From: Candidatus Poribacteria bacterium
GTDB taxonomy: Bacteria > Poribacteria > WGA-4E > WGA-3G
Length of the DNA stretch: 64,000 nt
NCBI GenBank assembly: GCA_963663765.2
Contig: CAXXUA010000005.1
Coordinates: forward strand, 1,376,001-1,440,000
Reading direction: 5' to 3'
The notes beneath the pieces were generated by a model that did no database searches, was not told the origin of the DNA, and saw nothing but the letters and a program-made list of their open reading frames with translations. Positions 1 through 64,000 of the stretch are shown here, in pieces. Both the position numbers and the translations under genes were made by a program. Positions within the stretch are counted from its first letter, which is position 1; every line of letters begins with the position of its first letter.

Positions 1-1180
1 CAGGCGTGCTTTATCGCGCCCCCCCCCCCACCTGCCCCCCACCTGCAGGCGTGCTTTATCGCGCGCCCCCCACCTGCAGGCGTGCTTTATCCGCGCGCCC
101 CCCTCCTGCCCCCCAACCGCAGGCGTGCTTTGTTAGCGCACCTGCCACCTGCCCCCCAACCGCAGGCGTGCTTTGTCCGCGCGCGCCATCCAACTGCCTC
201 CCACCTGCAGGGGTGCTTTGTCCGCGCCCCCCCAACTGCCTCCCACCTGCAGGCGTGCTTTGTAAGCGCACCCTCGATGGTAGGCGTGCTTTGTCCGCGC
301 GCGCCATCCAACTGCCTCCCACCTGCAGGCGTGCTTTGTCCGCGCGCGCCATCCAACTGCCTCCCACCTGCAGGCGTGCTTTGTCCGCGTGCGCCCCCCT
401 CCTGCCTCCCACCTGCAGGCGTGCTTTGTCCGCGCGCGCCCCCCCTCCTGCCTCCCACCTGCAGGCGTGCTTTGTCCGCGCGCCCCCCTCCTGCCTCCCA
501 CCTGCAGGCGTGCTTTGTCCGCGCGCCCCCCACCTGCAGGCGTGCTTTGTCCGCGCGTCGCCCTCCTGCCCCCCACCTGCAGGCGTGCTTTGTAAGCGCG
601 GCGCCGCCCTCCTGCCCCCCACCTGCAGGCGTGCTTTGTCAGCGCGCGCCGCCCAACTGCCCCCCACCTGCAGGCGTGCTTTGTCCGCGCGTCGCCCTCC
701 TGCCCCCTAACTGCAGGCGTGCTTTGTCAGCGCGCGCCGCCCTCCTGCCTCCCACCTGCAAGGCATGCTTTGTCTGCGCGCGCCCCCTCCTGCCTCCCAC
801 CTGCAGGCGTGCTTTGTCAGCGCGCCCCCCACCTACAGGCGTGCTTTGTCCGCGCGCCGCCCTCCTGCCCCCTAACTGCAGGCGTGCTTTGTCAGCGCGC
901 GCCGCCCTCCTGCCTCCCACCTGCAGGCGTGCTTTGTAAGCGCGCCACCTAACTGCCTCCTAACCGCAGGCGTGCTTTGTCCGCGCGCCACCTAACTGCC
1001 TCCCACCTGCAGGCGTGCTTTGTAAGCGCGCCTGCCAACTGCCCCCTAACCGCAGGCGTGCTTTGTAAGCGCACCCCCGATGGTAGTCGTGCTTTGTAAG
1101 CGCACCCCCGATGGTAGGCGTGCTTTGTAAGCGCGCTGGTACATCAAGTCCCAAGAGCGCGCTTACAAAGCACGCCTACA
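1..1180. repeat. C-rich tandem expansion of a REP-like unit (core CCCACCTGCAGGCGTGCTTTGT(C/A)(C/A)GCGCG, variable C-rich linkers), ending in an inverted GTAGGCGTGCTTTGTAAGCGCGC...GCGCGCTTACAAAGCACGCCTAC doublet; truncated by window edge
   Basis: Core repeated roughly 30 times; same terminal doublet and flank recur at ~59250-59340; right end of a CAGGG-type MITE follows at ~1225-1313. Confidence 0.9.
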
Positions 1181-1369
1181 ATCTGAAAAATATTTATTAC
1201 CCGATTAATAAATTAATCTTCATACAGGACTAAAGAACTAGACAAGATGGTATCCCATAAAATTAACGACATAGCAAAATAATACCAAAAATATTGAAAA
1301 CTAAAAAACACCCAAATTATATTCACACCTATTGCTAAATATGTTATTATTTAGAAAATTGATTGTGGT

Positions 1370-2316
1370 GGGTGTGTAAAGTTTTTGCACAGAGGTACTA
1401 ACTTTTTCTCTTTAGTTCCGTAGGGACGCAATGTTTATAGAAAGACGTTTTTACATCCCTCTCTTTAGTTCCGTAGGAACGACATAGAAGGATAAACATA
1501 TCGTCCCTACCAAATCAACGCCAAATGCGCCAAATCAACGGTATGAATGCCATTAAGGCATTCCCCGTATGGCATTTGGCGGGACTAAAAAGACGTGGGG
1601 ATATGTATTTCTATAAACATATCGTCCCTACGGGACTGAAGAATATGGTTAATATTAACAATATTTCTTTATATTGACACCTAATGACGTTTGACAATCA
1701 AAATCGGCAATTGAATTCGTAGGGGTTGGGTTCCCCAACCCGTTTGGTTTTTGAGTTTGCGTAGATCATGTGTGGAAACCACGCCCCTACGCATACACAA
1801 CTTGAACGTCAAAACTCATTAGGACTCTGTGTCCGCAATCTCTCATTTAATCAATTGCGGCGGGACACAGAGACCCGGGGAATGCCTCAATGGCATTCAT
1901 ACCGTTGATTTGGGGGAATGCCTAAATGGCATTCATACCGTTGATTTGGGGGAATGCCTAAATGGCATTCATACCGTTGATTTGGGGGAATGCCTAAATG
2001 GCATTCATACCGTTGATTTGGGGGAATGCCTCAATGGCATTCATACCGTTGATTTGGGGGAATGCCTAAATGGCATTCATACCGTTGATTTGGGGGAATG
2101 CCAAAAGGCATTCATACCGTTGATTTGGGGGAATGCCAAAAGGCATTCATACCGTTGATTTGGGGGAATGCCTCAATGGCATTCATACCGTTGATTTGGG
2201 GGAATGCCTCAATGGCATTCATACCCGGGGAATGCCAAAAGGCATTCATACCGTTGATTTCTTGATTTCGTCCTACAATGGAGAGTGGGATGTTTGTGCA
2301 AAAACTTTACACACCC
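1370..2316. mobile_element. MITE family A (TIR GGGTGTGTAAAGTTTTTGCACA) carrying several REP-like hairpins and the 36-bp array
   Basis: Perfect 22-bp TIRs; 8-bp target duplication ATTGTGGT at 1362-1369 and 2317-2324; related copies at 3513 and 36625. Confidence 0.85.
1877..2269 (+). repeat. Tandem array (~11 copies) of 35-36-bp hairpin unit GGGGAATGCC-N4/5-GGCATTCATACCGTTGATTTG
   Basis: Direct reading; no unique spacers between units. Confidence 0.9.
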
Positions 2317-2404
2317 ATTGTGGTGCATCACAGTTTAGAGAGTCTTTGGTCTTTGGTATCATTACTTGGTTAACACCCTCTTAATTTTAAAGTAGGAAAT
2401 ATAA

Positions 2405-3511
2405 ATGTTTGAAAACGGACAGGAAGTTGCACAGATTGCGTTATTTCAAGGTGTAGACACCACATTTGAGATCCGAGAAGTGCCGGTAACATCTTTTCCA
2501 AACACCGTTTTGGTGCGGGTCAATTTATCGACCATCTGCGGTTCGGACCTCCACACTGTATCGGGCAGACGTAGTGCTAACGTACCATGTGTGCTTGGGC
2601 ATGAAGCAGTCGGTACTGTCGCTGCACCGACAGGATTACGTTCTGCTGAAGGGAAACCACTTCACGAGGGCAACAGAATTGTATGGAGTCTGACGACTTC
2701 TTGTGGAACATGTCATTTCTGTGTAAACAAGTATCTGCCACAGAAATGCGAAACAATGTTCAAATACGGGCATGCACAGTGTGTAGGTGATGATGAGTTA
2801 TCTGGTGGGTTTGCATCACATATTCAGTTGAAGGCAGGCACAGCAATCTACCATATTCCCGATGCGATTCAAGATGCCGAAGCGGTCCCTATTAATTGTG
2901 CCCTTGCAACAGTCATAAACGGCTTGGAAACGATTGGTACATATCCAGGCGAGACTGCCATTATCCACGGTGCGGGGATGTTGGGCATCTATGCTGCATG
3001 CTATTTGCGTGAACAAGGTTATGACATTGTGGCTATCGTTGATAAAAATCCCCACCGTTTACAGATGGCTGAACAGTTGGGTGCAACACATATCCTTAAC
3101 GCAGACATTACATCTGCTGAAGATATTACAACTATCCTGATAGAGATAACGAATGGACGAGGGATTGACCTTGCAGTTGAAGTCAGTGGCGCACCGTCTG
3201 CCCTGCCTGATATGATTAAATGGTTAGCAATCGGTGGTAGATGTTTGACGCTTGGGTATGTTTACCCACTTGAAAACATTCCTTTTAATGTTCACCAAAT
3301 AGTTACGAAGTGTATTAAGCTGCAAGGTGTTCACAATTATCATTCTACCGTACTAAAAACTGCTTTGAGCTTTATTGAAAACAACAGGACACGTTATCCA
3401 TTTGCAGAACTCATCGGAAAAATCTATCCATTGTCTGAGATTGACGATGCTTTTGCACACGCGTTCCGTCAAGATGTTATCCGCATTGCCATAGACCCGC
3501 GGGTGAATTAA
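2405..3511 (+). CDS. Zinc-binding alcohol dehydrogenase (MDR family)
   Basis: ICGSDLH and GHE motifs, CxxCxxC...C structural Zn site, GAGMLG Rossmann motif; SD AGGA upstream. Confidence 0.92.
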   Translation: MFENGQEVAQIALFQGVDTTFEIREVPVTSFPNTVLVRVNLSTICGSDLHTVSGRRSANVPCVLGHEAVGTVAAPTGLRSAEGKPLHEGNRIVWSLTTSCGTCHFCVNKYLPQKCETMFKYGHAQCVGDDELSGGFASHIQLKAGTAIYHIPDAIQDAEAVPINCALATVINGLETIGTYPGETAIIHGAGMLGIYAACYLREQGYDIVAIVDKNPHRLQMAEQLGATHILNADITSAEDITTILIEITNGRGIDLAVEVSGAPSALPDMIKWLAIGGRCLTLGYVYPLENIPFNVHQIVTKCIKLQGVHNYHSTVLKTALSFIENNRTRYPFAELIGKIYPLSEIDDAFAHAFRQDVIRIAIDPRVN

Positions 3512-3512
3512 T

Positions 3513-4024
3513 GGGTGTGTAAAGTTTTTGCACAGAGGTACTAACTTTTGTTCTCTTTAGTCCCGTAGGGACGCAATGTTTATAGAAAGACGTTATCACA
3601 TCCCTCTCTTTAGTTCCGTAGGAACGACATATAAGGATAAACATATCGTCCCTACGGGACTGAAGAATATGGTTAATAGCAACAATATTTCTTTATATTG
3701 ACACCTAATGAAGTTTGACAATCAAAATCGGTAGTTGAATTCGTAGGGGTTAGGTTCCCCAACCCCTTTGGTTTTTGAGTTTGCGTAGATCATGTGTGGA
3801 AACCACGCCCCTACGAATACACAACTTGAACGTCAAAACTCATTAGGACTCTGTGTCCGCAATCTCTCATTTAATCAGTTGCGGCGGGGCACAGAGACCC
3901 GGGGAATGCCAAAAGGCATTCATACCCGGGGAATGCCAAAAGGCATTCATACCGTTGATTTCTTGATTTCTTGATTTCGCCCTACAATGGAGAGTGGGAT
4001 GTTTGTGCAAGAACTTTACACACC
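3513..4024. mobile_element. MITE family A, second copy
   Basis: Same TIRs and internal sequence as 1370-2316 with shorter hairpin array. Confidence 0.8.
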
Positions 4025-4041
4025 ATTCATAGAAAAACCAA

Positions 4042-4070
4042 TTGAAATAAATTTACTAATGATGTATAAT
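4042..4070 (+). promoter_or_regulatory. Putative sigma70 promoter TTGAAA-N17-TATAAT for the paralog triplet
   Basis: Consensus-like hexamers with 17-bp spacer ~100 bp upstream of 4169. Confidence 0.5.
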
Positions 4071-4168
4071 TTAAAAATCTCATTGCGCTAAGTACGAAAA
4101 ATAATATCCTACCTGATATCAGTAAATTTTTATGAAATTAACCATTTGATAGAAAAGGAGATATTTCT

Positions 4169-4870
4169 ATGCCAAAAAATTTCTACTCACTCCAGATCTT
4201 CTCCTTATTTGTCATCTTGTTCGTTCTCACCGTTGACCTTGCTTATGCGCGAACTTTCAACAACGATTTTGAAACTGGGGACCTTACCGATTGGGAGAAA
4301 ACAGGAACAGCATTTGATTTCCAACCGACTTATGGAGATAACCCAACAGCACGAAACCGGAATCAGCCTTCTCAACATCAAGGTGAGTGGTGGCTTGGAT
4401 TATATGAGAAATACCAAGGTCCCGACAAAGGCGCAGAACTTGGACAGAACCCCGGTGACACACAGGGGGATGCACCTCAAGGAACACTTACTTCAATAGA
4501 GTTCAAACTTATCGGTGAAAAGATGAATTTCCTCATTGGGGGAGGCTATCATCCATGGGAGATTGATGCAAATCCATGTTGTGTCAACCTTGTCATTGAT
4601 GAGGAAGTTAAAAGAACGGCAACTGGCACCACGGTTGACAATGGGAACGAAAGCATGACTCGACAAGAATGGGACATTTCCGAATTTAAGGGGAAAATGG
4701 CAAAAATTGTCATTGTAGATCAAAACAGCGGCGGATGGGGACACCCGAACTTTGATGATGTTCACCAAGCTGATGCCAGTGGTGAAAACATTCCTTGGGA
4801 TCAAGTGCTTACTGTTGAGGCACGTGGGAAGTTAGCTGTCAGTTGGGCACAGATGAAAAAGTATTACTAA
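4169..4870 (+). CDS. Secreted beta-sandwich (carbohydrate-binding-like) protein, paralog 1, with C-terminal KLAVSW tail
   Basis: Signal peptide; DFETGDLTDW, GTLTSxEF, NFLIGGG, WGHxNFDD motifs resembling modules attached to GH32-type enzymes; SD AAGGAG. Confidence 0.8.
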   Translation: MPKNFYSLQIFSLFVILFVLTVDLAYARTFNNDFETGDLTDWEKTGTAFDFQPTYGDNPTARNRNQPSQHQGEWWLGLYEKYQGPDKGAELGQNPGDTQGDAPQGTLTSIEFKLIGEKMNFLIGGGYHPWEIDANPCCVNLVIDEEVKRTATGTTVDNGNESMTRQEWDISEFKGKMAKIVIVDQNSGGWGHPNFDDVHQADASGENIPWDQVLTVEARGKLAVSWAQMKKYY

Positions 4871-4949
4871 TGGCAACTTGATTCTTCATTTCTTATTATT
4901 TCTGATTTAACCGAACACAAAACTCATAAAACAATAAGGAGATATTTCT

Positions 4950-5666
4950 ATGCAAAAAAGATTCTTCACACTCCTGATTCTTGCATTGTTCGTCATCCTG
5001 TTTGTTCTCACCGTTGACCTTACTTATGCAAAGACATTCAACAATGATTTTGAAACGGGAGACCTAACGGATTGGGAAGAGAAAACAGGAGATGCGTTTG
5101 ATTTTCAACCCACTTATGGTGATAACCCAACCGCACGAAACCGTGGACAGCCCTCTAACCATCAAGGCGATTGGTGGCTTGGGTTGGCTGAAAAGTACCA
5201 AGGACCCGTCAAAGGTGCAGCATTGGGCCAAAAAGCTGGTGATATGCCAAAAGACGCTGCTGGTAATTGGGTACCAGACCAACCTCAAGGCACTTTGACA
5301 TCAATTGAGTTCACTATTGTCGGTGAAACGATGAATTTCCTCATTGGTGGAGGTAACCGACCTTGGGATGAAAACCCTGAACCGTGTTGTGTTAACCTCG
5401 TAATTAATGGCGAGGTTGAACGGACTATAACTGGTGAGAGCCATGAAAGCATGAAACGCAAAGAGTGGGATGTTGCCGATTTGAAAGGCAAAACTGCCCA
5501 ACTTGTCGTTGTTGATAATAGCAGCGCCGGATGGGGACATCCAAACTTTGACGATGTTCACCAAGCTGATGCCAGTGGTGATAACATTCCTTGGGATCAG
5601 GTGCTTGCTGTTGACGCACGCGGGAAGTTAGCCGTCAGCTGGGCACAGATGAAAAAGTATTACTAA
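4950..5666 (+). CDS. Secreted beta-sandwich protein, paralog 2
   Basis: Highly similar to 4169-4870; signal peptide; same tail. Confidence 0.8.
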   Translation: MQKRFFTLLILALFVILFVLTVDLTYAKTFNNDFETGDLTDWEEKTGDAFDFQPTYGDNPTARNRGQPSNHQGDWWLGLAEKYQGPVKGAALGQKAGDMPKDAAGNWVPDQPQGTLTSIEFTIVGETMNFLIGGGNRPWDENPEPCCVNLVINGEVERTITGESHESMKRKEWDVADLKGKTAQLVVVDNSSAGWGHPNFDDVHQADASGDNIPWDQVLAVDARGKLAVSWAQMKKYY

Positions 5667-5745
5667 TGGCAACTTGTTCATACATTTCTCATTATTTCTG
5701 ATTTAACCGAACACATAGCTCATAAAACAATAAGGAGATATTTCT

Positions 5746-6441
5746 ATGCAAAAAAGATTCTTCACACTCCTGATTCTTGCATTGTTCGTCATCCTGTTTG
5801 TTCTCACCGTTGACCTTACTTATGCGAAGACATTCAATAACGACTTTGAAACGGGAGACCTAACGGATTGGGAGAAAACAGGAGATGCGTTTGATTTCCA
5901 ACCGACATGGGGTGATAACCCGACAGCACGGAACCGGGGACAACCCTCTAACCATCAAGGAGATTGGTGGCTCGGACTTGCTGAAGCCTATCAAGGACCG
6001 AATAATGAATATGAACAAGTACCAGGTCAACTGGCAGCTGGTGGCGCAGCGGACCGACCTCAAGGCACTTTAACATCCATTGAGTTCATGATCATCGGTG
6101 AAACGATGAATTTTCTTATGGGTGGCGGGAATCGACCTTGGGATAGTAACCCTGAACCGTGCTGTGTTAACCTTGTCATTGATGACAATGTAGAACGAAC
6201 AATGACCGGAAGTAACAACGAAACCATGACCCGCAGAGAGTGGGACGTTTCTAACTTGAAAGGTGAGATCGCAAAACTTGTTGTTGTTGACAATAGCAGC
6301 GGCGGATGGGGACATCCAAACTTTGATGATGTTCATCAAGCCGATGCCAGCGGCGAAAACATTCCGTGGGACTTGGTGACTGCTGTTGAAGCACGCGGGA
6401 AGTTAGCCGTTAGTTGGGCTCAGATGAAGAAGTTTTACTAA
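5746..6441 (+). CDS. Secreted beta-sandwich protein, paralog 3
   Basis: Highly similar to the two upstream genes; duplicated intergenic spacer. Confidence 0.8.
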   Translation: MQKRFFTLLILALFVILFVLTVDLTYAKTFNNDFETGDLTDWEKTGDAFDFQPTWGDNPTARNRGQPSNHQGDWWLGLAEAYQGPNNEYEQVPGQLAAGGAADRPQGTLTSIEFMIIGETMNFLMGGGNRPWDSNPEPCCVNLVIDDNVERTMTGSNNETMTRREWDVSNLKGEIAKLVVVDNSSGGWGHPNFDDVHQADASGENIPWDLVTAVEARGKLAVSWAQMKKFY

Positions 6442-6487
6442 TCCTAAGATTAAGATATTCATCATAAGGATAGATTACGTTCTGTCC

Positions 6488-7441
6488 TTATGATGAAATT
6501 TGTTCTAATCCAGCGCGTTCGCGAAACTTATTGTACGTCTTCAGAATTCCTTGTTCCATCGTATAAGCAGGCGTGAAACCCATTTCCTCAGCAATCGCAG
6601 TAGCATCATAATCCCACGAGATACCAAACACACCCGGTTCCAGTGTAATCTGTGCATCTGGCACTAAAGTCTTCAGATACGCCACTCCCTCTCTCACAGG
6701 TCGGATTCCACCTTTGATATTGAAAACGCGTGTTTTTGTTGTTGAACAAGTGCATGCCAAAACGATAGAACGTGAGACATCCTCCACATATTGCCAGTCT
6801 ACCGAGTCATCACCAAACGGACACGCGTGCGGTTCTTCCATTGCTACTGCTTCAATCATCTTTGTCGTAAAGGAACTCATCCCGCGTGTTCTACCAACCC
6901 CGTAGACTGCGGTAAATCTAAATCCTATTGAATCCACACCGTAAGCATCAAAATAGTGTGTTGCATATCTTTCGTTGAGGGATTTACACGCGCCATAGAT
7001 AAACTTTGGATAATGTGGTGCGTTGTTAGGTATCTGTTGATGGTCATAATCCTCTGGTGCACCGAAGACAGCGACACTGCTTGCCCAGATAACGCGTTTT
7101 AGATTGAAAATCCGCGCTGCTTCAAGCATATTTATCGTGCCTTCACAGACGACTTTCAACGCTTGGGCAGGATTTGCATTGCAGGCTGGAACTTGCCACG
7201 AAGCAAGATGAATAATCCGTTGAATTTCATGTTCCTGAACGGTGCGTAGGACATGCGGAAGGTCTGTAATGTCCCCCTGCACAAAAGTAAAACCTTCAAT
7301 CTGTTCATCCGTGAGAACCATTTTGGGTATAGTTAGGTCGTAAGCGAAATCATAAACGACCACTTTTTCACCGGCGGCTAACAGGTCGCGAATAACATAA
7401 GTACCGATGCATCCCATGCCACCAGTGATCAGATATGCCAT
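6488..7441 (-). CDS. NAD-dependent epimerase/dehydratase (extended SDR)
   Basis: TGGMGCIG Rossmann motif, SS-VFG, YGACK catalytic motif. Confidence 0.9.
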   Translation of the reverse strand: MAYLITGGMGCIGTYVIRDLLAAGEKVVVYDFAYDLTIPKMVLTDEQIEGFTFVQGDITDLPHVLRTVQEHEIQRIIHLASWQVPACNANPAQALKVVCEGTINMLEAARIFNLKRVIWASSVAVFGAPEDYDHQQIPNNAPHYPKFIYGACKSLNERYATHYFDAYGVDSIGFRFTAVYGVGRTRGMSSFTTKMIEAVAMEEPHACPFGDDSVDWQYVEDVSRSIVLACTCSTTKTRVFNIKGGIRPVREGVAYLKTLVPDAQITLEPGVFGISWDYDATAIAEEMGFTPAYTMEQGILKTYNKFRERAGLEQISS

Positions 7442-7492
7442 AGATCATCTCCTTTGTTATCAATGAGGTAAAGCGAAACTACAACAGTGGTT

Positions 7493-7849
7493 CTACTGCA
7501 TATCTATGCTATCAGATTGCGGTTTCTTGATATTCATCGGTTCTTCAACATTGACGAGAATTTCGTCCCCCTCAACTTTTACAGGATAGATAGGGATAGT
7601 CTCCTCACCAGGCCAGACGCATTCCCCAGTTTTTATATCAAACTCCCACATGTGCATTGGGCACGTGACACATCCTTTATCTATAAAACCGTAAGTCAAT
7701 ACCCCACCCAAGTGTGGACAAATATTATTCATTGCATAATACTCACCCTCAACGTTATAGATTCCGATAAAAACACCATCAACCTTGACACCGATGCAGC
7801 TACCCGGTTGTATTTGCTCGGTTGTCGCCGCTTTTATAAATTGTGACAT
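7493..7849 (-). CDS. Rieske [2Fe-2S] ferredoxin
   Basis: CPH...CPMH Rieske ligands; 118 aa. Confidence 0.92.
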   Translation of the reverse strand: MSQFIKAATTEQIQPGSCIGVKVDGVFIGIYNVEGEYYAMNNICPHLGGVLTYGFIDKGCVTCPMHMWEFDIKTGECVWPGEETIPIYPVKVEGDEILVNVEEPMNIKKPQSDSIDMQ

Positions 7850-7872
7850 ATCTGATGTAACTCCAATATAAT

Positions 7873-8029
7873 CAGGACTTACGCAAAAACGGTAGGCGGT
7901 GAATGCCTAAATGGCATTCATACCGTTGATTTGGTGCTTTGTAAGCGCGCTGGAAACCGAAAAAATGCTGAAAATTACACCATTTTTGTCATAATTCTTC
8001 ATCAAATCATGAAAACTGCGTAAGTCCTG
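7873..8029. mobile_element. MITE family D (TIR CAGGACTTACGCA) with REP and inserted 36-bp micro-element
   Basis: TIRs CAGGACTTACGCA/TGCGTAAGTCCTG; related copies at ~24446-24601, 49814-49966, 52623-52787. Confidence 0.75.
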
Positions 8030-8079
8030 ATAATAAAATACAAAACCAATAAGGTTTATCCCATTGATTTTTGAGATAA

Positions 8080-9744
8080 TTAACGTGTTAAAACTTTTCC
8101 TTCACCGCGCGGATCCGTACCGCCTTGTTGACATACCCCACCATCCCACAGTCGAATAACGTGTCCTGGTCCGCCTATACCACCACTTGCGGTAATTTCA
8201 TGCCCAAGTTCGCGCAAGCCTACAAGCGTGTCTTCACCTGCGCGCGTTTCCACTTGGATAGGTTCGGCACCGTCGCTGTGAAACCGAGGTGCGTCTAATG
8301 CTGCTTGTGCTGACATTTCCAAGTCCATAAGGCTTACACTAATATTAAGTTGATTGTTGGGGATTGTGCGTCCCCCAGGAATGCCGTAAGTGGCAAAAGG
8401 CATGCCATCGTGTGTTGCAAGGCATGGTGCCATATTGTGCAACGGACGTTTCCCTGGACCGATAGAATTCGCGTACCCCGGTCTTGGCTCAAAACGACCA
8501 ACACCATGTCCGAATAGCAGACCAGTTCCAGGAACTGTTACCATTGATCCGAAACCACCTCCGTGGGTCTGGGTTAACGATACCATATTCCCTTCAACAT
8601 CTGCTGTAGAGATGTGGCTTGTGCAGTGCATCGGTTCGTAATAGACTATTTCTCCGCGTTGTGGGGATTTGAGACCTGCGCTTAACTTCTTACTAAGTTG
8701 CATCGTGAAACCATCCGAGAGTTCTTCGTCGATGTCTATGTCAACGAAATTTGGATCACCGTATTTCCGAAGTCTTTCCACCCAAGCAATCTTCATCGCT
8801 TCAGCAAAAAGGTGAAACCTTTCAATGAGAGACATCTCAGCCACATCATAAGCTTCTACTAATCGGAGCATCTGTAGCGTTGTGAGTCCACCTGCGCCGA
8901 GTGGTGCTGTATGGACTGAATAACCACGATACAGGATTTCATAAGGTTGGGTAATTAAGGGACGATATTGTTTTAGGTCATTTAGGGTTAGAATACCCCC
9001 TAATTCATGAATGTGGTTGGTGATTGTTTCAGCGATTTTCCCTTCGTAAAATGCTGTATGTCCTCCTTCTGCTATAATCTCTAATGTGCGTGCAAGTTCC
9101 GGATTTGTAAGGGTTTCCCCTTGTTTTGGTGGTCTGCCATTTTTCAGAAATACCCGTGCAGTTTCTGGAAAATCACGTTTCCACCGTTCTGCATTTCCAG
9201 CAATTCCGCCGCGATTCGCGCGGTTCGGTGCATATCCGTAACGTGCTGAGTTGATTGCCGGACGTAAGACATCTGTAAGCGCAAGACTACCGTATTGCTT
9301 CAACGCTATACAGAGTCCCGCGACAACACCAGGAACTCCAATAGACAGCGGACCGTGAACATTGACACGTCCTGGTACGCGATAACCTGCTGGTACATCT
9401 GGTGCATTTTCAATTGTGAACATGTCTTCTGAGGCTGCGGCTGGTGCGGCAGTATTGTAATCAATGGCTACGACATCTTTTGTTTTCTTACGGTAGATTA
9501 GCATGCACCCACCGTAGCCAGCAATGCCGTTATGTGAAGGTTCAACAACGCCTTCTGCAAATGCGGCTGCAACAGCAGCGTCCACGGCATTTCCACCCGC
9601 AAGGAGCATATCAAAACCCGCTTTAGCAGTGCGTGGATGTGGACCGACAACTGTACCAAGTTCTTTTTTAGGTGAATTCACAAGTTTGTCCCTTTCGTTG
9701 AAGGTAATACTTGGAATTTTAAAGGGTTTTTGGTGTATTGTCAA
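8080..9744 (-). CDS. ggt: Gamma-glutamyltransferase family protein
   Basis: GGNAVDAAVA, GVPG, TSHIS nucleophile Thr, PGKRP, DPR end motif; start codon uncertain. Confidence 0.9.
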   Translation of the reverse strand: MTIHQKPFKIPSITFNERDKLVNSPKKELGTVVGPHPRTAKAGFDMLLAGGNAVDAAVAAAFAEGVVEPSHNGIAGYGGCMLIYRKKTKDVVAIDYNTAAPAAASEDMFTIENAPDVPAGYRVPGRVNVHGPLSIGVPGVVAGLCIALKQYGSLALTDVLRPAINSARYGYAPNRANRGGIAGNAERWKRDFPETARVFLKNGRPPKQGETLTNPELARTLEIIAEGGHTAFYEGKIAETITNHIHELGGILTLNDLKQYRPLITQPYEILYRGYSVHTAPLGAGGLTTLQMLRLVEAYDVAEMSLIERFHLFAEAMKIAWVERLRKYGDPNFVDIDIDEELSDGFTMQLSKKLSAGLKSPQRGEIVYYEPMHCTSHISTADVEGNMVSLTQTHGGGFGSMVTVPGTGLLFGHGVGRFEPRPGYANSIGPGKRPLHNMAPCLATHDGMPFATYGIPGGRTIPNNQLNISVSLMDLEMSAQAALDAPRFHSDGAEPIQVETRAGEDTLVGLRELGHEITASGGIGGPGHVIRLWDGGVCQQGGTDPRGEGKVLTR

Positions 9745-9762
9745 GTTTTTCTATGAATTTGG

Positions 9763-11750
9763 CAGTGTTATTCAGTTTTAAGAGTCTTCTATTATTGAGA
9801 TTTACTAAAAGTTAATATCTAATTGTTGTAGATAAGGTTTCCTAACTGCACCTTTCGCATCAATTTTAGATTATTGAAACATGAACATCGGTCTTTAGTC
9901 CCGTAGGGACGATATGTTTATAGAAAACGAATACCCTCCCCAATTCTTTAGTCCCGTAGGGACGATATGTTTATTCTTCTATGCCGTTCCTACGGAACTC
10001 ATAGAGGAATGGGTAACATTTATCTATAAACATATCGTCTCTACGAGACTAAATGGTTCTTTCGGCAATTAATTTTAGCATAAAATAAAAGTTCAATGCT
10101 GAAGAACCCAGTAGTCATCTGTTTAAGTAGTAGATCATCAATGGACACATACAATAAATATATAGCAAGAAAACCACTAAAGACATAAACAAGATGACAT
10201 CGCATAAATTAACGTCATAGCAAAATAATATCAAAAATACCTAAAACTGAATAACCCTGATGAATTTGGCAGTGTTATTCAGTTTTAAGAGTCTTCTATT
10301 ATTTAGATTTACTAAAAGTTAATATCTAATTGTTGTAGATAAGGTTTCCTAACTGCACCTTTCGCATCAATTTTAGATTATTGAAACATGAACAACGGTC
10401 TTTAGTCCCGTAGGGACGATATGTTTATAGAAAACGAATACCCTCCCCAATTCTTTAGTCCCGTAGGGACGATATGTTTATTCTTCTATGCCGTTCCTAC
10501 GGAACTCATAGAGGAATGGATAACATTTATCTATAAACATATCGTCTCTACGAGACTAAAGACATAAACAAGATGACATCGCATAAATTAACGTCATAGC
10601 AAAATAATATCAAAAATACCTAAAACTGAATAACCTTGATAAATTTGGCAGTGTTATTCAGTTTTAAGAGTCTTCTATTATTGAGATTTACTAAAAGTTA
10701 ATATCTAATTTTTGTAGATAAGGTTTCCTAACTGCACCTTTTGCATCAATTTTAGATTATTGAAACATGAACATCGGTCTTTAGTCCCGTAGGGACGATA
10801 TGTTTATTCTTCTATGCCGTTCCTACGGAACTCATAGAGGAATGGGTAACATTTATCTATAAACATATCGTTCCTACGGAACTAAAGACATAAACAAGAT
10901 GACATCGCATAAATTAACGTCATAGCAAAATAATATCAAAAATACCTAAAACTGAATAACCTTGATGAATTTGGCAGTGTTATTCAGTTTTAAGAGTCTT
11001 CTATTATTGAGATTTACTAAAAGTTAATATCTAATTTTTGTAGATAAGGTTTCCTAACTGCACCTTTCGCATCAATTTTAGATTATTGAAACATGAACAT
11101 CGGTCTTTAGTCCCGTAGGGACGATATGTTTATAGAAAACGAATACCCTCCCCATGTCTTTAGTCCCGTAGGGACGATATGTTTATTCTTCTATGCCGTT
11201 CCTATGGAACTCATAGAGGAATGGATAACATTTATCTATAAACATATCGTTCCTACGGAACTAAAGACATAAACAAGATGACATCGCATAAATTAACGTC
11301 ATAGCAAAATAATATCAAAAATACCTAAAACTGAATAACCCTGATGAATTTGGCAGTGTTATTCAGTTTTAAGAGTCTTCTATTATTGAGATTTACTAAA
11401 AGTTAATATCTAATTGTTGTAGATAAGGTTTCCTAACTGCACCTTTTGCATCAATTTTAGATTATTGAAACATGAACATCGGTCTTTAGTCCCGTAGGGA
11501 CGATATGTTTATAGAAAACGAATACCCTCCCCATGTCTTTAGTCCCGTAGGGACGATATGTTTATTCTTCTATGCCGTTCCTATGGAACTCATAGAGGAA
11601 TGGATAACATTTATCTATAAACATATCGTTCCTACGGAACTAAAGACATAAACAAGATGACATCGCATAAATTAACGTCATAGCAAAATAATATCAAAAA
11701 TACCTAAAACTGAATAACCTTGATAAATTTGGCAGTGTTATTCAGTTTTA
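9763..11750. repeat. Five tandem copies (plus a partial sixth) of MITE family B (TIR CAG(G/T)GTTATTCAGTTTT), each carrying TTAGTCCCGTAGGGACGATATGTTTAT repeats
   Basis: Units start at ~9753, 10260, 10639, 10965, 11344, 11723 and are separated by the 10-bp AT(G/A)AATTTGG also present at the left flank. Confidence 0.88.
10054..10176. mobile_element. 123-bp MITE (TGGTT...AACCA) inserted in REP flank
   Basis: 5-bp duplication CTAAA on both sides; absent from neighbouring tandem units; inverted copy at 16999-17121. Confidence 0.85.
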
Positions 11751-11806
11751 TAAATTGCAAGTCCATGAGTTTTACCAATAGTCACTTATAATCGCATCAG
11801 TACAAA

Positions 11807-12225
11807 GTAGTAGAGACACTCCGTGGGTTCTCCGTGCTCCACTCTAAAAACGGCACGCGGAGCATGCCTACTACCATGTCTGACTATTGATTATTAGGGT
11901 TATTCAGTTTTAAGAATCTATCGTTATTCCAGTTAACTTTGGGTTAAGATTAGTGAATATATAGGGTTTTTGTGGTATTCTTTATTATTGTCTGAACCAG
12001 GATATTCAGGATTAGTAGATTATCAAGATATTTCTCATCAGATCTTATTCCAAAAGACGGCATAAACACATATCAAAAACCCTTGACGAGGTAAATCCTG
12101 AAAATCTGGTAATCCTGAAAATCCTGGTTCAGACAAAGAATGGGTTAACTCCCAAAAATAAACTAACTCAAGGATTAACAACTGTGATAGAATTTACTCA
12201 ATAAATTGAAAACTAAATAACCCTG
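11807..12225. repeat. Repeat cluster: GTAGTAG REP doublet (11807-11874), MITE-B-like element (11896-12225) enclosing TTGTCTGAACCAGGAT inverted repeat (11988-12136)
   Basis: Inverted repeats read directly; internal segment recurs at ~46650-46766. Confidence 0.65.
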
Positions 12226-12313
12226 CATTAAACACTTGATATCTTGACACCATTCTCACGTTAACATATACTAAAAGGACAAGTTTAGTTTAATCAGTTT
12301 TTCATTTATCTTA

Positions 12314-12541
12314 AACCCGACACTCCGCACTTCTGATTTGCGTTTTTCGATAATAATTTGATAAACCCGCGTGGAGACTATATTTAGCAAACAATTTCAA
12401 TTTAAAATGATAAAATAACAAGTTCGGTTTTGTCTCAAAATATAGAACTCAAAATCACCATTATTTTGTGCGAATCCTTGTGTGATACGGGTTTATCCCA
12501 ATATTATAAAAATGTATTAAAACAAGTGCGGAGTGTAGGTT
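12314..12541. mobile_element. ~225-bp MITE family H (TIR core TCCGCACTT/AAGTGCGGA)
   Basis: Alignable by eye over its whole length to the inverted copy at ~63611-63836. Confidence 0.75.
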
Positions 12542-12578
12542 AAACTAACTTTCAAATCTACTTTATAGGATGGTTTAT

Positions 12579-14327
12579 ATGAAAAAATTAATGAAAACAA
12601 CATTCGTTTTGGTGTTCTCACTCATGACCGTAGCATTCGCAGCCAATTTCACAGGTGATGTCAATAATGATGGCACCGTCAATATCCTTGACCTAACATT
12701 CATCGCTTCACATTTCGGTGAAAACATAGATGCATCCGAAGATCCGAACCCAGATGTCAATGGCGACGGCATTGTAGACATACGAGACTTAGTATTAGCA
12801 GCCAATCGTATTGGGCAAACCATCCCAGACAACACCCTCATTTTTGGGCGCGGCGGGGACTCCATCACGCTCAATCCACCGCAAGTGGAAGATGGTGAAT
12901 CCGCAAAAGTGTGTGATATGATATACGACACACTCGTACAATACAAAGCGAACACAACCGACCTTGAACCCGCATTAGCCACATCCTGGACACGTTCCGC
13001 AGACGCACTAACGTGGACATTCCACCTCCAAGAAGATGTCCAATTCCACGACGGTACCCCCTTCAACGCAGGAGCAGTAATTTTTTCACTCACACGTCCA
13101 CAAGTGCTGTTCCGAGAATTTCACGAACAATTTATCAGCGACATAAAAGCCATAAACAACTATACAGTGCAGATACAACTCAAGACACCTTATGCACCCT
13201 TCATCAGCACGTTGGCGGGGACATCGTTCTCCATCGTCAGTCCAACATCTCATCCAAACCTTGCAGAACATCCAGTAGGTACAGGTCCTTTCAAATTTGA
13301 AAAATGGGATAAAGGCGACAAAATCGTCCTTACAGCAAACGAGACATATTGGGCAGGTAAACCTGCATTAGATTGCCTCATCTTTAGATCCATACCAGAC
13401 AACGCAACACGCCTTGCAGAACTTCAGGCAGGCAACCTACACGTGATGGAATTCCCTAATACAGACGACATACCAACGATTCAAGGTGACCCACAACTTG
13501 AACTCCTCAAGCAGCCGAGTCTGAATACCGGTTATATTGCAATGAACATGGAGAAACCACCTTTTGATAACATCAAAGTCCGCCTTGCGATTAACCATGC
13601 GATTAACAAAGTTGACATCATTGAACGTCTCTATCAAGGTTTAGGAATTCCTGCGAAGAATCCTATCCCACCAACACTGTGGAGCTATGACGATACAATA
13701 GAGGACTACGCCTACGACCCAGAACTCGCAAAGCAGCTCCTCGCTGAAGCAGGATATCCTGACGGATTTGACACAACGCTCTGGTCATTACCCGTGCCGC
13801 GCCCTTACATTCCTAACGGGATGGCACTGGCAGAGGAGATTCAATCGGATCTACAAAATGTCGGCATCAACGCAAGTATTATCACTTACGACTGGGCAAC
13901 CTATTTGAACAAAACTGCAAACGGGGAACACGACATGGCGATGTTAGGTTGGATCGCCGATGTAGCAGACCCTGATAACTTTTTCTATTCGCTTTTGAGT
14001 ATTCCCAATGCAGAGAAACCCGCATATAATATCTCGTTTTATCGAAACGAGACGTTGCAAACAATACTGGATCGCGCCAGAATGAGCACTGACGCAGACA
14101 TCGCAACGTTAGAAGCACAAGAGGATGATAGGTTTGTCGGAGGAACAATTACGGACCGAGATGTGCGCACCCGACTTTATCAGCAAGCACAAGCCATCGT
14201 CCACAGAGACGCACCGTGGGTGCCATTGGCACATGCACAACGCATCTTGGTGGTAAACACAGATGTCAAGAACATCAATCTTTCACCGTTAGGATGGAAA
14301 TACCTGCGTACCGCATCTTTTGAATAA
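12579..14327 (+). CDS. Dockerin-domain / ABC peptide substrate-binding protein (SBP family 5, DppA-like) fusion
   Basis: Signal peptide; two DVNxDGxVxIxDL dockerin repeats; FHDGTPF, PVGTGPF, VRLAINHAIN SBP_bac_5 motifs. Confidence 0.9.
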   Translation: MKKLMKTTFVLVFSLMTVAFAANFTGDVNNDGTVNILDLTFIASHFGENIDASEDPNPDVNGDGIVDIRDLVLAANRIGQTIPDNTLIFGRGGDSITLNPPQVEDGESAKVCDMIYDTLVQYKANTTDLEPALATSWTRSADALTWTFHLQEDVQFHDGTPFNAGAVIFSLTRPQVLFREFHEQFISDIKAINNYTVQIQLKTPYAPFISTLAGTSFSIVSPTSHPNLAEHPVGTGPFKFEKWDKGDKIVLTANETYWAGKPALDCLIFRSIPDNATRLAELQAGNLHVMEFPNTDDIPTIQGDPQLELLKQPSLNTGYIAMNMEKPPFDNIKVRLAINHAINKVDIIERLYQGLGIPAKNPIPPTLWSYDDTIEDYAYDPELAKQLLAEAGYPDGFDTTLWSLPVPRPYIPNGMALAEEIQSDLQNVGINASIITYDWATYLNKTANGEHDMAMLGWIADVADPDNFFYSLLSIPNAEKPAYNISFYRNETLQTILDRARMSTDADIATLEAQEDDRFVGGTITDRDVRTRLYQQAQAIVHRDAPWVPLAHAQRILVVNTDVKNINLSPLGWKYLRTASFE

Positions 14328-14351
14328 GTGATGTATTGTGGAAAAGTTTGT

Positions 14352-14465
14352 AATACCAATTCAAATAAATCTTGTCTCATTAAGGAATTCTACTGTTTAC
14401 TGGCAGGAGGTCGCTCCTACCAGATTTCCGCTGCTAATGAGACATTATCACATGAAATATGTATA
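14352..14465. mobile_element. MITE family C (ATACCA...TGGTAT type), degenerate copy
   Basis: Reverse complement of the elements at 44518 and 49149. Confidence 0.65.
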
Positions 14466-14654
14466 ATATCATTTCAAACGTGAGTTGAGGTGTGTAAAGT
14501 CTTAGCATGGTGCAATCTGTGTAATCCGAGATTCTGTCTGTGAAAAATTTTACACACCAATTATATTGATTATGAATGTTAGGTATGTTATTATCTCCCA
14601 CAAATAACTGCAACATATTAGTGCTGCCGCAGCATATTATACACTTTCTAATCC

Positions 14655-14999
14655 ATGAAACCATCAAGAGAGCAAACCTATCCACAACCATACATAGACA
14701 TGTGTCAGCACCCCGCAATTCAGGCACTAAAACCCAACACAGTACACACCAATGATGTTTGGATACCCACTTCTGAACAACTGCACGAACTCTTAAACCA
14801 AGAACTTCCATATCCAGAACGTTCCAGTTTCAAACGGACTGCTAACGGTTGGGAATACCAAACCTATTTTCGTGAATGGGCGGATGATTACGGCACCTAT
14901 ATTGACACACACCGACAATTTGTTGGACCTCATGCAGAATCCGTGCTTATGCAAGTGCTAATCGCATTACTCGGAATTGAGGAACGATGGATGGTTTAA
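14655..14999 (+). CDS. Hypothetical protein
   Basis: ATG ORF with protein-like composition, 6 bp upstream of next ORF. Confidence 0.6.
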   Translation: MKPSREQTYPQPYIDMCQHPAIQALKPNTVHTNDVWIPTSEQLHELLNQELPYPERSSFKRTANGWEYQTYFREWADDYGTYIDTHRQFVGPHAESVLMQVLIALLGIEERWMV

Positions 15000-15026
15000 A
15001 AAGAAATGACTTTCAAGGAGAGATCT

Positions 15027-15737
15027 ATGACATTTACAGTATTATTGGCAACGATTCGAGAATATAAACAAGCAGGAATTAACGACCTAAACATACTCAC
15101 AACGCTTCTCAATGACACATTCGGTGATTGGCTAATGTCTCAAGGTGTCAGTCATCTGGAGATGTTAGACGTAAACAAATTGTGCTTGAACATCGCAGGA
15201 CAACTTCATGAACACAATCCAACAAGAGCCATTCAACTATTCTCCAGATTTCTTGTGATTTCACTTGACAAGGAGATAGAGAATCCTGAAACCATATCTG
15301 ATGCACTCAAGAACTACATTTCAGAAGGTGATGGGACTTATGTTTGGGTGATTCCCGACGGTTACATGGCAGGTTTGACTGAAGCTGAACAAGAATGGGA
15401 ACAGCACGGTGGCGGGTATTTCTCACATGAATCTATCTGCATTTCCAATACTGCAGACATTGACACGCGGTGTGTCTTAGAGGTGCTTTACGAAGATACT
15501 GCTATGGAAAATGTCTCTTGTGAATTTGACGTTCCTGCACATAGATCGGTGCATTACCGTTTAGACAAACTGAAGGACCCGAACGGTGAACCGTTGATTG
15601 CAAAAGATGCACCCGTGAGTTATAAAATCACAAGTCTTGATGCACGGATTGTTGTACAAGGGTCGCGCATTCTAACAAGCGGTGAGAACAGCATGTTCGC
15701 AAGTTTTGGCACAGTGATGGCTTGGTGTCCACAATAA
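15027..15737 (+). CDS. Protein with C-terminal sensory rhodopsin transducer (ASRT)-like domain and N-terminal helical extension
   Basis: WVIPDGY, SHESICISN, VPAHRSVHYRL, IVVQ match ASRT-family motifs; SD AAGGAG before 15027. Confidence 0.7.
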   Translation: MTFTVLLATIREYKQAGINDLNILTTLLNDTFGDWLMSQGVSHLEMLDVNKLCLNIAGQLHEHNPTRAIQLFSRFLVISLDKEIENPETISDALKNYISEGDGTYVWVIPDGYMAGLTEAEQEWEQHGGGYFSHESICISNTADIDTRCVLEVLYEDTAMENVSCEFDVPAHRSVHYRLDKLKDPNGEPLIAKDAPVSYKITSLDARIVVQGSRILTSGENSMFASFGTVMAWCPQ

Positions 15738-15768
15738 TCTGCACTATGCTAAAACAAGATGCGCGTTG

Positions 15769-16797
15769 TTATGATCGAGAAAATGACTCCCATTTATCTT
15801 CTTGTACATCTTCAGTGTTTTTCAGAATTCTTTCCCACCATTCTTGGTTTTCAGCATACCATTGAATTGTCTCACGCATGCCTTGCTCATAAGAGATTTT
15901 CGGTTGCCACCCAAGTTCATTGTGAATCTTTGTTGAGTCCAAAAGGTATCGGCAATCGTGACCGGGTCTGTCAGGCACATAAGTCTTCAAACTTTGTGGT
16001 TTACCGAGTGCATCTAAAATAAAATCACTAATCTCCTCAATGCTTTTCTCAACGCCACTGCCAATGTTATATGTTTCACCAATCTTTCCGTTGAAGATAA
16101 CCTTTGCTATTGCTTGGCAATGGTCATCAACATGCAACCACTCCCTTCTGTTATGACTACTTCGGTATAACGTCAATTGCAAATCCTGAAGGGCTTTCGT
16201 TGTAAAGAGTGGTATAAGTTTTTCCGGATGTTGGTAGGGTCCGTAATTATTGCAGCTGTTAGAAATCGTTATCGGCAGTCCAAAACTGTGGAAATACGCG
16301 TTGACAAGATGATCTGCTGATGCTTTAGAGGCGTTATAGGGTGTTTGTGGACGGTAAGGAGCAGCTTCATCAAACGCATCAGGTGAGTACATTTCCAGTT
16401 CACCGTATACTTCACATGTTGATATGTGGTGGAACCGCGGCACATTGTGTTCACGGGCAGCATCCAACAAAACTTGCGTACCTATCACATTCGTTTCAAA
16501 AAACTCACGCGGTTGCAAAATTGCACGGCTATTGTGTGATTCTGCGGCAAAATTGACAATCACATCCGGTTGGTGTGTTTCCATAAGTTCTGAAACAAAC
16601 ACATCATCAAGAATGTCACCTTGAGCAAACGCATATCTATCCGTATATGCTAATACAACATCTGTTAGGTTAGAGAGATTTCCGGCATACGTCAGCCGGT
16701 CAAGGTTAACTATAGCATCATCAGGATACGCCTTGAGCCAGAACCTGATAAAGTTGGTACCAATGAAACCAGCACCACCTGTAACTAATAATTTCAT
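15769..16797 (-). CDS. rfbB: dTDP-glucose 4,6-dehydratase
   Basis: VTGGAGFIG, LTYAGN, AAESH, YNASKA, NNYGPYQHPEKLIP, DRPGHD. Confidence 0.93.
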   Translation of the reverse strand: MKLLVTGGAGFIGTNFIRFWLKAYPDDAIVNLDRLTYAGNLSNLTDVVLAYTDRYAFAQGDILDDVFVSELMETHQPDVIVNFAAESHNSRAILQPREFFETNVIGTQVLLDAAREHNVPRFHHISTCEVYGELEMYSPDAFDEAAPYRPQTPYNASKASADHLVNAYFHSFGLPITISNSCNNYGPYQHPEKLIPLFTTKALQDLQLTLYRSSHNRREWLHVDDHCQAIAKVIFNGKIGETYNIGSGVEKSIEEISDFILDALGKPQSLKTYVPDRPGHDCRYLLDSTKIHNELGWQPKISYEQGMRETIQWYAENQEWWERILKNTEDVQEDKWESFSRS

Positions 16798-16872
16798 GTT
16801 TGTCCTTAAGTCCAACGTTCTTGAATGACAATATCCTATCAGAAACTTAAATAAAGTGTCAATGTAATTGTT

Positions 16873-17359
16873 CAGGGTTATTCAGTTTTAGGAGTTTTCT
16901 GTTATTGAGATTTACTGAAAGTTAATACCCAAATGAGGTTCCTAACTGCACCTTATACATCAATTTTAGATTATTGAAACATGAACATCGCTCTTTAGTG
17001 GTTTTCTTGCTATGTATTTATTGTATGTTTCCATTGATGATCTCCTACTTAAACAGATGACTACTGGGTTCTTTAGCATTGGACTTTTATTTTATGCTAA
17101 AATTAATTGCCGAAAGAACCATTTAGTCCCGTAGGGACGATATGTTTATAGAAAACGAATACCCTCCCCAGCTCTTTAGTCCCGTAGGGACGATATGTTT
17201 ATTCTTCTATGCCGTTCCTACGGAACTCAAGAGAGTTAGATAACATTTTTCTATAAACATATCGTCCCTACGGGACTAAAGACACGGACAAGATGGCAAC
17301 ACATAAAATTAACGTCATAGCAAAAAATCATCAAAAATACCTAAAACTAAATAACCCTG
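16873..17359. mobile_element. MITE family B with nested 123-bp MITE (16999-17121)
   Basis: CAGGGTTATT...AATAACCCTG TIRs; 9-bp duplication GTAATTGTT; nested element flanked by TTTAG duplication. Confidence 0.88.
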
Positions 17360-17366
17360 GTAATTG

Positions 17367-17395
17367 TTGACAAAAAAACGTATACAATATAAAAT
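17367..17395 (+). promoter_or_regulatory. Putative sigma70 promoter TTGACA-N17-TAAAAT
   Basis: Near-consensus hexamers upstream of GGAGG and ATG 17424. Confidence 0.6.
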
Positions 17396-17423
17396 AAGGT
17401 CAACACTACGGGGAGGTGAAACA

Positions 17424-18362
17424 ATGCGACAGCGTAAATTTGGTAAAACAGGATTGATCGTCTCCGAAATCGGTATGGGAACATGGGAACTCGGGGGCCG
17501 TGAATGGGGAGACATCGGCGAAAAAGTTGCAGTTGATCTCTTACGATACGCTTTTGAAAAGGGTGTCAGCTTTTACGATACCGCGGACCAATACGGTGGT
17601 GGACGCGCTGAACGTCTACTCGGTGAGGCTTTTTCAGTACTCGGAAACAGGGTTGTCATTGCAACGAAACTCGGCTATGAATTGGACTCCGATGGGTGGA
17701 TGAGTCAAGGTGGCAAAGTTCCTTCCTATAATGCATCGCGCAGTTACATTCGTCAAGCCGTTGAAGGCAGCCTCTCACGTTTGAAAAGAGATGCTATAGA
17801 CATCTATCAATTTCATGCACCACCCCCAGCTGAAGTTTGGGATGAAGCATTCGGCACGATGGAAGATCTCAAAACCGAAGGCAAAATCCGTTTTTATGGA
17901 TTGTGTCTCGGAAATCAGGAACAGGCACTTAAAGCAATCGCAGAAACTGACATATCGTCCTTGATGCTCACCTACAACATGCTGAATCAAGGTATGGCAA
18001 AACCAGTGATGGAAACAGCAGCGGAAAATGGAATTGCAGTTGTTGCACGTCAACCATTATCATCAGGACTGCTTACGGGGCAGCTCACACCAGAAACCGA
18101 GTTCGCTGAAAACGACTATCGGAAGACATGGCCCCGTGAAAAACTTATCGCTGATTTAGAACGTGTGGAACAGATTAAATCCATTGTCAAGGGTAAAACG
18201 AAAAGCCTCCCACAAGCAGCACTCAAGTTTATCTTGGCGCATCCCGCGGTCAGTTGTGTAATCCCGGGTATGATGACACCTGCACAAGTTGATGACGGTA
18301 CTTCTACATCTGGGACATCCCCCCTACCTGCTGCTGTCCTGAAAAAACTACGCGACAATTAG
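17424..18362 (+). CDS. Aldo/keto reductase
   Basis: GMGTW, FYDTADQYG, IATK, IDIYQFH, VIPG motifs; SD GGAGG. Confidence 0.92.
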   Translation: MRQRKFGKTGLIVSEIGMGTWELGGREWGDIGEKVAVDLLRYAFEKGVSFYDTADQYGGGRAERLLGEAFSVLGNRVVIATKLGYELDSDGWMSQGGKVPSYNASRSYIRQAVEGSLSRLKRDAIDIYQFHAPPPAEVWDEAFGTMEDLKTEGKIRFYGLCLGNQEQALKAIAETDISSLMLTYNMLNQGMAKPVMETAAENGIAVVARQPLSSGLLTGQLTPETEFAENDYRKTWPREKLIADLERVEQIKSIVKGKTKSLPQAALKFILAHPAVSCVIPGMMTPAQVDDGTSTSGTSPLPAAVLKKLRDN

Positions 18363-18371
18363 GGAGAGCGA

Positions 18372-18677
18372 ATGAAGGTTATTGCCGATTTGTGTGTTGT
18401 CCCTATGGGTGTTGGAGTTTCTGTCTCAAAATATGTCACTGCATGCGAAAAAGTGTTGAAAGAAGCAGGCCTGAAGACAAAGTTGCACGCTTACGGCACA
18501 AACATTGAAGGTGAATGGGATGTCGTGTTTACCGCAATAAAGACGTGTCATGAAGTCGTGCATGAGATGGGCGCACCACGTATTACAACAACCTTGAAGT
18601 TTGGCACACGTATTGACAGAACCCAAACTATGGAAGATAAGGTCAACAGCGTTCAGAAAAAGTTAGCTGAAAATTAA
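18372..18677 (+). CDS. MTH1187-family thiamine-binding protein
   Basis: VVPMG..SVSKYV, GTNIEGEWD, APRI...TRxDR motifs. Confidence 0.88.
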   Translation: MKVIADLCVVPMGVGVSVSKYVTACEKVLKEAGLKTKLHAYGTNIEGEWDVVFTAIKTCHEVVHEMGAPRITTTLKFGTRIDRTQTMEDKVNSVQKKLAEN

Positions 18678-18777
18678 ATGTCTTGAATTCTAACTTTGCT
18701 TATGATATAGTGTCTGAAACTACTCGTTAAGTCCTAACGTGACTTGAAACATAAGATTTTTTAAAAAGGAGGAAAAT

Positions 18778-19614
18778 TTGAAGAAAATTTTCTTATTTAC
18801 ACTGACAATTGTTTTCGCACTTGTGATGTTTTTGGGTATTTCTAACCTCGCTATAGCGCAAACAGTTAATATTACTGATGGTCCCTTGACAGACGCAAAC
18901 AAATTAACTAATCCACCAGGTATAGGTAACGGACAACAAGGAGATATACATGATGTTACTACCTGGATTGCGAAATGGTATGGTCTCACTGGGAACTATA
19001 CAGAAAATGGTGGTTTTGGTACTTCTGCATCAATGGATCTCATGTCTATCGGCACAGGTGGAGAGATTACTGATGTCTCACTCTCCACAATAAGCGGACT
19101 GCGAAAAACAAGGGATACCAATGTTGACTGGGGTGCTGCACATGGTGGTATGCGATCTTGGACAGTTTTTACAATTGACCCAAATAGCGGTACCAATATG
19201 GACCGAGGGGGACCAGCCGGTAATTTTGATCATTATGGTATCCTTGTTATTGATGCACCCCAAAACATGACTTCTGTGATGTCTCCCGCACATGACGATC
19301 ATGCACAGATATGGATTAACGGTGAGAAATGGTATAACAACTCCTTATGGACTGGAAACGTCAAAAAAGTTGCATGCAACATTGATGTTGACTTAAAAAA
19401 AGGAACTAACGTGCTTGTCTTTCGTTGTGGTGAAGGCGGCGGTTCGTCATACTTCAACTTACATTTTGATAACGCAACCCACGCTGCTGTCACTATCTAT
19501 CCCAATACGGCAGCAGATAAGGATTCATTCTTTGCAGAAATTGACAGTATTTTACCGGTTGAACCGCTTGAAAAACTGACGACAACATGGGCAGATATCA
19601 AGCAAAAACGGTAA
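18778..19614 (+). CDS. Secreted jelly-roll/PA14-like protein, paralog 1, with KLTTTW tail
   Basis: SD AAGGAGG + TTG; signal peptide; HDDHAQIWINGE and LKKGxN motifs. Confidence 0.78.
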   Translation: MKKIFLFTLTIVFALVMFLGISNLAIAQTVNITDGPLTDANKLTNPPGIGNGQQGDIHDVTTWIAKWYGLTGNYTENGGFGTSASMDLMSIGTGGEITDVSLSTISGLRKTRDTNVDWGAAHGGMRSWTVFTIDPNSGTNMDRGGPAGNFDHYGILVIDAPQNMTSVMSPAHDDHAQIWINGEKWYNNSLWTGNVKKVACNIDVDLKKGTNVLVFRCGEGGGSSYFNLHFDNATHAAVTIYPNTAADKDSFFAEIDSILPVEPLEKLTTTWADIKQKR

Positions 19615-19783
19615 TTGAAAAAAACGTTTAATTTATATTGACATTTTTTTGCCAATATAATATTATGTTTGTTGTAATGTTGAACTATATTTCAACGTTT
19701 TATAACCTATATAGGAAAATCTGGGTTAAGTCTTTAGTTTAACCCAATATCATAACTATCTAATCTATAGAGAAGGATAAAAA

Positions 19784-20611
19784 ATGAGAAAATTTAATAC
19801 GCTTGCTATAGCAATTGCTATTGTTTTTGGGTTAGTGTTAATCGGTTCTAATCCGGTTATGGCACAAACAATTACCATCAGTGATGGTCCATTGACTGAA
19901 GAAAACCTTTTAGTTAATCCGGAAGGGGCAGGACAATCTGGCGATATACATGATGTTGATACTTGGATCACCAAATGGTACGGTCCGGATGGAAACTATA
20001 CAGAAAATGGTGGATTTGGCACTTCTGCGTCAATGGATCTTATGTCTATCGGCACAAGTGAAAAAATTACCGACATATCACTTTCAACGCTTGATGGATT
20101 GCTGATGACTCAAGACGTTGATGTTGAATGGGGAGATACTCATGGTGGTACGCGCGGCTGGACAGTCTATGAAATTGATCCAAATGCCGGTGACAATATG
20201 GACAGAGGAGGTCCTGTAGGTAATTTTGATCTCTATGGTGTTCTTGTTATCGATTCACCAGAGGATATGACCTCTACGATGTCCCCCGCGCACGATGACC
20301 ATGCACAGATATGGATTAACGGTGAGAAATGGTATAACAACTCCTTGTGGACTGGTAACGTCAAAAAGGTACAATTCAACATTGAAGTTAGTTTGAAAAA
20401 AGGTGCTAATGTGTTAGTCTATCGTTGTGGAGAAGGCGGAGGTTCATCATACTTCAACTTACACTTTGATGATGCGACCCATGCTGCTGCTACTATCTAT
20501 CCGAAAGATGCGACAGACAAAGCAAGTTTCTTTGAAGAAATCGCACCGATAACCGCTGTTGAAGCCGCAGGCAAACTGACCACAATTTGGGCAGACATCA
20601 AACGGAAATAG
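19784..20611 (+). CDS. Secreted jelly-roll/PA14-like protein, paralog 2, with KLTTIW tail
   Basis: Close paralog of 18778-19614; signal peptide. Confidence 0.78.
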   Translation: MRKFNTLAIAIAIVFGLVLIGSNPVMAQTITISDGPLTEENLLVNPEGAGQSGDIHDVDTWITKWYGPDGNYTENGGFGTSASMDLMSIGTSEKITDISLSTLDGLLMTQDVDVEWGDTHGGTRGWTVYEIDPNAGDNMDRGGPVGNFDLYGVLVIDSPEDMTSTMSPAHDDHAQIWINGEKWYNNSLWTGNVKKVQFNIEVSLKKGANVLVYRCGEGGGSSYFNLHFDDATHAAATIYPKDATDKASFFEEIAPITAVEAAGKLTTIWADIKRK

Positions 20612-20629
20612 TTTTTATCGTTCATGAGA

Positions 20630-20664
20630 GTAGGCGCGCTTACATAGCGCGCCTTTTTCTTTTT
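20630..20664 (+). terminator. REP-like hairpin GTAGGCGCGC-TTACATA-GCGCGCC followed by T tract; likely intrinsic terminator
   Basis: GC stem plus TTTTTCTTTT immediately after gene 19784-20611. Confidence 0.65.
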
Positions 20665-23423
20665 ACTGCCAACAACCGTACCATAGCACTATCGGTATGT
20701 TGTGATTGTTCTGCATCTGCCATCTTTTCATTGAATACACGTGTCGGCACAGTGTTCACTGGCGGATGGGTTGCGGGATTAGCCGTTGTAACATCGTTTT
20801 TCGTCTGTGTAAGACGTGTCAACGTTTCAGGTACTACGGCTTCAGTGTGTCTGCGGAGTTGCGCGCGAAGTTCCGACAAGTACCCACCCATAATGCTAAA
20901 CCGTCGAAGAATCATCTCCAATACAAACAGGAGTATAGCAGCGATTAACAACCCACCTGCAAGTGAAACACTCTTTTCAATGGGAACACCCGCAGGAGCA
21001 ACTATCTGAGCTGTTGTCGGCGCATAAACACCGTCTGTTCTCTCAGAAAGTTGTTTTAGCAAACCACGGTTAACATCAAAATTGGCATATTCGGCAGGAT
21101 AGGAAAGCGACAGTGTTTCCGTGCGTTTTCCCGCATCACCCTCACGTTTCGCTGTGACAATATAGGAACCGTTATCGTTCATAAGAAATGTTCCCAAATA
21201 ACGTGTAACACTCTCCTGCTGCATATTGACAGATTGGCTTGTGCCATTCGGTGCTGCAACCTGCACTGTAAACTCTGCAGAGGACGACAGTTGCGTGTCT
21301 ATTATGACTTCTGCTTTCCCATTTTGAGGTGATACAATTAGGTCAAAATCTACATCTGCTCCTTCTGCTGGTAAAGTCCAATTGATAACTTGTCCCCAAA
21401 ACCTGCTAAAGTTATCCCATGAAATCCAGTCTTTACTCCAAGCAGGTTTGACATCCGATGTCCACGCAATAGATTTCCCCAATCCGTAGTGCCAACCCGT
21501 GAGAATAGGTTCGTCCTTATGAGAATTGATGAAAACCTGTGCAGCGGTTTTTTCTGCTGTTGCTACGTATCCGTAAAGTATCGGTAATGTGTTGATACCT
21601 TCTAAAATCGGTGTTTCTTGGTTGACAATGTTCGGTTGGAAGGTTTCTTGCACAATGTAGTTTTGCGTTTCCTTGACAGCATCCATCAATACTTTGGGCA
21701 AATCTTGGATATTTTGCACGTGTTTGAACCTTCCATTTCCCGCTTTCGCAACTGCCTCCAAGACATTTTTTGCAGCATCCCCGATAGCAATTGTTGTGAT
21801 ACCAATACGTGCATCTGTAATCGCTTCCGCATTCTCAATCAGATCAGATAGGTTTCCTTCAGATTTTCCATCCGACAAAAGGATAATGTGTTTCCGTTTC
21901 GCATCAGCTGCTATCAGCATTTCCCCTGCTTTCTGGATTCCGTGCCCCATTGCAGTCGTGCCACCTGCCGGTACGAGTTTCCCAACTGTTCGAATCAGCG
22001 TGTTGTGGTCTGTTGTGAGGGGTGACACTTCACGCAGGTTCACGTCAAAACCGATTACTGCCGCTTGATCTTCTTCCTCCAGATTTCTAATGCCTGCGCG
22101 TATCGCCTGCACAGCAAGTTCAATCTTTTGCTGTGCACCAACAAAGTTTGCCATGCTTCCCGATGTGTCAATGACAAAGACAAGTGCAACAGTCTCCTTC
22201 CGTTCACGCGGTGTCATCTCTACCGGAAGCATATCTTCTAAAGCGGTATCTGTGTAACCTCCTGGACCAAAAGCGTGCTCACCCCCAATTGCTACTAACC
22301 CGTGTCCAAGATCACGCACATAGTTCTCAATAATGTCCATCTGTCTTAATGAAAGTGAATCTGCTGCAACATTACTCAAAATCAGCACATCATTTTGTTG
22401 AAGTGTTACCAGTTCTGTAGGTATTTCTTCCGGGAGAATTACATTTACCATAAACCCGTTACCTTCAAGAACCGATTTCAGATTATCAGCATAGTCAAGA
22501 TCGCTTTCCACATACAAGATATGCGATTTGTCCTGAACCTGCACAACACCAAAAACCTGATTGTTTTCAAGTAGTTCGTCAATTACATTCAACTTCAGTT
22601 GAAATGAATGCGGACGAACATCTGAAACCTGTTGTGTCGGTAGTGTCAATACATTTTTACCTTTTTCCAGAGCGAATTCCAGTTCGGAGATTGGAACACC
22701 GTTGTGATAGAATGTGGCGGAAACAGTTGGGATGCTGCCATCCGTTTCAACGATAGCCTGTATTGGAAAACGTTGTCCTTTTCTAACATGATCTGGTAGC
22801 TTCAGTTCCTGCAACCGAATTTCATCTTTCACTGTGTCTAAAGGCACTGTCATAATTTCCACATCGCTCGCAGAAAACAGCGGGAGAAAGTCTGTAATAG
22901 CACTATTGCCGATGTTGTGAATTCCATCTGTGAAAAGCACAATACGTCTATGGTAATTATCAGGCATCAGTTCTACAGAACGCTTAAGACCTACGACAAT
23001 ATCTGTTGCATCCCGTTCAGTTGCTGTCTCCTCAATCACCGATGTTAGCGGTGGATGTTCATGTGCCGGTCCCATCTCAAGTAAGACTGATGGTTGCCCC
23101 GCGAAACTGATAACACCAAATTGGTCAGTCGGTTTCAATTGGGCTATGGCTGCGTTAATCTGTTTCATCGCTTCATCTCGTTGTGAGGGGGCAATGCTCT
23201 CCGATACATCAAGCAGAAATGACACTGCAAGTCGTTGATTGCGTTCGGTGCGTTGCAGATTTGCTAAAGCAAGAATCACACACAAGAGCGCAGCACATCG
23301 TAGAAACAAAGTAGTGCGTTTACGCCACTTTGAAGCAATAACTTTAGTGCGTATCTGTATTAGGACTAAAAAAGGTATGGCAGCAAATAGAAATAAAAAA
23401 AGGGGGGATTGGAAATCAAACAT
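20640..23423 (-). CDS. Membrane-anchored double-VWA protein with class I glutamine-amidotransferase-like domain
   Basis: BatA-like N-terminal TM; DVSES and DTSGSM MIDAS motifs; GHGLVAIGG..AFGPGGY; C-terminal TM. Confidence 0.85.
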   Translation of the reverse strand: MFDFQSPLFLFLFAAIPFLVLIQIRTKVIASKWRKRTTLFLRCAALLCVILALANLQRTERNQRLAVSFLLDVSESIAPSQRDEAMKQINAAIAQLKPTDQFGVISFAGQPSVLLEMGPAHEHPPLTSVIEETATERDATDIVVGLKRSVELMPDNYHRRIVLFTDGIHNIGNSAITDFLPLFSASDVEIMTVPLDTVKDEIRLQELKLPDHVRKGQRFPIQAIVETDGSIPTVSATFYHNGVPISELEFALEKGKNVLTLPTQQVSDVRPHSFQLKLNVIDELLENNQVFGVVQVQDKSHILYVESDLDYADNLKSVLEGNGFMVNVILPEEIPTELVTLQQNDVLILSNVAADSLSLRQMDIIENYVRDLGHGLVAIGGEHAFGPGGYTDTALEDMLPVEMTPRERKETVALVFVIDTSGSMANFVGAQQKIELAVQAIRAGIRNLEEEDQAAVIGFDVNLREVSPLTTDHNTLIRTVGKLVPAGGTTAMGHGIQKAGEMLIAADAKRKHIILLSDGKSEGNLSDLIENAEAITDARIGITTIAIGDAAKNVLEAVAKAGNGRFKHVQNIQDLPKVLMDAVKETQNYIVQETFQPNIVNQETPILEGINTLPILYGYVATAEKTAAQVFINSHKDEPILTGWHYGLGKSIAWTSDVKPAWSKDWISWDNFSRFWGQVINWTLPAEGADVDFDLIVSPQNGKAEVIIDTQLSSSAEFTVQVAAPNGTSQSVNMQQESVTRYLGTFLMNDNGSYIVTAKREGDAGKRTETLSLSYPAEYANFDVNRGLLKQLSERTDGVYAPTTAQIVAPAGVPIEKSVSLAGGLLIAAILLFVLEMILRRFSIMGGYLSELRAQLRRHTEAVVPETLTRLTQTKNDVTTANPATHPPVNTVPTRVFNEKMADAEQSQHTDSAMVRLLAVKRKRRAM

Positions 23424-23562
23424 CAGTTCGACCCTCTGATTCTCTTATATTTTGTAGTAGTGACCTCACAGTCGCACCATAGGCATCAATTTAAGGATTT
23501 TGACCTCTTGTGGGAGGGGTTTTCAACCCCGATTATAGTAACAATACCTTCGCCAATAATAG

Positions 23563-23709
23563 ACATTCTTCCAGATTGTGCGTGTAGTTGTAGCACATTC
23601 TTCCAGATTGTGCGTGTAGTTGTAGCACATTCTTCCAGATTGTGCGTGTAGTTGTAGCACATTCTTCCAGATTGTGCGTGTAGTTGTAGCACATTCTTCC
23701 AGATTGTGC
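23563..23709. repeat. 32-bp perfect tandem repeat GTAGCACATTCTTCCAGATTGTGCGTGTAGTT (~4.5 copies)
   Basis: Direct reading; GTAG + GCACA/TGTGC hairpin. Confidence 0.9.
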
Positions 23710-23915
23710 ATATAAATTATTCTGTCAGATTCTATCGTCAAATTAGACGCTATGATAAATAAAAATACTTCAACGAAAACCTGAAGTTATTTTTATTTAT
23801 GTAATCCTAACAATCTCACAGAGCAATGGTAGATCAACACATTATACTCATTCAACTGAAGCACTCAAAAATGGCGAAGGTATTGTAGTAAAACATATAA
23901 TTATTTTGACATTTT

Positions 23916-24620
23916 GTAGCACAAACTTTTAGTTTGTGCAGATGCGGACACAAACTAAAAGTTTGTGCTACTACACCTTTGGTAGGTTCGATTTCTAACC
24001 AATGCAGAATACCACACGGGGAATGCTATATAGCATTCATACCCGGTGAATGCCTAAATGGCATTCATACCGTTGATTTCTTGATTTCTTGATTACTTGA
24101 TTTGGCGTATTCTGCCGAACATATTGTCCTATTATTTCTAAAGTCTACTATATATAACTCAAGTTGCTACCTATAAGGTTTAGACGAATAAACACCTTTT
24201 TTATAGAGTATAAAACACTTTTCGGTAGTATTTGTAGCACAAACTTTTAGTTTGTGCATCTTTATGACGCAAACTAAAAGTTTGCGCTACAAAATATAGG
24301 CTATTTATCAACACTTTTTTGATAATAGATGGTGTTTCTAGGTCTAATTATTGTAGGTAGCAACTTGGGTTATATATAGGATTCAATATGCTAATTCGGG
24401 GTTGAAAACCCCTCCCACAAGAGAAACGCCAACACTTTTTTCTTAAGGACTTACGCAGTTTTCATGTTCCAATCAAGAATTAAGACGAAAACGATGTAAT
24501 TTTCAGCATTTTTTAGGTTTCCAGCGCCAAATCAACGGTATGAATGCCTTTTGGCATTCCCCGCCTACAAAGCACGCCTACCGTTGGGTGCGTAAGTCCT
24601 GTTCTTAAATTTACGCTCAT
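23916..24620. repeat. Repeat cluster: GTAGCACAAACTTTTAGTTTGTGC doublets, TIR element 24154-24373, 36-bp micro-elements, MITE D
   Basis: Inverted doublets at 23916-23971 and 24234-24290; TAACTCAAGTTGCTACC/GGTAGCAACTTGGGTTA ends. Confidence 0.75.
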
Positions 24621-24641
24621 GGAGTGACCTCCCGATTGTAC

Positions 24642-25685
24642 CTACAAGAATACCGCTGCTTCTGTCGACTGCACGATATGCATTCCCGCTTCCGCAAATT
24701 CGGCAAAAGCTGCATCTGCTGAGTCAGTATAATCCACAACATCTGGTACCACAACCGGTGAGGTAAGGTCTTCCATCAGATAGATTTTCTCGGTAAGCGT
24801 GGATTCTGTCTGCTGTATTTCAGTGAGTAGATCACTCACTGTCCATGCAACACAGTGGCTTTTTGCTTGACCTGCAATAATAACGCGGTCATACGATAGA
24901 AGCATCCGAAAAAACGCTGTATTCTTCTGTGCAATGGGTCTTCCTTCAACATCGGTAAGCACTTCTGGTCGCAGCACAGAGTAGTTTTCAGTCAGTGGAT
25001 TGCGTCCCTTCAGTTCATAATGTGTCTGGCTGTTGCGTGCAATTGCATGAAAAAAACACGTTTCATCAACAGCGGAGACAACGGCATGCCCAATCCCACC
25101 CAACATGGCATGGTAGGGCCATATCGTCAGTGGATATTTTCCATCCTCAGTGAGGGTTTTGACATAATGCTCGCCATATTTCTTGAACCAACTGTAGTCT
25201 CTGTTGTTTCTACCTACACCTGCAACAACTGCTGGATTGACACGCCATTTCTCAGCTTCAATATCATCTTGTGTAATTAGTGTCTGTAGTGGAATGGGAT
25301 GTTCTCCAGCATCGTTGATCCAGAATATCTCGTGGAATATCTGCATCGCTGTATGCGTATCCAACGTGCATGCAATTTTCGTAATATGGGGTAGATTGCG
25401 ATATATGAACTCACACAAACGCACATTGTCCTCTACGGCACCCTTTCCCGATCTCCCACCAACAAAAAGCTCAAAATCTGGAATACAGAATGTGTTCTGG
25501 ACATCAATAAGCAGTAAGCAAGTACGCATAGTATCCTCAGATGCAGGCGGAATATCGTGTTGTTTTGCCCAAACCAGCGCCTCATGCATCCGCTCTTGAT
25601 ACGGAATTCGCCAAACTTGTTCAACTTGATCCGCATCAAAATGTGATGGAATCGGTCTTTGCGAAATTAACGAAGGATTGTTCAT
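24642..25685 (-). CDS. Isochorismatase/nicotinamidase-like cysteine hydrolase
   Basis: LLLIDVQNTF, LDTH, WPYH, AGQAKSHCV motifs. Confidence 0.88.
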   Translation of the reverse strand: MNNPSLISQRPIPSHFDADQVEQVWRIPYQERMHEALVWAKQHDIPPASEDTMRTCLLLIDVQNTFCIPDFELFVGGRSGKGAVEDNVRLCEFIYRNLPHITKIACTLDTHTAMQIFHEIFWINDAGEHPIPLQTLITQDDIEAEKWRVNPAVVAGVGRNNRDYSWFKKYGEHYVKTLTEDGKYPLTIWPYHAMLGGIGHAVVSAVDETCFFHAIARNSQTHYELKGRNPLTENYSVLRPEVLTDVEGRPIAQKNTAFFRMLLSYDRVIIAGQAKSHCVAWTVSDLLTEIQQTESTLTEKIYLMEDLTSPVVVPDVVDYTDSADAAFAEFAEAGMHIVQSTEAAVFL

Positions 25686-25976
25686 TTTGTTCTATCCTTT
25701 TCCGTTCTAATACGTCTAACTGTACATAACAACCGAAATTGTGATTTTTTGCTATCTTTTTTAATACAAATTAGTCTAAAATATGTAACAAGTATAGAAA
25801 AGGCATACTCGGATCAATCACTACAGAACTATTGGTATTTTATAGCACACAACTATTTTATACAAGGAAAAATGGGTGAAACCCCACAAAGTTATAATGA
25901 CTGTATAGTGTAAATCTAATCTTTTTCAAGATTTTTGAATACTTTTACAGAATCTGTCGTAACTAATTTGTTAGGA

Positions 25977-26648
25977 ATGCGTAAAGAGGTATATAGAAAT
26001 ATTATGAGAAGATCAAAAGAACGACGTCCAGAAATGGAAGAAAAAATTAACGCGGCAGAAAGGCGAATGCGTGACGCACGCGGTCGTTTGCGTTGGCGGG
26101 TTAATGAAGCACTCATACCCCTGCAAATACAGAAAGATCACACTATTTCTGCTCTGAAAGGGGAAGTGTTGATAATCTCCTACAATGACTCGGTACAAGA
26201 AAAGTTGAGGAATGTTTTAGAGTCTGAAAGTTATCGCTTTGACATTGCTGAACGGACGACAAAAGCCGTTGGCATGTTAAAAATGGCAAAATACAAATTG
26301 ATAATTGTGGACTACACGCGCTACCGCCGGTCGCGAATCTTTGAGTACGTCGCGAGGTATCATCCTCACATAAAAATCGTCTCAATCGTCTCTGATGACC
26401 GCACAGGACGTTGGTTCATGTCGCGAGGATGTTATAGTTATCTCATCGGACGACATTTTGATGAGGAACAACTGCGAATATGTTTGGTGAGTTCACTACG
26501 AATGGGACATAGAGTCTGCACGTTGTTGAAAGATGGAGAGAAATGCAATCGTTCTTGTGTCAATAACTATCAAACAGAAGACGATTTTCTTGAAGATGCG
26601 GATTATGATTTAACGGAACTTGAAGAAGACTTAGGTGTAAGTTATTAA
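25977..26648 (+). CDS. Protein with degenerate receiver (REC)-like domain and Cys-rich/acidic C-terminus; start uncertain
   Basis: VLII...LRNVLE..Y, YKLIIVD, PHIKIV, GCYSYL...FDEEQL pattern of REC fold. Confidence 0.6.
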   Translation: MRKEVYRNIMRRSKERRPEMEEKINAAERRMRDARGRLRWRVNEALIPLQIQKDHTISALKGEVLIISYNDSVQEKLRNVLESESYRFDIAERTTKAVGMLKMAKYKLIIVDYTRYRRSRIFEYVARYHPHIKIVSIVSDDRTGRWFMSRGCYSYLIGRHFDEEQLRICLVSSLRMGHRVCTLLKDGEKCNRSCVNNYQTEDDFLEDADYDLTELEEDLGVSY

Positions 26649-26665
26649 CAGAAACCACCAAGGCA

Positions 26666-27175
26666 ATGGCAAAGAACTTAGAATATAAAGTGCGGCATGA
26701 GTCGCTTGATGCACTAACACCGAAGTTAGCAGAACTAAAAGCAACACACTGTGAAACAGTACATCAAGTAGATACCTATTTCCAGAATCCGAAAGGTAGG
26801 TTAAAACTACGCGAGATCAATGAATCGGATGAAGCATGGCTTATCTACTATGAACGTCCAAACAACTTGAAATCTCGCTACAGTATATACCAACTTTGTA
26901 AAACAAAACAACCAGCAGCATTAAAAGAACTATTGTCTGCTGCATTAGGTGTAAAGACAATCATAAAAAAACAACGTTCACTTTGGATGTATAAAAATAC
27001 CAGAATACACCTTGATATCGTCTCTGATTTAGGTGAATTCGTTGAATTAGAAACAGTCTTTCAGGGACAAACTGAAACGGAAGCCATTGAAGAACACCAA
27101 TACGTGAAAACGACACTTGACCTAAACTTAGCAGAGCCGATTGCCGTTTCATACAGTGAATTAACAAAAAAATAA
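26666..27175 (+). CDS. CYTH-domain protein (class IV adenylate cyclase CyaB-like)
   Basis: NLEYK ExK motif, QVDTYF, RLKLRE, IHLD..LGEFVELE, SY motifs. Confidence 0.88.
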   Translation: MAKNLEYKVRHESLDALTPKLAELKATHCETVHQVDTYFQNPKGRLKLREINESDEAWLIYYERPNNLKSRYSIYQLCKTKQPAALKELLSAALGVKTIIKKQRSLWMYKNTRIHLDIVSDLGEFVELETVFQGQTETEAIEEHQYVKTTLDLNLAEPIAVSYSELTKK

Positions 27176-27218
27176 AATATTAACAGAACAAACACTCAAC
27201 TTAAATTGGAGACAAAAA

Positions 27219-27455
27219 ATGGATTTATCTGAATATCGTAACATCATAGATTCCGATAATAAGTTGGATAACGAAAAAAGAAAAGAACTGCTTAGGATTT
27301 ATCTAAAAAACCCATCACTACCGCAGTTACAAGCGGTCCGCGCATTATTAATTGAGCTAAAAAAGAAACTAAATCAATGTAGTGCTTCTAAGAAACGGTG
27401 TCTAAAAGGGATTCGACACATGCTCTGTAAAAAACGTTCCGCGCAGAAAGGTTGA
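27219..27455 (+). CDS. Small basic hypothetical protein
   Basis: SD GGAG, ATG, co-directional with CYTH gene. Confidence 0.55.
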   Translation: MDLSEYRNIIDSDNKLDNEKRKELLRIYLKNPSLPQLQAVRALLIELKKKLNQCSASKKRCLKGIRHMLCKKRSAQKG

Positions 27456-27458
27456 CGT

Positions 27459-28238
27459 TCATTTGTCTAAACCTAAAAACGAGTAGGGTTCTATACCGAC
27501 ATCGTTATTATTCCAGTCAATTATCTCAACACCTTCTGGCAAATCACCTGCCAAAAACTGTTCTTGTGTGGGTTTAGGTATGCCTCCTGTTGACCCCCAC
27601 GATGAAATATATCGTATTGGTTTTCTGTCTTCGTCTTTATGAACTCTACCGTTTAGATTCCTGAGTTTAGCATAACTAACATATACTCGGTTGTGATATG
27701 TTACATAAACCTTTCCATCTTTAAAGATACCTCCCACCCATTCTGTGTCACCTTGTTCCCATAACTTGAAAAGCACGCGACTTATTAATTCTCCTTCTTT
27801 TGTGAGAGGTTCTGTATCAAACAATTCAACCGTTTGCCAAGACGTAGGACCTTTTTGCATGATGTATTCCTTTGGCACATAAGGAAAAGGTCCTAAACCG
27901 TGGAAAGAGGATGTAATGTCAGTAGGATCAAGTGATATATTAGGTATATCCTTTCTTGATTCATCTACAATTTCATCAGTAATTTCCGATGTAATTGGGT
28001 CAGTAGTTTCAATTGGCACTTGATCCGTTGGCACTTGGTCTGTCTGTTGACTTTCTGCTTTTGCTTTATCGGCTGCTTCTTGTTGAATGCGTTTCGCTTC
28101 ATCTTCAACTTTTGCGCGTTTCTGCTGGTTTTTCGTGTCTATTTCGTGTTGTAACAAAAAGACATTTGCTGCAATAAGTAGTATCAAAAAGACAATACCT
28201 CCAAATATCCATCTGTTTCTAAAAAAATCGTAAAACAC
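27459..28238 (-). CDS. Hypothetical single-pass membrane protein with coiled/low-complexity stalk
   Basis: N-terminal TM helix; start assigned to GTG after AGGTG. Confidence 0.7.
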   Translation of the reverse strand: MFYDFFRNRWIFGGIVFLILLIAANVFLLQHEIDTKNQQKRAKVEDEAKRIQQEAADKAKAESQQTDQVPTDQVPIETTDPITSEITDEIVDESRKDIPNISLDPTDITSSFHGLGPFPYVPKEYIMQKGPTSWQTVELFDTEPLTKEGELISRVLFKLWEQGDTEWVGGIFKDGKVYVTYHNRVYVSYAKLRNLNGRVHKDEDRKPIRYISSWGSTGGIPKPTQEQFLAGDLPEGVEIIDWNNNDVGIEPYSFLGLDK

Positions 28239-28380
28239 TTCACACCTCATTTGTATAATACACTTGAAGAGTGGTGTATTATTGAAAATAGGATTCATAG
28301 ATGGGAAGACCATTCACACAGTTTATTCAATGCGTTCTAATGGATAAGACTCCCCACTTTTTTGTTATTATACCCCCCGT

Positions 28381-29968
28381 TGTTGGTAGGAGCGACCTCC
28401 TGGTCGCGACCGTCTACATTGGTAGGAGGGACCTCCTGGTCGCGACCGTCTACAATGGTAGGAGGGACCTCCTGGTCGCGACCGTCTACATTGGTAGGAG
28501 GGACCTCCTGGTCGCGACCGTCTACAATGTAGAGTGGGATGTTTTTGCAATAACTTTACACACCCGGGATAGTTTATACGTTTCAATGATTTTCTGTTTT
28601 CCGTTATTTGATTTCCCCTACATCTTGTTGGTAGGAGCGACCTCCTGGTCGCGACCGTCTACATTGGTAGGAGGGACCTCCTGGTCACGACCGTCTACAA
28701 TGGTAGGAGCGACCTCCTGGTCGGGACCGTCTACATTGGTAGGAGCGACCTCCTGGTCACGACCGTCTACAATGGAGAGAGGTATGTTTTTGCGATAACT
28801 TTACACCCCCGGGATAGTTTATACCTTTGAATGATTTTCTGTTTTCCGTTATTTGATTTCCCCTACATCTTATTGGTAGGAGCGACCTCCTGGTCATGAC
28901 CGTCTACATTGGTAGGAGCGACCTCCTGGTCGCGACCGTCTACATTGGTAGGAGGGACCTCCTGGTCGCGCCCGTCTACATTGGTAGGAGGGACCTCCTG
29001 GTCGCGACCGTCTACATTGGTAGGAGGGACCTCCTGGTCGCGACCGTCTACAATGTAGAGTGGTATGTTTTTGCAATAACTTTACACACCCGGGATAGTT
29101 TATACGTTTGAATGATTTTCTGTTTTCCGTTGTTTTATTTCCCTTACATCTTGTTGGTAGGAGCGACCTCCTGGTCGCGACCATCTACATTGGTAGGAGC
29201 GACCTCCTGGTCGCGACCGTCTACAATGTAGAGTGGTATGTTTTTGCAATAACTTTACACACCCGGGATAGTTTATACGTTTGAATGATTTTCTGTTTTC
29301 CGTTATTTGATTTCCCCTACATCTTGTTGGTAGGATCGACCTCCTGGTCGCGACCGTCTACATTGGTAGGATCGACCTCCTGGTCGCGACCGTCTACATT
29401 TGGTAGGAGCGACCTCCTGGTTGCGACCGTCTACATTTGGTAGGAGCGACCTCCTGGTCGCGACCGTCTACAATGTAGAGTGGTATGTTTTTGCAATAAC
29501 TTTACACACCCGGGATAGTTTATACGTTTGAATGATTTTCTGTTTTCCGTTATTTGATTTCCCCTACATCTTGTTGGTAGGATCGACCTCCTGGTCGCGA
29601 CCGTCTACATTGGTAGGATCGACCTCCTGGTCGCGACCGTCTACATTTGGTAGGAGCGACCTCCTGGTTGCGACCGTCTACATTTGGTAGGAGCGACCTC
29701 CTGGTCGCGACCGTCTACAATGTAGAGTGGTATGTTTTTGCAATAACTTTACACACCCGGGATAGTTTATACCTTTGAATGATTTTCTGTTTTCCGTTGT
29801 TTTATTTCCCCTACATCTTGTTGGTAGGAGCGACCTCCTGGTCGCGACCGTCTACATTGGTAGGAGCGACCTCCTTGTCGCGACCGTCTACATTGGTAGG
29901 AGCGACCTCCTGGTCGCGACCGTCTACAATGTAGAGTGGTATGTTTGTGCAATAACTTTACACACCCA
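28381..29968. repeat. Higher-order tandem repeat: 7 blocks of 2-5 x 36-bp GTAGGAGCGACCTCCTGGTCGCGACCGTCTACA units, each followed by a linker containing a MITE-A right end
   Basis: About 26 monomers; ~100-bp linker with TTGCAATAACTTTACACACCC, last one truncated. Confidence 0.92.
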
Positions 29969-30073
29969 TAAATTACCAAAAGATGAATTTCGTGCCAAAT
30001 TATGAATTAGAACAATTAAATTCACATTAAAAAATGGACGATGCATAAGTTCTATCAATTATAGGTATCTGTT

Positions 30074-31021
30074 TCATAGACGCGTCATAACAGCATGCAC
30101 TAAAAGCGGTATCATCAACTCATGATGTCCAGTAAATGTATAACCTTTTCCACCCATTTCAGTAGGACGTTTCACGACATTCTCCAGAGGACGATATTGT
30201 TGTATCATATCAAAATCTGCTGTAGTGAAATGTGATACCGTGTGTCCTAAATTCCGTGCAATTGTTATCGCTTTCAAAAACACTTCAGGTAATATCACTG
30301 CCGAACCGAAGTTGAGTACAACACCACCACCTTCCAATTGTGTTACAAGTTGTGTCAACAAGCGAAAATCGGTATAACTTGCTTCCCCAATTGATGCACC
30401 ACTTGCCGATGGATGTTGATGTATAATATCCGTACCGACAGCAACATGCACAGTAATCGGAGTTTTGCGTCGAATCCCTGTTGCAAGTAAACTGTATGCG
30501 TTGTGTGGCGCATCCATATCAATCAACATTTTCCCCAATGCCTCTCCCATTCCGATGCCGTTATCCGCTGCGTTTTGGATTGCTTTATTCATCAATTTAC
30601 CTGTCTCCTCCCACATCCCAAACTTACCTTCCTGCAGATATGCCGACACATCTTCAGAAGTTTCTCCGATGAGGGCAATCTCAAAGTCGTGAATGCTGCT
30701 TGCACCGTTAAAGGCAAAACCGGTGATGACACCCTGTTCCGCGAGTGCAATAAGTAGAGGCGTTAAACCGCATTTAATAACATGGCCTCCCATCATAACA
30801 ATTACAGCCTTTTTGTTGTGATAGGCAGTGACGATCTTGTCAACGATTTCTAAAAAGTCCTTCCCCTTCAAGATATTCGGTAGGCATTGCAAAAACGGAG
30901 AAATATCTGTTTGAATATCTGGCAGTGTGGCAAAATCGTTAACAGAAACCTTGTTTATTCTATCTTTCAGTGGGTAAGTCTTCACGGAATACATGTCAAT
31001 CGGTTTTAAATCCTTTTTCAT
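30074..31021 (-). CDS. Deoxyhypusine-synthase-like fold protein (uncharacterised family)
   Basis: MGGHVIKCG, IHDFEIA, GTDIIHQHP, GSAVILPEVFLKA, GHHELMIP; SD AAGGA. Confidence 0.75.
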   Translation of the reverse strand: MKKDLKPIDMYSVKTYPLKDRINKVSVNDFATLPDIQTDISPFLQCLPNILKGKDFLEIVDKIVTAYHNKKAVIVMMGGHVIKCGLTPLLIALAEQGVITGFAFNGASSIHDFEIALIGETSEDVSAYLQEGKFGMWEETGKLMNKAIQNAADNGIGMGEALGKMLIDMDAPHNAYSLLATGIRRKTPITVHVAVGTDIIHQHPSASGASIGEASYTDFRLLTQLVTQLEGGGVVLNFGSAVILPEVFLKAITIARNLGHTVSHFTTADFDMIQQYRPLENVVKRPTEMGGKGYTFTGHHELMIPLLVHAVMTRL

Positions 31022-31161
31022 GTTTATTTCCTTACGCATTCGGACAGCATCCCAGATGAAGTTTGAATTGTTTATCATTACTTTTGTATAGTTACTTCCC
31101 ATCAGAATTCACCAAAAGTATTTCCAGCCATGCACTTTTTTGAATTTATTTTAAAATATTG

Positions 31162-31190
31162 TTGCAAAAAAAAAAAAAGCGTAGTATACT
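31162..31190 (+). promoter_or_regulatory. Putative sigma70 promoter TTGCAA-N17-TATACT with A13 tract in the spacer
   Basis: Hexamers and exact 17-bp spacing read directly. Confidence 0.6.
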
Positions 31191-31224
31191 ATACTATTAA
31201 GGTGTTAGACATGCATGTTTTGGA

Positions 31225-31380
31225 TGTCCGATACCGGGCACGCAACCCCAATGGGGCGCGCCGAAAGTGCCGTTACACGATCAGCGCGTAGCACTGCCAT
31301 TGTATAGGAATGACAGGCTGGTTTTTATTATAACACATATACACATCGTTTGCTATATCAATATGAAAACCAGCGCGCCT
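31225..31380 (+). ncRNA. Candidate structured 5' leader RNA (unassigned)
   Basis: GC-rich island; GGCAC/GTGCC enclosing CCCC-AAT-GGGG; GCTGGTTTT/AAAACCAGC long stem. Confidence 0.3.
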
Positions 31381-31471
31381 AAAAGGACACAGATAACTCT
31401 CCTTTGGGAACTGTCAATATTATAACTACAGTGATCTGAAAAGGTCAGATCAAAAAAACAAAGGAGATCAA

Positions 31472-32587
31472 ATGTTTAAGTTCAAAACGCCCATCATCGC
31501 GCTCGCGATAACTTTTCTCACGTTAGCAGGTTTTGTCAATAGCAGTGATGCTATTGAGATCACGGATTTGTCCCCCACAGACGGAAATTATGAAGTCACT
31601 CAGGCGTATAATCAATACGTAATGCATACCGAGACAGTGGAAACAGATCAACCATATTCCCGTGTTGAGTGGTATGTGGACGATGTTTTAAGAGAAACCA
31701 CTTCTGGTGATGGTGTCAAGACAGAAGCTACTTACCATCCATATTTCCTAATTGGGAGTTTTGTGGGGACGGATTATGTCATAAAAGCGGTTGCTTATCC
31801 GTGGGAAGGAGAAGGGAGTGACACCGATTCCTTTACACTCACGGTCAAAACAGAACATTTTGAAATTTTGAAAATGGCACCAAACTTATGGTTCACTACT
31901 GAAGTTTATGATTACGGTTATGGTGGCAATCACATGGTCAGACTCGAAACAAGTCGTCCATATTATTACATTGCATGGTACGTTGACGATGAATTTTATT
32001 CAACGTTTTATAATAACACTGATAATTCAGGAACTTTTGCTTTTGGTAATATAACCGGTCTCACTGGATCTATTGCTGGGACAACTTATACAATCAAAGC
32101 TATCGCTTATGCGTTGGACACAACAGTCAATCCGACTTCGGATACCGATAGTTATGAAGTGACAGTATATGAACCGCTCTATACGTATGATGTAGACGGT
32201 AAAACGACACCGGATATCCCTGATGTATATGGTTACGCAGAAATTACTCGACACTACCGGTCCGGTGACGACATCATTTTTGATTATTATGCTGATGCAT
32301 TCTATACTGGAAATGATGAGGATAAGGAGTATTCGGTGAGTACCGAAATCAAAAACACGATTCACGGGTTAGACGATGCTACACCTCAAGGGGAAACTGG
32401 AACCTTAGACATAGATAATTTTTGGTTTAGGTATGGCGGTACCGATGGCGGCACCATCTCTGCATCACTTAGCAGCGGAATAGGTGGTACAGAATACAGG
32501 TGTGAGGCTTATGTCAGGATCAAGGTGGTGGATGGTGATGATAGGGACGACTACTTTATAAACTATCAAACAGATTATACGAAATAG
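31472..32587 (+). CDS. Secreted acidic protein with two internally repeated Ig-like modules
   Basis: SD AAGGAG; signal peptide; duplicated ETxxPY..WYVDD...GSxxGTxYxIKAxAY...SDTDS(F/Y)xxTV. Confidence 0.8.
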   Translation: MFKFKTPIIALAITFLTLAGFVNSSDAIEITDLSPTDGNYEVTQAYNQYVMHTETVETDQPYSRVEWYVDDVLRETTSGDGVKTEATYHPYFLIGSFVGTDYVIKAVAYPWEGEGSDTDSFTLTVKTEHFEILKMAPNLWFTTEVYDYGYGGNHMVRLETSRPYYYIAWYVDDEFYSTFYNNTDNSGTFAFGNITGLTGSIAGTTYTIKAIAYALDTTVNPTSDTDSYEVTVYEPLYTYDVDGKTTPDIPDVYGYAEITRHYRSGDDIIFDYYADAFYTGNDEDKEYSVSTEIKNTIHGLDDATPQGETGTLDIDNFWFRYGGTDGGTISASLSSGIGGTEYRCEAYVRIKVVDGDDRDDYFINYQTDYTK

Positions 32588-32600
32588 TAGTTATTAATCG

Positions 32601-32642
32601 TTTTATCTGTGAAGGGGATGCATTTTCCCTTCACAGATAAAA
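32601..32642. terminator. Intergenic 16-bp-stem hairpin (terminator/mRNA stabiliser)
   Basis: TTTTATCTGTGAAGGG...CCCTTCACAGATAAAA. Confidence 0.55.
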
Positions 32643-32658
32643 CGAAGGGAGTCTATAC

Positions 32659-33687
32659 ATGCGTTTTCTAATTACAAGTTGCTGCCTTATATTACTGCTG
32701 CTTACACAAACACACACTTATGCCAAAATACTTTTTGTGGCAGACGATTCCTTGACAGGTAGAAGACTTAATGTCATGGATGATGATGGCAGTAACGTCA
32801 AGTTACTCTCCCACCAAGCGGGTTCATATTTTCCGCGTTGGTCTCCAGATGGGAAACAGATTGTATTTGGAAAACGATCTGAGAAAAATTCAAACGATTT
32901 CAACATCTTCATCATGAATGCGGATGGAACAGATATAAGCCAACTTACCACCATTCGTGATAATCACCCCTCGTTTTCACCCGATGGAAAATCTATTGTT
33001 TTCAATAGGGATGAAGTCGCTCCAGATGGACGTAGCTTCAAACCTTATATCTGTTTGATGAATCTTGAAAACGGAATAGTTAAAAAGATCGCCAATGTCA
33101 ACGCTAATACTCCTTCTTTTTCTTCAAATGGAAAACACATTGTGTTTTCGGAGGTTCCTACCTTTGGAAAGAGCGGTGGAAATATCTGGATCATGGGTAC
33201 TGATGGGCGCGGTCTACGTGAACTTTTGCCACCATTATCACAAGGCGTGCCAATCATTAGCCGGTGGTTCCCGGCAATTTCTCCAGATGGCAAGCAGCTA
33301 CTTTATTTTCAGGACGAAGTTATACCTCATGTGGTAGATGGTGTAAGCCACCTTATCCCTCAAGCCTATCGCTACTTTATTTACGATCTCATAACTGGGC
33401 AGTCTCAAGAACTTAATATACCGAAAGACTATAAATGTGCGAGATTTGATTGGATGGATGGGAATAGATCGATTGTGTTCAGCGCATTTCAGGTAAAATT
33501 AAATGAGGTGCAGACTGAAACGGAAAATTACAACATCTATAAGTATAATATTTGGACAAAAAAGATTATAACCCTAAAAGATGATATGGTGGATAGTTTT
33601 TTGTTTCCAGATTGGATCAGTGATGATGTGTTATCAGTGACCCCACACAGCAAAAAAAAAGTAACATGGGGCGAGATAAAACAATAA
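32659..33687 (+). CDS. TolB-like PD40 beta-propeller secreted protein with KKVTW tail
   Basis: Repeated P.WSPDGKQIVF / PSFSPDGK motifs; signal peptide. Confidence 0.88.
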   Translation: MRFLITSCCLILLLLTQTHTYAKILFVADDSLTGRRLNVMDDDGSNVKLLSHQAGSYFPRWSPDGKQIVFGKRSEKNSNDFNIFIMNADGTDISQLTTIRDNHPSFSPDGKSIVFNRDEVAPDGRSFKPYICLMNLENGIVKKIANVNANTPSFSSNGKHIVFSEVPTFGKSGGNIWIMGTDGRGLRELLPPLSQGVPIISRWFPAISPDGKQLLYFQDEVIPHVVDGVSHLIPQAYRYFIYDLITGQSQELNIPKDYKCARFDWMDGNRSIVFSAFQVKLNEVQTETENYNIYKYNIWTKKIITLKDDMVDSFLFPDWISDDVLSVTPHSKKKVTWGEIKQ

Positions 33688-33712
33688 ATCAAACAAATTA
33701 ACATTAAGCATA

Positions 33713-33748
33713 GGCAGGTATCGTTAGGATATCTGCCATTTTTATTTT
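33713..33748 (+). terminator. Rho-independent terminator
   Basis: GGCAGGTATC-loop-GATATCTGCC followed by ATTTTTATTTT. Confidence 0.7.
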
Positions 33749-33952
33749 CTAATGGAATACCTCTTATCGGAGGGAATCAACACAGGAATGGCATACTTTA
33801 CGCTATTTGACATAAACTATAGGAGTATATATCAGATGATATTCAATGACATTGAGTTCTTGCTCACTATGAGTTAAAAATAAAATTGTTGTCAAATTAC
33901 GAATCTCGTGTTAAAATGTTAGATATCACTCAATCTTAACGGAGGTTTACCC

Positions 33953-35176
33953 ATGCGTTTAACACGTGTCCTAACCACTTTGTTTTTATCACTATTTCTT
34001 ATCGGTTTCTTTTTGCCATCATCTTCGGATGGTTTTATTGAACGTGAGTTCACAATCCGAGAGATCCTTGATGCCTGCACAAATATTGTTTTCGGTGAAG
34101 TGAAAACTGTCAATACCACACGGTTGCAAGCAATCATCAAGGTCAATGACGACGTAAAGGGCAAAAGTTATCTTAAAGAAATCAAAATGAACTTTGCCAC
34201 TGGACAATATCTCAAAAATTCCACTCCCCAAAAGATGGTCAGGTTACTAAAACCCGGTATGCCGATTATCGTCTTCTACCGTCAACAATATGGTATTGAT
34301 AGCATGTGTTTTATTGATAACACATGGTTCCAAATGCGTGGATATAAAGGTAGAAGCGGCAGTTCATGGTGGAGTTTTACTCACATTGACCCGATGATGA
34401 ATCGAACTTTTGAGGGTAAGACATTAGCATTTCAAAAAGTTGTTCGTGACATGTTAGACGGCAAGATGTGGGTGGGTGTTCCCAAAAATGCCGTTAAAAT
34501 GCTGGTGTTGACTGGAAATAGTACCTCACCCACCTGGGGACAAACCCATGTTCATACCAACTCCATGACCTACGAATACCAAGCGATTCGCGATGTTAAG
34601 AAGGTTGACAAGCGACCTATGGCTTATGAATCCACCAAATTGAGCACACTCCCAAACTTGAAAGATGCCGATATTTTATGGCTCGGATATGAAGAAATAT
34701 CAAGCTTCGGTCGACACCTACTTACAAAAGACACTGAGAAAAAAATAAAAGAATTCGTCAAAAACGGTGGTATTGTCATTGTTTCCGGTCAGGACAGTAC
34801 ACCCATCAAACCTTGTAGCGTTGGATGGTTAGATGGCAATTTGAAAGGCGTTGAAAGTCCACCTGAAAGGTATTTTATCGTTACGGACAAATCCACACAA
34901 CTCTTTACAAGACCCAACATCGTCCAATCAGGCAAAATCTTTACTGATGATGCGTGGGTAAATTGGAAAAAAGATGACAAGGTATTTGCCACTACCCAAG
35001 AAAGAAAGGAACTTGTAATCGGGGCAAGATCTTATGGAAAAGGACTTTATATCATTACCAGTCTCCGCAACGATAACCAATATACAGTTTCAATGAACAA
35101 ACCACTCTTGGAAAACATTATCAATTATGCTGTCAATCAGATAGATAAAATGAAAAAACAAGTCAACACCGACTAA
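33953..35176 (+). CDS. Exported hypothetical protein; C-terminal half resembles class I GATase-like fold
   Basis: SD GGAGG; signal peptide; IKEFVKNGGIVIV, YGKGLYII, LLENII motifs. Confidence 0.7.
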   Translation: MRLTRVLTTLFLSLFLIGFFLPSSSDGFIEREFTIREILDACTNIVFGEVKTVNTTRLQAIIKVNDDVKGKSYLKEIKMNFATGQYLKNSTPQKMVRLLKPGMPIIVFYRQQYGIDSMCFIDNTWFQMRGYKGRSGSSWWSFTHIDPMMNRTFEGKTLAFQKVVRDMLDGKMWVGVPKNAVKMLVLTGNSTSPTWGQTHVHTNSMTYEYQAIRDVKKVDKRPMAYESTKLSTLPNLKDADILWLGYEEISSFGRHLLTKDTEKKIKEFVKNGGIVIVSGQDSTPIKPCSVGWLDGNLKGVESPPERYFIVTDKSTQLFTRPNIVQSGKIFTDDAWVNWKKDDKVFATTQERKELVIGARSYGKGLYIITSLRNDNQYTVSMNKPLLENIINYAVNQIDKMKKQVNTD

Positions 35177-36354
35177 TGAAATTTTGCTATTACTAATGTA
35201 ACGTCATCATGCAGAATTTCTCCCCGCTGATATGTTTCAAGGTCAACCAAAATCGCATCCTTTATTTCAGTTGGTGTTAGATGTCTTTTTTCAGAGATAA
35301 GGTTTTTCAGTCTTTCATGTCCATATATCTCTTCCTTTGCATTGCAAGCTTCTGTGATACCATCCGAATAAAGCACAAGTAGGTCATCGGGTTCCCATGT
35401 CGTTTCAGAACTCTGGTAGTGTGTCACCGTTTCCCTATCCGGTAATGCAATACCAACAGGAGTAAATTGCGATTCCAATTCTATGAACCTTTTGCAATTT
35501 GCTCGGTAAAGTAACATCGCTGGGTGTCCCGCATTAGCGAATTCAAGTCGATTATCCTGATGAACAATCACATAACAACATGTCATATAGATAAAGGTTT
35601 GTGCATAATCCTCTGTAACACGACTGATAGCCTTCATCACTTCAGACACTGATGCGTCAAACCGAATTTGCGTTTGTATGCAGCTTTTTGTCATCGCCGC
35701 AACCATAGCAGAATGAAATCCGTGTCCCATCACATCCCCGATAAAGATCCCTACCTGTTTGTTAGGTAGATACAGATAGTCGTAGTAATCACCCCCAACA
35801 CTATTTGTCGGTTGACAAAACCCAGCAGAAGTTAAACAAGGATGGTTAATTTCTTTGTTTGGTAGTATTGATTGTTGCACCTCAGCAGCAAGCCGCATTG
35901 ACTCCTCTTGTGCGACCTCCTTTCGCATCGCACTCATCTGTATTTCAAGGTCATGCCGAATTTTATTATTTAGAACTCGAAACATACCTCTACCAATTTG
36001 GGGTTCCCGTGCCAATGCGTTAAAAAAGTCTTCCTGAGAAATACGCAGAAGGTCCGTCGGTGTGGCAGTTTTTATCGTCGCGCTTCTCAGTTTATTGTCA
36101 ATCAGTGCAACTTCCCCAAAACAATACCCTTTCTCCTTAAAGGACAAAACTTCCATGTCTGATTTGATAATGCTAATTTCACCATCAACAAGCAAGTAAA
36201 GCGAATCACCTTCATCTCCTTCTTCAAAAAGGATATGGTCTGCAGGATATGCCACCTCTTTCGCGATAGCACAAATTGATTTCAGATCCGCTATTGAGAG
36301 TTCCGCAAACAGTTCTGTGTTTTTTAAAAACTGTAATTTCTGTTCAACTAACAT
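35173..36354 (-). CDS. cNMP-binding domain + SpoIIE/PP2C phosphatase
   Basis: EGDEGDSLY, FGEVAL..RSAT; VGGDYYD, GDVMGHG, NAGHP, YSDGITE, DDVTL. Confidence 0.92.
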   Translation of the reverse strand: MLVEQKLQFLKNTELFAELSIADLKSICAIAKEVAYPADHILFEEGDEGDSLYLLVDGEISIIKSDMEVLSFKEKGYCFGEVALIDNKLRSATIKTATPTDLLRISQEDFFNALAREPQIGRGMFRVLNNKIRHDLEIQMSAMRKEVAQEESMRLAAEVQQSILPNKEINHPCLTSAGFCQPTNSVGGDYYDYLYLPNKQVGIFIGDVMGHGFHSAMVAAMTKSCIQTQIRFDASVSEVMKAISRVTEDYAQTFIYMTCCYVIVHQDNRLEFANAGHPAMLLYRANCKRFIELESQFTPVGIALPDRETVTHYQSSETTWEPDDLLVLYSDGITEACNAKEEIYGHERLKNLISEKRHLTPTEIKDAILVDLETYQRGEILHDDVTLVIAKFH

Positions 36355-36497
36355 CACCGCATGTGTCCTTTGGATTTCACTGTATCTGAAGTAGTTATGT
36401 CTCACTAACTGGGATGTGTTTTACAAGACATATTTATAATGCATCGTGGTATTATACTCATCTACTGAGGATTTGTCAATTCCCTTTTACGAAAAGG

Positions 36498-36617
36498 CAG
36501 GGCTATTCAGTTTTCCTAATTTTTGGATTTTTCCAAAAAGAACCCCGCGGTAGGAGCGACCTCCCGGTCGCGATTTTCTCAGAAAACGACTAAAATGCCT
36601 AATACTGAATAACCCTG
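36498..36617. mobile_element. Short MITE family B variant carrying one GTAGGAGCGACC REP
   Basis: CAGGG...CCCTG TIRs; 9-bp duplication ACGAAAAGG; near-identical copy at 39492-39612. Confidence 0.85.
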
Positions 36618-36624
36618 ACGAAAA

Positions 36625-37644
36625 GGGTGTGTAAAGTTTTTGCACAGAGGTACAAACTTTTGTTCTCTTTAATCCCGTAGGGACGCAATGTTTATAGAAA
36701 GACGTTATCACATCCCCTCTCTTTAGTTCCGTAGGAACGACATAGAAGGATAAACATATCGTCCCTACCAAATCAACGCCAAATGCGCGTATGGCATTTG
36801 TCGGGACTAAAAAGACGTGGGGATATGTATTTCTATAAACATATCGTCCCTACGGGACTGAAGAATATGGTTAATATTAACAATATTTCTTTATATTGAC
36901 ACCTAATGAAGTTTGACAATCAAAATCGGTAGTTGAATTCGTAGGGGTTGGGTTCCCCAACCCGTTTGGTTTTTGAGTTTGCGTAGGGGCGTGGAAACCA
37001 CGCCCCATAAGCGTCAATTTAAGGATTTTGACCTCTTGTGGGAGGGGTTTTCAACCCCGATTTGACAGAAAATAAACATAAAATCGGGGTTGAAAACCCC
37101 TCCCACAAGAGAAAATGCAACACTACTTCTTAAATTGACGCCTATGGGGCGTGGCAACCACGCCCCTACGAATACACAAAATACACAACTTGAACGTCAA
37201 AACTCATTAGGGCTCTGTGCCCCGCAATCTCTCATTTAATCATTGTGGGGCGGGCACAGAGCCCCGCCCTACAATGAAGAATGAGTAGTTTCCTTGTTTT
37301 CGTTCAAACATGTCGGGATCCAGTTGATCAATGAGAGGTTATCAATCCCAGTCCCTATCTGATTTCAAAAGGGATCGAAAGGTCTCAAATCACGATACCC
37401 TACCTTTGAAACCCACATTATGACTGGGTACCAACATTTTCAAGGCATCTTTGGTATCGGAAAAAGCGATAAAATCGTAGTTTTTGTTTCCTTTTTCTTT
37501 GAAAGGTTCGTTCAAGTTCTGTGCTACCTTTTGAGGTATTATTTTCTCAATGCGGGTATGGGTTTGTGTGTGCTCATAGTTGGTATGGTTTTCCACATTC
37601 ATTGGACAAAAACAAGGTAGTTTGTGCAAAAACTTTACACACCC
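36625..37644. mobile_element. MITE family A, third copy, with nested MITE E (37005-37146) and extra ~340-bp internal segment
   Basis: Same TIRs and left 600 bp as 1370-2316. Confidence 0.8.
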
Positions 37645-37857
37645 TGCTCCTACCTGTGCAAGTGTGTAATTAATTCCATAATCTACCATAAATCACCCTG
37701 GCGAAAATCTCATGTATAATTTTTATGACAAACATGCTAATATTCAAATAAGATAATAAGTTTCAGTCATGAAATAAACACAATAGCTCATCTGTGAGAG
37801 GAGTTTATCTGAAATAAAATGAGCATTATTAATGAGCATTATTAATAGATACCCAAA

Positions 37858-38478
37858 ATGGAGAACAATATGATCTCAGTTTACAAAATCAAACCTTTGT
37901 TCCAAAAATTGCTCAAACCACTGCTTAATATGCTATATAAAATGGGCTTTACTGCAAATAGTATTACATGGATTGCAATACTATTATCTGCCACGATTGG
38001 GGTGTTATTCTGGTTTTATCCTAATGGATTTATGCTATGGATTTTTGCCCTAGCCTTATTGGTGAGAATGGTATTGAACGCACTCGACGGCATGATGGCA
38101 AAGACGTATAATATGACAAGTGTTTCAGGGGAAATATTGAATGAACTTGGTGATGTTGTTTCGGACGCCGCCATGTTTATTCCTTTGATAAAACTAACTG
38201 GTGTGAATATAAGGTATGTGCTTTTGTTTGTATTCCTCGCTACGTTGAATGAATTCATTGGTGTATTGACAAAAGCAGCGACGGGTACAAGAAGATATGA
38301 TGGTCCCATGGGTAAGAGCGATCGCGCATTAGTTTTAGGAATTACCTGTTTGCTGTTCTTCTTTTTCTCACAGATACAGGTCGCTTTCAATTATATTTTC
38401 ATCGGAATGAGTTTCTTATTAGTGCTTAGTTCAGCAATTCGCATAAAAAATGGACTCGCACAAATTGGAGGTGAATAA
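37858..38478 (+). CDS. CDP-alcohol phosphatidyltransferase (YnbA-like)
   Basis: NALDGMMA...GEILNELGDVVSD signature; GPMGKSDR. Confidence 0.9.
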   Translation: MENNMISVYKIKPLFQKLLKPLLNMLYKMGFTANSITWIAILLSATIGVLFWFYPNGFMLWIFALALLVRMVLNALDGMMAKTYNMTSVSGEILNELGDVVSDAAMFIPLIKLTGVNIRYVLLFVFLATLNEFIGVLTKAATGTRRYDGPMGKSDRALVLGITCLLFFFFSQIQVAFNYIFIGMSFLLVLSSAIRIKNGLAQIGGE

Positions 38479-39449
38479 TGGATCTTCTCATCATAGATCA
38501 TTTAAGAGAACAAAGGGAAATTGCTATAGTCATTGGGTTGATTTTCGGCATTCTGGTTTTTGCGTCTATCCTATTTTGGATTATGAAAAAGGTAAAACCG
38601 AAAGCCGACTTTTCCGAACTAATAATGAGAACCAAATCTTGGTGGGTCATGGCGACTATCTTTGTCTTGGCAACCATTTTACACTCAATTATCACCTACG
38701 TTTCGTTAGCGTTACTGTCCTTTTTGGCATTAAAGGAATTATCATCAATCAGCAAGAATGTCAGAGATGTTGACCGAAAAGTCCTAATTTGGTGTTTTCT
38801 CAGTATACCAGTTCAATACTATCTCGCTTACATCGGTCAATACGGTCTATTTCTCATCTTTATTCCTGTGGTGATGTATCTTTGGATAGCTTTTATGTTG
38901 GTGATCATAGGTGAAACGGAAGATATCAGCCGATCAATGAGCGTGCTACCAAGCCAATTGATGCTGACAGTATTTGGTGTGAGTCATTTGGCTTTTCTGG
39001 TGTCTTTGCCAAATATTGAGGGATTTGATGCAGGTGGAAGAGCACTCTTGTTGTTCATAGTCTTCATCACAGAAATGAATGATGTTTTTCAGTTCACTTG
39101 GGGGAAATTGTTAGGTAGATTTAAGATCATCCCTAAGGTAAGTCCAAATAAAACATGGGAAGGATTGATAGGTGGTGTCATTACAACTGTGGTAGTCGGA
39201 TATTTCTTGCGTTTTTTGACACCATTTTCTGAAATACAAATACTCATCACATGTGGATGCATTGCAATCATCGGTTTCATTGGGGATGTGGTTGTTTCAG
39301 CGATAAAAAGAGATATAGGACTAAAAGATACAGGCGATACAATTCCTGGGCATGGCGGCATCTTAGATAGAATAGATTCGCTGGCGGTTACAGGACCGAT
39401 CTTTTTTCATATCGTCTATTATTTGCATTATAATACAATTCCTGTATAA
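38478..39449 (+). CDS. Phosphatidate cytidylyltransferase (CdsA/YnbB-like)
   Basis: SPNKTWEG, SAIKRDIGLKD.G..IPGHGGILDRIDS. Confidence 0.92.
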   Translation: MDLLIIDHLREQREIAIVIGLIFGILVFASILFWIMKKVKPKADFSELIMRTKSWWVMATIFVLATILHSIITYVSLALLSFLALKELSSISKNVRDVDRKVLIWCFLSIPVQYYLAYIGQYGLFLIFIPVVMYLWIAFMLVIIGETEDISRSMSVLPSQLMLTVFGVSHLAFLVSLPNIEGFDAGGRALLLFIVFITEMNDVFQFTWGKLLGRFKIIPKVSPNKTWEGLIGGVITTVVVGYFLRFLTPFSEIQILITCGCIAIIGFIGDVVVSAIKRDIGLKDTGDTIPGHGGILDRIDSLAVTGPIFFHIVYYLHYNTIPV

Positions 39450-39612
39450 TACCATTTTCATGTGATAATGTCTCATTATCAGCGGAAATCTGCAGGGTTA
39501 TTCAGTTTTCCTAATTTTTGGATTTTTGAAAAAGAAACCCCGCGGTAGGAGCGACCTCCTGGTCGCGATTTTCTCAGGAATCGGGTAAAATGGGTAAAAT
39601 TGAATAACCCTG
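39450..39612. repeat. Left end of MITE C interrupted by short MITE B
   Basis: ATACCATTTTCATGTGATAATG... then CAGGGTTATTCAG...GAATAACCCTG. Confidence 0.7.
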
Positions 39613-39690
39613 CGTGTGAACGGTATAAGTTGCTTAAGCCGTGATTTTGTGGTAACATAATTCAAAAGGAATGATAGAGGTGGAATATAA

Positions 39691-40692
39691 ATGAATGAAA
39701 GTTATCGTGTTGCGATTGTCGGTGCAACAGGGGCAGTCGGCAACACTATGTTAGAACTTTTAGAAGAACGTTCTTTTCCTGTTGGAAGTCTAAAACTACT
39801 GGCATCTCACAGATCCGCAGGTGAAATCTTGACTTTCAAAGGGGCACACATCACTATTGAAGAGTTGACGCACGACTCATTTGATGATGTAGACCTTGTC
39901 TTTTCATCTGCAGGTGCATCCGTAAGCCGAGAATTCATCCCAACTGCGGTTAATAAAGGCGCGTTAGTTATTGACAACACAAGTGCTTTCCGAATGGATA
40001 CTGACACACCGTTAGTCGTGCCAGAAGTGAATATGGATGCCGCACAAAAACACAATGGACTCATCGCAAACCCAAACTGTTCAACTATACAGATGATGGT
40101 CGCACTCAAACCGATTTACGATACCGTCGGTATCAAAAGAATCGTTGTATCTACCTATCAGAGTGTTTCCGGTAAAAGTGGACGTGCAGTGAACGAACTG
40201 ATTTTGCAAACAACTGAGGCATTAGAAGGTAAACCTGTCACCCTTGATATGTTCCCGCATCAAATGGCATTTAATGTCGCTTTTGATTGGCCCTTCGCTG
40301 ATACAGGGGACAGTGAAGAAGAGGTGAAAATGGTCAACGAAACACACAAAATTCTATCTGATGATACCATCGGGGTTTCCGCAACGACTGTCCGCGTACC
40401 TGTTTTCTTTGCACATTCTGAATCCATAAATCTTGAAACACACGAAAAACTTACACCTGCAGAAGCACGTAAGTGTCTTGAAGATGCGCCAGGAGTACAA
40501 CTTATTGACGACCCAGATAATTTTAACTACCCCATGGCGATTGATGCCGCAGGTAAAGATGATGTGTTTGTCGGACGCATTCGAGAAGACCTATCAATTC
40601 CGAACGGATTAAATATGTGGGTTGTCGCTGATAATCTCCGTAAAGGTGCAGCCTTAAATGCTATCCAGATCGCTGAAAAACTCCTGCTATAG
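39691..40692 (+). CDS. asd: Aspartate-semialdehyde dehydrogenase
   Basis: VGATGAVG, NPNCST, RVPV..HSE, DNLRKGAALNA. Confidence 0.96.
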   Translation: MNESYRVAIVGATGAVGNTMLELLEERSFPVGSLKLLASHRSAGEILTFKGAHITIEELTHDSFDDVDLVFSSAGASVSREFIPTAVNKGALVIDNTSAFRMDTDTPLVVPEVNMDAAQKHNGLIANPNCSTIQMMVALKPIYDTVGIKRIVVSTYQSVSGKSGRAVNELILQTTEALEGKPVTLDMFPHQMAFNVAFDWPFADTGDSEEEVKMVNETHKILSDDTIGVSATTVRVPVFFAHSESINLETHEKLTPAEARKCLEDAPGVQLIDDPDNFNYPMAIDAAGKDDVFVGRIREDLSIPNGLNMWVVADNLRKGAALNAIQIAEKLLL

Positions 40693-40725
40693 ATAAACGC
40701 TTTATTTAGTAGACCTAATCATAAG

Positions 40726-41859
40726 ATGGAATTAAACCGAGAAACTATACCTCAATATCTGCGCGAACATCAGTCTGAGATAGGCTTTTTTGATAAGGAT
40801 ACAGAGTTACATGTTGAGGAAATCGGTGATGGCAATCTAAACTTCGTTTATCGGGTTTATGATGCAGCGCAACCGGAACGGTCACTTGTCTTGAAACAGG
40901 CACCTCCATATATTAAGATATTAGGTCCTGATTATCCATTACCTCCTGAACGTTTGACTTTTGAATCCCGATCGCTTGAGATATACAATCAACTTGCAAG
41001 TGAGACAGTACCAACGCAATACTATTTCGATAGTGATGCTGCAGTTATTGTGATGGAATATCTCAAAGGTTACCGTCTGCTACGAGATGAACTCATTGCG
41101 GGACATGTGAATCAGACCATCCCTGAAAAGATTGGCAAACTTATGGGGAGTGTACATAGTCAAACTTATATCAATAATCTTGAAGATTCCGAAATTGATA
41201 AGTACCGACAAGATTTTGCTAACACTGTCATGCAATCCATCACAGCAGATTACGTTTTCACATTCCCTTTTATGGAACATGAAACAAATTTCTATACAGA
41301 TGGGTTAGAAACCACAGTAGATCAACTGAAATCAGATGAATCTTTTAGACAACAAGCCGATACGCTAAAGAGCATTTTCCTTGAAGTACAACGTGGCGTA
41401 ACACACGGCGACCTTCATACCGGTAGTATTATGGTCAATGGTGAAAATGCTAAAGTGATTGATTCGGAGTTCGCCTTCTACGGTCCCGTAGCATTTGATG
41501 TAGGACTGTTTTGGGCAAATTATCTGTTATCTTATTATTCTCATACTGATGACATCAAAACACAGTCGCAAATAGTTGCTGCAATTATTCGGTCTTGGGA
41601 AACCTATACAGAAGCGTTTATGATGGATAAATCGCTAAAGTCTCGCACCTTACATACGATTTTCCACGAAACTGTTGGGTTTGCAGGTATGGAGATGTTA
41701 CGACGAGTTATCGGCGCAGCGCATGTTAAGGACATTGAAAACATTAAGAATATGAATCGGAAATTATGTATAGAAACTGCAATACTCAAATTCGGTCAAA
41801 CACTTGTAAAGGATCATAATATCATCTTTAATGTTGGAGAGATGATAGAATTATTGTAG
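40726..41859 (+). CDS. mtnK: S-methyl-5-thioribose kinase
   Basis: EIGDGNLNFV, KQA.PY, HGDLHTGS, IDSEFAFYGP, RRVIGAAHV. Confidence 0.92.
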   Translation: MELNRETIPQYLREHQSEIGFFDKDTELHVEEIGDGNLNFVYRVYDAAQPERSLVLKQAPPYIKILGPDYPLPPERLTFESRSLEIYNQLASETVPTQYYFDSDAAVIVMEYLKGYRLLRDELIAGHVNQTIPEKIGKLMGSVHSQTYINNLEDSEIDKYRQDFANTVMQSITADYVFTFPFMEHETNFYTDGLETTVDQLKSDESFRQQADTLKSIFLEVQRGVTHGDLHTGSIMVNGENAKVIDSEFAFYGPVAFDVGLFWANYLLSYYSHTDDIKTQSQIVAAIIRSWETYTEAFMMDKSLKSRTLHTIFHETVGFAGMEMLRRVIGAAHVKDIENIKNMNRKLCIETAILKFGQTLVKDHNIIFNVGEMIELL

Positions 41860-41919
41860 AATGACTTTCTTCTGAAAGTGAACAACCAACACAACAACTA
41901 AGTAATACCACAAAATAAA

Positions 41920-42783
41920 ATGAGAGACTACTACGAAATACTCGGTGTCAAACGAAACGCCTCAGCAGATGAGATCAAAAAAGCATACCGTAAATTAGCA
42001 GTGAAATATCATCCAGATAAGAACCCTGGCGACAAAGCTGCTGAGGAGAAATTCAAAGAAGCATCTAATGCCTATTCGGTGCTATCTGATCCAGATAAGC
42101 GGCGAGTCTATAATACGCGTGGTCATGCTGGTGTTCACGGGATGGGTTTTGAAGGGTATACCAATGTGGAGGACATCTTCACACACATCAACTATAACGA
42201 TCTTTTTGGACGCGCAGCTCACGGAGGTTTTGGGGGCGCGTTCAGCGATGTCTTCGGTCCTCAACACCGAACGACACACACATATCGTGGACGAGATCAA
42301 CACCTAAACCTAACTATATCCTTCGCTGATGCAGTAAACGGAACTCAGAAAGACGTAAGAATCAGAGGAAAAAACATCACATTAAAAATACCCCCCGGGA
42401 TCAAAGACGGCCAAACGCTTCGCCTACGTGGACACGGTGAATCTATGGGCGCAGGACCAGCAGGAAACCTTTTAGTCAAAATTTCTGTTCAACCGCATCC
42501 ATCCTTAACACGCGATGGACTGGACTTGGTTACAGATGCCAAAGTGCCTATGACAACGGCAGCGTTAGGTGGCATCGTTCAAGTGCAAACGCTAACAGGA
42601 AATGTAAAGATCAAAATACCAGCAGGGGCACAACCCGGACAGCAGTTACGCCTACGTGGACAAGGCATATTAGACACATCCGGCAGAAATGGCGACCTAC
42701 GAGTCCGAATTGACGTGGAAATTCCAAAGTCATTGTCACGCAAACAGAAAGACCTACTAAAACAGCTTGCGAAGACACTATGA
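41920..42783 (+). CDS. DnaJ-class chaperone without zinc finger (CbpA/class B-like)
   Basis: J domain with HPD; G/F region; C-terminal substrate-binding repeats; no CxxCxGxG. Confidence 0.92.
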
Positions 42784-43694
42784 CAAATGAAATTGCCAAT
42801 CCTGACGCAACATCACAATTGCCTGGACAATTTGACATTGTGACAAAGCATATTGTCCGCCAGAATCCTGATGAATGTATTAAATTTTGTCTTGGTACGC
42901 CAGATGCAGAAGCGATAGAAATACTTGAAACGGAGCAGCCGATTGTCAAATGGTTTCGAGCTGACAGTTTCATACACGCAAATGTTCACGGTGAAGAAGC
43001 CATTGTCCATCTGGAATTTCAGACACACGATAGCACAGAAATACCAATGCCGTATCGGATTGCAGGATATGCGGGGTTAGGGATACGGACGTATCAATTG
43101 CCAATATATTCACACGTAATTTATCTTCATCCTAATGCAGGACAGAACGATCCAGGAAAATACATCCAAGATTTATCAGGATATGAAGCCACAATCAAGT
43201 ATAAGGTCATCAGACTAAGTCAAATAGAAGGGCAAAACATTTTAGAAGCAAGACTGAAAGGACTCATTCCTTTCGCTCCATTGATGAAACCACCAGAGAA
43301 AATGGATTCCAAGACGTGGTTACGGCAATGTGTTGATGTCGCACAGACCATTCCAATGGACGAAGCGGACAAACCAGACTATCTTGCCTCTATGGCTATT
43401 TTGTCTGACATGATATTAAATTTTTTTGATATACGTAATATTTTTTCGGAGGAAACCATGCAAGAAACATCCTTTGCACAATATTTTACTGAAAAAGCCG
43501 AAAGAAAGGCTAACATTGAAAACATACTTAATGTGTTAGAATTTCGTTTTCAAACTGATGATGTGGAAACGTTGAAACCTATAATTGAAAACATTGAAGA
43601 ATTACAAAAGCTAAAGCAGTTGCATCAAGAGGCACTTCAAGTATCAAACCTTGATGGGTTCAAACGCATCTTAGCATCAAATGGAACTGGGTAA
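42780..43694 (+). CDS. Rpn/YhgA-like PD-(D/E)XK nuclease-family protein
   Basis: RADS...HLEFQT...MPYR..Y core, VIYL, Y.VIRL, LIPFAPL; internal GGAGG-ATG at 43458. Confidence 0.82.
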
Positions 43695-43697
43695 ACC

Positions 43698-43934
43698 ATG
43701 CAAGAAACATCTTTTGCGCAATATTTTACTGAGAAAGCTGAAAGAAAAAATAGCATTGAATTACTTCTTGATGTGTTAGAAGTGCGTTTTCAACACAGTG
43801 ATGTGCAATTATTGAAACCTACGCTTGAGAATATTGAAGAAAATCAACGTCTTAGAGAGTTGATGCGTCAGGCAGTTCAAGTGCCAAGTCTTAATGAGTT
43901 CAAACGCATCTTAGTATCAAATGGAACTGGGTAA
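43698..43934 (+). CDS. Stand-alone Rpn C-terminal module (RpnS-like), variant B
   Basis: 78-aa intact paralog of the last 78 aa of the upstream gene. Confidence 0.72.
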   Translation: MQETSFAQYFTEKAERKNSIELLLDVLEVRFQHSDVQLLKPTLENIEENQRLRELMRQAVQVPSLNEFKRILVSNGTG

Positions 43935-43938
43935 AACC

Positions 43939-44175
43939 ATGCAAGAAACATCTTTTGCACAGTATTTTACTGAGAAAGCTGAAAGAAAAAATACCATTGA
44001 ATTACTTATTGATGTATTAGAATTTCGTTTTCAAACTGACGATGTGGAAACGTTGAAACCTATAATTGAAAACATTGAAGAATTACAAAAGCTAAAGCAG
44101 TTGCATCAAGAGGCACTTCAAGTATCAAACCTTGATGGGTTCAAACGCATCTTAGCATCAAATGGAACTGGGTAA
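43939..44175 (+). CDS. Stand-alone Rpn C-terminal module, B/A chimera
   Basis: 78 aa; N-part like B, C-part identical to the nuclease tail. Confidence 0.72.
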   Translation: MQETSFAQYFTEKAERKNTIELLIDVLEFRFQTDDVETLKPIIENIEELQKLKQLHQEALQVSNLDGFKRILASNGTG

Positions 44176-44178
44176 ACC

Positions 44179-44412
44179 ATGCAAGAAACATCTTTTGCGC
44201 AATATTTTACTGAGAAAGCTGAAAGAAAAAATAGCATTGAATTACTTCTTGATGTGTTAGAAGTGCGTTTTCAACACAGTGATGTGCAATTATTGAAACC
44301 TACGCTTGAGAATATTGAAGAAAATCAACGTCTTAGAGAGTTGATGCGTCAGGCAGTTCAAGTGCCAAGTCTTGATGAGTTCAAACGCATCTTAACATCA
44401 TATAGGAATTGA
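44179..44412 (+). CDS. Stand-alone Rpn C-terminal module, variant B'
   Basis: 77 aa; nearly identical to 43698-43934. Confidence 0.72.
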   Translation: MQETSFAQYFTEKAERKNSIELLLDVLEVRFQHSDVQLLKPTLENIEENQRLRELMRQAVQVPSLDEFKRILTSYRN

Positions 44413-44517
44413 ACCTTACCAAGAAAGGTTTACTACAACAACTCACAATAACACTATGAAGACATTTTGCCGATGCTTCAATCGGTTTTGGTATAGATGG
44501 CATAAAAGGGAGAGGTA

Positions 44518-44673
44518 ATACCATTTTCATGTGATAATGTCTCATTATCAGCGGAAATCTGGTAGGAGCGGAAATCTGGTCGCGACCGTGAGGTCGCTCC
44601 TACCGAAGAGAGTAACCCCCTGCCAGTAAACAGTAGAATTCCTTAATGAGACAAGATTTATTTGAATTGGTAT
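44518..44673. mobile_element. MITE family C with GTAGGAGCG REP doublet
   Basis: ATACCA/TGGTAT ends flanked by TA on both sides; copy at 49149-49363. Confidence 0.78.
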
Positions 44674-44674
44674 T

Positions 44675-45007
44675 ATTCATGTTGTAGGTCCGATTTGGCA
44701 AGGAGGGAATAGAAGTGAACCTGAATCGTTAGCCGACTGCTATAAGAATAGTCTACACCTTGCAGCAGAAAATGGAATAAGGTCTATCGCTTTTCCTGCA
44801 ATTAGTACTGGCAACTTTAGTTATCCTATTGAACAAGCAACGTCTATTGCCCTGAATACCGTGAAAGAGTTTGTTGAACAAGCACATCAGAAAAACAAAA
44901 TGGTCCCAGAACGTATTCAGTTTGTTCTGTTTGATGAAGAATCTTATAACTGCTATGTCAAAGAACTTTCAAAACTTGGAATTGGTTTATCCTGTCTGAT
45001 TGGATAA
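44675..45007 (+). pseudogene. 5'-truncated macrodomain (YmdB-like O-acetyl-ADP-ribose deacetylase)
   Basis: Manual translation IHVVGPIWQGG...CYKNSL.LA.ENGIRSIAFPAISTG.F.YP; N-terminal half and start codon missing. Confidence 0.8.
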
Positions 45008-45068
45008 CCATCATTAGCAGAATCTTCTAAAACACCACCTTTTTTATACTTAAAGTTAAGGAGAATTA

Positions 45069-46256
45069 ATGATCTCACTATCACAACGAAGTCAAAATGT
45101 AACACCCTCATCAACCTTAGCCATCACAGCAAAAATCAACGCATTGATCGCTGATGGCGTAGATGTCGTCAAATTCGGAGCAGGCGAACCCGACTTTGAT
45201 ACACCCGACTATATCAAAGCCGCCGCTATTGAAGCACTTGATGCAGGTTTCACCAAATACACACCTGTCCCTGGTATCCCCGAACTTCGTGAAGCAATCG
45301 TGGACAAATTCCAGAATGACAACGGACTGAGTTATACAACCTCACAAGTCATCGTTTCCTGCGGAGCAAAACACACGCTTTACAACATCATGCAAGCGAT
45401 CTGCGATCCGGGAGACGAGGTCATCTTCGCCGCACCCTATTGGGTGAGTTATCCGCAGCAAGTCAAGTTAGCAGGAGCAGTGCCACGTGTGATTGATACC
45501 ACAGCAGAACAGAACTTCTGCATGCAACCCGATCAAGTTGAAGCAGCGATAACCCCAAAAACAAAAGCGATCCTCATCAACAGTCCGAGCAATCCGACAG
45601 GCACTACTTATGACGTGGAAACGCTCAAGCAGATAGCCGAACTCGCTGTCAAACATCAGGTCTATCTCATCTCCGATGAAATCTATGAAGCACTGCTCTA
45701 CGACGGTGCAACACATCAGAGTCCCGCATCATTCAACGAAGAGACGAAAGCGATTACCTTCGTTGTCAACGGTGTATCCAAAGCATATTCCATGACTGGT
45801 TGGCGTATCGGGTATACTGCAGGTCCCGAAGATGTCGTTTCAGCGATGTCCCGCATTCAATCACATAGCACTTCAAATCCGACCTCCATTGCGCAAAAAG
45901 CTGCTGTTGCCGCACTCAATGAACCGCAAGATGCTGTTGAAGAGATGCGGAAAGCATTTGAAGAACGCCGCAATGTGATATGCCAACGTTTTGACGATAT
46001 TGACGGTGTCAGTTATGTCAAACCTCAGGGAGCATTCTACATCTTTCCCGATTTTTCCGCACATTATGGCAGAACGCTTGACGGTAATAAAATTGAAGGA
46101 TCAATGGATATAACCGATTATCTACTCGGTTCAGCAGGTGTCGGCGTTGTACCGGGTGACGGGTTCGGTGCGGATAACAATTTGCGCCTCTCCTTCGCCA
46201 CCTCTTTGACAGAGATCAACCGCGGATTAGATCGTATCAAAAAGGCATTGGAATAA
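45069..46256 (+). CDS. Class I PLP-dependent aminotransferase (aspartate aminotransferase-like)
   Basis: GEPDF, NSPSNPTG, SDEIY, SKAYSMTGWRIG, RLSFA. Confidence 0.93.
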   Translation: MISLSQRSQNVTPSSTLAITAKINALIADGVDVVKFGAGEPDFDTPDYIKAAAIEALDAGFTKYTPVPGIPELREAIVDKFQNDNGLSYTTSQVIVSCGAKHTLYNIMQAICDPGDEVIFAAPYWVSYPQQVKLAGAVPRVIDTTAEQNFCMQPDQVEAAITPKTKAILINSPSNPTGTTYDVETLKQIAELAVKHQVYLISDEIYEALLYDGATHQSPASFNEETKAITFVVNGVSKAYSMTGWRIGYTAGPEDVVSAMSRIQSHSTSNPTSIAQKAAVAALNEPQDAVEEMRKAFEERRNVICQRFDDIDGVSYVKPQGAFYIFPDFSAHYGRTLDGNKIEGSMDITDYLLGSAGVGVVPGDGFGADNNLRLSFATSLTEINRGLDRIKKALE

Positions 46257-46502
46257 GTTCATGCTATCTTGGTGGAGGCTTTTGTAAACCCGATATGCAA
46301 TACCTCTTTTTAGTCAAGCAATCAATCATGTCTTGTATATTTATATAATGAAGATTAAGAATTAATTCCAGTAATTTGACATTGTTGTCCAGATCGCTTA
46401 CATGAGGATAAATAATTAATTTGGTAATCAAATACTCCTCTTATATGCTAATTTATAAGGAATAGAACCTATTATGGATTGTTACGACCTCTGTTGCCTG
46501 AA

Positions 46503-46850
46503 CTAGTGCTTAGTCAACATACTATTGTCGGTCTCGATTCGGAGATCGCTCCTACAGAAGTCTTGTGTATTGTGTGTATTGTAGGAGGGAACTCCGATTC
46601 CCGACTACTTTTTAGACCTATCAATAAACACTTGACTAAGCACTAGGATTTACAGGAGTTATCTCATCCAATCCTATTCCAAAAGAGAGTATAAACGCAT
46701 ATCAAAAACCCTTGATGAGGTAAATCCTGAAAATCTGTAAATCCTGAAAATCCTGGTTCAGACAAAGAAAAGGTATGAATGCCATTAAGGCATTCCCCGG
46801 GGCGTTCCTACCTGTGCAAGTGTGTTATTAATTCCATAATTTACCATAAT
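46503..46850. repeat. Repeat cluster: TIR element CTAGTGCTTAGTCAA (46503-46645) with REP doublet, AATCCTG repeats, partial 36-bp micro-element
   Basis: Perfect 15-bp inverted ends; segments shared with 12030-12136 and 37645-37690. Confidence 0.7.
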
Positions 46851-47041
46851 CTAATACATTATACGAACAAGATATTACCGAATTAATAAATTAATCTTCA
46901 TCAAATAAACGTAACAACGATTGAATTACCTCACTAACTAAAAGGAAACATTTTATTTTGTCTAACCTATCCAAAGACCAAAGAAGAAATCACAACTCTT
47001 ATTGATATAACCAATAAAAAATAAAAAAAGGAGACCCTATC

Positions 47042-48751
47042 GTGACACAACCTAATCTTGTTTTCGTTATAACAGACGACCAAGGCTACGGTGATTTAGG
47101 ATGCACCGGAAACCCAGTCATAAACACCCCAAACCTGGACGCACTGGCAGGAGAGAGCGTCCAACTCCGAAACTTGCATGTCGGACCAACCTGTTCACCG
47201 ACACGCGCAGGCATCATGACAGGCAGATACTGCAACTCAACAGGGGTGTGGCATACCATCGGCGGCAGATCGCTGCTCCGTAGTGATGAGGTCACGATAG
47301 CGGATATCTTCAGACGCAACGGATACAAAACCGGCATGTTCGGTAAATGGCATCTCGGTGACAACTACCCGTTCCGTCCACATGATCGCGGTTTTGAAGA
47401 AGCACTCTATCACGGCGGCGGCGGAATCAGTCAAACACCCGATTACTGGGGTAACGACTATTTTGACGACACCTATTTTGACAACGGTTCTGAACAACCT
47501 TTTGAAGGGTATTGCACTGATGTTTGGTTTCAACAAGGTATGAAGTTTATTGAGAGGAACAAAGAACGACCGTTCTTCTGCTACATACCTACAAACGCAC
47601 CTCACGGTCCCTTCCGTGTCCCCGATGCTTATAGTGAAGTATACCGAAGGAAAGGGGAACCTGAATCGCGTGCATGTTTCTACGGCATGATCACCAACAT
47701 TGACGACAACATGGCACGTCTCCGACATCACCTAAAAGTACTCGGACTTGAAGAAAACACTATCGTAATCTTCATGACAGATAACGGCACTGCCAATGGC
47801 TGCGACTTAGATCAACAAGGGCACGTCAAGGCAGGATACAACGCTGGTATGCGTGGTAAGAAAGGGTCTCCTTATGAAGGCGGACACCGTGTACCGCTCT
47901 TTATGCATTGGCCCGGTGGCGGTTTCTCAGAAAAGAAAGAGGTAGACGAACTCACAGCAAATATAGACCTACTCCCAACATTAATTGACCTTTGCGATTT
48001 AGAAGTGTCCGATAACTCCCGCTTCCACGGCAAAAGTATCGCACCACTGCTTGAAGATAAATTAGTAGAATGGGAAGACCGTGTAGTTGTGACTGACTCC
48101 CAACGCGTCGAAAATCCTGTTAAGTGGAGACAAAGTGCAACGATGACGAAAAAATGGAGACTTATCAACGGCACAGAACTCTACGACATACAAGCAGATC
48201 CCGAACAACGGGAAGACATCGCTGATGCACATCCCGCTGTAGTCGCAGAACTACGCGATCATTATGAGGTATGGTGGGAACTCGTTTCTGAACGGTTTGA
48301 TGAAGATTGTCCAATTGTCATCGGCACACAGAACGAACAACTTGCATGTATCACCACACACGATTGGCACGGCAGCGGAAACGCATGGAATCAAGGGTCT
48401 GTACGTAATGGGATGCAATGCAACGGGTATTGGGCAATTGAAGTTCCCGAAGATGGTGAGTACAGTTTTGAACTGCGCCGTTGGCCCCGTGAAGAAAACA
48501 GAGCCATCACGGAAGGCATACCCGGAGAAAAGATTGACCTATATAACGGTGGACGCGCATTAGCTTTGAAAACCGCACAAATACAAGTCGCCGACCAGAC
48601 TGCATCACAAGATATAGAACCTGACGCTGTCGGTGTAACCTTTACATTCAACCTCCAGGCAGGACAGACAAGACTCGAAACTCAGTTCTCTGATGAATCT
48701 GGCGACTTATCACTCGGTGCATATTATGTCTATGTGAAACGTGTGATTTAA
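47042..48751 (+). CDS. Arylsulfatase (formylglycine-dependent)
   Basis: TDDQGYGD, CSPTR, GKWHLG, TDNG, YEGGHRVP. Confidence 0.93.
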   Translation: MTQPNLVFVITDDQGYGDLGCTGNPVINTPNLDALAGESVQLRNLHVGPTCSPTRAGIMTGRYCNSTGVWHTIGGRSLLRSDEVTIADIFRRNGYKTGMFGKWHLGDNYPFRPHDRGFEEALYHGGGGISQTPDYWGNDYFDDTYFDNGSEQPFEGYCTDVWFQQGMKFIERNKERPFFCYIPTNAPHGPFRVPDAYSEVYRRKGEPESRACFYGMITNIDDNMARLRHHLKVLGLEENTIVIFMTDNGTANGCDLDQQGHVKAGYNAGMRGKKGSPYEGGHRVPLFMHWPGGGFSEKKEVDELTANIDLLPTLIDLCDLEVSDNSRFHGKSIAPLLEDKLVEWEDRVVVTDSQRVENPVKWRQSATMTKKWRLINGTELYDIQADPEQREDIADAHPAVVAELRDHYEVWWELVSERFDEDCPIVIGTQNEQLACITTHDWHGSGNAWNQGSVRNGMQCNGYWAIEVPEDGEYSFELRRWPREENRAITEGIPGEKIDLYNGGRALALKTAQIQVADQTASQDIEPDAVGVTFTFNLQAGQTRLETQFSDESGDLSLGAYYVYVKRVI

Positions 48752-48761
48752 ACATTGCACC

Positions 48762-48904
48762 CATAGGTGTCAACTTAAGGAATTTTACCTCTTGTGGGAG
48801 GGGTTTTCAACCCCGATTTTATGTTCATTTCCACTCAAATCGGGGTTAAAAACCCCTCCCACAAGAGAATATGCCAACACTTTTTTCTTAAGTTGACACC
48901 TATG
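48762..48904. mobile_element. MITE family E (TIR CATAGGTGTCAACTTAAG) with GTGGGAGGGGTTTTCAACCCCG doublet
   Basis: Perfect 18-bp TIRs; relatives at 23478, 37005-37146, 59390-59563. Confidence 0.8.
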
Positions 48905-49148
48905 TGTGATTTAAACATCACACCCGATTACCTTCTGGGACAGCAGCCATGTTGTCCCAGAATAACCCAGCCTACATGCACAAAATCGTGCAGACATTCC
49001 CTTTTTCATTGTTCAGTTTAGTGCAATTCAACCCTTAAAACTATAGATTTATTGGTATATATCCCCATTCATGACTGGCACAGAAATTGCTCAAACTATA
49101 GTAACGTGAGTTCGGAAATAAAGACACGTGAACTGGATGTCCAAACTA

Positions 49149-49363
49149 ATACCATTTTCATGTGATAATGTCTCATTATCACATGAAATCTGGTAGGAGC
49201 GACCTCCCGGTCGCGACCGTGAAGTCGCTCGTACCGAAGCAGCGGAAATCTGGTAGGAGCGACCTCCCGGTCGTGACCGTGAGGTCGCTCCTACCGAAGA
49301 GAGTAACCCCCTGCCAGTAAACATTAGCATTCCTTTATGAGACAAGATTTATTTGAATTGGTA
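49149..49363. mobile_element. MITE family C with duplicated REP doublet
   Basis: Matches 44518-44673. Confidence 0.78.
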
Positions 49364-49437
49364 TAACAGTTTGAACTACAAAGACTTTTACCGAGCTCAC
49401 GTTATAGTAGATAACCAATCCAAAGGAGTATATACCA

Positions 49438-49809
49438 ATGAAGACATTACAGCTGATCGCAATAATAGTGTTGTGCTTGCTGATAGGATGTGCCACACAA
49501 GTGACAACAGAAGAACAGTTGTCACATACAGATGAACCATCAACACAGCGTGGTATGCATACGTGGAAAGGACAACACATCTCAAAAGTTATCAAAAAAT
49601 GGGGACAACCGCAAAAGGTGGTTGAACAAAAAACTGGTGGTCAGATATATACTTGGAAATTTAACGTGCCGATAGCAGCCTACCCCGATGCACGTTTTCG
49701 ACGGAAAAAAGACACAATAATACCAACCATCCACCTTTATACGCGTGCAGATGGGATCGTTTATCATTGGATATCTGATGCAGGTTCACGAGCAGTGCGA
49801 CCTCGGTAA
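49438..49809 (+). CDS. Putative lipoprotein
   Basis: SD AAGGAG; LLIG-C lipobox; W.GQ....VIKKWG.P motif. Confidence 0.75.
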   Translation: MKTLQLIAIIVLCLLIGCATQVTTEEQLSHTDEPSTQRGMHTWKGQHISKVIKKWGQPQKVVEQKTGGQIYTWKFNVPIAAYPDARFRRKKDTIIPTIHLYTRADGIVYHWISDAGSRAVRPR

Positions 49810-49813
49810 TAAT

Positions 49814-49966
49814 CAGGACTTATGCATTCCCCTTAATAAGGGGAGCAGGGATCCCATAGCGATAGCGTATGGGAGGGTGGGGGTTAAATAGTGCAATATT
49901 TCAGTGTTTTTTAGCCTTTTTAACCCCCTTATCATGGGGACTTTAAGAGAAAATGCGTAAGTCCTG
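49814..49966. mobile_element. MITE family D ends with different palindromic cargo
   Basis: CAGGACTTA(T)GCA/TGCGTAAGTCCTG; CCCCTTAATAAGGGG and CCCATA..TATGGG hairpins. Confidence 0.65.
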
Positions 49967-50036
49967 ATTATAAATGTCACAACATCTGCAACTGTTTGCA
50001 AAACGCTTGGTTGCGAATCATTCCCAAAGTCAAACG

Positions 50037-50789
50037 CTACTGCTGCTTCAACTTCCCCCAAACCAGAGGAAGTTTATCTACAGCTTCCACAGCAAATACT
50101 GTCTGATAGATCCCGTTATTCATGATACTCTTGATCTCATCTTTAGATAGAGCAGCGTTGAAGAGACCTACCTCATCCATAATACAAGCAGACTGGAAAC
50201 TGGCACCTTTGTCAGTAGCAAGCCATGCAGTCTGATTCTCATCTACAAGTTGGAACTTCGACACCGCTTCCGAGACCTTTTCTTCACCATTGACATATAT
50301 CTTTGCCGTTGTTCCATCGTAAGTGTTCGCAACATGATACCACGTCCCTGCTTTTACAACGACACCACTGCTAACATTCCAGACATTGCTCCAACTACGC
50401 AGCGTGTTTGATCCCTCTTTATAGGGAACATAACGGTTATTACTCTGATCGTGTATAGAGAAATAGTTTTGCTGTCCTGATAAATCGGTGAACTGAAGCC
50501 ACAAGATGAAACTCATCTTATCCGTCACGACCCCTTTACCGAACGGAATAGTGACAGTACCACCCTTCTTAATGTCAAGAGCACCATCAACTTCACCATC
50601 AACCCAGTCTGATTGTGTGATTGTTCCATCATATCCGTTCCCCGATGCATCTTCTGCAACATCATCCTTGCCGTCGTCAAGTAGCCAAATGCCCACAATC
50701 TTCTCAGGATCAATCTGTGAATGACTAAAACTGACAAATATTCCTATTGTCATTATTGTGAAAAGAAGTGAAAAAACCTTTATATACAT
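50037..50789 (-). CDS. Secreted LamG-like jellyroll protein with KLPLVW tail
   Basis: W.LDDG....A.D.SGNG, WYHVA.TYDG...KIYVNG, MDEV.LFN.ALS. Confidence 0.88.
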   Translation of the reverse strand: MYIKVFSLLFTIMTIGIFVSFSHSQIDPEKIVGIWLLDDGKDDVAEDASGNGYDGTITQSDWVDGEVDGALDIKKGGTVTIPFGKGVVTDKMSFILWLQFTDLSGQQNYFSIHDQSNNRYVPYKEGSNTLRSWSNVWNVSSGVVVKAGTWYHVANTYDGTTAKIYVNGEEKVSEAVSKFQLVDENQTAWLATDKGASFQSACIMDEVGLFNAALSKDEIKSIMNNGIYQTVFAVEAVDKLPLVWGKLKQQ

Positions 50790-50961
50790 ATGTTGCTCCT
50801 TGTGTATAATACCATTTCTAATTTTCCCAAACCCTGTAGGCGCGTTTTGTAAACGCGCCGGACTTCACTGCCAAATTACCGAAATATTTTCTTAATCTTC
50901 ATCCAGTTTGTGTACTAAGATGCACAATCCAACAAATTATGCTACTATGTGACAACTTAGG

Positions 50962-52380
50962 TCAATTTAGTGTTGCTGTCCTTAGAATAATCCGATCCTC
51001 TGTCCAGTTGTCCCGATACCACGTGCATGCTTCAAAGGTGTCATTGACTGCATCCATGCGTTGCTTCAACATCTCACGAAAATCGTCTCGTAACCCTGCG
51101 GATGCAGCATCATCTGCTAAATTACGAGTTTGGAACGGATCCGCCAGATTATCAAAGAGTTTCTCACAGCCATCAGGACGGTGAACAGCATAAGTATACT
51201 GTTTTGTTCGGAGGGAACGCCATTCATAACCATCTTCCCATTTGGCAGTACACCCCATCCCTTGCATAAATGCAGCAACCGGTTCATCAAACGACTGGCT
51301 AAACGCTGCACGACTCATATCTGTCCCCTCAACATCTGTAGGAATCGGTAAATCCATCATTGACAGCAATGTCGGCATAATGTCCGGCGTATTTAAACAC
51401 GCGTCAGCAACATGCCCACTTGGAATTTGGTTATCCCATCTAACAAGAAAAGGAACACGAACCGCTTCCTCATAAAAAATGTTTTTCGCCCTACGTCCCT
51501 GTGCCCCGAACATCTCTCCATGATCAGAGGTAAACACAAAAATTGTATTCTCGCGCAATCCAAGTTCTTCAATGGCAGTCAGCAACCTACCGATATTCCA
51601 ATCAAGGTTTGTCGTCATAGCATAATAGACGCGCATCCATGCAGGCAGATTCGCACGGTGTTGTGTGTTCATCATCGCCCACCCATCACCATAAGGGTCG
51701 TTTTCTTCACGGTAATTCAGCGGATATGGAAAGTCAACATCACGGAACATTTCATAATATTCACTCGGAACGTTATTCTCTGTCCACGGATCGTGCGGTG
51801 TGCCAATTGAAAGGAAAAGCGAAAACGGATCGTCTTCCTTTGATGCACGTTGAAGATATTCTATTGCTAAATCTGTCTGCCCATCAGGTTCATAACCAGG
51901 TATCGTAATTCTCTCTGGACTGTCTTTATGATAATATGTGTCATAATAGGTGTGATGGAAATTGTACGCTGACCATTCACCATCAAAACCCAGGCGATGC
52001 GGTCCTGGTGGAATATACGAATTCACAGGATCGTGATGTTTACCTAACTGATTTGCCCACAAGTGCCACTTCCCGATATAACTTGTCTGATAACCTTTGC
52101 GATGCAATACGTGTCCGAAACAGTCATGGTTCGGGTTCATGCGGAGTTCATTGATCGCCATGCCAGTACTACTTGCATATTTGCCAGTGAAAAGCGATGC
52201 ACGATACGGCGCACACATCGGACTCCCTGAAACTGCATTACAGAAATTAGCACCCTCTGTAGCCAGTCTATCTATATTCGGGGTCCGCGCACGAGAATCA
52301 CCCGCATAACCGCACGACTGATAACGAAGTTGATCTGCAAAAACATAAACCAGATTCGGATGTTTTTTTGTTACCGCCAT
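50962..52380 (-). CDS. Sulfatase
   Basis: ADQLR, CAPYR, GKWHL, PHDP, TSDHGE. Confidence 0.92.
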   Translation of the reverse strand: MAVTKKHPNLVYVFADQLRYQSCGYAGDSRARTPNIDRLATEGANFCNAVSGSPMCAPYRASLFTGKYASSTGMAINELRMNPNHDCFGHVLHRKGYQTSYIGKWHLWANQLGKHHDPVNSYIPPGPHRLGFDGEWSAYNFHHTYYDTYYHKDSPERITIPGYEPDGQTDLAIEYLQRASKEDDPFSLFLSIGTPHDPWTENNVPSEYYEMFRDVDFPYPLNYREENDPYGDGWAMMNTQHRANLPAWMRVYYAMTTNLDWNIGRLLTAIEELGLRENTIFVFTSDHGEMFGAQGRRAKNIFYEEAVRVPFLVRWDNQIPSGHVADACLNTPDIMPTLLSMMDLPIPTDVEGTDMSRAAFSQSFDEPVAAFMQGMGCTAKWEDGYEWRSLRTKQYTYAVHRPDGCEKLFDNLADPFQTRNLADDAASAGLRDDFREMLKQRMDAVNDTFEACTWYRDNWTEDRIILRTATLN

Positions 52381-52622
52381 GTAAACTTCCTATTGTTAGA
52401 ATTGACTTTTGATAAGAATACATCATCTACCCTTGTTTGTCAATAACAAATTAACCAGAAGACAGGACTACTTGGTCTTCCTAATTTTGATTTCTATAAA
52501 CAGTCTCCTTATGGTAGGAGCGACCTCCTGGTCGCGATTTTCTCAGAAAAACAGGTTAAATTAGATCTTTTTAATCCAATTACACAGTAATGTTATTGGA
52601 AATCCCAATAATCAAACATTAA

Positions 52623-52787
52623 CAGGACTAACGCACCCAACGGTAGGCGCGCTTTGTAGGCGGGGAATGCCAAAAGGCATTCATACCGTTGATTTCTTGA
52701 TTTGGCGCTGGAAACCGAAAAAATGCTGAAAATTACACCATTTTCGTCATAATTCTTCATCAAATCATGAAAACTGCGAAAGTCCTG
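52623..52787. mobile_element. MITE family D with inserted micro-element (52662-52704)
   Basis: Matches 7873-8029. Confidence 0.72.
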
Positions 52788-53369
52788 ATTAAATACAAAA
52801 CATACCAAACACCCATATAATGTATAATACAACTATGAAAATCCATGATTCAACATCACTACTCAAAAAGGACTTTATAACAAGATTTATATGTCAGAGA
52901 GAAATACCATTTCAGAATACCGTAGACACAAAAAACACCGAAAAAAACCGTACCAAAAAACGAAAAATAAATCGAAAATAACTACAACAATATCTCCGTT
53001 TAACCTATACAAATACTGGACGTATAACCAATTAACAAAACCGTACCACAAACCGAAAAAGCCGTACCAATTGGTACGGCTTTTCTGAAGTAGAATATTC
53101 TTATGAATTCTCAAGAAAATCGCAAACAATTTACATGCATTCTTCACAAAAAAAGACCAACAACAAAATGCAAAGATGCCAGATAAAACAGATATACAAA
53201 AAACTTAGAATTAATATTTTTGTTTTCGAAAAATATCCCTTTCAGACCTTACTACGACTGGGATTAAAGCCAATGTACTAACAAAATATTGGTTGGATAT
53301 TTCTATTTTCGCAACGAAATAAAAATATGTCCTTTACACAACTTTTCACAACCATCAATCTGATTCTTA

Positions 53370-53397
53370 TTGACATTTTCCCTTAACCTGCTATACT
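53370..53397 (+). promoter_or_regulatory. Putative sigma70 promoter TTGACA-N16-TATACT with extended -10 TG
   Basis: Direct reading upstream of 53563. Confidence 0.5.
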
Positions 53398-53562
53398 TTT
53401 GACAATAGAAAACTTTCAGACAGCATCGTTTTGAAACATACTGGTGAACTTTAGATTTATTGAGACAGAAGGTAATAAGATTGGAAGGTGAATCAACAAC
53501 CCCACAAGCGGTGGAGGGAAGGTTTCTAATAGATCCGAATCCTTCTCAAAAAACAACGTGTA

Positions 53563-54534
53563 ATGATGTTACAACAGCAGAATAAACACCTTTACCCGAT
53601 GGGATGGGTAAATATTATAGACTATGCGTTTAGTCTGTATCGGGGACATTTTCAGAGTTTTCTCGGTATTGTAGCGATGTACGCGGGAATAGATGCGTTA
53701 CGAGAATGCGTGCTACTACTCTTATGGAAATATGAAGTCTATCACTTAATAGATGAGTTATTCTCTAGCCTACTTATGACATTAGTAATAGGTATGTTTA
53801 TTGTTTGCTCAAGTGAAATCTATCTTGATAAAACTATCACATTTCGTGAAATTCTACGAAGGTTCGGTTCCCTATTTTCTCGATACTTGCACATTTCATT
53901 TGTTTACCTGATACCTATTTCACTCTGGGAATTGTTATCAGAGATAAATAAGAATCCTTCTCTATTGGCTTTGCTCTTACTGCTTTTGAGTATCCCTTTT
54001 CTATTCTATTATTATATTGCTTGGTGCTTGTATGGTCCTGTCGTTATTCTTGAAACTCCTATGTCGCATCATCCACTCACATGGAGTCGGTATTTAGTAA
54101 AAGGGGCATGGTGGCGAATCTGTGGTACAATCATCGCCGTTTACTTTATCATGGCCGCGATCGAATTGATACTCAATATCTCCATCATGTTAATATTTGC
54201 GTTATCAGGATATGGTGAAGGAACATGGTTTGACATGATGCAATCAATCATTGCATCTGCATTTGAATCGGACAGGGACAAATCACTCACACTATCGTTC
54301 ATAATAAGCGCGTTTCTGGACGTTGGTATTTCTGCTGTTATAACCACACCGATTTACGCAATCAGTGTGATGCTGATCTATTTTAATAGAAAGATTGAGA
54401 CCGAAAGATTTGATATTGTCCCAGAAAACTCTCACGACTCACTACTGAAAAGTAATACCAATTCTGAATCACAGAGGACGCAGAGGACACGGATTACACA
54501 GATAAGCCCAACTGAGGTGGTATTGCTTAGTTAA
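53563..54534 (+). CDS. Polytopic membrane protein (GDPD membrane-domain/YciC-like)
   Basis: IID.AF.LYR..F start, several TM helices, S..LVKG.WWR, LIYF..K.E.E.FD. Confidence 0.75.
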   Translation: MMLQQQNKHLYPMGWVNIIDYAFSLYRGHFQSFLGIVAMYAGIDALRECVLLLLWKYEVYHLIDELFSSLLMTLVIGMFIVCSSEIYLDKTITFREILRRFGSLFSRYLHISFVYLIPISLWELLSEINKNPSLLALLLLLLSIPFLFYYYIAWCLYGPVVILETPMSHHPLTWSRYLVKGAWWRICGTIIAVYFIMAAIELILNISIMLIFALSGYGEGTWFDMMQSIIASAFESDRDKSLTLSFIISAFLDVGISAVITTPIYAISVMLIYFNRKIETERFDIVPENSHDSLLKSNTNSESQRTQRTRITQISPTEVVLLS

Positions 54535-54725
54535 TGCTTCTTCTCATGCAATGCAATCTAATGCTGCTGTCTTATTCACGAAATCCGCGATTCTGTCAGC
54601 GAAAAACTGTACACACCCAGCGGAAAGGGAAGAACAAGATTTTGGTTAGATCTAATGTGTTTTACAATTTATCGGTTTTAATATTTTAATATAAGACTCA
54701 CTCATACATCCGGGAGGAACAGCAC

Positions 54726-57700
54726 TTGCCAATTTCACATAACTTACACAACGACTCTTACAAACAAATAAAACGAACAGTTACTTATCTTCTAACAATC
54801 CTACTCGCGCTCGGTATATTCGCGTCCATCAGTCACGCTCAGCAACCCCATATAGTTTTCGTCGTGGGTGAAAATGAATACCGTTCCGAAGTAACGATGC
54901 CAGCATTGGCAAAGGTATTGGCAGACCATTACGGTTTTCGAACCACTGTACTTCTTGATGATGTAATTCAGGGCGGCGCAGGCAACAACATCAACGGACT
55001 TGAAGCACTTGAAACCGCTGACCTACTCGTCCTATACCTACGATTCCGACAACTCCCGGATGACAACCTTGAAATGTTACAAAAATACATTGACCGCGGA
55101 GCTCCCATCCTCGCTTTCCGTACAACAACACACGCCTTTAATTATAGAAACTCCGATCCGCGAGCGGAGTTTTGGAACAGTTTCGGTGCACGTGAACTCG
55201 GGGCACCATGGATACATCACTATGGACATGGAGCAAGTACCGATGCCACAACCATCGGTGAGCACCCTATCCTCACAGGTGTGAGTCCAGAATTCCACGT
55301 CCGTTCCTGGACTTATCATGTTAGACCTAACTACCCACCGAAAGACGCGCAGATATTAGTACAGGGACGACCCGTATTTCCAGATGGAAAGCGAGGGGAC
55401 GAAAAGACACTCAATCCAATCGCATGGACACACACCCACACTGGAGGCGGACGTGTCTTTACAACAACGATGGGACACCCAGAAGACTTCAACGTGGTTG
55501 ACTTTCGCAGACTTGTAGTTAACGGTGTCTACTGGTGCCTCAAAAGCAAAGCACCGCAACGATATGCTCCCGGATGGCGCGCAAAAACAGGACAAAAGTG
55601 GCGAGATATGGACTACGGACCCTACATTTCTACTGCCGTTGCCGCACATCCAAAAAACATTACATACAAAGGTATTATTATCCCACTTACGCCAGATCAC
55701 ACTGGCGGGACAGTCGTATTTGACACAGACCTATTACGTTACTCCGCAGGGTGGATAGGTGGACTAATTGACTACGCAGATGTTGAATTTAACGGATGGC
55801 ATCAAAGTTACCCATCTATTGAAGGCGATCTCCTATGGGAAAACAAGGTGGGACCAGGTTGGGCAAAGGACGGCAGCTTTGAGGATACAAGAACCGTGCC
55901 TTTCGGTCCCCTACCCAGAGATTGGGCACATTGGAAAGGGTTGTATCTTCACAAAAACAATGTTATTCTGTCTTATACAGTTGGCACGCGTTCAGTCCTC
56001 GAATCCCCATCGCTTGAGAGTGGAGACAAAGGGAACGCTTTTGCACGCACGTTCCACCTCGGTCCCTCCGCATCAAGCACCCTTGTTCGTGTTGCAACAA
56101 TCCCTGACGGTAAAGCATCCTTATTGCCTGATTTTTCACGTGGTACCGCTGCTGCCCTATGTCTGCCAGATACAGAACCCGGTACTCCAGGCAGTCTACT
56201 TGCAGCTTTGATTGACGCACCAGATGGCACAAAGTGGGAAACAGCACAGGACGAACTCCGTATCAAGTTCCCACCGTCCGACAAAGCATTCACCGCAAAA
56301 ATTTTGATTACACCTACTCATCAGGATAAACTCAACTTATCCACATGGACACAATTCGTGGATACCTCAACGCCAGCAACTGATTTAACAACACTGATCA
56401 ATGGCGGACCACAACGTTGGGAAGAAAAAGTCGTCATGACAGGACAAACCGATATACAACGAAAACGTAGGGTGGAAACGCTAAAAATTGAACCAGGAAC
56501 AACGAAGATGCACTTTGAATTAGATGGATATCTACCGAATGTGCTTTCACTGGACAATCTAACACCTGCCCCTGACGGGGTTGGCAACGCAGATCAATAC
56601 ATTGCAGTCCTAGTCCCATCTGAAAAGAACTCAGAGCCTGATGGTGCACAATTACAGAAGAACGATCCAACCTTGATCGGACACTGGGGTTTTGACGAAG
56701 GCACAGGTTTAAACGCAGCAAGCACAACACAAGGAAAGTCAACAATCGTTCTTGATGATGTTCGTTGGGATGCTGGACGACAAGAAAATTGCCTTGTATT
56801 TGATGGAGACGCAGAAGCTCGTTTTGATGAAAACTTTGATCTCGATTTTGACACCTCTGACCTAACTTTTGCTACATGGATCAACACTGAAAAAGACGGT
56901 TCAATTTTCTCTGAAGCACTTGAGGAACCAGAATGGGTACCAAATGGCAAAACTTTCTTTATCCGAGGCGGATATTTAGCGTTTGATGTCGGATGGGTCG
57001 GTGTCATCAGCAACACTTCAGGAAATGCAAAACCTGTAAATGACGGGGTTTGGCATCATGTCGGATTAACATGGAAACATCAAACGGGGGTAGTGACACT
57101 CTTTTTGGACGGAGAGGTTACCGCAAAAGGCACGCTTAAGCCAGAAGAAGCATTGGAAGATGACATTTGGAGACTCGGATTCACCTCAGAAAATTTCCCA
57201 GAGAATTCCCCCAGACTTGATGGGAAACTTGATGAGATGTATCTATACAATCGCGCACTCTCCTCCAAAGAAATGAACAGTCTATACCAACGTTTGCTGG
57301 AACCACCCGTGATCGCAGTGGCACTGGTCGATCCGATCGAGGGAGCAAAATGGACAATTGACTCTAACCGAGTTTACATCAATATGTCTACAGACAAAAC
57401 CGCATCGATGCTTACATGGGATGGTCGTAAATCGCAGCTCGCAGAATTTGCACGGTTAGCAGCAAACGGAGGAGTCGACCCAGCACAACCGTTTGCAATA
57501 GATAAAATCAACTGGCCTACTCAAAATCCATGGGATTCTTGGATACGTTTCGGTGGGTTAGACTTCTTCCCTGATGGAAATCGTGCTGCGCTTTCCACAT
57601 GGAACGGCGATGTCTGGACAGTCACCGGACTCAATGATACATTGGAAAAACTTGAGTGGCAACGTATCGCAACCGGACTAAACCAACCGCTCGGACTAAA

Positions 57701-58847
57701 AATCGTTGATAATCAGATTTACGTCGTCGGACGCGACCAGATCACACGACTCGTTGATCTCAACGAAGATGGCGAAACCGACTTCTACGAAAACTTCAAC
57801 AACGACACCTACAACAGTGAACATTTCCACGAACCATGTATGGATCTGCAGACCGATGCAGAGGGTAACTTCTACTACATGAAAGCCGCACGACACGCAC
57901 TGAAGGCACAACACCCACACCACGGCACACTCATCAAAGTGACACCCGATGGGGAAAAGTCCACCGTCATTGCTTACGGATTTCGAGCCTCAAATGGACT
58001 CGGCATCAGTCCCGGTCCTATATTCTACGGTACTGATCAGGAAGGATTCTGGATGCCGGCTAACCGAATTAACCGTATCGCTGAATCTGGCAAATTCTAC
58101 GGCAACGCGTGGGGTTGGTACCCATCTGATCAACCGCCAACTACCTATGAACCACCGCTCTGCTGGGTCGCTCCATTCGTTGACCGATCCCCCGCTACAC
58201 TGGTTTGGATTCCAACCGATACTTGGAGTGAAATGGAAGATTCAATACTCTCGGTCAGTTACGGAACAGGGAAAGTATATGCTGTCCTTCAACAAGAAGT
58301 CAACGACAACGTCCAAGGTGTCCTCACCGATCTCGGTGTGGAACTATCCACAGGTGTGATGCGCGGACGATTCCACCCAATCACTAAAGAACTCTACATT
58401 GCGGGACTATTCGGATGGTCTTCCAATAAACAGGAAGATGCTGGTTTCTATCGGATACGCATGACTGGCGCACCACTCCGCACACCAAAATCGTTCCGCG
58501 CTGTCCACGAAGGCTTAATCGTCAGTTTCTATACTCCTCTTGAACCAAAATCCGCAGCAAAAACAGAAAACTGGAAAGTACAAAGTTGGGAATATCGCTG
58601 GACAGAAAACTACGGTTCACCGCAGCTAAAACGTTCCGGTGAAAACGGTAGAGACACGCACACCGTTGAATCTATGACCCTATCAGAGGACGGTAAAACT
58701 GCTTTCCTAAAAATACCGACCATAACACCTACAATGCAGTTACACGTTGAAATCAAACTCAACTTTGCAGACGGTGTGCCGCTGGATTGCTATTTGCACG
58801 GCACAATACATGCCCTTGAAGACACACAAAACACGGAGGATCAATAG
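54726..58847 (+). CDS. Large secreted multidomain protein: ThuA-like + DUF6797-like + LamG + beta-propeller
   Basis: GENEYRSE..GGRVFTTTMGHPEDF (ThuA-like); WHHVGLTW..LDG..LDE..LYNRALS (LamG); GDVW..IATGL.QPLGL (propeller); SD GGAGG + TTG. Confidence 0.8.
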   Translation: MPISHNLHNDSYKQIKRTVTYLLTILLALGIFASISHAQQPHIVFVVGENEYRSEVTMPALAKVLADHYGFRTTVLLDDVIQGGAGNNINGLEALETADLLVLYLRFRQLPDDNLEMLQKYIDRGAPILAFRTTTHAFNYRNSDPRAEFWNSFGARELGAPWIHHYGHGASTDATTIGEHPILTGVSPEFHVRSWTYHVRPNYPPKDAQILVQGRPVFPDGKRGDEKTLNPIAWTHTHTGGGRVFTTTMGHPEDFNVVDFRRLVVNGVYWCLKSKAPQRYAPGWRAKTGQKWRDMDYGPYISTAVAAHPKNITYKGIIIPLTPDHTGGTVVFDTDLLRYSAGWIGGLIDYADVEFNGWHQSYPSIEGDLLWENKVGPGWAKDGSFEDTRTVPFGPLPRDWAHWKGLYLHKNNVILSYTVGTRSVLESPSLESGDKGNAFARTFHLGPSASSTLVRVATIPDGKASLLPDFSRGTAAALCLPDTEPGTPGSLLAALIDAPDGTKWETAQDELRIKFPPSDKAFTAKILITPTHQDKLNLSTWTQFVDTSTPATDLTTLINGGPQRWEEKVVMTGQTDIQRKRRVETLKIEPGTTKMHFELDGYLPNVLSLDNLTPAPDGVGNADQYIAVLVPSEKNSEPDGAQLQKNDPTLIGHWGFDEGTGLNAASTTQGKSTIVLDDVRWDAGRQENCLVFDGDAEARFDENFDLDFDTSDLTFATWINTEKDGSIFSEALEEPEWVPNGKTFFIRGGYLAFDVGWVGVISNTSGNAKPVNDGVWHHVGLTWKHQTGVVTLFLDGEVTAKGTLKPEEALEDDIWRLGFTSENFPENSPRLDGKLDEMYLYNRALSSKEMNSLYQRLLEPPVIAVALVDPIEGAKWTIDSNRVYINMSTDKTASMLTWDGRKSQLAEFARLAANGGVDPAQPFAIDKINWPTQNPWDSWIRFGGLDFFPDGNRAALSTWNGDVWTVTGLNDTLEKLEWQRIATGLNQPLGLKIVDNQIYVVGRDQITRLVDLNEDGETDFYENFNNDTYNSEHFHEPCMDLQTDAEGNFYYMKAARHALKAQHPHHGTLIKVTPDGEKSTVIAYGFRASNGLGISPGPIFYGTDQEGFWMPANRINRIAESGKFYGNAWGWYPSDQPPTTYEPPLCWVAPFVDRSPATLVWIPTDTWSEMEDSILSVSYGTGKVYAVLQQEVNDNVQGVLTDLGVELSTGVMRGRFHPITKELYIAGLFGWSSNKQEDAGFYRIRMTGAPLRTPKSFRAVHEGLIVSFYTPLEPKSAAKTENWKVQSWEYRWTENYGSPQLKRSGENGRDTHTVESMTLSEDGKTAFLKIPTITPTMQLHVEIKLNFADGVPLDCYLHGTIHALEDTQNTEDQ

Positions 58848-58914
58848 CACTTCCATTTTCGCAAAATTTACATGGACAGGAAGGCATCAACGAATCTATA
58901 GCTTTCAACTTTAG

Positions 58915-59563
58915 CAGGACTTACGCACCCAACGGTAGGCGCGCTTTGTAGGCGGGGAATGCCAAAAGGCATTCATTCCGTTGGTTTCTTGATTTGGTGC
59001 TTTGTAAGCGCACCCTGGATGGTAGGCGTGCTTTGTAAGCGCGCCCCCACCTGCACTCCCCTGCAGTCGTGCTTTGTAAGCGCTCCCCGATGGTAGGTGT
59101 GCTTTGTAAGCGCGCCCCCCACCTGCACTCCCCTGCAGTCGTGCTTTGTAAGCGCGCCCCCCACCTGCACTCCCCTGCAGGCGTGCTTTGTATGCGCCCC
59201 CCACCTGCACTCCCCTGCAGGCGTGCTTTGTAAGCGCGCCCCGATGGTAAGCGCGCTGGCACATCAAGTCTCAACAGCGCGCTTACAAAGCACACCTACC
59301 GTGTGAGAAAAATTTATTACCGAATTAATGAATTAATCATCATAAAGTTTGTGCTACAAATTGTCCAAATAATTATATGTTTTACTATAATCGGGGTTGA
59401 AAACCCCTCCCACAAGAGAAAATACCAACACTTTTTTCTTAAATTGACGCTTATGGGGTTGGGTAACCCAACCCCTACGTTTCGTGCCGCATGTGCAAAT
59501 AGTTACGAGTTTCACTATAATTCACTCCCACAAAAGGTCAGAATCCCTAAATTGACGCTTATG
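58915..59563. repeat. MITE D left end, micro-element, short expansion of the GCGTGCTTTGTAAGCGCG REP, and MITE E fragments
   Basis: Same unit and terminal doublet as 1-1180. Confidence 0.8.
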
Positions 59564-60965
59564 GTGTTTTCCGCCATTCTCCCGCAGTCACTTTATCAAT
59601 GAGGAGCCGCGCTTGTTGACTCTCGCGCACCTGCTTCTCAATCTCAACCGGATCCCATTCTGCTAAAAGTTGCGATTCCAACTCACTGCATATTGGCTGA
59701 TACCTCGCTGCATTAGCAAGATTGTAAAACTCATCGGGGTCTTCAGATATATCGTAGAGTTCACACGGATCGCTAAGACTATAGTTGAATTTGTATCTCC
59801 CTTTCCGTAGCATCGCCATAGGACGTTCAACCCCGTGAGCAAGATATTCGGAGAAAGCAAAATCTTTCCAATCCGTTGCTGTGCCTTGTATCAACGGCAT
59901 CAGACTATCACCATCAAATTGACTCAATATATGTCCGCCTGCAATGTCAACCAATGTTGCTGTCAAATCAACAAGTGAAACCACTTCATCAAGACGTTTA
60001 CCTGTGGGAAACTGATCAGGGAACATGACTTGAAGCGGCACGCGAGCAGATGCTTCATAGAAGTTTGATTTACGCCACATACCGTGTTCACCATTCATCT
60101 CTCCGTGATCACTGGTGTAGATAACAACGGTATTCTCTAACTGACCCGTCTCCTCAAGTGTCTGTATGAGTCTTCCTATCTTCTCATCAAGGTAGGTAAT
60201 AAGTCCGTAATACCCCGCACGTGCGCGACGAACTAAGTCCTCTGGGAAGTCAACACAACCGAACATGCGGCGCATGCGTTGGTAAACTGGATGCTGATTT
60301 TCAAGATGCCCATCTGGAATGTTGGGTAGATCGATCTCATCAAGTGGATAGAGATCCCAAAACCTTTGCGGCACAACAAGCGGAAAATGAGGTGCGATGA
60401 ATGACACATTAAGTGCCCAAGGTTGTTCATGTCTTGCAGTATCACGGAGATATGCAATTGCTTCTGTTTCCGCAAGGTCATCAACCTCAATTTCTTCTGT
60501 TGTTCCGGAACCTGCTTGTGCGGGTCCCTGCCACGGACGCTGCGCTACTGGTGTGCCATTTCGCCAATCCGTGAGTCCATGTTTTCTTTCCGCATGTAAA
60601 TCTCGGGCAAGTTGAGAACGAAAACCGTGCAACTGATCCATTCCGCCAAAATGTTGTTTTCCAGAAAGCACAACATCATACCCCGCATCGCGTAGAAGAT
60701 GTCCCCACGTGACAGCATCCGGACGCAACGGAGCAGCGTTGTCCCACGCACCAATCTTATGAATATACCGACCCGTCATAAAAGACATCCGTGACGGCAT
60801 ACAGAGCGGTGAATTGCAGTAAGCATTTGTGAAGGTGACACCATCTTTCGCGAGTCTGTCCATGTGTGGGGTTTGAACGAGAGGATGACCATAAGGTCCG
60901 CTGTACATCGGCGCATGTTCATCGGACATGATGAGAAGGATATTAGGAGGTTGGTTTGTGGACAT
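59559..60965 (-). CDS. Choline-sulfatase-like sulfatase
   Basis: SDEH, CNSPLCMPSR, GKQHF, PHFP, SDHGEM.GEHGMW.K. Confidence 0.9.
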   Translation of the reverse strand: MSTNQPPNILLIMSDEHAPMYSGPYGHPLVQTPHMDRLAKDGVTFTNAYCNSPLCMPSRMSFMTGRYIHKIGAWDNAAPLRPDAVTWGHLLRDAGYDVVLSGKQHFGGMDQLHGFRSQLARDLHAERKHGLTDWRNGTPVAQRPWQGPAQAGSGTTEEIEVDDLAETEAIAYLRDTARHEQPWALNVSFIAPHFPLVVPQRFWDLYPLDEIDLPNIPDGHLENQHPVYQRMRRMFGCVDFPEDLVRRARAGYYGLITYLDEKIGRLIQTLEETGQLENTVVIYTSDHGEMNGEHGMWRKSNFYEASARVPLQVMFPDQFPTGKRLDEVVSLVDLTATLVDIAGGHILSQFDGDSLMPLIQGTATDWKDFAFSEYLAHGVERPMAMLRKGRYKFNYSLSDPCELYDISEDPDEFYNLANAARYQPICSELESQLLAEWDPVEIEKQVRESQQARLLIDKVTAGEWRKTP

Positions 60966-61043
60966 GGTATCTAATTCCAATGTTGAAGTAGGTGGATACC
61001 GTATCAGTTAAATTCTTGCATGTAGCCAATCCAAATATACAAT

Positions 61044-62753
61044 TTATTGTGCAAATAGGTGTTGTTCAATTCCACGTTTTGGTTGGAACGGATTTTTCGT
61101 TTTAAATTGGATCTGGTTTTGGTCTCTCTGCTGTTCAATATTTTTGATCATTACTTCAGAGAAACGACGATCAATGCTAGTTGTAGGTTGAAATAGACTT
61201 TCCTCAATAGGTTGATATTGAGACTTTCCCTCTTGTTGTGTTAACATTACAGCAATATCTCTTGGTAATTTAACATCAGTTTTCTCTTCAAAACCTATGA
61301 CATTTCCATAATCGAAATTAAAAGCGGCAGAAATATCTATACCTTTGTCAGATGCAATCGTTAAGTCTGATTTAGCTTTCTGCCACTCTTGTTGGTGCAA
61401 CCAAACCTCTGCACGCTTGTAATATGCTTGGGCATAATCAGCTCTGAGTTGTAAAGCGGTATTATAATCTGCAAGTGCCATATCAAAGTTACTTAGACTG
61501 CTATAAACCTTTCCACGATTATAATACAATTGTTCCCAATGTGGATTGACTTGTATCACTCGTGTGAAATCTCCAATAGCACTATCAGCATCACCTTTGA
61601 TAGCGAAGGCAATGCCGCGATTGAGATATGCTGGAACATAATTAGGTTGGAATTGGATGACCATATTATAGTCTGCAATTGCTTTGTCATACTGACGAAT
61701 TTTACTATAAGCAATTCCACGGTTAAAGTAACATAGAGTATGGTCCCTCGTTTCTTCAAGAACTATAGAATAATCTTTGATTGCTTTGACGAATTCTCCT
61801 TTGCTGCTATTTACGTTTCCTCGCTCAAAATAAGCACCTACATTAATAATAGGAACTAAATTAATCGCCTTTGTACAATCTGCAATAGCAAAGTCTAACT
61901 CATTTTTCTTGTGGCAAACTATATCGTGAATTAGCCTATTGTGGATAGATATACCACGTATTAGGTATGCATCGGCAGCTTTCGGATTACGTTCTATCGC
62001 ACTATTACAGTCAGCGATAGCAGAGTCAAAGTCACCTTTGAGACTATAAGCAGTTGCGCGAGTGATATAAGGATCGGCAGCATTAGGACTGAATTCCATT
62101 AATTTTTCACAGTCCGTGATAGCAGAATCAAAGTTGCCTTCAAGTAAGTGAACGTGTCCGCGCATGACATAGATATTGACATAATTAGGCTCTAATTCTA
62201 ATGCTTTTGTATAATCTTCAATCGCCAAAATGCCTTTGCCTTTTTTATTGTATGTGATGCCGCGAAGGACATAAGCATATGCATAATCTGGTTTAAGTCT
62301 TATAGCCTTGCTATAGTCCGTAATAGCGAAGTCAAACTCACCTTGGTCACTATAGGCATTACCGCGAATGACATAAGCATCAGCAAGATCAGAGTTAAGT
62401 TCTATCGCTTTATCACAGTCTTCAATTGCCAAATCAAACTCGTTTTTATTCACATAAGCGTGCCCGCGATGGTAATATGCCTCTGCGTAGTCAGGTTCAT
62501 GCCGAATCGCCTTCGTGAAATCTTCAATTGCCTTATCAATATCACCTTTAGCACCAAGCGCCATTCCACGACCAAAATACGCCCTTGCAGGTTGCCGAGT
62601 CCAAAAAATCGCATCGGTATAATCCTTGATTGCCAGATCAAACTTACCCAACTTATGGTAAACCTCGCCTCGGTAGATGTAGGGCATAGCAAAACCGGGG
62701 CTCAGTTCAATAGCTCTACTAAAATGCTTAACAGCTTCTTCATAGTGAGCCAT
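61044..62753 (-). CDS. Long TPR-repeat protein (probably the 3' part of a frameshifted FRG-TPR gene)
   Basis: More than ten AY..RG..Y...G.FD.AI.D...AI.L.P repeats; frame open upstream across end of FRG ORF. Confidence 0.85.
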   Translation of the reverse strand: MAHYEEAVKHFSRAIELSPGFAMPYIYRGEVYHKLGKFDLAIKDYTDAIFWTRQPARAYFGRGMALGAKGDIDKAIEDFTKAIRHEPDYAEAYYHRGHAYVNKNEFDLAIEDCDKAIELNSDLADAYVIRGNAYSDQGEFDFAITDYSKAIRLKPDYAYAYVLRGITYNKKGKGILAIEDYTKALELEPNYVNIYVMRGHVHLLEGNFDSAITDCEKLMEFSPNAADPYITRATAYSLKGDFDSAIADCNSAIERNPKAADAYLIRGISIHNRLIHDIVCHKKNELDFAIADCTKAINLVPIINVGAYFERGNVNSSKGEFVKAIKDYSIVLEETRDHTLCYFNRGIAYSKIRQYDKAIADYNMVIQFQPNYVPAYLNRGIAFAIKGDADSAIGDFTRVIQVNPHWEQLYYNRGKVYSSLSNFDMALADYNTALQLRADYAQAYYKRAEVWLHQQEWQKAKSDLTIASDKGIDISAAFNFDYGNVIGFEEKTDVKLPRDIAVMLTQQEGKSQYQPIEESLFQPTTSIDRRFSEVMIKNIEQQRDQNQIQFKTKNPFQPKRGIEQHLFAQ

Positions 62754-62763
62754 CTTTGCTTTG

Positions 62764-63462
62764 TTAGCCACTTTCTGAATCTCCCTTCTGCTGTTGTGAT
62801 AAACCTTTGTAAGCCATTCTATAGGTTTCCAGCTTAAGTTTCTGATGTCGAATAAATCTGTGTACATCATTGTAAACGGATTCGGTATAAACACCGTGTG
62901 CACTTTTTAGATATTCTTGTATCGGTATTTTTAGGTTTGCTGGAATATTGATAACATCGTCTTCGTTAGGTTGAATATAACCCATAGGATGTCTAACAAA
63001 TACACTCTTCTGTGCAATGACACGATTCATTGGTTCATACGGACTTTTAATGTAAGAATCTATTAGTTCTTTTTTGTGTGTGATAACTCTACCGTCATTA
63101 TTAAGAGAACTGTTACTTGCCATATAAAGTGCAATTAGATAGTCTTCTGAAAAATCTATTAAATTGGTTTTGCCACCGTAATATTGGATTTCTGCAAGGC
63201 ATTCAATTTCACTATATGTTTTACGTATAAAAGGTTTGGCAATTTCCAACATTTCCCGTTGGACTTCCTTTATCTCAAATTGTTCATCTTCAACATCAAA
63301 TTCTTCATCATCCAGAAAGACACGATATAAGTTTGAAGAAACCTTACCATAATATGGTTTTTCCTGATAATGTTCAGGTTCGCCACGATAGAGATGTTCT
63401 CCAGTAGTCGCTTTTTCTTTAATTTTCTTGATTATTCCATTCACTGTACGAGGTTTGTGCAT
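62764..63462 (-). CDS. FRG-domain protein
   Basis: LYRGE, SSNLYR, QYYGGKTNLIDFS....IALY, NRVIAQKSVF, VYND motifs. Confidence 0.82.
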   Translation of the reverse strand: MHKPRTVNGIIKKIKEKATTGEHLYRGEPEHYQEKPYYGKVSSNLYRVFLDDEEFDVEDEQFEIKEVQREMLEIAKPFIRKTYSEIECLAEIQYYGGKTNLIDFSEDYLIALYMASNSSLNNDGRVITHKKELIDSYIKSPYEPMNRVIAQKSVFVRHPMGYIQPNEDDVINIPANLKIPIQEYLKSAHGVYTESVYNDVHRFIRHQKLKLETYRMAYKGLSQQQKGDSESG

Positions 63463-63610
63463 TCACTTCACTTAACATCACTAAATTTTACTTGTTCCAA
63501 AATGATACCATGTATTACATAAGACTGCAAACGCTATTGGATGCGAATAGAGACACTGTGATACAGATGTTGTATGGAATTACTCTAAATGAGAGGACCT
63601 AATTTCTAAA

Positions 63611-63836
63611 ATCTTACTTTCCGCACTTGTTTTGAGATATTTTTATAATATTAGCATAAACCCGCGTCAAACAAGGATTCGCACACAATAATGGAGATCT
63701 CGTGTTCTAAATTTTGAGACTGGATTCAACTTGTTTTTGAATCTTTAATATTGAAAATGTTTGCTGAACTTAGGCTACGTAAGGGTTTATCACATTAATA
63801 TCAAAAAACGCAAATTTAAAGTGCGGAAAGTAGGTA
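63611..63836. mobile_element. MITE family H, inverted copy
   Basis: Reverse complement aligns with 12314-12541. Confidence 0.72.
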
Positions 63837-63858
63837 AAATGTAATGTAAATTTAGCAT

Positions 63859-64000
63859 TCAAACAGTAATCGCTTTTCGCACACATTCTTTCACTGCATT
63901 ACAGTCAGAATCTGACAAATGCCCAATGACTGCCAGCAGTTCTCTCTGTGGTAGTGTCACAAGGAAAGTTCTGAACGCACTCGGTTTTCGAAGACCTGCT
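63859..64000 (-). CDS. C-terminal part of a PemK/MazF-like toxin (truncated by window edge)
   Basis: Manual translation AGLRKPSAFRTFLVTL...IGHLSDSD...VKECVRKAITV-stop resembles MazF/PemK C-termini. Confidence 0.6.
   Translation of the reverse strand, partial: AGLRKPSAFRTFLVTLPQRELLAVIGHLSDSDCNAVKECVRKAITV

Follow-up and report, generated by a model that had tools for sequence, protein, structure and literature searches.

The window, the whole 64-kb stretch of DNA analysed here, carries many copies of a 36-nt hairpin-plus-tail repeat, E36, with the module GGGGAATGCC-loop-GGCATTCATACCGTTGATTT(G/C) (Table 1). Members of the family are non-coding and 35–37 nt long, with a 7-bp stem (GAATGCC/GGCATTC), a loop of 4–5 nt and a conserved 13-nt 3′ tail, ATACCGTTGATTT; variants include a T variant, which starts with GGTG, and E35. 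The two ends are unlike each other (GGGG.. and ..GATTTG), leaving E36 without terminal inverted repeats. On the opposite strand, E36 reads AACGGTATG followed by the 7-bp hairpin, with GTAT rather than GTAG as the tetranucleotide, whereas resident REPs such as REPa read AACGGTAGG followed by a hairpin. Sibling hairpin families with the stems CAAATGC/GCATTTG and CAGAAGC/GCTTCTG carry the same tail as E36, and the tail CGTTGATTT is common to at least five hairpin families. The structure of E36 is under constraint, as seen from 42 compensatory double changes in the stem, from the siblings with a common tail and from a stable DNA fold (−8.2 kcal/mol, z = −5.0). An Rfam search of the whole window returned 0 matches at the gathering score.

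Table 1 E36 copies, the S34 sibling and empty host sites in the window.
Feature	Position	Strand	Context
Empty REPa (GGTAGGC^GTGCTTTGTAAGCGCGC; C/G at 1119/1120)	1100..1142	+	Empty-site control for 7898
S34, 34-nt sibling (GACAAATGCCATAC^GCGCATTTGGCGTTGATTTG), in GTCCC^GTAGGGAC	1511..1580	-	E36 (1531-1566) in S34 loop, at ATAC^GCGC
E36 array in host D (..CACAGAGACCC / .. / CGTCCTACAATGG)	1877..2269	+	9 complete head-to-tail units; mixed loops TCAAT, TAAAT, AAAA
Compound element in host D	3901..3978	+	Truncated copy, C, complete copy, 2 octamer tails (CTTGATTT)
Single E36, GGTG variant, REPa site 1 (GGTAGGC^GTGCTTTGTAAGCGCGC)	7898..7933	+	Inside ~170-bp repeat
Truncated copy, complete copy and 3 CTTGATTT tails	24018..24104	+	Loop of other hairpin (GCAGAATACCACAC^GCGTATTCTGC)
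E35 at REPa site 2	24528..24562	-	Filled GTAGGC/E/G GCGCTGG vs empty GTAAGC^GCGCTGG
Empty S34 (loop ATAC^GCGC unfilled)	36769..36802	-	Empty-site control for 1531
Empty host D (CACAGAGCCCC^GCCCTACAATG; C/G at 37265/37266)	37250..37275	+	
Partial copy, hairpin and CCCC end, no tail	46772..46798	-	Adjoins AAATCCTG octamer repeats (host F)
E35 and one tail, REPa site 2	52662..52704	+	
Degenerate E35 (2 mismatches in 20-mer) and one tail	58954..58996	+	After GCTTTGTAGGC

The 20-mer GGCATTCATACCGTTGATTT matched the window 18 times at ≤3 mismatches, against 0 matches in each of 100 shuffles. All copies cited in an earlier note on this DNA are present, as are the three empty sites that it named (GGTAGGC^GTGC, GAGCCCC^GCCC and the unfilled sibling), and its description of an E36 nested in a 34-bp sibling is borne out; genome-wide, 54 S34 sites contain E36, and empty paralogues exist for 46 of them. 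The array at 1877, which the note had counted as eleven copies, is indeed a multi-copy array: after its nine complete units come a copy that breaks off after CATACC, a C, a further complete copy and one CTTGATTT octamer tail. The copies at 7898, 24528, 52662 and 58954 are singles within one REP family, and the genes flanking the first of these lie ~207 bp apart here versus 52–82 bp in 14 of 24 congeners. Most E36 copies are singlets, nested copies or parts of head-to-tail arrays, and many ride as passengers of larger repeats and arrays.

Across the 6.35-Mb genome (G000) there are 481 complete E36 modules, and their flanks reveal a simple target rule. At the 416 outermost sites, the base before E36 is C in 385 cases (T 18, A 10, G 3), and in other species, where 80 loci supplied 111 copies, 105 likewise have a preceding C. 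On the other side, the last GATTT is followed by G at 353 of the outermost sites, by C at 40, by A at 19 and by T at 4. Insertion between a C and a G, as originally proposed, stands for the preceding C; G does not always follow, and in some hosts the junction differs from the empty form by 1–3 bases. E36 goes straight after a C into the loops or stems of hairpins, at their tips or close by, and these hosts comprise REP-like hairpins, the tail-sharing siblings and the element's own CATACC^G.

Empty paralogous sites occur elsewhere in the genome for 278 of 448 compound sites. Some paralogue pairs match at 95–99.6% identity over 137–240 nt, one member having precisely E35+G extra at C^G, and show no duplication beyond one ambiguous G, in agreement with the absence of target duplication claimed before. 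E36 has thus been copied into its hosts as a separate unit, always with the same orientation towards the host and without target duplication. Filled/empty polymorphism was seen neither inside a single population nor among close strains: Logan contigs of four runs ended at every E36 copy, and no close strain was found. We therefore infer insertion, rather than precise excision, from the polarity of the filled and empty sites only.

One could instead regard E36 not as an inserting element at all but as a module of composite REPs, spread by host amplification, array duplication and recombination, the empty sites being older forms or deletions. Several observations fit this explanation: the E36 loop variant follows host context, arrays and larger repeats hold many copies, and chimeric flanks occur, such as REPc on the left with REPa on the right. 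Among 324 sites with a long paralogue, moreover, 62 count as nearest filled, 58 by their nearest paralogue and four having filled paralogues only; however, the nearest paralogue is empty at 213, the remaining 49 being tied. The outermost sites fall into 64 flank-context clusters, with 116 context-by-loop combinations; pairs 99% identical over 240 nt differ by the unit alone; and in other species, where REPa is nearly absent, the E36 unit sits in other hosts. We accordingly rate the composite-module explanation as improbable.

The 20-mer was found in 64 of 68 genomes of two sister genera (30/30 and 34/38), in 0 of 5 genomes from other genera of that family and in 1 of 47 from three other families; among the 80 loci listed for the exact 36-mer, 78 are labelled Poribacteria, so that G000 appears to belong to Candidatus Poribacteria. 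E36 positions are mostly unshared between species that are 80–85% identical, and its host repeats differ between species, with new host hairpins appearing in other species. Five congeners with only 0–6 copies of REPa all keep E36. The proposal of a minimal non-autonomous unit with many entries into other palindromic repeats is thus supported by the flank-context clusters and the empty nearest paralogues, as well as by the new hosts in other species and by the persistence of E36 where REPa is nearly gone. A single E36 master sequence persists in both genera, although the host repeats turn over.

What moves the unit is a separate matter. The earlier note had suggested an HUH/Y1 or IS110-like enzyme encoded elsewhere, and neither suggestion found support. 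No IS110-type DEDD transposase domain (PF01548) was matched in G000, although control genomes were matched, and no gene-bearing element with E36-like ends could be found. No element class with the GTTGATTT end was found besides E36, the T variant and the small hairpin siblings.

As for Y1 enzymes of the HUH class, a RAYT or an IS200/IS605 TnpA might act in trans on E36 as a REP-type substrate, cutting out or copying its single-stranded hairpin and linking it to other single-stranded hairpins, behind a C. Its anatomy of a hairpin with a conserved flank, the fixed orientation, the lack of target duplication and the resemblance of its reverse strand to REPa all fit such a substrate. G000, which has the highest copy number (468, compared with 186 in G024, 136 in G010 and 120 in G001), also has four intact Y1 genes, one RAYT (RAYT-1) and three IS605 tnpA; a second RAYT, broken, lies at the end of contig C10 next to a REPa array with a single E36 in it. 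The RAYT genes of this genome, however, adjoin REP families other than E36, with RAYT-1 (C4:621598-622074) flanked by GTAGGAG..-type REPs, and CCCCA/TGGGG-type hairpins unrelated to E36 form the ends of both the IS605 (3 copies) and an IS1341-like tnpB-only element (~21 copies). E36(+) lies opposite the G-rich strand, judged by GC skew, in 162 cases versus 99, which would suit such a substrate; the host REPs have an equal bias (REPa 111:72, REPc 124:64, S34 28:9). Homologues of RAYT-1 do not track copy number: G020 and G007, with 4 and 10 copies, gave strong matches, whereas G024, G010 and G001 gave none. The replaced junction bases in several hosts also speak against Y1 joining.

In those last three congeners, which hold 120–186 well-kept E36 copies, the one Pfam model used for the search, Y1_Tnp, was not found. 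Exact and ≤3-mismatch copies number 89/212 in G024, 81/165 in G001 and 94/158 in G010, compared with 164/467 in G017, 138/309 in G016 and 338/587 in G000, which do have Y1; the exact master 20-mer makes up 42–59% without Y1 and 35–58% with it. E36 populations thus show no decay in Y1-free genomes, whereas REPIN populations are reported to decay without their RAYT (bioRxiv 10.1101/2021.07.10.451892). Taken together, these comparisons make a Y1 mover unlikely in our estimation.

Spread through an RNA copy and reverse transcription must also be weighed, a route reportedly proposed earlier for cyanobacterial small dispersed repeats. E36 does resemble a product of template jumping in its truncated copies, its head-to-tail arrays and the variability of its terminal repeats, but the truncated copies miss the tail-bearing end and not the opposite end, and the reverse transcriptase domain RVT_1 (PF00078) had 0 matches in G000, the most copy-rich genome, which is 97.8% complete. 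We would be surprised if this route accounted for E36.

Several junctions carry bases unlike the empty host, which suggests templated, homology-guided copying on top of hitch-hiking. Empty REPc loops are TCCC, TCCT or TCAC in 819 of 896 copies and never CGCC or CACC; filled REPc copies mostly read ACC-C[E35](G/A)-C(C/T)GG, with many E36 loop variants and mostly empty nearest paralogues. REPa site 2 likewise reads AAGC in 221 of 238 empty copies and mostly AGGC when filled. The tie between loop variant and host context, and the chimeric flanks, also favour templated or homology-guided copying. Such junctions could in principle also be founder variants that spread afterwards.

With no element-specific Y1, IS110 or reverse-transcriptase enzyme favoured, we tentatively prefer, at somewhat less than even confidence, a replication- or repair-coupled copying process on single-stranded hairpin DNA, carried out by the host's own machinery, possibly helped by a conserved factor that has escaped recognition. 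Three routes would contribute: infrequent copy-in into new hairpins; transfer guided by homology within a host-repeat family, through gene conversion or through single-strand annealing at replication forks, in which 1–3 donor junction bases would be carried along; and hitch-hiking on the duplication of host repeats or arrays. Octamer tails would lengthen by slippage. This host-copying model sits less easily with the right end of E36, which stays sharp (E35 ± one base) across dozens of unrelated hosts, shows no evident microhomology and so fits an end-recognising enzyme better than copy-choice; a single master sequence across two genera likewise suggests a specific recognition factor, and the four intact Y1 genes occur in the most copy-rich genome.

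The same sharp ends and single master sequence would be expected of a dedicated enzyme of an unrecognised or unsearched class, encoded in all E36-positive genomes, recognising the tail beside any hairpin and inserting the unit. That at least five hairpin families have a common tail, and that the share of the master sequence is independent of Y1, would agree with such an enzyme, which we nevertheless consider quite unlikely: no candidate gene and no gene-bearing element with E36-like termini were found, the 20-mer had 0 matches in viral contigs, and altered junction bases are atypical for end-specific recombinases. Taking the host-copying model further, E36 and its tail-sharing siblings might be self-perpetuating single-strand hairpin replicators without a dedicated transposase, which host replication or repair would copy into hairpin tips, one 36-nt master having been kept alive across two genera while the parasitised REP families came and went. 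We offer this last step as a rather doubtful conjecture.

The closest analogues of E36 are cyanobacterial small dispersed repeats (SDRs) and REP/REPIN elements. SDRs are 21–27 nt in size, and to our knowledge the mover of the Nostoc repeats SDR1-8 is not known. Reportedly, as described by Elhai et al. in 2008 (Genome Res 18:1484), SDR1-8 of Nostoc and related cyanobacteria are small hairpin repeats, nested, associated with short tandem repeats and confined to a clade. One citing paper describes SDR5 as a 21-nt sequence associated with HIP1, of unknown function (PMC13756078), and another speaks of SDRs as "some 20 bp long" repeats that "might be mobile" (PMC2884548). Compared by description only, SDRs and E36 are alike as tiny dispersed hairpin repeats, nested in one another and in other repeats, associated with short tandem repeats, restricted to one clade and lacking a known mover, and differ in that E36 is 35–37 nt long, occurs in a Poribacteria-type phylum and has a conserved 13-nt 3′ tail and a target with a preceding C.

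REPs and REPINs are short palindromes preceded by a conserved GTAG-type motif, and resemble E36 as short non-autonomous hairpins with a conserved 5′ motif and hundreds of copies. Stability of the master sequence across species and vertical inheritance, which E36 shares, are reported for them (bioRxiv 10.1101/2021.07.10.451892; PMC3116915). E36, in contrast, occurs mostly as singlets rather than as inverted doublets (of 80 inverted tail pairs within 6 kb, 6 are <140 nt apart), sits within other REPs, flanks no RAYT and does not decay in Y1-free genomes. Insertion sequences that target REP hairpins, reportedly described by Tobes and Pareja in 2006, use the same kind of target, yet encode a transposase, whereas E36 is 36 nt of non-coding DNA. 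Miniature derivatives of IS200/IS605, or palindrome-associated elements, have hairpin ends and enter behind a short specific sequence without duplicating the target, as E36 does after its C; E36 differs in its single hairpin, its ends unrelated to the resident IS605/IS1341 and a target that is loose beyond the preceding C. A DDE-type MITE was rejected, as the ends of E36 differ and filled/empty pairs lack duplication beyond the one ambiguous G.

If hairpin replicators without a transposase do exist, E36 would count as a second-order REP parasite and rank with the smallest mobile DNAs on record. It offers an independent, cleaner case of nested repeats in an uncultivated phylum, with sharp ends, a simple target rule and hundreds of filled/empty paralogue pairs, and the congeners without a Y1 transposase serve as natural "knock-outs". 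Whether a ~36-nt hairpin DNA can spread without its own enzyme becomes testable here, as do questions of REP-type repeat recombination and of the repeat-richness of sponge-symbiont genomes. At a practical level, E36-type repeats break short-read assemblies of genomes of the sponge-symbiont type.

E36 is a hairpin-plus-tail repeat of 35-37 nt whose core, E35, consists of GGGGAATGCC, a 4-5-nt loop and GGCATTCATACCGTTGATTT, usually followed by one extra base, G or C. A genome-wide search of G000, the Candidatus Poribacteria genome carrying the window at C5:1376001-1440000 (6.35 Mb, 15 contigs, G+C about 41%), returned 481 complete modules, of which 275 show no deviation from the consensus at the 30 positions outside the loop; all the window copies listed in the earlier note were present. 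The right half of the repeat, referred to here as the 20-mer, matches the window 18 times, whereas none of 100 shuffles gave a match. As single-stranded DNA, E36 folds into a hairpin of 7-8 bp (-8.2 kcal/mol, z = -5.0), and compensation is seen at two stem pairs, where both partners changed from G-C to A-T in 17 copies and from C-G to T-A in 25. Rfam gave 0 matches across the whole window. The tail GTTGATTT is common to at least five hairpin families, two of which are separated by three compensatory stem pairs; a T variant of E36 is longer, with a second internal hairpin, and a few perfect palindromes bear the tail at both ends. These double-tail palindromes look like fold-back copies of E36; those of ~47 nt sit mid-way in GTAGGTC^GACCTAC-type palindromes (^ marks the insertion point). 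A terminator role was rejected, since the hairpin, read directly from the sequence, has no T-run after it on either strand and since fewer sites lie between convergent genes than in any other class of location (42 of 396).

Merging nested and tandem copies gave 448 compound sites, with 416 outermost sites. The base 5' of E36 is C at 385 of these 416, in agreement with the first half of the C^G step proposed in the earlier note, but the base after the final GATTT is G in 353 only, and otherwise C (40), A (19) or T (4). At 80 loci in other species, C precedes 105 of 111 copies, the remaining six being joints within tandem arrays. The outermost sites form 64 flank-context clusters, not one or two ancestral contexts, and the hosts are other hairpin repeats including the resident families REPa and REPc, with further hosts in other species, as expected from the earlier idea of a parasite of REPs. 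E36 orientation is fixed per host, with no reverse-oriented flank among the common left ones. In 162 cases versus 99, E36(+) is found opposite the G-rich strand, and the same bias is found in the hosts (REPa 111:72, REPc 124:64, and 28:9 for the sibling hairpin S34), indicating that the strand bias of E36 is inherited from them; its orientation relative to neighbouring gene direction is unbiased (121 versus 130). By crude ORF calls, 20 of 401 sites lie within ORFs of at least 120 aa. At REPa site 1 the E36 tail pairs with the host's upstream AACGGTA, producing an extended hairpin (-18.3 kcal/mol), because the reverse strand of E36 resembles REPa.

Host repeats, junctions and other features discussed in the text; C-numbers denote contigs of G000
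Feature	Location	Sequence or description	Empty form	Filled form
REPa, two insertion sites	window 1000-1180 and genome-wide	GGTAGGCGTGCTTTGTAAGCGCGC; often inverted doublets or arrays of 40-80-bp period; sites GGTAGGC^GTGCTTTGTAAGC^GCGC	site 2: GTAAGC 221/238, GTAGGC 1	site 2: mostly GTAGGC
REPc loop, about 900 copies		GGTAGGAGCGACC-TCCC-GGTCGCGAC	TCCC, TCCT or TCAC in 819/896, never CGCC or CACC	mostly ACC-C[E35](G/A)-C(C/T)GG
S34 loop (34-nt sibling)		GCCATAC^GCGC		
Host REP		GTAGGAGCGATC..		
GTAGG-AG-CGATC REP			GTAGG-AG-CGATC	GTAGG-C[E35]CGATC
Host D		GAGACCC^CGCCCTAC		
Host octamer repeats	window 46700-46770 (tandem)	AAATCCTG; AAATCCTG-type tandem copies look like E36 tails (AAATCAAG) in reverse complement; insertion host		
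AAATCC-T-G octamer repeat		pair 97.4% identical	AATCC-T-G	AATCC-C[E35]G
Host palindrome		CTCTACCC^GACCTAC		
E36 as its own host		CATACC^G	CATACC-G-TTGATTT	CATACC-C[E35]C-TTGATTT
Hosts in other species, examples		GTTCC^GTAGGAAC; GGGAACTCC^GATTCCC; GCACTCC^GAGTGC		
Filled/empty pair	C5(-)33719 vs C13:76078-76316	99.6% identity over 240 nt; sole difference E35+G between GCCATAC and GCGC		
Filled/empty pair	C3+41210 vs C3:42222-42460	99.2% identity		
Chimeric-flank E36 copies, examples	C7:105056, C15:481639, C5:1740177 (script coordinates, given strand)			
Perfect palindromes, ~47 nt	C4:107366-107411; C5:581181-581226	CAAATCAACGGTATGAAT..ATTCATACCGTTGATTTG; tails at both ends		
Inverted repeat	window 1366-1390 and 2296-2320	GGTGGGTGTGTAAAGTTTTTGCACA / TGTGCAAAAACTTTACACACCC; encloses a ~950-bp repeat-packed stretch without ORF, containing an S34/E36 nest and an E36 array; motif also flanks many host-D copies		
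Intact RAYT, 159 aa	gene at C4:621598-622074, in C4:620961-623487 (locus L102)	GTAGGAG.. REP arrays on both sides; the arrays are long, built from GTAGGAGGGAACTCCGATTCCCGA and GTAGGAGCGATCTCCGAATCGCGA units with a period of about 37-40 bp		
Frameshifted RAYT-like gene	C10:24997-25277 (locus L103)	directly downstream of a REPa array; cut by contig end		
RAYT fragment, 35 aa	C5:1704569-1704673			
tnpB-only, IS1341-like element, ~1.44 kb	e.g. C2:189515-190954 (locus L143)	one 396-aa ORF; hairpin ends like IS605		

Empty sites were sought among paralogues, that is, similar flanks elsewhere in G000, using 120 nt of flank per side and a match of at least 45 nt on each. A paralogous empty site was found for 278 of the 448 compound sites, and the empty sites noticed earlier are present; several hosts have altered junction bases. 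With the required match raised to 60 nt or more per side, only empty paralogues exist for 198 sites, the nearest paralogue is empty for 15 and filled for 58, a tie occurs at 49, only filled paralogues exist for four and none for 124. Besides the pairs in the table, one pair 96.6% identical differs by an entire 72-nt nested compound, there or missing in a single step. As had been claimed, target duplication is absent, filled/empty pairs showing at most an ambiguous single G. The best of these pairs establish a discrete indel. The polarity would be gain, not precise loss, since E36 occurs in so many flank-context clusters and empty copies far outnumber filled ones in every host family, and we consider it likely that E36 is an inserting micro-element.

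Many E36 copies are nevertheless passengers that arose without an insertion of their own. The loop variant follows host context, with TAAAT in 66 of 91 REPa site-1 copies, TTAAT in 38 of 54 S34 loops, AAAA in 32 of 50 REPa site-2 copies and ATACG in CTGCAGGC arrays. Copies are carried by arrays of 82-bp period and by repeats of about 170 bp; one of the latter holds the copy at window 7898, where the flanking genes are about 207 bp apart, compared with merely 52-82 bp for the same two genes in 14 of 24 congeners. Head-to-tail arrays reach 9 and 8 units, with mixed loops in the window's array. Nesting into its own end, proposed in the earlier note, is seen in that CATACC^G serves as a host and that, in 111 cases, a copy breaks off after CATACC and is continued by C plus a complete copy; the resulting self-nested junction fits no insertion rule tried. 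Elements carry 0 to 5 CTTGATTT tails (268, 161, 33, 15, 3 and 1 elements, respectively), and elements with a truncated partner have a tail in 93 of 98 cases, those without one in 121 of 383. Elements that end in ..GATTC, found in two further species, have CTTGATTC or CTGATTC tails, which makes the tails look like reiterations of the element's own end.

Among the 80 matches listed for the exact 36-mer, searched with one genome per species, 78 bear the label Candidatus or uncultured Poribacteria; a cyanobacterial (Nostoc) origin was rejected on this ground. In a survey of 121 genomes of the order, allowing up to 1 mismatch, the 20-mer was found in every one of the 30 from the window's genus and in 34 of 38 from a sister genus; none of the 5 from the remaining genera of the family had it, and 1 of 47 from three other families did, as a single copy. 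Copy number ranges from 2 to 468 per genome, with the maximum in G000. Viral contigs searched with the 20-mer gave 0 matches, and the best relative in JGI metagenomes searched for a close strain had merely 79% protein identity. In Logan contigs from four runs, over a 19.9-kb stretch with seven E36 sites, every site was a contig end; one loose contig end resembled an empty S34 loop and was not distinguishable from a paralogue. Between species pairs with common flanking genes (80-85% identity), E36-bearing inserts are mostly found in one species alone, and in one pair at 93.6% identity a copy may be common to both. At loci L016 and L054, from two other species, E36 lies ~140 nt past the same orthologous gene block in opposite orientations. 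REPa, the main host in G000 with hundreds of copies there, has 0-6 copies in five congeners, indicating that REP families are species-specific; together with the species-confined inserts, this shows that E36 outlives and switches hosts. These data show a discrete 35-37-nt unit that enters after C at hairpin tips, in many independent contexts, and that persists for long with turnover.

An HUH/Y1 or IS110-like enzyme had been suggested as the mover. G000 has six matches to Y1_Tnp, comprising three IS605 copies with tnpA plus tnpB, one tnpA remnant and the two RAYT genes, one intact and one frameshifted. The intact RAYT has homologues in 65 of 81 family genomes, and they do not follow E36 copy number: none was found in the related genomes G001, G010, G024 and G052, despite 85-186 E36 copies, and strong homologues are present in G020 and G007, with 4 and 10. 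Pfam Y1_Tnp had no match in G001, in G010 or in the single-contig genome G024. The master share, defined as exact 20-mers over all copies within 3 mismatches, is 42%, 49% and 59% in G024, G001 and G010, and 35%, 45% and 58% in G017, G016 and G000; it is no lower in genomes without a Y1_Tnp match. We consider movement of E36 by a Y1 enzyme unlikely. The IS110 DEDD domain was not found in G000, which speaks against the other proposed mover, and an IS91-type Y2 search gave no match in G000, control genomes being silent too. A reverse-transcription model was dropped, as no reverse transcriptase (RVT_1) was found in G000. Hairpin ends of IS605 type mark ~21 copies of the tnpB-only, IS1341-like element, and tnpA is carried by three copies only. 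IS605/IS1341 and other IS families, the repeated ones identified by megablast self-comparison of G000, were rejected as autonomous partners, their ends being unlike E36. A long element bracketed by E36 termini was likewise rejected, since inverted tail pairs less than 6 kb apart, 80 in number, have no preferred spacing. That a dedicated enzyme of an unrecognised kind moves E36 seems doubtful to us.

In several hosts the filled junction differs from the empty sequence plus insert. No one exact insertion rule suits all hosts (E35, E36, a 1-nt duplication and cyclic permutation were tried), and the self-nested junction CATACC-C[E35]C-TTGATTT lies outside them all. Decay through CpG methylation was set aside as the source of T-versus-C junction differences, the CpG observed/expected ratio of 0.93 lending it weak support. 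In our reading, the unit carries one to three donor-flank bases and joins at host sequence similar to that flank (..TAGG-C or ..ACC-C); donor-flank bases at junctions point to templated copying guided by homology or microhomology. As the alternative, each altered junction might be a founder variant that spread later, which is hard to reconcile with REPc, where filled copies contain E36 with many different loops and mostly have an empty copy as nearest paralogue. We tentatively propose that E36 is copied in this templated manner by host machinery, which would act on hairpins of single-stranded DNA as it is replicated or repaired. Transfer within one host family would be guided by its members' common stems, rarer jumps to new hosts by a few bases of likeness, and slippage could generate the tails and arrays. 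Some copies have chimeric flanks, for example REPc on the left and REPa, host D or an octamer repeat on the right; these mixed-family flanks suggest that E36 copies are ectopic recombination sites.

Full-text literature searches returned nothing on REP-, MITE- or such repeats in Poribacteria, and general REPIN papers only on nested RAYT/REPIN. The small dispersed repeats of heterocystous cyanobacteria appear to be the nearest described thing to E36, followed by REP/REPIN-RAYT systems. One report describes decay of REPINs upon RAYT loss (10.1101/2021.07.10.451892). Unlike a REPIN, E36 is not a doublet, is without a cognate RAYT and does not decay without Y1.

Follow-up and report, generated by a model that had tools for sequence, protein, structure and literature searches.

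The locus described here lies in a 64,000-nt stretch (hereafter, the window) of contig CAXXUA010000005.1 of Candidatus Poribacteria, a sponge symbiont, and all coordinates are positions in that window. The genes follow each other in the order dnaJ-nuclease-tails-aminotransferase (Table 1). The TGA of dnaJ overlaps the ATG of the nuclease-like gene (ATGA at 42780-42783). Our reading of the ORFs agreed with an earlier note on this DNA in finding, inside that gene, a GGAGG (43448-43452), a 5-nt AAACC spacer and an in-frame ATG at 43458 that begins a tail of 78 amino acids (T0). It also confirmed that three further intact copies of the tail follow as ORFs of 77-78 amino acids, with 3, 4 and 3 nt after the successive TAA codons; given its 3-nt spacer, T1 is in frame behind the nuclease stop, as the note had said. 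The frame of T2 is also open from an upstream ATG at 43921. A repeat search of the window returned four copies with start-to-start spacings of 240, 241 and 240 nt.

Table 1. Features of the dnaJ-nuclease-tail locus (positions in the 64,000-nt window)
Feature	Position	Strand	Basis or remark
dnaJ/cbpA-like co-chaperone gene	41920..42783	+	Pfam DnaJ 102.6 bits, DnaJ_C 144.8 bits
RpnL-like ORF, 304 aa: N-terminal putative nuclease domain and tail A	42780..43694	+	ORF reading
N-terminal domain, putative PD-(D/E)XK nuclease of Rpn/YhgA kind	42780..43457	+	D62/E79/Q81, profile, model
Putative internal start: Shine-Dalgarno-like GGAGG, spacer AAACC, in-frame ATG	43448..43460	+	
Cassette T0, tail A fused to nuclease, 78 aa from internal ATG	43458..43694	+	
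Cassette T1, free tail, type B body with A-type 3' end, 78 aa	43698..43934	+	
Cassette T2, free tail, chimera, 78 aa	43939..44175	+	B-like nt 1-84, A-identical nt 103-234
Breakpoint interval of the T2 B/A chimera	44017..44022	+	cassette nt 79-84
Cassette T3, free tail type B', 77 aa	44179..44412	+	T1-identical nt 1-195, own 3' end
Relic of the last 38 nt of dnaJ	44422..44459	+	74% identity to 42746-42783
Terminator-like hairpin with T-rich tail	44469..44496	+	weak: 4 sites found against 2.7 expected from shuffles

A scan of the region detected no promoter-like or terminator-like site between the cassettes, and the promoter count (6 sites against 9.2 expected) gave no sign of an internal promoter. 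The hairpin of Table 1 is the sole terminator-like site on the + strand from dnaJ to the end of the array. The neighbors are housekeeping genes, and the locus does not lie in a defence island. Elsewhere in the window, the PADLOC matches of the ORF at 35176-36405 were confined to its cyclic-nucleotide-binding domain.

The long gene had been labeled Rpn-like in the earlier note. Neither the 304-aa protein nor the cassettes matched any Pfam or NCBIfam profile, the N-terminus gave no direct match to Rpn-type profiles, and the protein showed nothing against PF04754 at E<=1. Genome-wide searches with PF04754, PF14261 and PF11103 did not reach the window protein's family either; PF04754 found nine places in the genome, none of them at loci of this family. 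PADLOC returned nothing for the protein or the cassettes, but it also missed a true PF04754 protein and is hence uninformative here. What remains of the label is a more distant kinship. A profile of the N-domain retrieved 2571 cluster representatives at E<=0.001, and among 20 distant full-length matches to it (E 8e-38 to 2e-21) five passed the cut-off of PF04754 and two that of DUF4351 (41.8 and 43.2 bits). When the N-domains alone were compared by hhalign with the PF04754 proteins of the same genome, the match was not significant (E 0.11); it pairs D62/E79/Q81 with the ESD...EHQ residues of those proteins, which we take to be the catalytic residues of RpnA. In the ESM Atlas, the N-domain lies beside DUF2887 clusters (0.97) and Rpn clusters (0.96), and a JGI record names one family member “predicted transposase YdaD.” The genome encodes about 16 full-length and 2 N-truncated paralogs of the window protein together with at least 6 true PF04754 genes, and the family was present in all 24 congeners searched. 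On this transitive and profile evidence, the 304-aa protein is a divergent relative of the Rpn/YhgA nucleases.

The N-domain contains the core motif pattern of an Asp followed by E-x-Q/K on the next strand. In alignments of 21 and 23 sequences, D62 and E79 of this PD-(D/E)XK core were invariant and Q81 invariant or nearly so, and in the AF2 model of the full-length protein (pLDDT 85.6) D62 sits just ahead of strand 63-69, with E79 and Q81 within the adjacent strand 72-81. Foldseek gave no match to the full model at E<=0.001, the best rows including EcoT38I and EndoMS. VIA-align matched the N-domain model weakly to NucS 2vld_B (Z 6.4; rmsd 2.9 over 100 aligned positions), to Can2 (Z 5.6) and to R.BspD6I (Z 5.4); none of these reached the caution line of Z 8 set for this tool. 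Searched against the PDB, a profile of the full-length alignment returned chance-level rows only, and so did a profile of the true PF04754 Rpn proteins of this genome, which found no Rpn chain by sequence.

For the tail, comparison by hhalign with those of the genome's PF04754 proteins gave a probability of 96.2% (E 2.7e-9, 76 columns), and by this measure the fused tail and the true Rpn tails are homologous. Those PF04754-protein tails, aligned by hhalign, score 15.7-18.8 bits with DUF4351 (PF14261), the domain name that free RpnS genes have received. The window cassettes have no DUF4351 match, and in a genome-wide search none of the 18 matches at E<=10 passed the cut-off, tails of the window family appearing only at E>=1.1. 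In the predicted tail (pLDDT 90.1), a long helix of 26 residues comes first and three short helices follow; the solved RpnAS is dimeric, each three-helix bundle having a long helix 1. The tail model had no PDB match at E<=0.001 in Foldseek and no Rpn entry among the 50 matches listed, and the tail-alignment profile hit only leucine-rich-repeat proteins in the PDB, at chance level. Paralogs and orthologs carry (GIEQ)n four-residue repeats 10-20 residues after the Met, in 0 to ~18 copies, and the first helix of RpnS is likewise described as having a variable number of four-residue repeats (PMC10400941).

The internal start is a near-constant feature of the family, with GGAGG at -10 to -6 in 40 of the 41 distinct fused genes. 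The Glu codon within this GGAGG is GAG in 40 cases out of 40, against 25% GAG genome-wide, and the codon preceding it always ends in G, though it encodes S, L, P, M or T. GGAGG has been kept against codon usage and the internal start looks selected; the nuclease gene probably makes its own small antitoxin from it. Among the free cassettes that have the Met, only 2 of 17 carry GGAGG. A complex predicted between the full-length protein and T1 scored 0.35 against 0.00 for the best control, which lends weak support to binding: 116 of 157 solved complexes and 2 of 215 mismatched pairs attained that mark, but scores of up to 0.60 were seen in only 18 of the 157 and in both of the mismatches that passed. 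The prediction runs agreed in at least 80% of contacts, with a partner pLDDT of at least 78.

Alignment of the cassettes upheld the order A, B, B5'/A3' chimera and B' (T0, T1, T2 and T3) given in the earlier note, as well as its statement that the first 17 residues are identical in all four while A and B diverge strongly beyond them, 25 of the 74 compared residues being different. Between A and B, codons 1-17 show five synonymous changes and no replacement, and codons 18-74 have a dN/dS of 0.82. T1 equals T3 exactly across cassette nt 1-195, as T0 equals T2 across nt 103-234. Within its first 84 nt, T2 shows 5 differences from T1 and 16 from T0, which is why its breakpoint is placed after the last B-like, non-A position (nt 78) and ahead of the first A-specific one (nt 85). 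On this alignment the order of the cassettes needs at least two unequal exchanges or conversions, a single event being insufficient. In the second half of helix 1 (residues 18-26), T1, T2 and T3 all differ from tail A, so these proteins may not neutralise the window nuclease if the strict cognate pairing of E. coli holds.

Synteny of the locus extends to 10 congeners, in which the number of free tails ranges from 0 to 4. There are none in G016, G001, G002 and G005, one in G021, G006, G013 and G014, two in G003, where one free cassette is without the start Met, and 1+3 in G020, where all four are intact and the array has repeat numbers of 0, 1, 2 and 3. The gap between the dnaJ match and the nuclease match is the same 44 nt in 8/8 relatives' loci showing dnaJ. 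A dnaJ relic about 30 nt past the last tail is also found in G006 and G005, with a weaker one in G020; the relic in the window marks the far edge of the nuclease-tail block.

Orthologous nuclease domains carry different tails. The G016 ortholog, whose N-domain is identical at 211 of 226 positions, has a fused type-B tail matching the type-B sequence of T1, P0004 has a fused A-type tail and P0001 (92% identical) a fused A5'/B3' chimera. The nuclease domains of G003 and G020 are identical at 219/226 and 223/225 positions, yet their tails differ in repeat number and in the type of C-half; a free cassette of G020 carries the C-half of the fused tail of G003. The earlier claim that exchange had occurred is thus sustained by a real chimera and by A, B or chimeric tails on orthologous nuclease domains elsewhere. 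The related idea of a swappable tail is supported only on the evolutionary scale, where orthologs have different tails; neither a recombinase, nor inverted repeats, nor a tail-swapped allele within the sample was seen.

We consider it probable that the locus combines a divergent RpnL/RpnS toxin-antitoxin-like gene-within-gene with a tandem array of three free RpnS-like genes, and that re-tailing proceeds by recombination. By analogy with the E. coli Rpn system (Zhong et al. 2023), the long protein would be a toxic DNA endonuclease, and the short protein made from the internal start would bind the tail of the long protein and keep it inactive. The same analogy suggests that the free cassettes could give further tail proteins by coupled translation, which we propose because each ATG lies 3-4 nt past the preceding TAA. 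Comparison of the cassettes and loci points to an array that would expand, contract and turn mosaic through unequal homologous recombination and gene conversion between cassettes, and where the fused tail recombined with one of the free cassettes, the nuclease would gain a new in-frame tail. If the cassettes recombine and re-tail the nuclease in this manner, the array would have a double role, adding antitoxin genes, whether extra or variant, and keeping alternative specificity tails in store.

A second possibility, to which we give only limited credence, is that the array provides a defence nuclease with a permanent stock of alternative specificity tails. The A-like and B-like C-halves would then be old, persisting across species in both fused and free positions, and re-tailing by recombination between fused and free copies would be much faster than divergence of the catalytic domain. 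The cassettes would form a recombinase-free system that diversifies toxin and antitoxin jointly, comparable to antigenic variation from silent cassettes, and the free copies, whose helix 1 is non-cognate in every case, would be retained as reserve alleles or decoys, not as antitoxins. Orphan Rhs/CDI cassettes for toxins or immunity proteins and silent pilin cassettes offer a parallel: incomplete copies of the expressed gene lie downstream of it, have the same conserved 5' box, and through homologous recombination can supply it with a different variable end. Unlike these, the window cassettes are complete ORFs with their own start, and they probably encode an inhibitor rather than a silent toxin tip. 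No sign of frequent within-population switching was found at the window locus.

The free cassettes could also be neutral by-products of unequal crossing-over at a gene end prone to repeats, untranslated or useless and lost as fast as they are gained, which would leave the fused tail and the product of its internal start as the only parts of consequence. The near-identity of T1 with T3 and of T0 with T2 indicates recent duplications, GGAGG is missing from 15 of the 17 free cassettes with the Met, free tails are absent from 4 of the 10 syntenic relatives, and the G003 cassette has lost its start, all of which would fit. We nevertheless regard this explanation as improbable, as the free cassettes are intact here (3/3) and in G020 (4/4), and G000, G013 and G006 all retain the TAA-(A)ACC-ATG junction. 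Free tails also recur at four other loci of the same genome and beside true PF04754 genes, and the E. coli RpnESs is made as a protein (PMC10400941). Between genomes, the free tails have a median dN/dS of 0.21 (60 pairs, range 0.08-0.43), equal to that of the fused tails (0.21, 43 pairs), with the qualification that the pairs are not independent and that gene conversion from fused tails could lower the ratio of the free copies. On these ratios, free tails evolve under purifying selection; in the window itself, T1/T3 and T0/T2 are too alike for selection to be read.

The earlier note had further suggested a poly-antitoxin array, in which the B-type cassettes would serve to neutralise Rpn-like paralogs from other loci of the genome. 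With ~16 full-length paralogs and at least 6 true PF04754 genes, cross-protection would conceivably be useful. This is very unlikely, however, as the tail closest to B among 26 such tails of the genome is A itself (61-62%; next best 51%), and no paralog in this genome has tail B fused to it, which was the check that the note had proposed. Over the 61-aa domain, T1 and T3 are 61-62% and T2 90% identical to T0, other tails of the genome reaching at most 51% with T1-T3; these small ORFs just downstream of the nuclease gene are each nearest to T0 among the genome's tails. In E. coli, RpnS is described as acting solely on its own RpnL (PMC10400941; PMC10400984).

Exact matches in Logan contigs were obtained for the T0>T1 junction (run X1), the T1>T2 junction (X1, X2), the T2>T3 junction (X2), the chimera breakpoint of T2 (X1, X2) and the T3>flank junction (X1); X1 may be the source sample, and X2 comes from a different study. 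The array is not a pure assembly artefact. None of the listed contigs spans all of it, so that four cassettes are a minimum path and not a measured copy number. One contig of run X7 links the end of T0 back to the start of T0 (A>A) at a depth of 2, too weak to use. None of the 17 runs listed with this sequence is an RNA run. That a one- or two-cassette locus was over-expanded into four is barely credible: the 240-nt period with 130-195 nt identical stretches between cassettes and the lack of a listed contig across the array would allow it, but contigs from two studies exactly match the chimera breakpoint as well as every junction, the spacer at T1>T2 stands apart from the others with its 4 nt, T2 carries private changes, and the same site in six other genomes holds 1 to 3 free tails per nuclease, in some cases in single-contig assemblies.

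For E. coli, Zhong et al. 2023 (PMC10400941) already describe lone RpnS genes lying downstream (RpnSs, ypaA being one), explain them as duplicates of the upstream tail, and report that an N-domain can become fused to such a gene. The divergent RpnL/RpnS-like locus of the window resembles RpnL/RpnS with RpnSs (rpnE-ypaA, rpnC-rpnCSs) in its putative nuclease domain of PD-(D/E)XK type, in the helical and variable tail of that domain, in the internal start at the head of the tail, in the four-residue helix-1 repeats of family members, and in the free tail copy just downstream, apparently derived from the upstream tail. The arrangement is an enlarged version of the nuclease with a single downstream tail gene already described there. 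Whereas the E. coli RpnSs occur as one copy, three free copies are present here, of two divergent types and a chimera. The fused tail is matched exactly by none of them, and T0, T1, T2 and T3 are all without four-residue repeats. The gene also departs from E. coli Rpn in its N-domain and tails, which have diverged beyond the reach of PF04754 and DUF4351, respectively, and in its conserved operon-like position behind dnaJ. Literature searches brought up Zhong et al. 2023 and its commentary (PMC10400984) as the only relevant papers, and we found no description of multi-copy arrays of free RpnS genes; the supplementary data of Zhong et al. 2023 may list such cases.

The true Rpn genes of the same genome (PF04754 Transposase_31 with a DUF4351-like tail, e.g. 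C3:462848-463882) share homologous tails with the window gene. They have (xEQG)n repeats and free tails of their own, two of them in tandem at C15:455918-456599. Their N-domains are not detectably like that of the window protein in the direct profile comparison (E 0.11), and their core motif is EHQS, against E-x-Q-T in the window family.

What drives the hypervariable Rpn tails and what purpose the free downstream copies serve are open questions in both Rpn papers (PMC10400941; PMC10400984). Rpn is a model case of an antitoxin encoded within its toxin gene. Existing profiles miss a large Rpn-related family, the 2571 cluster representatives retrieved above. The window locus and its congeners form a natural series, in which the same nuclease is accompanied by 0 to 4 free tails and two tail types occur in either position, and this series makes cognate versus non-cognate pairing, dosage and tail replacement testable in E. 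coli.

The gene calls bore out the arrangement described in the earlier note, namely an internal GGAGG-AAACC-ATG within the nuclease gene and three intact downstream copies of the tail that it defines. The fused tail (T0) and the free-standing cassettes (T1, T2, and T3) have their first 17 residues in common, and a repeat search gave a cassette spacing of 240/241/240.

Coordinates of the nuclease ORF, its tail cassettes, and the upstream dnaJ gene in the window
Feature	Position	Strand	Remark
DnaJ/DnaJ_C gene	41920-42783	+	TGA overlaps nuclease ATG
Nuclease ORF, 304 aa	42780-43694	+	ORF call
Internal GGAGG	43448-43452	+	followed by AAACC and in-frame ATG at 43458
T0, 78-aa tail inside nuclease ORF	from ATG 43458	+	bounded by internal start
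T1, intact free ORF	43698-43934	+	ATG 3 nt past preceding TAA
T2, intact free ORF	43939-44175	+	ATG 4 nt past preceding TAA
T3, intact free ORF	44179-44412	+	ATG 3 nt past preceding TAA

The array junctions were checked against Logan contigs, and two sequencing runs matched exactly: X1, possibly the source sample, and X2, which belongs to another study. The exact matches were for T0>T1 and T3>flank in X1, for T2>T3 in X2, and for T1>T2 and the chimera breakpoint in both. None of the Logan contigs listed spans the whole array, so four cassettes are the minimum path consistent with them. That the four-cassette array is an assembly artefact is argued against by the similar arrays that occupy the same site in other genomes.

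At the DNA level, T1 does not differ from T3 over cassette nt 1-195, nor T0 from T2 over nt 103-234, and the first 84 nt of T2 show 5 differences from T1 against 16 from T0. These identities point to the order A, B, B5'/A3', B', as the earlier note had proposed, with the chimera breakpoint placed at 44017-44022; the 3' end is A-type in T1 and private to T3. A single unequal exchange cannot yield this order, which takes two or more exchanges or conversions. Between A and B, all 5 changes in codons 1-17 are synonymous (dS about 1.0), which argues that the shared 5' box is maintained through peptide-level selection and not by recent homogenisation. Over codons 18-74, dN is 0.35 and dS 0.42, and the sequence outside the box has diverged nearly at the silent-site rate.

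At E<=1e-40, the window-nuclease family was found in every one of 24 congeneric genomes and in 1 of 16 from other families of the order, and 10 relatives share the block dnaJ-nuclease-tails-aminotransferase in synteny. Free tails are absent in G016, G001, G002, and G005 and single in G021, G006, G013, and G014; G003 has two, behind two nucleases, and G020 has one behind its first nuclease and three behind its second. In G016, a type B tail is fused to an N-domain (the nuclease part upstream of the tail) that is identical to that of the window at 211 of 226 residues. The orthologous protein P0004 carries an A-type fused tail, and P0001 (92% identical) an A5'/B3' chimera. The nuclease domains of G003 and G020 are identical at 219/226 and 223/225 positions; the tails fused to them are unlike in the number of repeats and in the type of C-half, and the C-half of the G003 fused tail is present in a G020 free cassette. 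Two C-half types, ELQ.LKQLH.EALQV and LREL..(E/Q/K)AVQV, recur across species in both fused and free positions. Tail types thus appear to move between the two positions, and this comparative sequence evidence for re-tailing is direct and new here. The exchange among tails suspected beforehand is upheld by the T2 chimera together with the A, B, or chimeric tails fused in relatives. Between genomes, free tails have a median dN/dS of 0.21 (60 pairs, all <1), equal to that of fused tails (43 pairs), in pairs that are not independent and in which conversion from fused copies could depress the ratio. The suggestion that the B cassettes act as antitoxins toward other Rpn-like paralogs found no backing, as tail A is the closest match to tail B in the source genome (61-62%), with the runner-up at 51%.

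The assignment of the long protein to Rpn held only by an indirect route. The 304-aa protein gave no match in Pfam, NCBIfam, or PADLOC scans, and across the whole genome the PF04754, PF14261, and PF11103 profiles reached no member of its family, which has about 16 full-length and 2 N-truncated paralogs there. The same genome encodes a second family, true PF04754, with (xEQG)n repeats and DUF4351 tails below threshold. In profile comparison the tails of the two families align (96.2% probability, E 2.7e-9), whereas the N-domains alone gave only E 0.11, in an alignment that sets D62/E79-x-Q81 on ESD/EHQ. It is a transitive link that we regard as decisive. With a profile built from 23 N-domains, 2571 cluster representatives were reached at E<=0.001 (684 at 1e-10, 79 at 1e-30); when 20 distant full-length matches were scanned, the cut-off of PF04754 was exceeded by 5 (24.5-33.2 bits) and that of DUF4351 by 2 (41.8 and 43.2 bits). 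In the AF2 model (pLDDT 85.6), the N-domain is mixed alpha/beta; of two neighbouring strands, the first is immediately preceded by D62 and the second contains E79 and Q81. Foldseek with this model returned nothing significant; the structural matches of the N-domain were PD-(D/E)XK nucleases only, at middling scores (NucS Z 6.4, Can2 5.6, R.BspD6I 5.4). Its ESM Atlas neighbours were DUF2887 (0.97) and Rpn (0.96) clusters. Given the tail match, the transitive link, the structural evidence, and the ESM Atlas placement, the protein is treated as a divergent Rpn relative outside PF04754 as now modelled. In this genome, free tails also accompany the Rpn genes of the true PF04754 family (C15:455918-456599, L024; C15:339748-339978, L023; C5:1265144-1265407, L026) and include a tandem pair differing in LEQG-type repeat number.

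GGAGG lies at -10..-6 of the conserved Met in 40 of 41 distinct fused genes of the family (16 from the source genome, the remainder from relatives' loci), and the sole gene without it carries an internal stop. The motif spans varying residues (S/L/P/M/T, then E, then E/A/D/G). Glu is encoded by GAG in 40/40 cases against 25% genome-wide, and the codon ahead of it always ends in G, as in TCG, which makes up 7% of Ser codons. This bias argues for DNA-level selection on GGAGG as a ribosome-binding site; the related copies make 40/41 an overstatement of independence, yet five different codons precede GAG. The motif is present in only 2 of 17 free cassettes. The spacing of the free ATGs in the window, 3-4 nt past a stop, would fit coupled translation.

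By analogy with E. coli Rpn (PMC10400941; commentary PMC10400984), the long protein would act as a toxic endonuclease, inhibited by its cognate internal-start product through the helical tail that both share, and the free cassettes would be genes of the RpnSs type, that is, free downstream RpnS genes. Complex prediction for the full protein with T1 gave 0.35 against 0.00 for the best control, with at least 80% contact agreement between runs and partner pLDDT of at least 78. A score of 0.35 is attained by 116/157 solved complexes and 2/215 mismatches, and scores <=0.60 comprise only 18/157 solved complexes and both passing mismatches; the prediction thus weakly supports binding. T1, T2, and T3 all differ from tail A at residues 18-26 of the first helix, a helix that sets specificity in E. 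coli Rpn, so the free cassettes may be non-cognate to the window nuclease. With that, the bolder reading of the cassettes as a reserve library of tails is conceivable, if rather doubtful.

The nuclease start and dnaJ stop overlap as ATGA (42780-42783), and the dnaJ-nuclease match spacing is identical in 8/8 relatives' loci showing dnaJ (L057, L058, L061-L066); the nuclease therefore seems to be co-expressed with the co-chaperone gene across the genus. A relic of the dnaJ 3' end (its final 38 nt, 42746-42783) lies at 44422-44459, 10 nt past T3 (74% identical, same CTATGA end), in G006 and G005 about 30 nt past the last tail, and in weaker form in G020, which suggests that the nuclease-tail block once inserted at the dnaJ stop, duplicating the gene's end. 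Further downstream lies a repeat of about 160 nt (44516-44677) whose core (about 44561-44610) is palindromic and rich in GC. Within this genome, blastn matched it about 200 times at full length and >600 times over the core, and its word depth in the Logan contigs of four runs is between 1e3 and 1e5; the repeat resembles a MITE/REP-like element. Directly past it, at 44666-45007 (+), lies what looks like a truncated gene, in which a Macro domain is reduced to its C-terminal half (positions 58-118 of 118 in the PF01661 profile). Elsewhere, 35176-36405 (-) encodes a protein with cyclic-nucleotide-binding and SpoIIE-type phosphatase domains, whose PADLOC matches (Pycsar/TIR effector models) are confined to the nucleotide-binding domain.

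Zhong et al. 2023 (PMC10400941) described single downstream RpnS genes that arose from the tail ahead of them, and fusions of the N-domain to RpnSs; tandem duplications of rpn are likewise on record. In contrast to the single free tail of E. coli RpnL/RpnS, the window has three free tails, of two old types plus a chimera. Such an array is new here; the literature covered, apart from the supplement to Zhong et al. 2023 (SI appendix, Dataset S1), gave no account of multi-tail arrays. The conserved place of the nuclease behind dnaJ, among housekeeping genes, is likewise new. The second nuclease of G020 has four tails (one fused, three free; L058, 7137-8108) with 3, 1, 2, and 0 four-residue repeats, which form a natural series for the repeat-number rule of RpnS specificity. 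New here, too, is a large family, apparently Rpn-related, that escapes current profiles.
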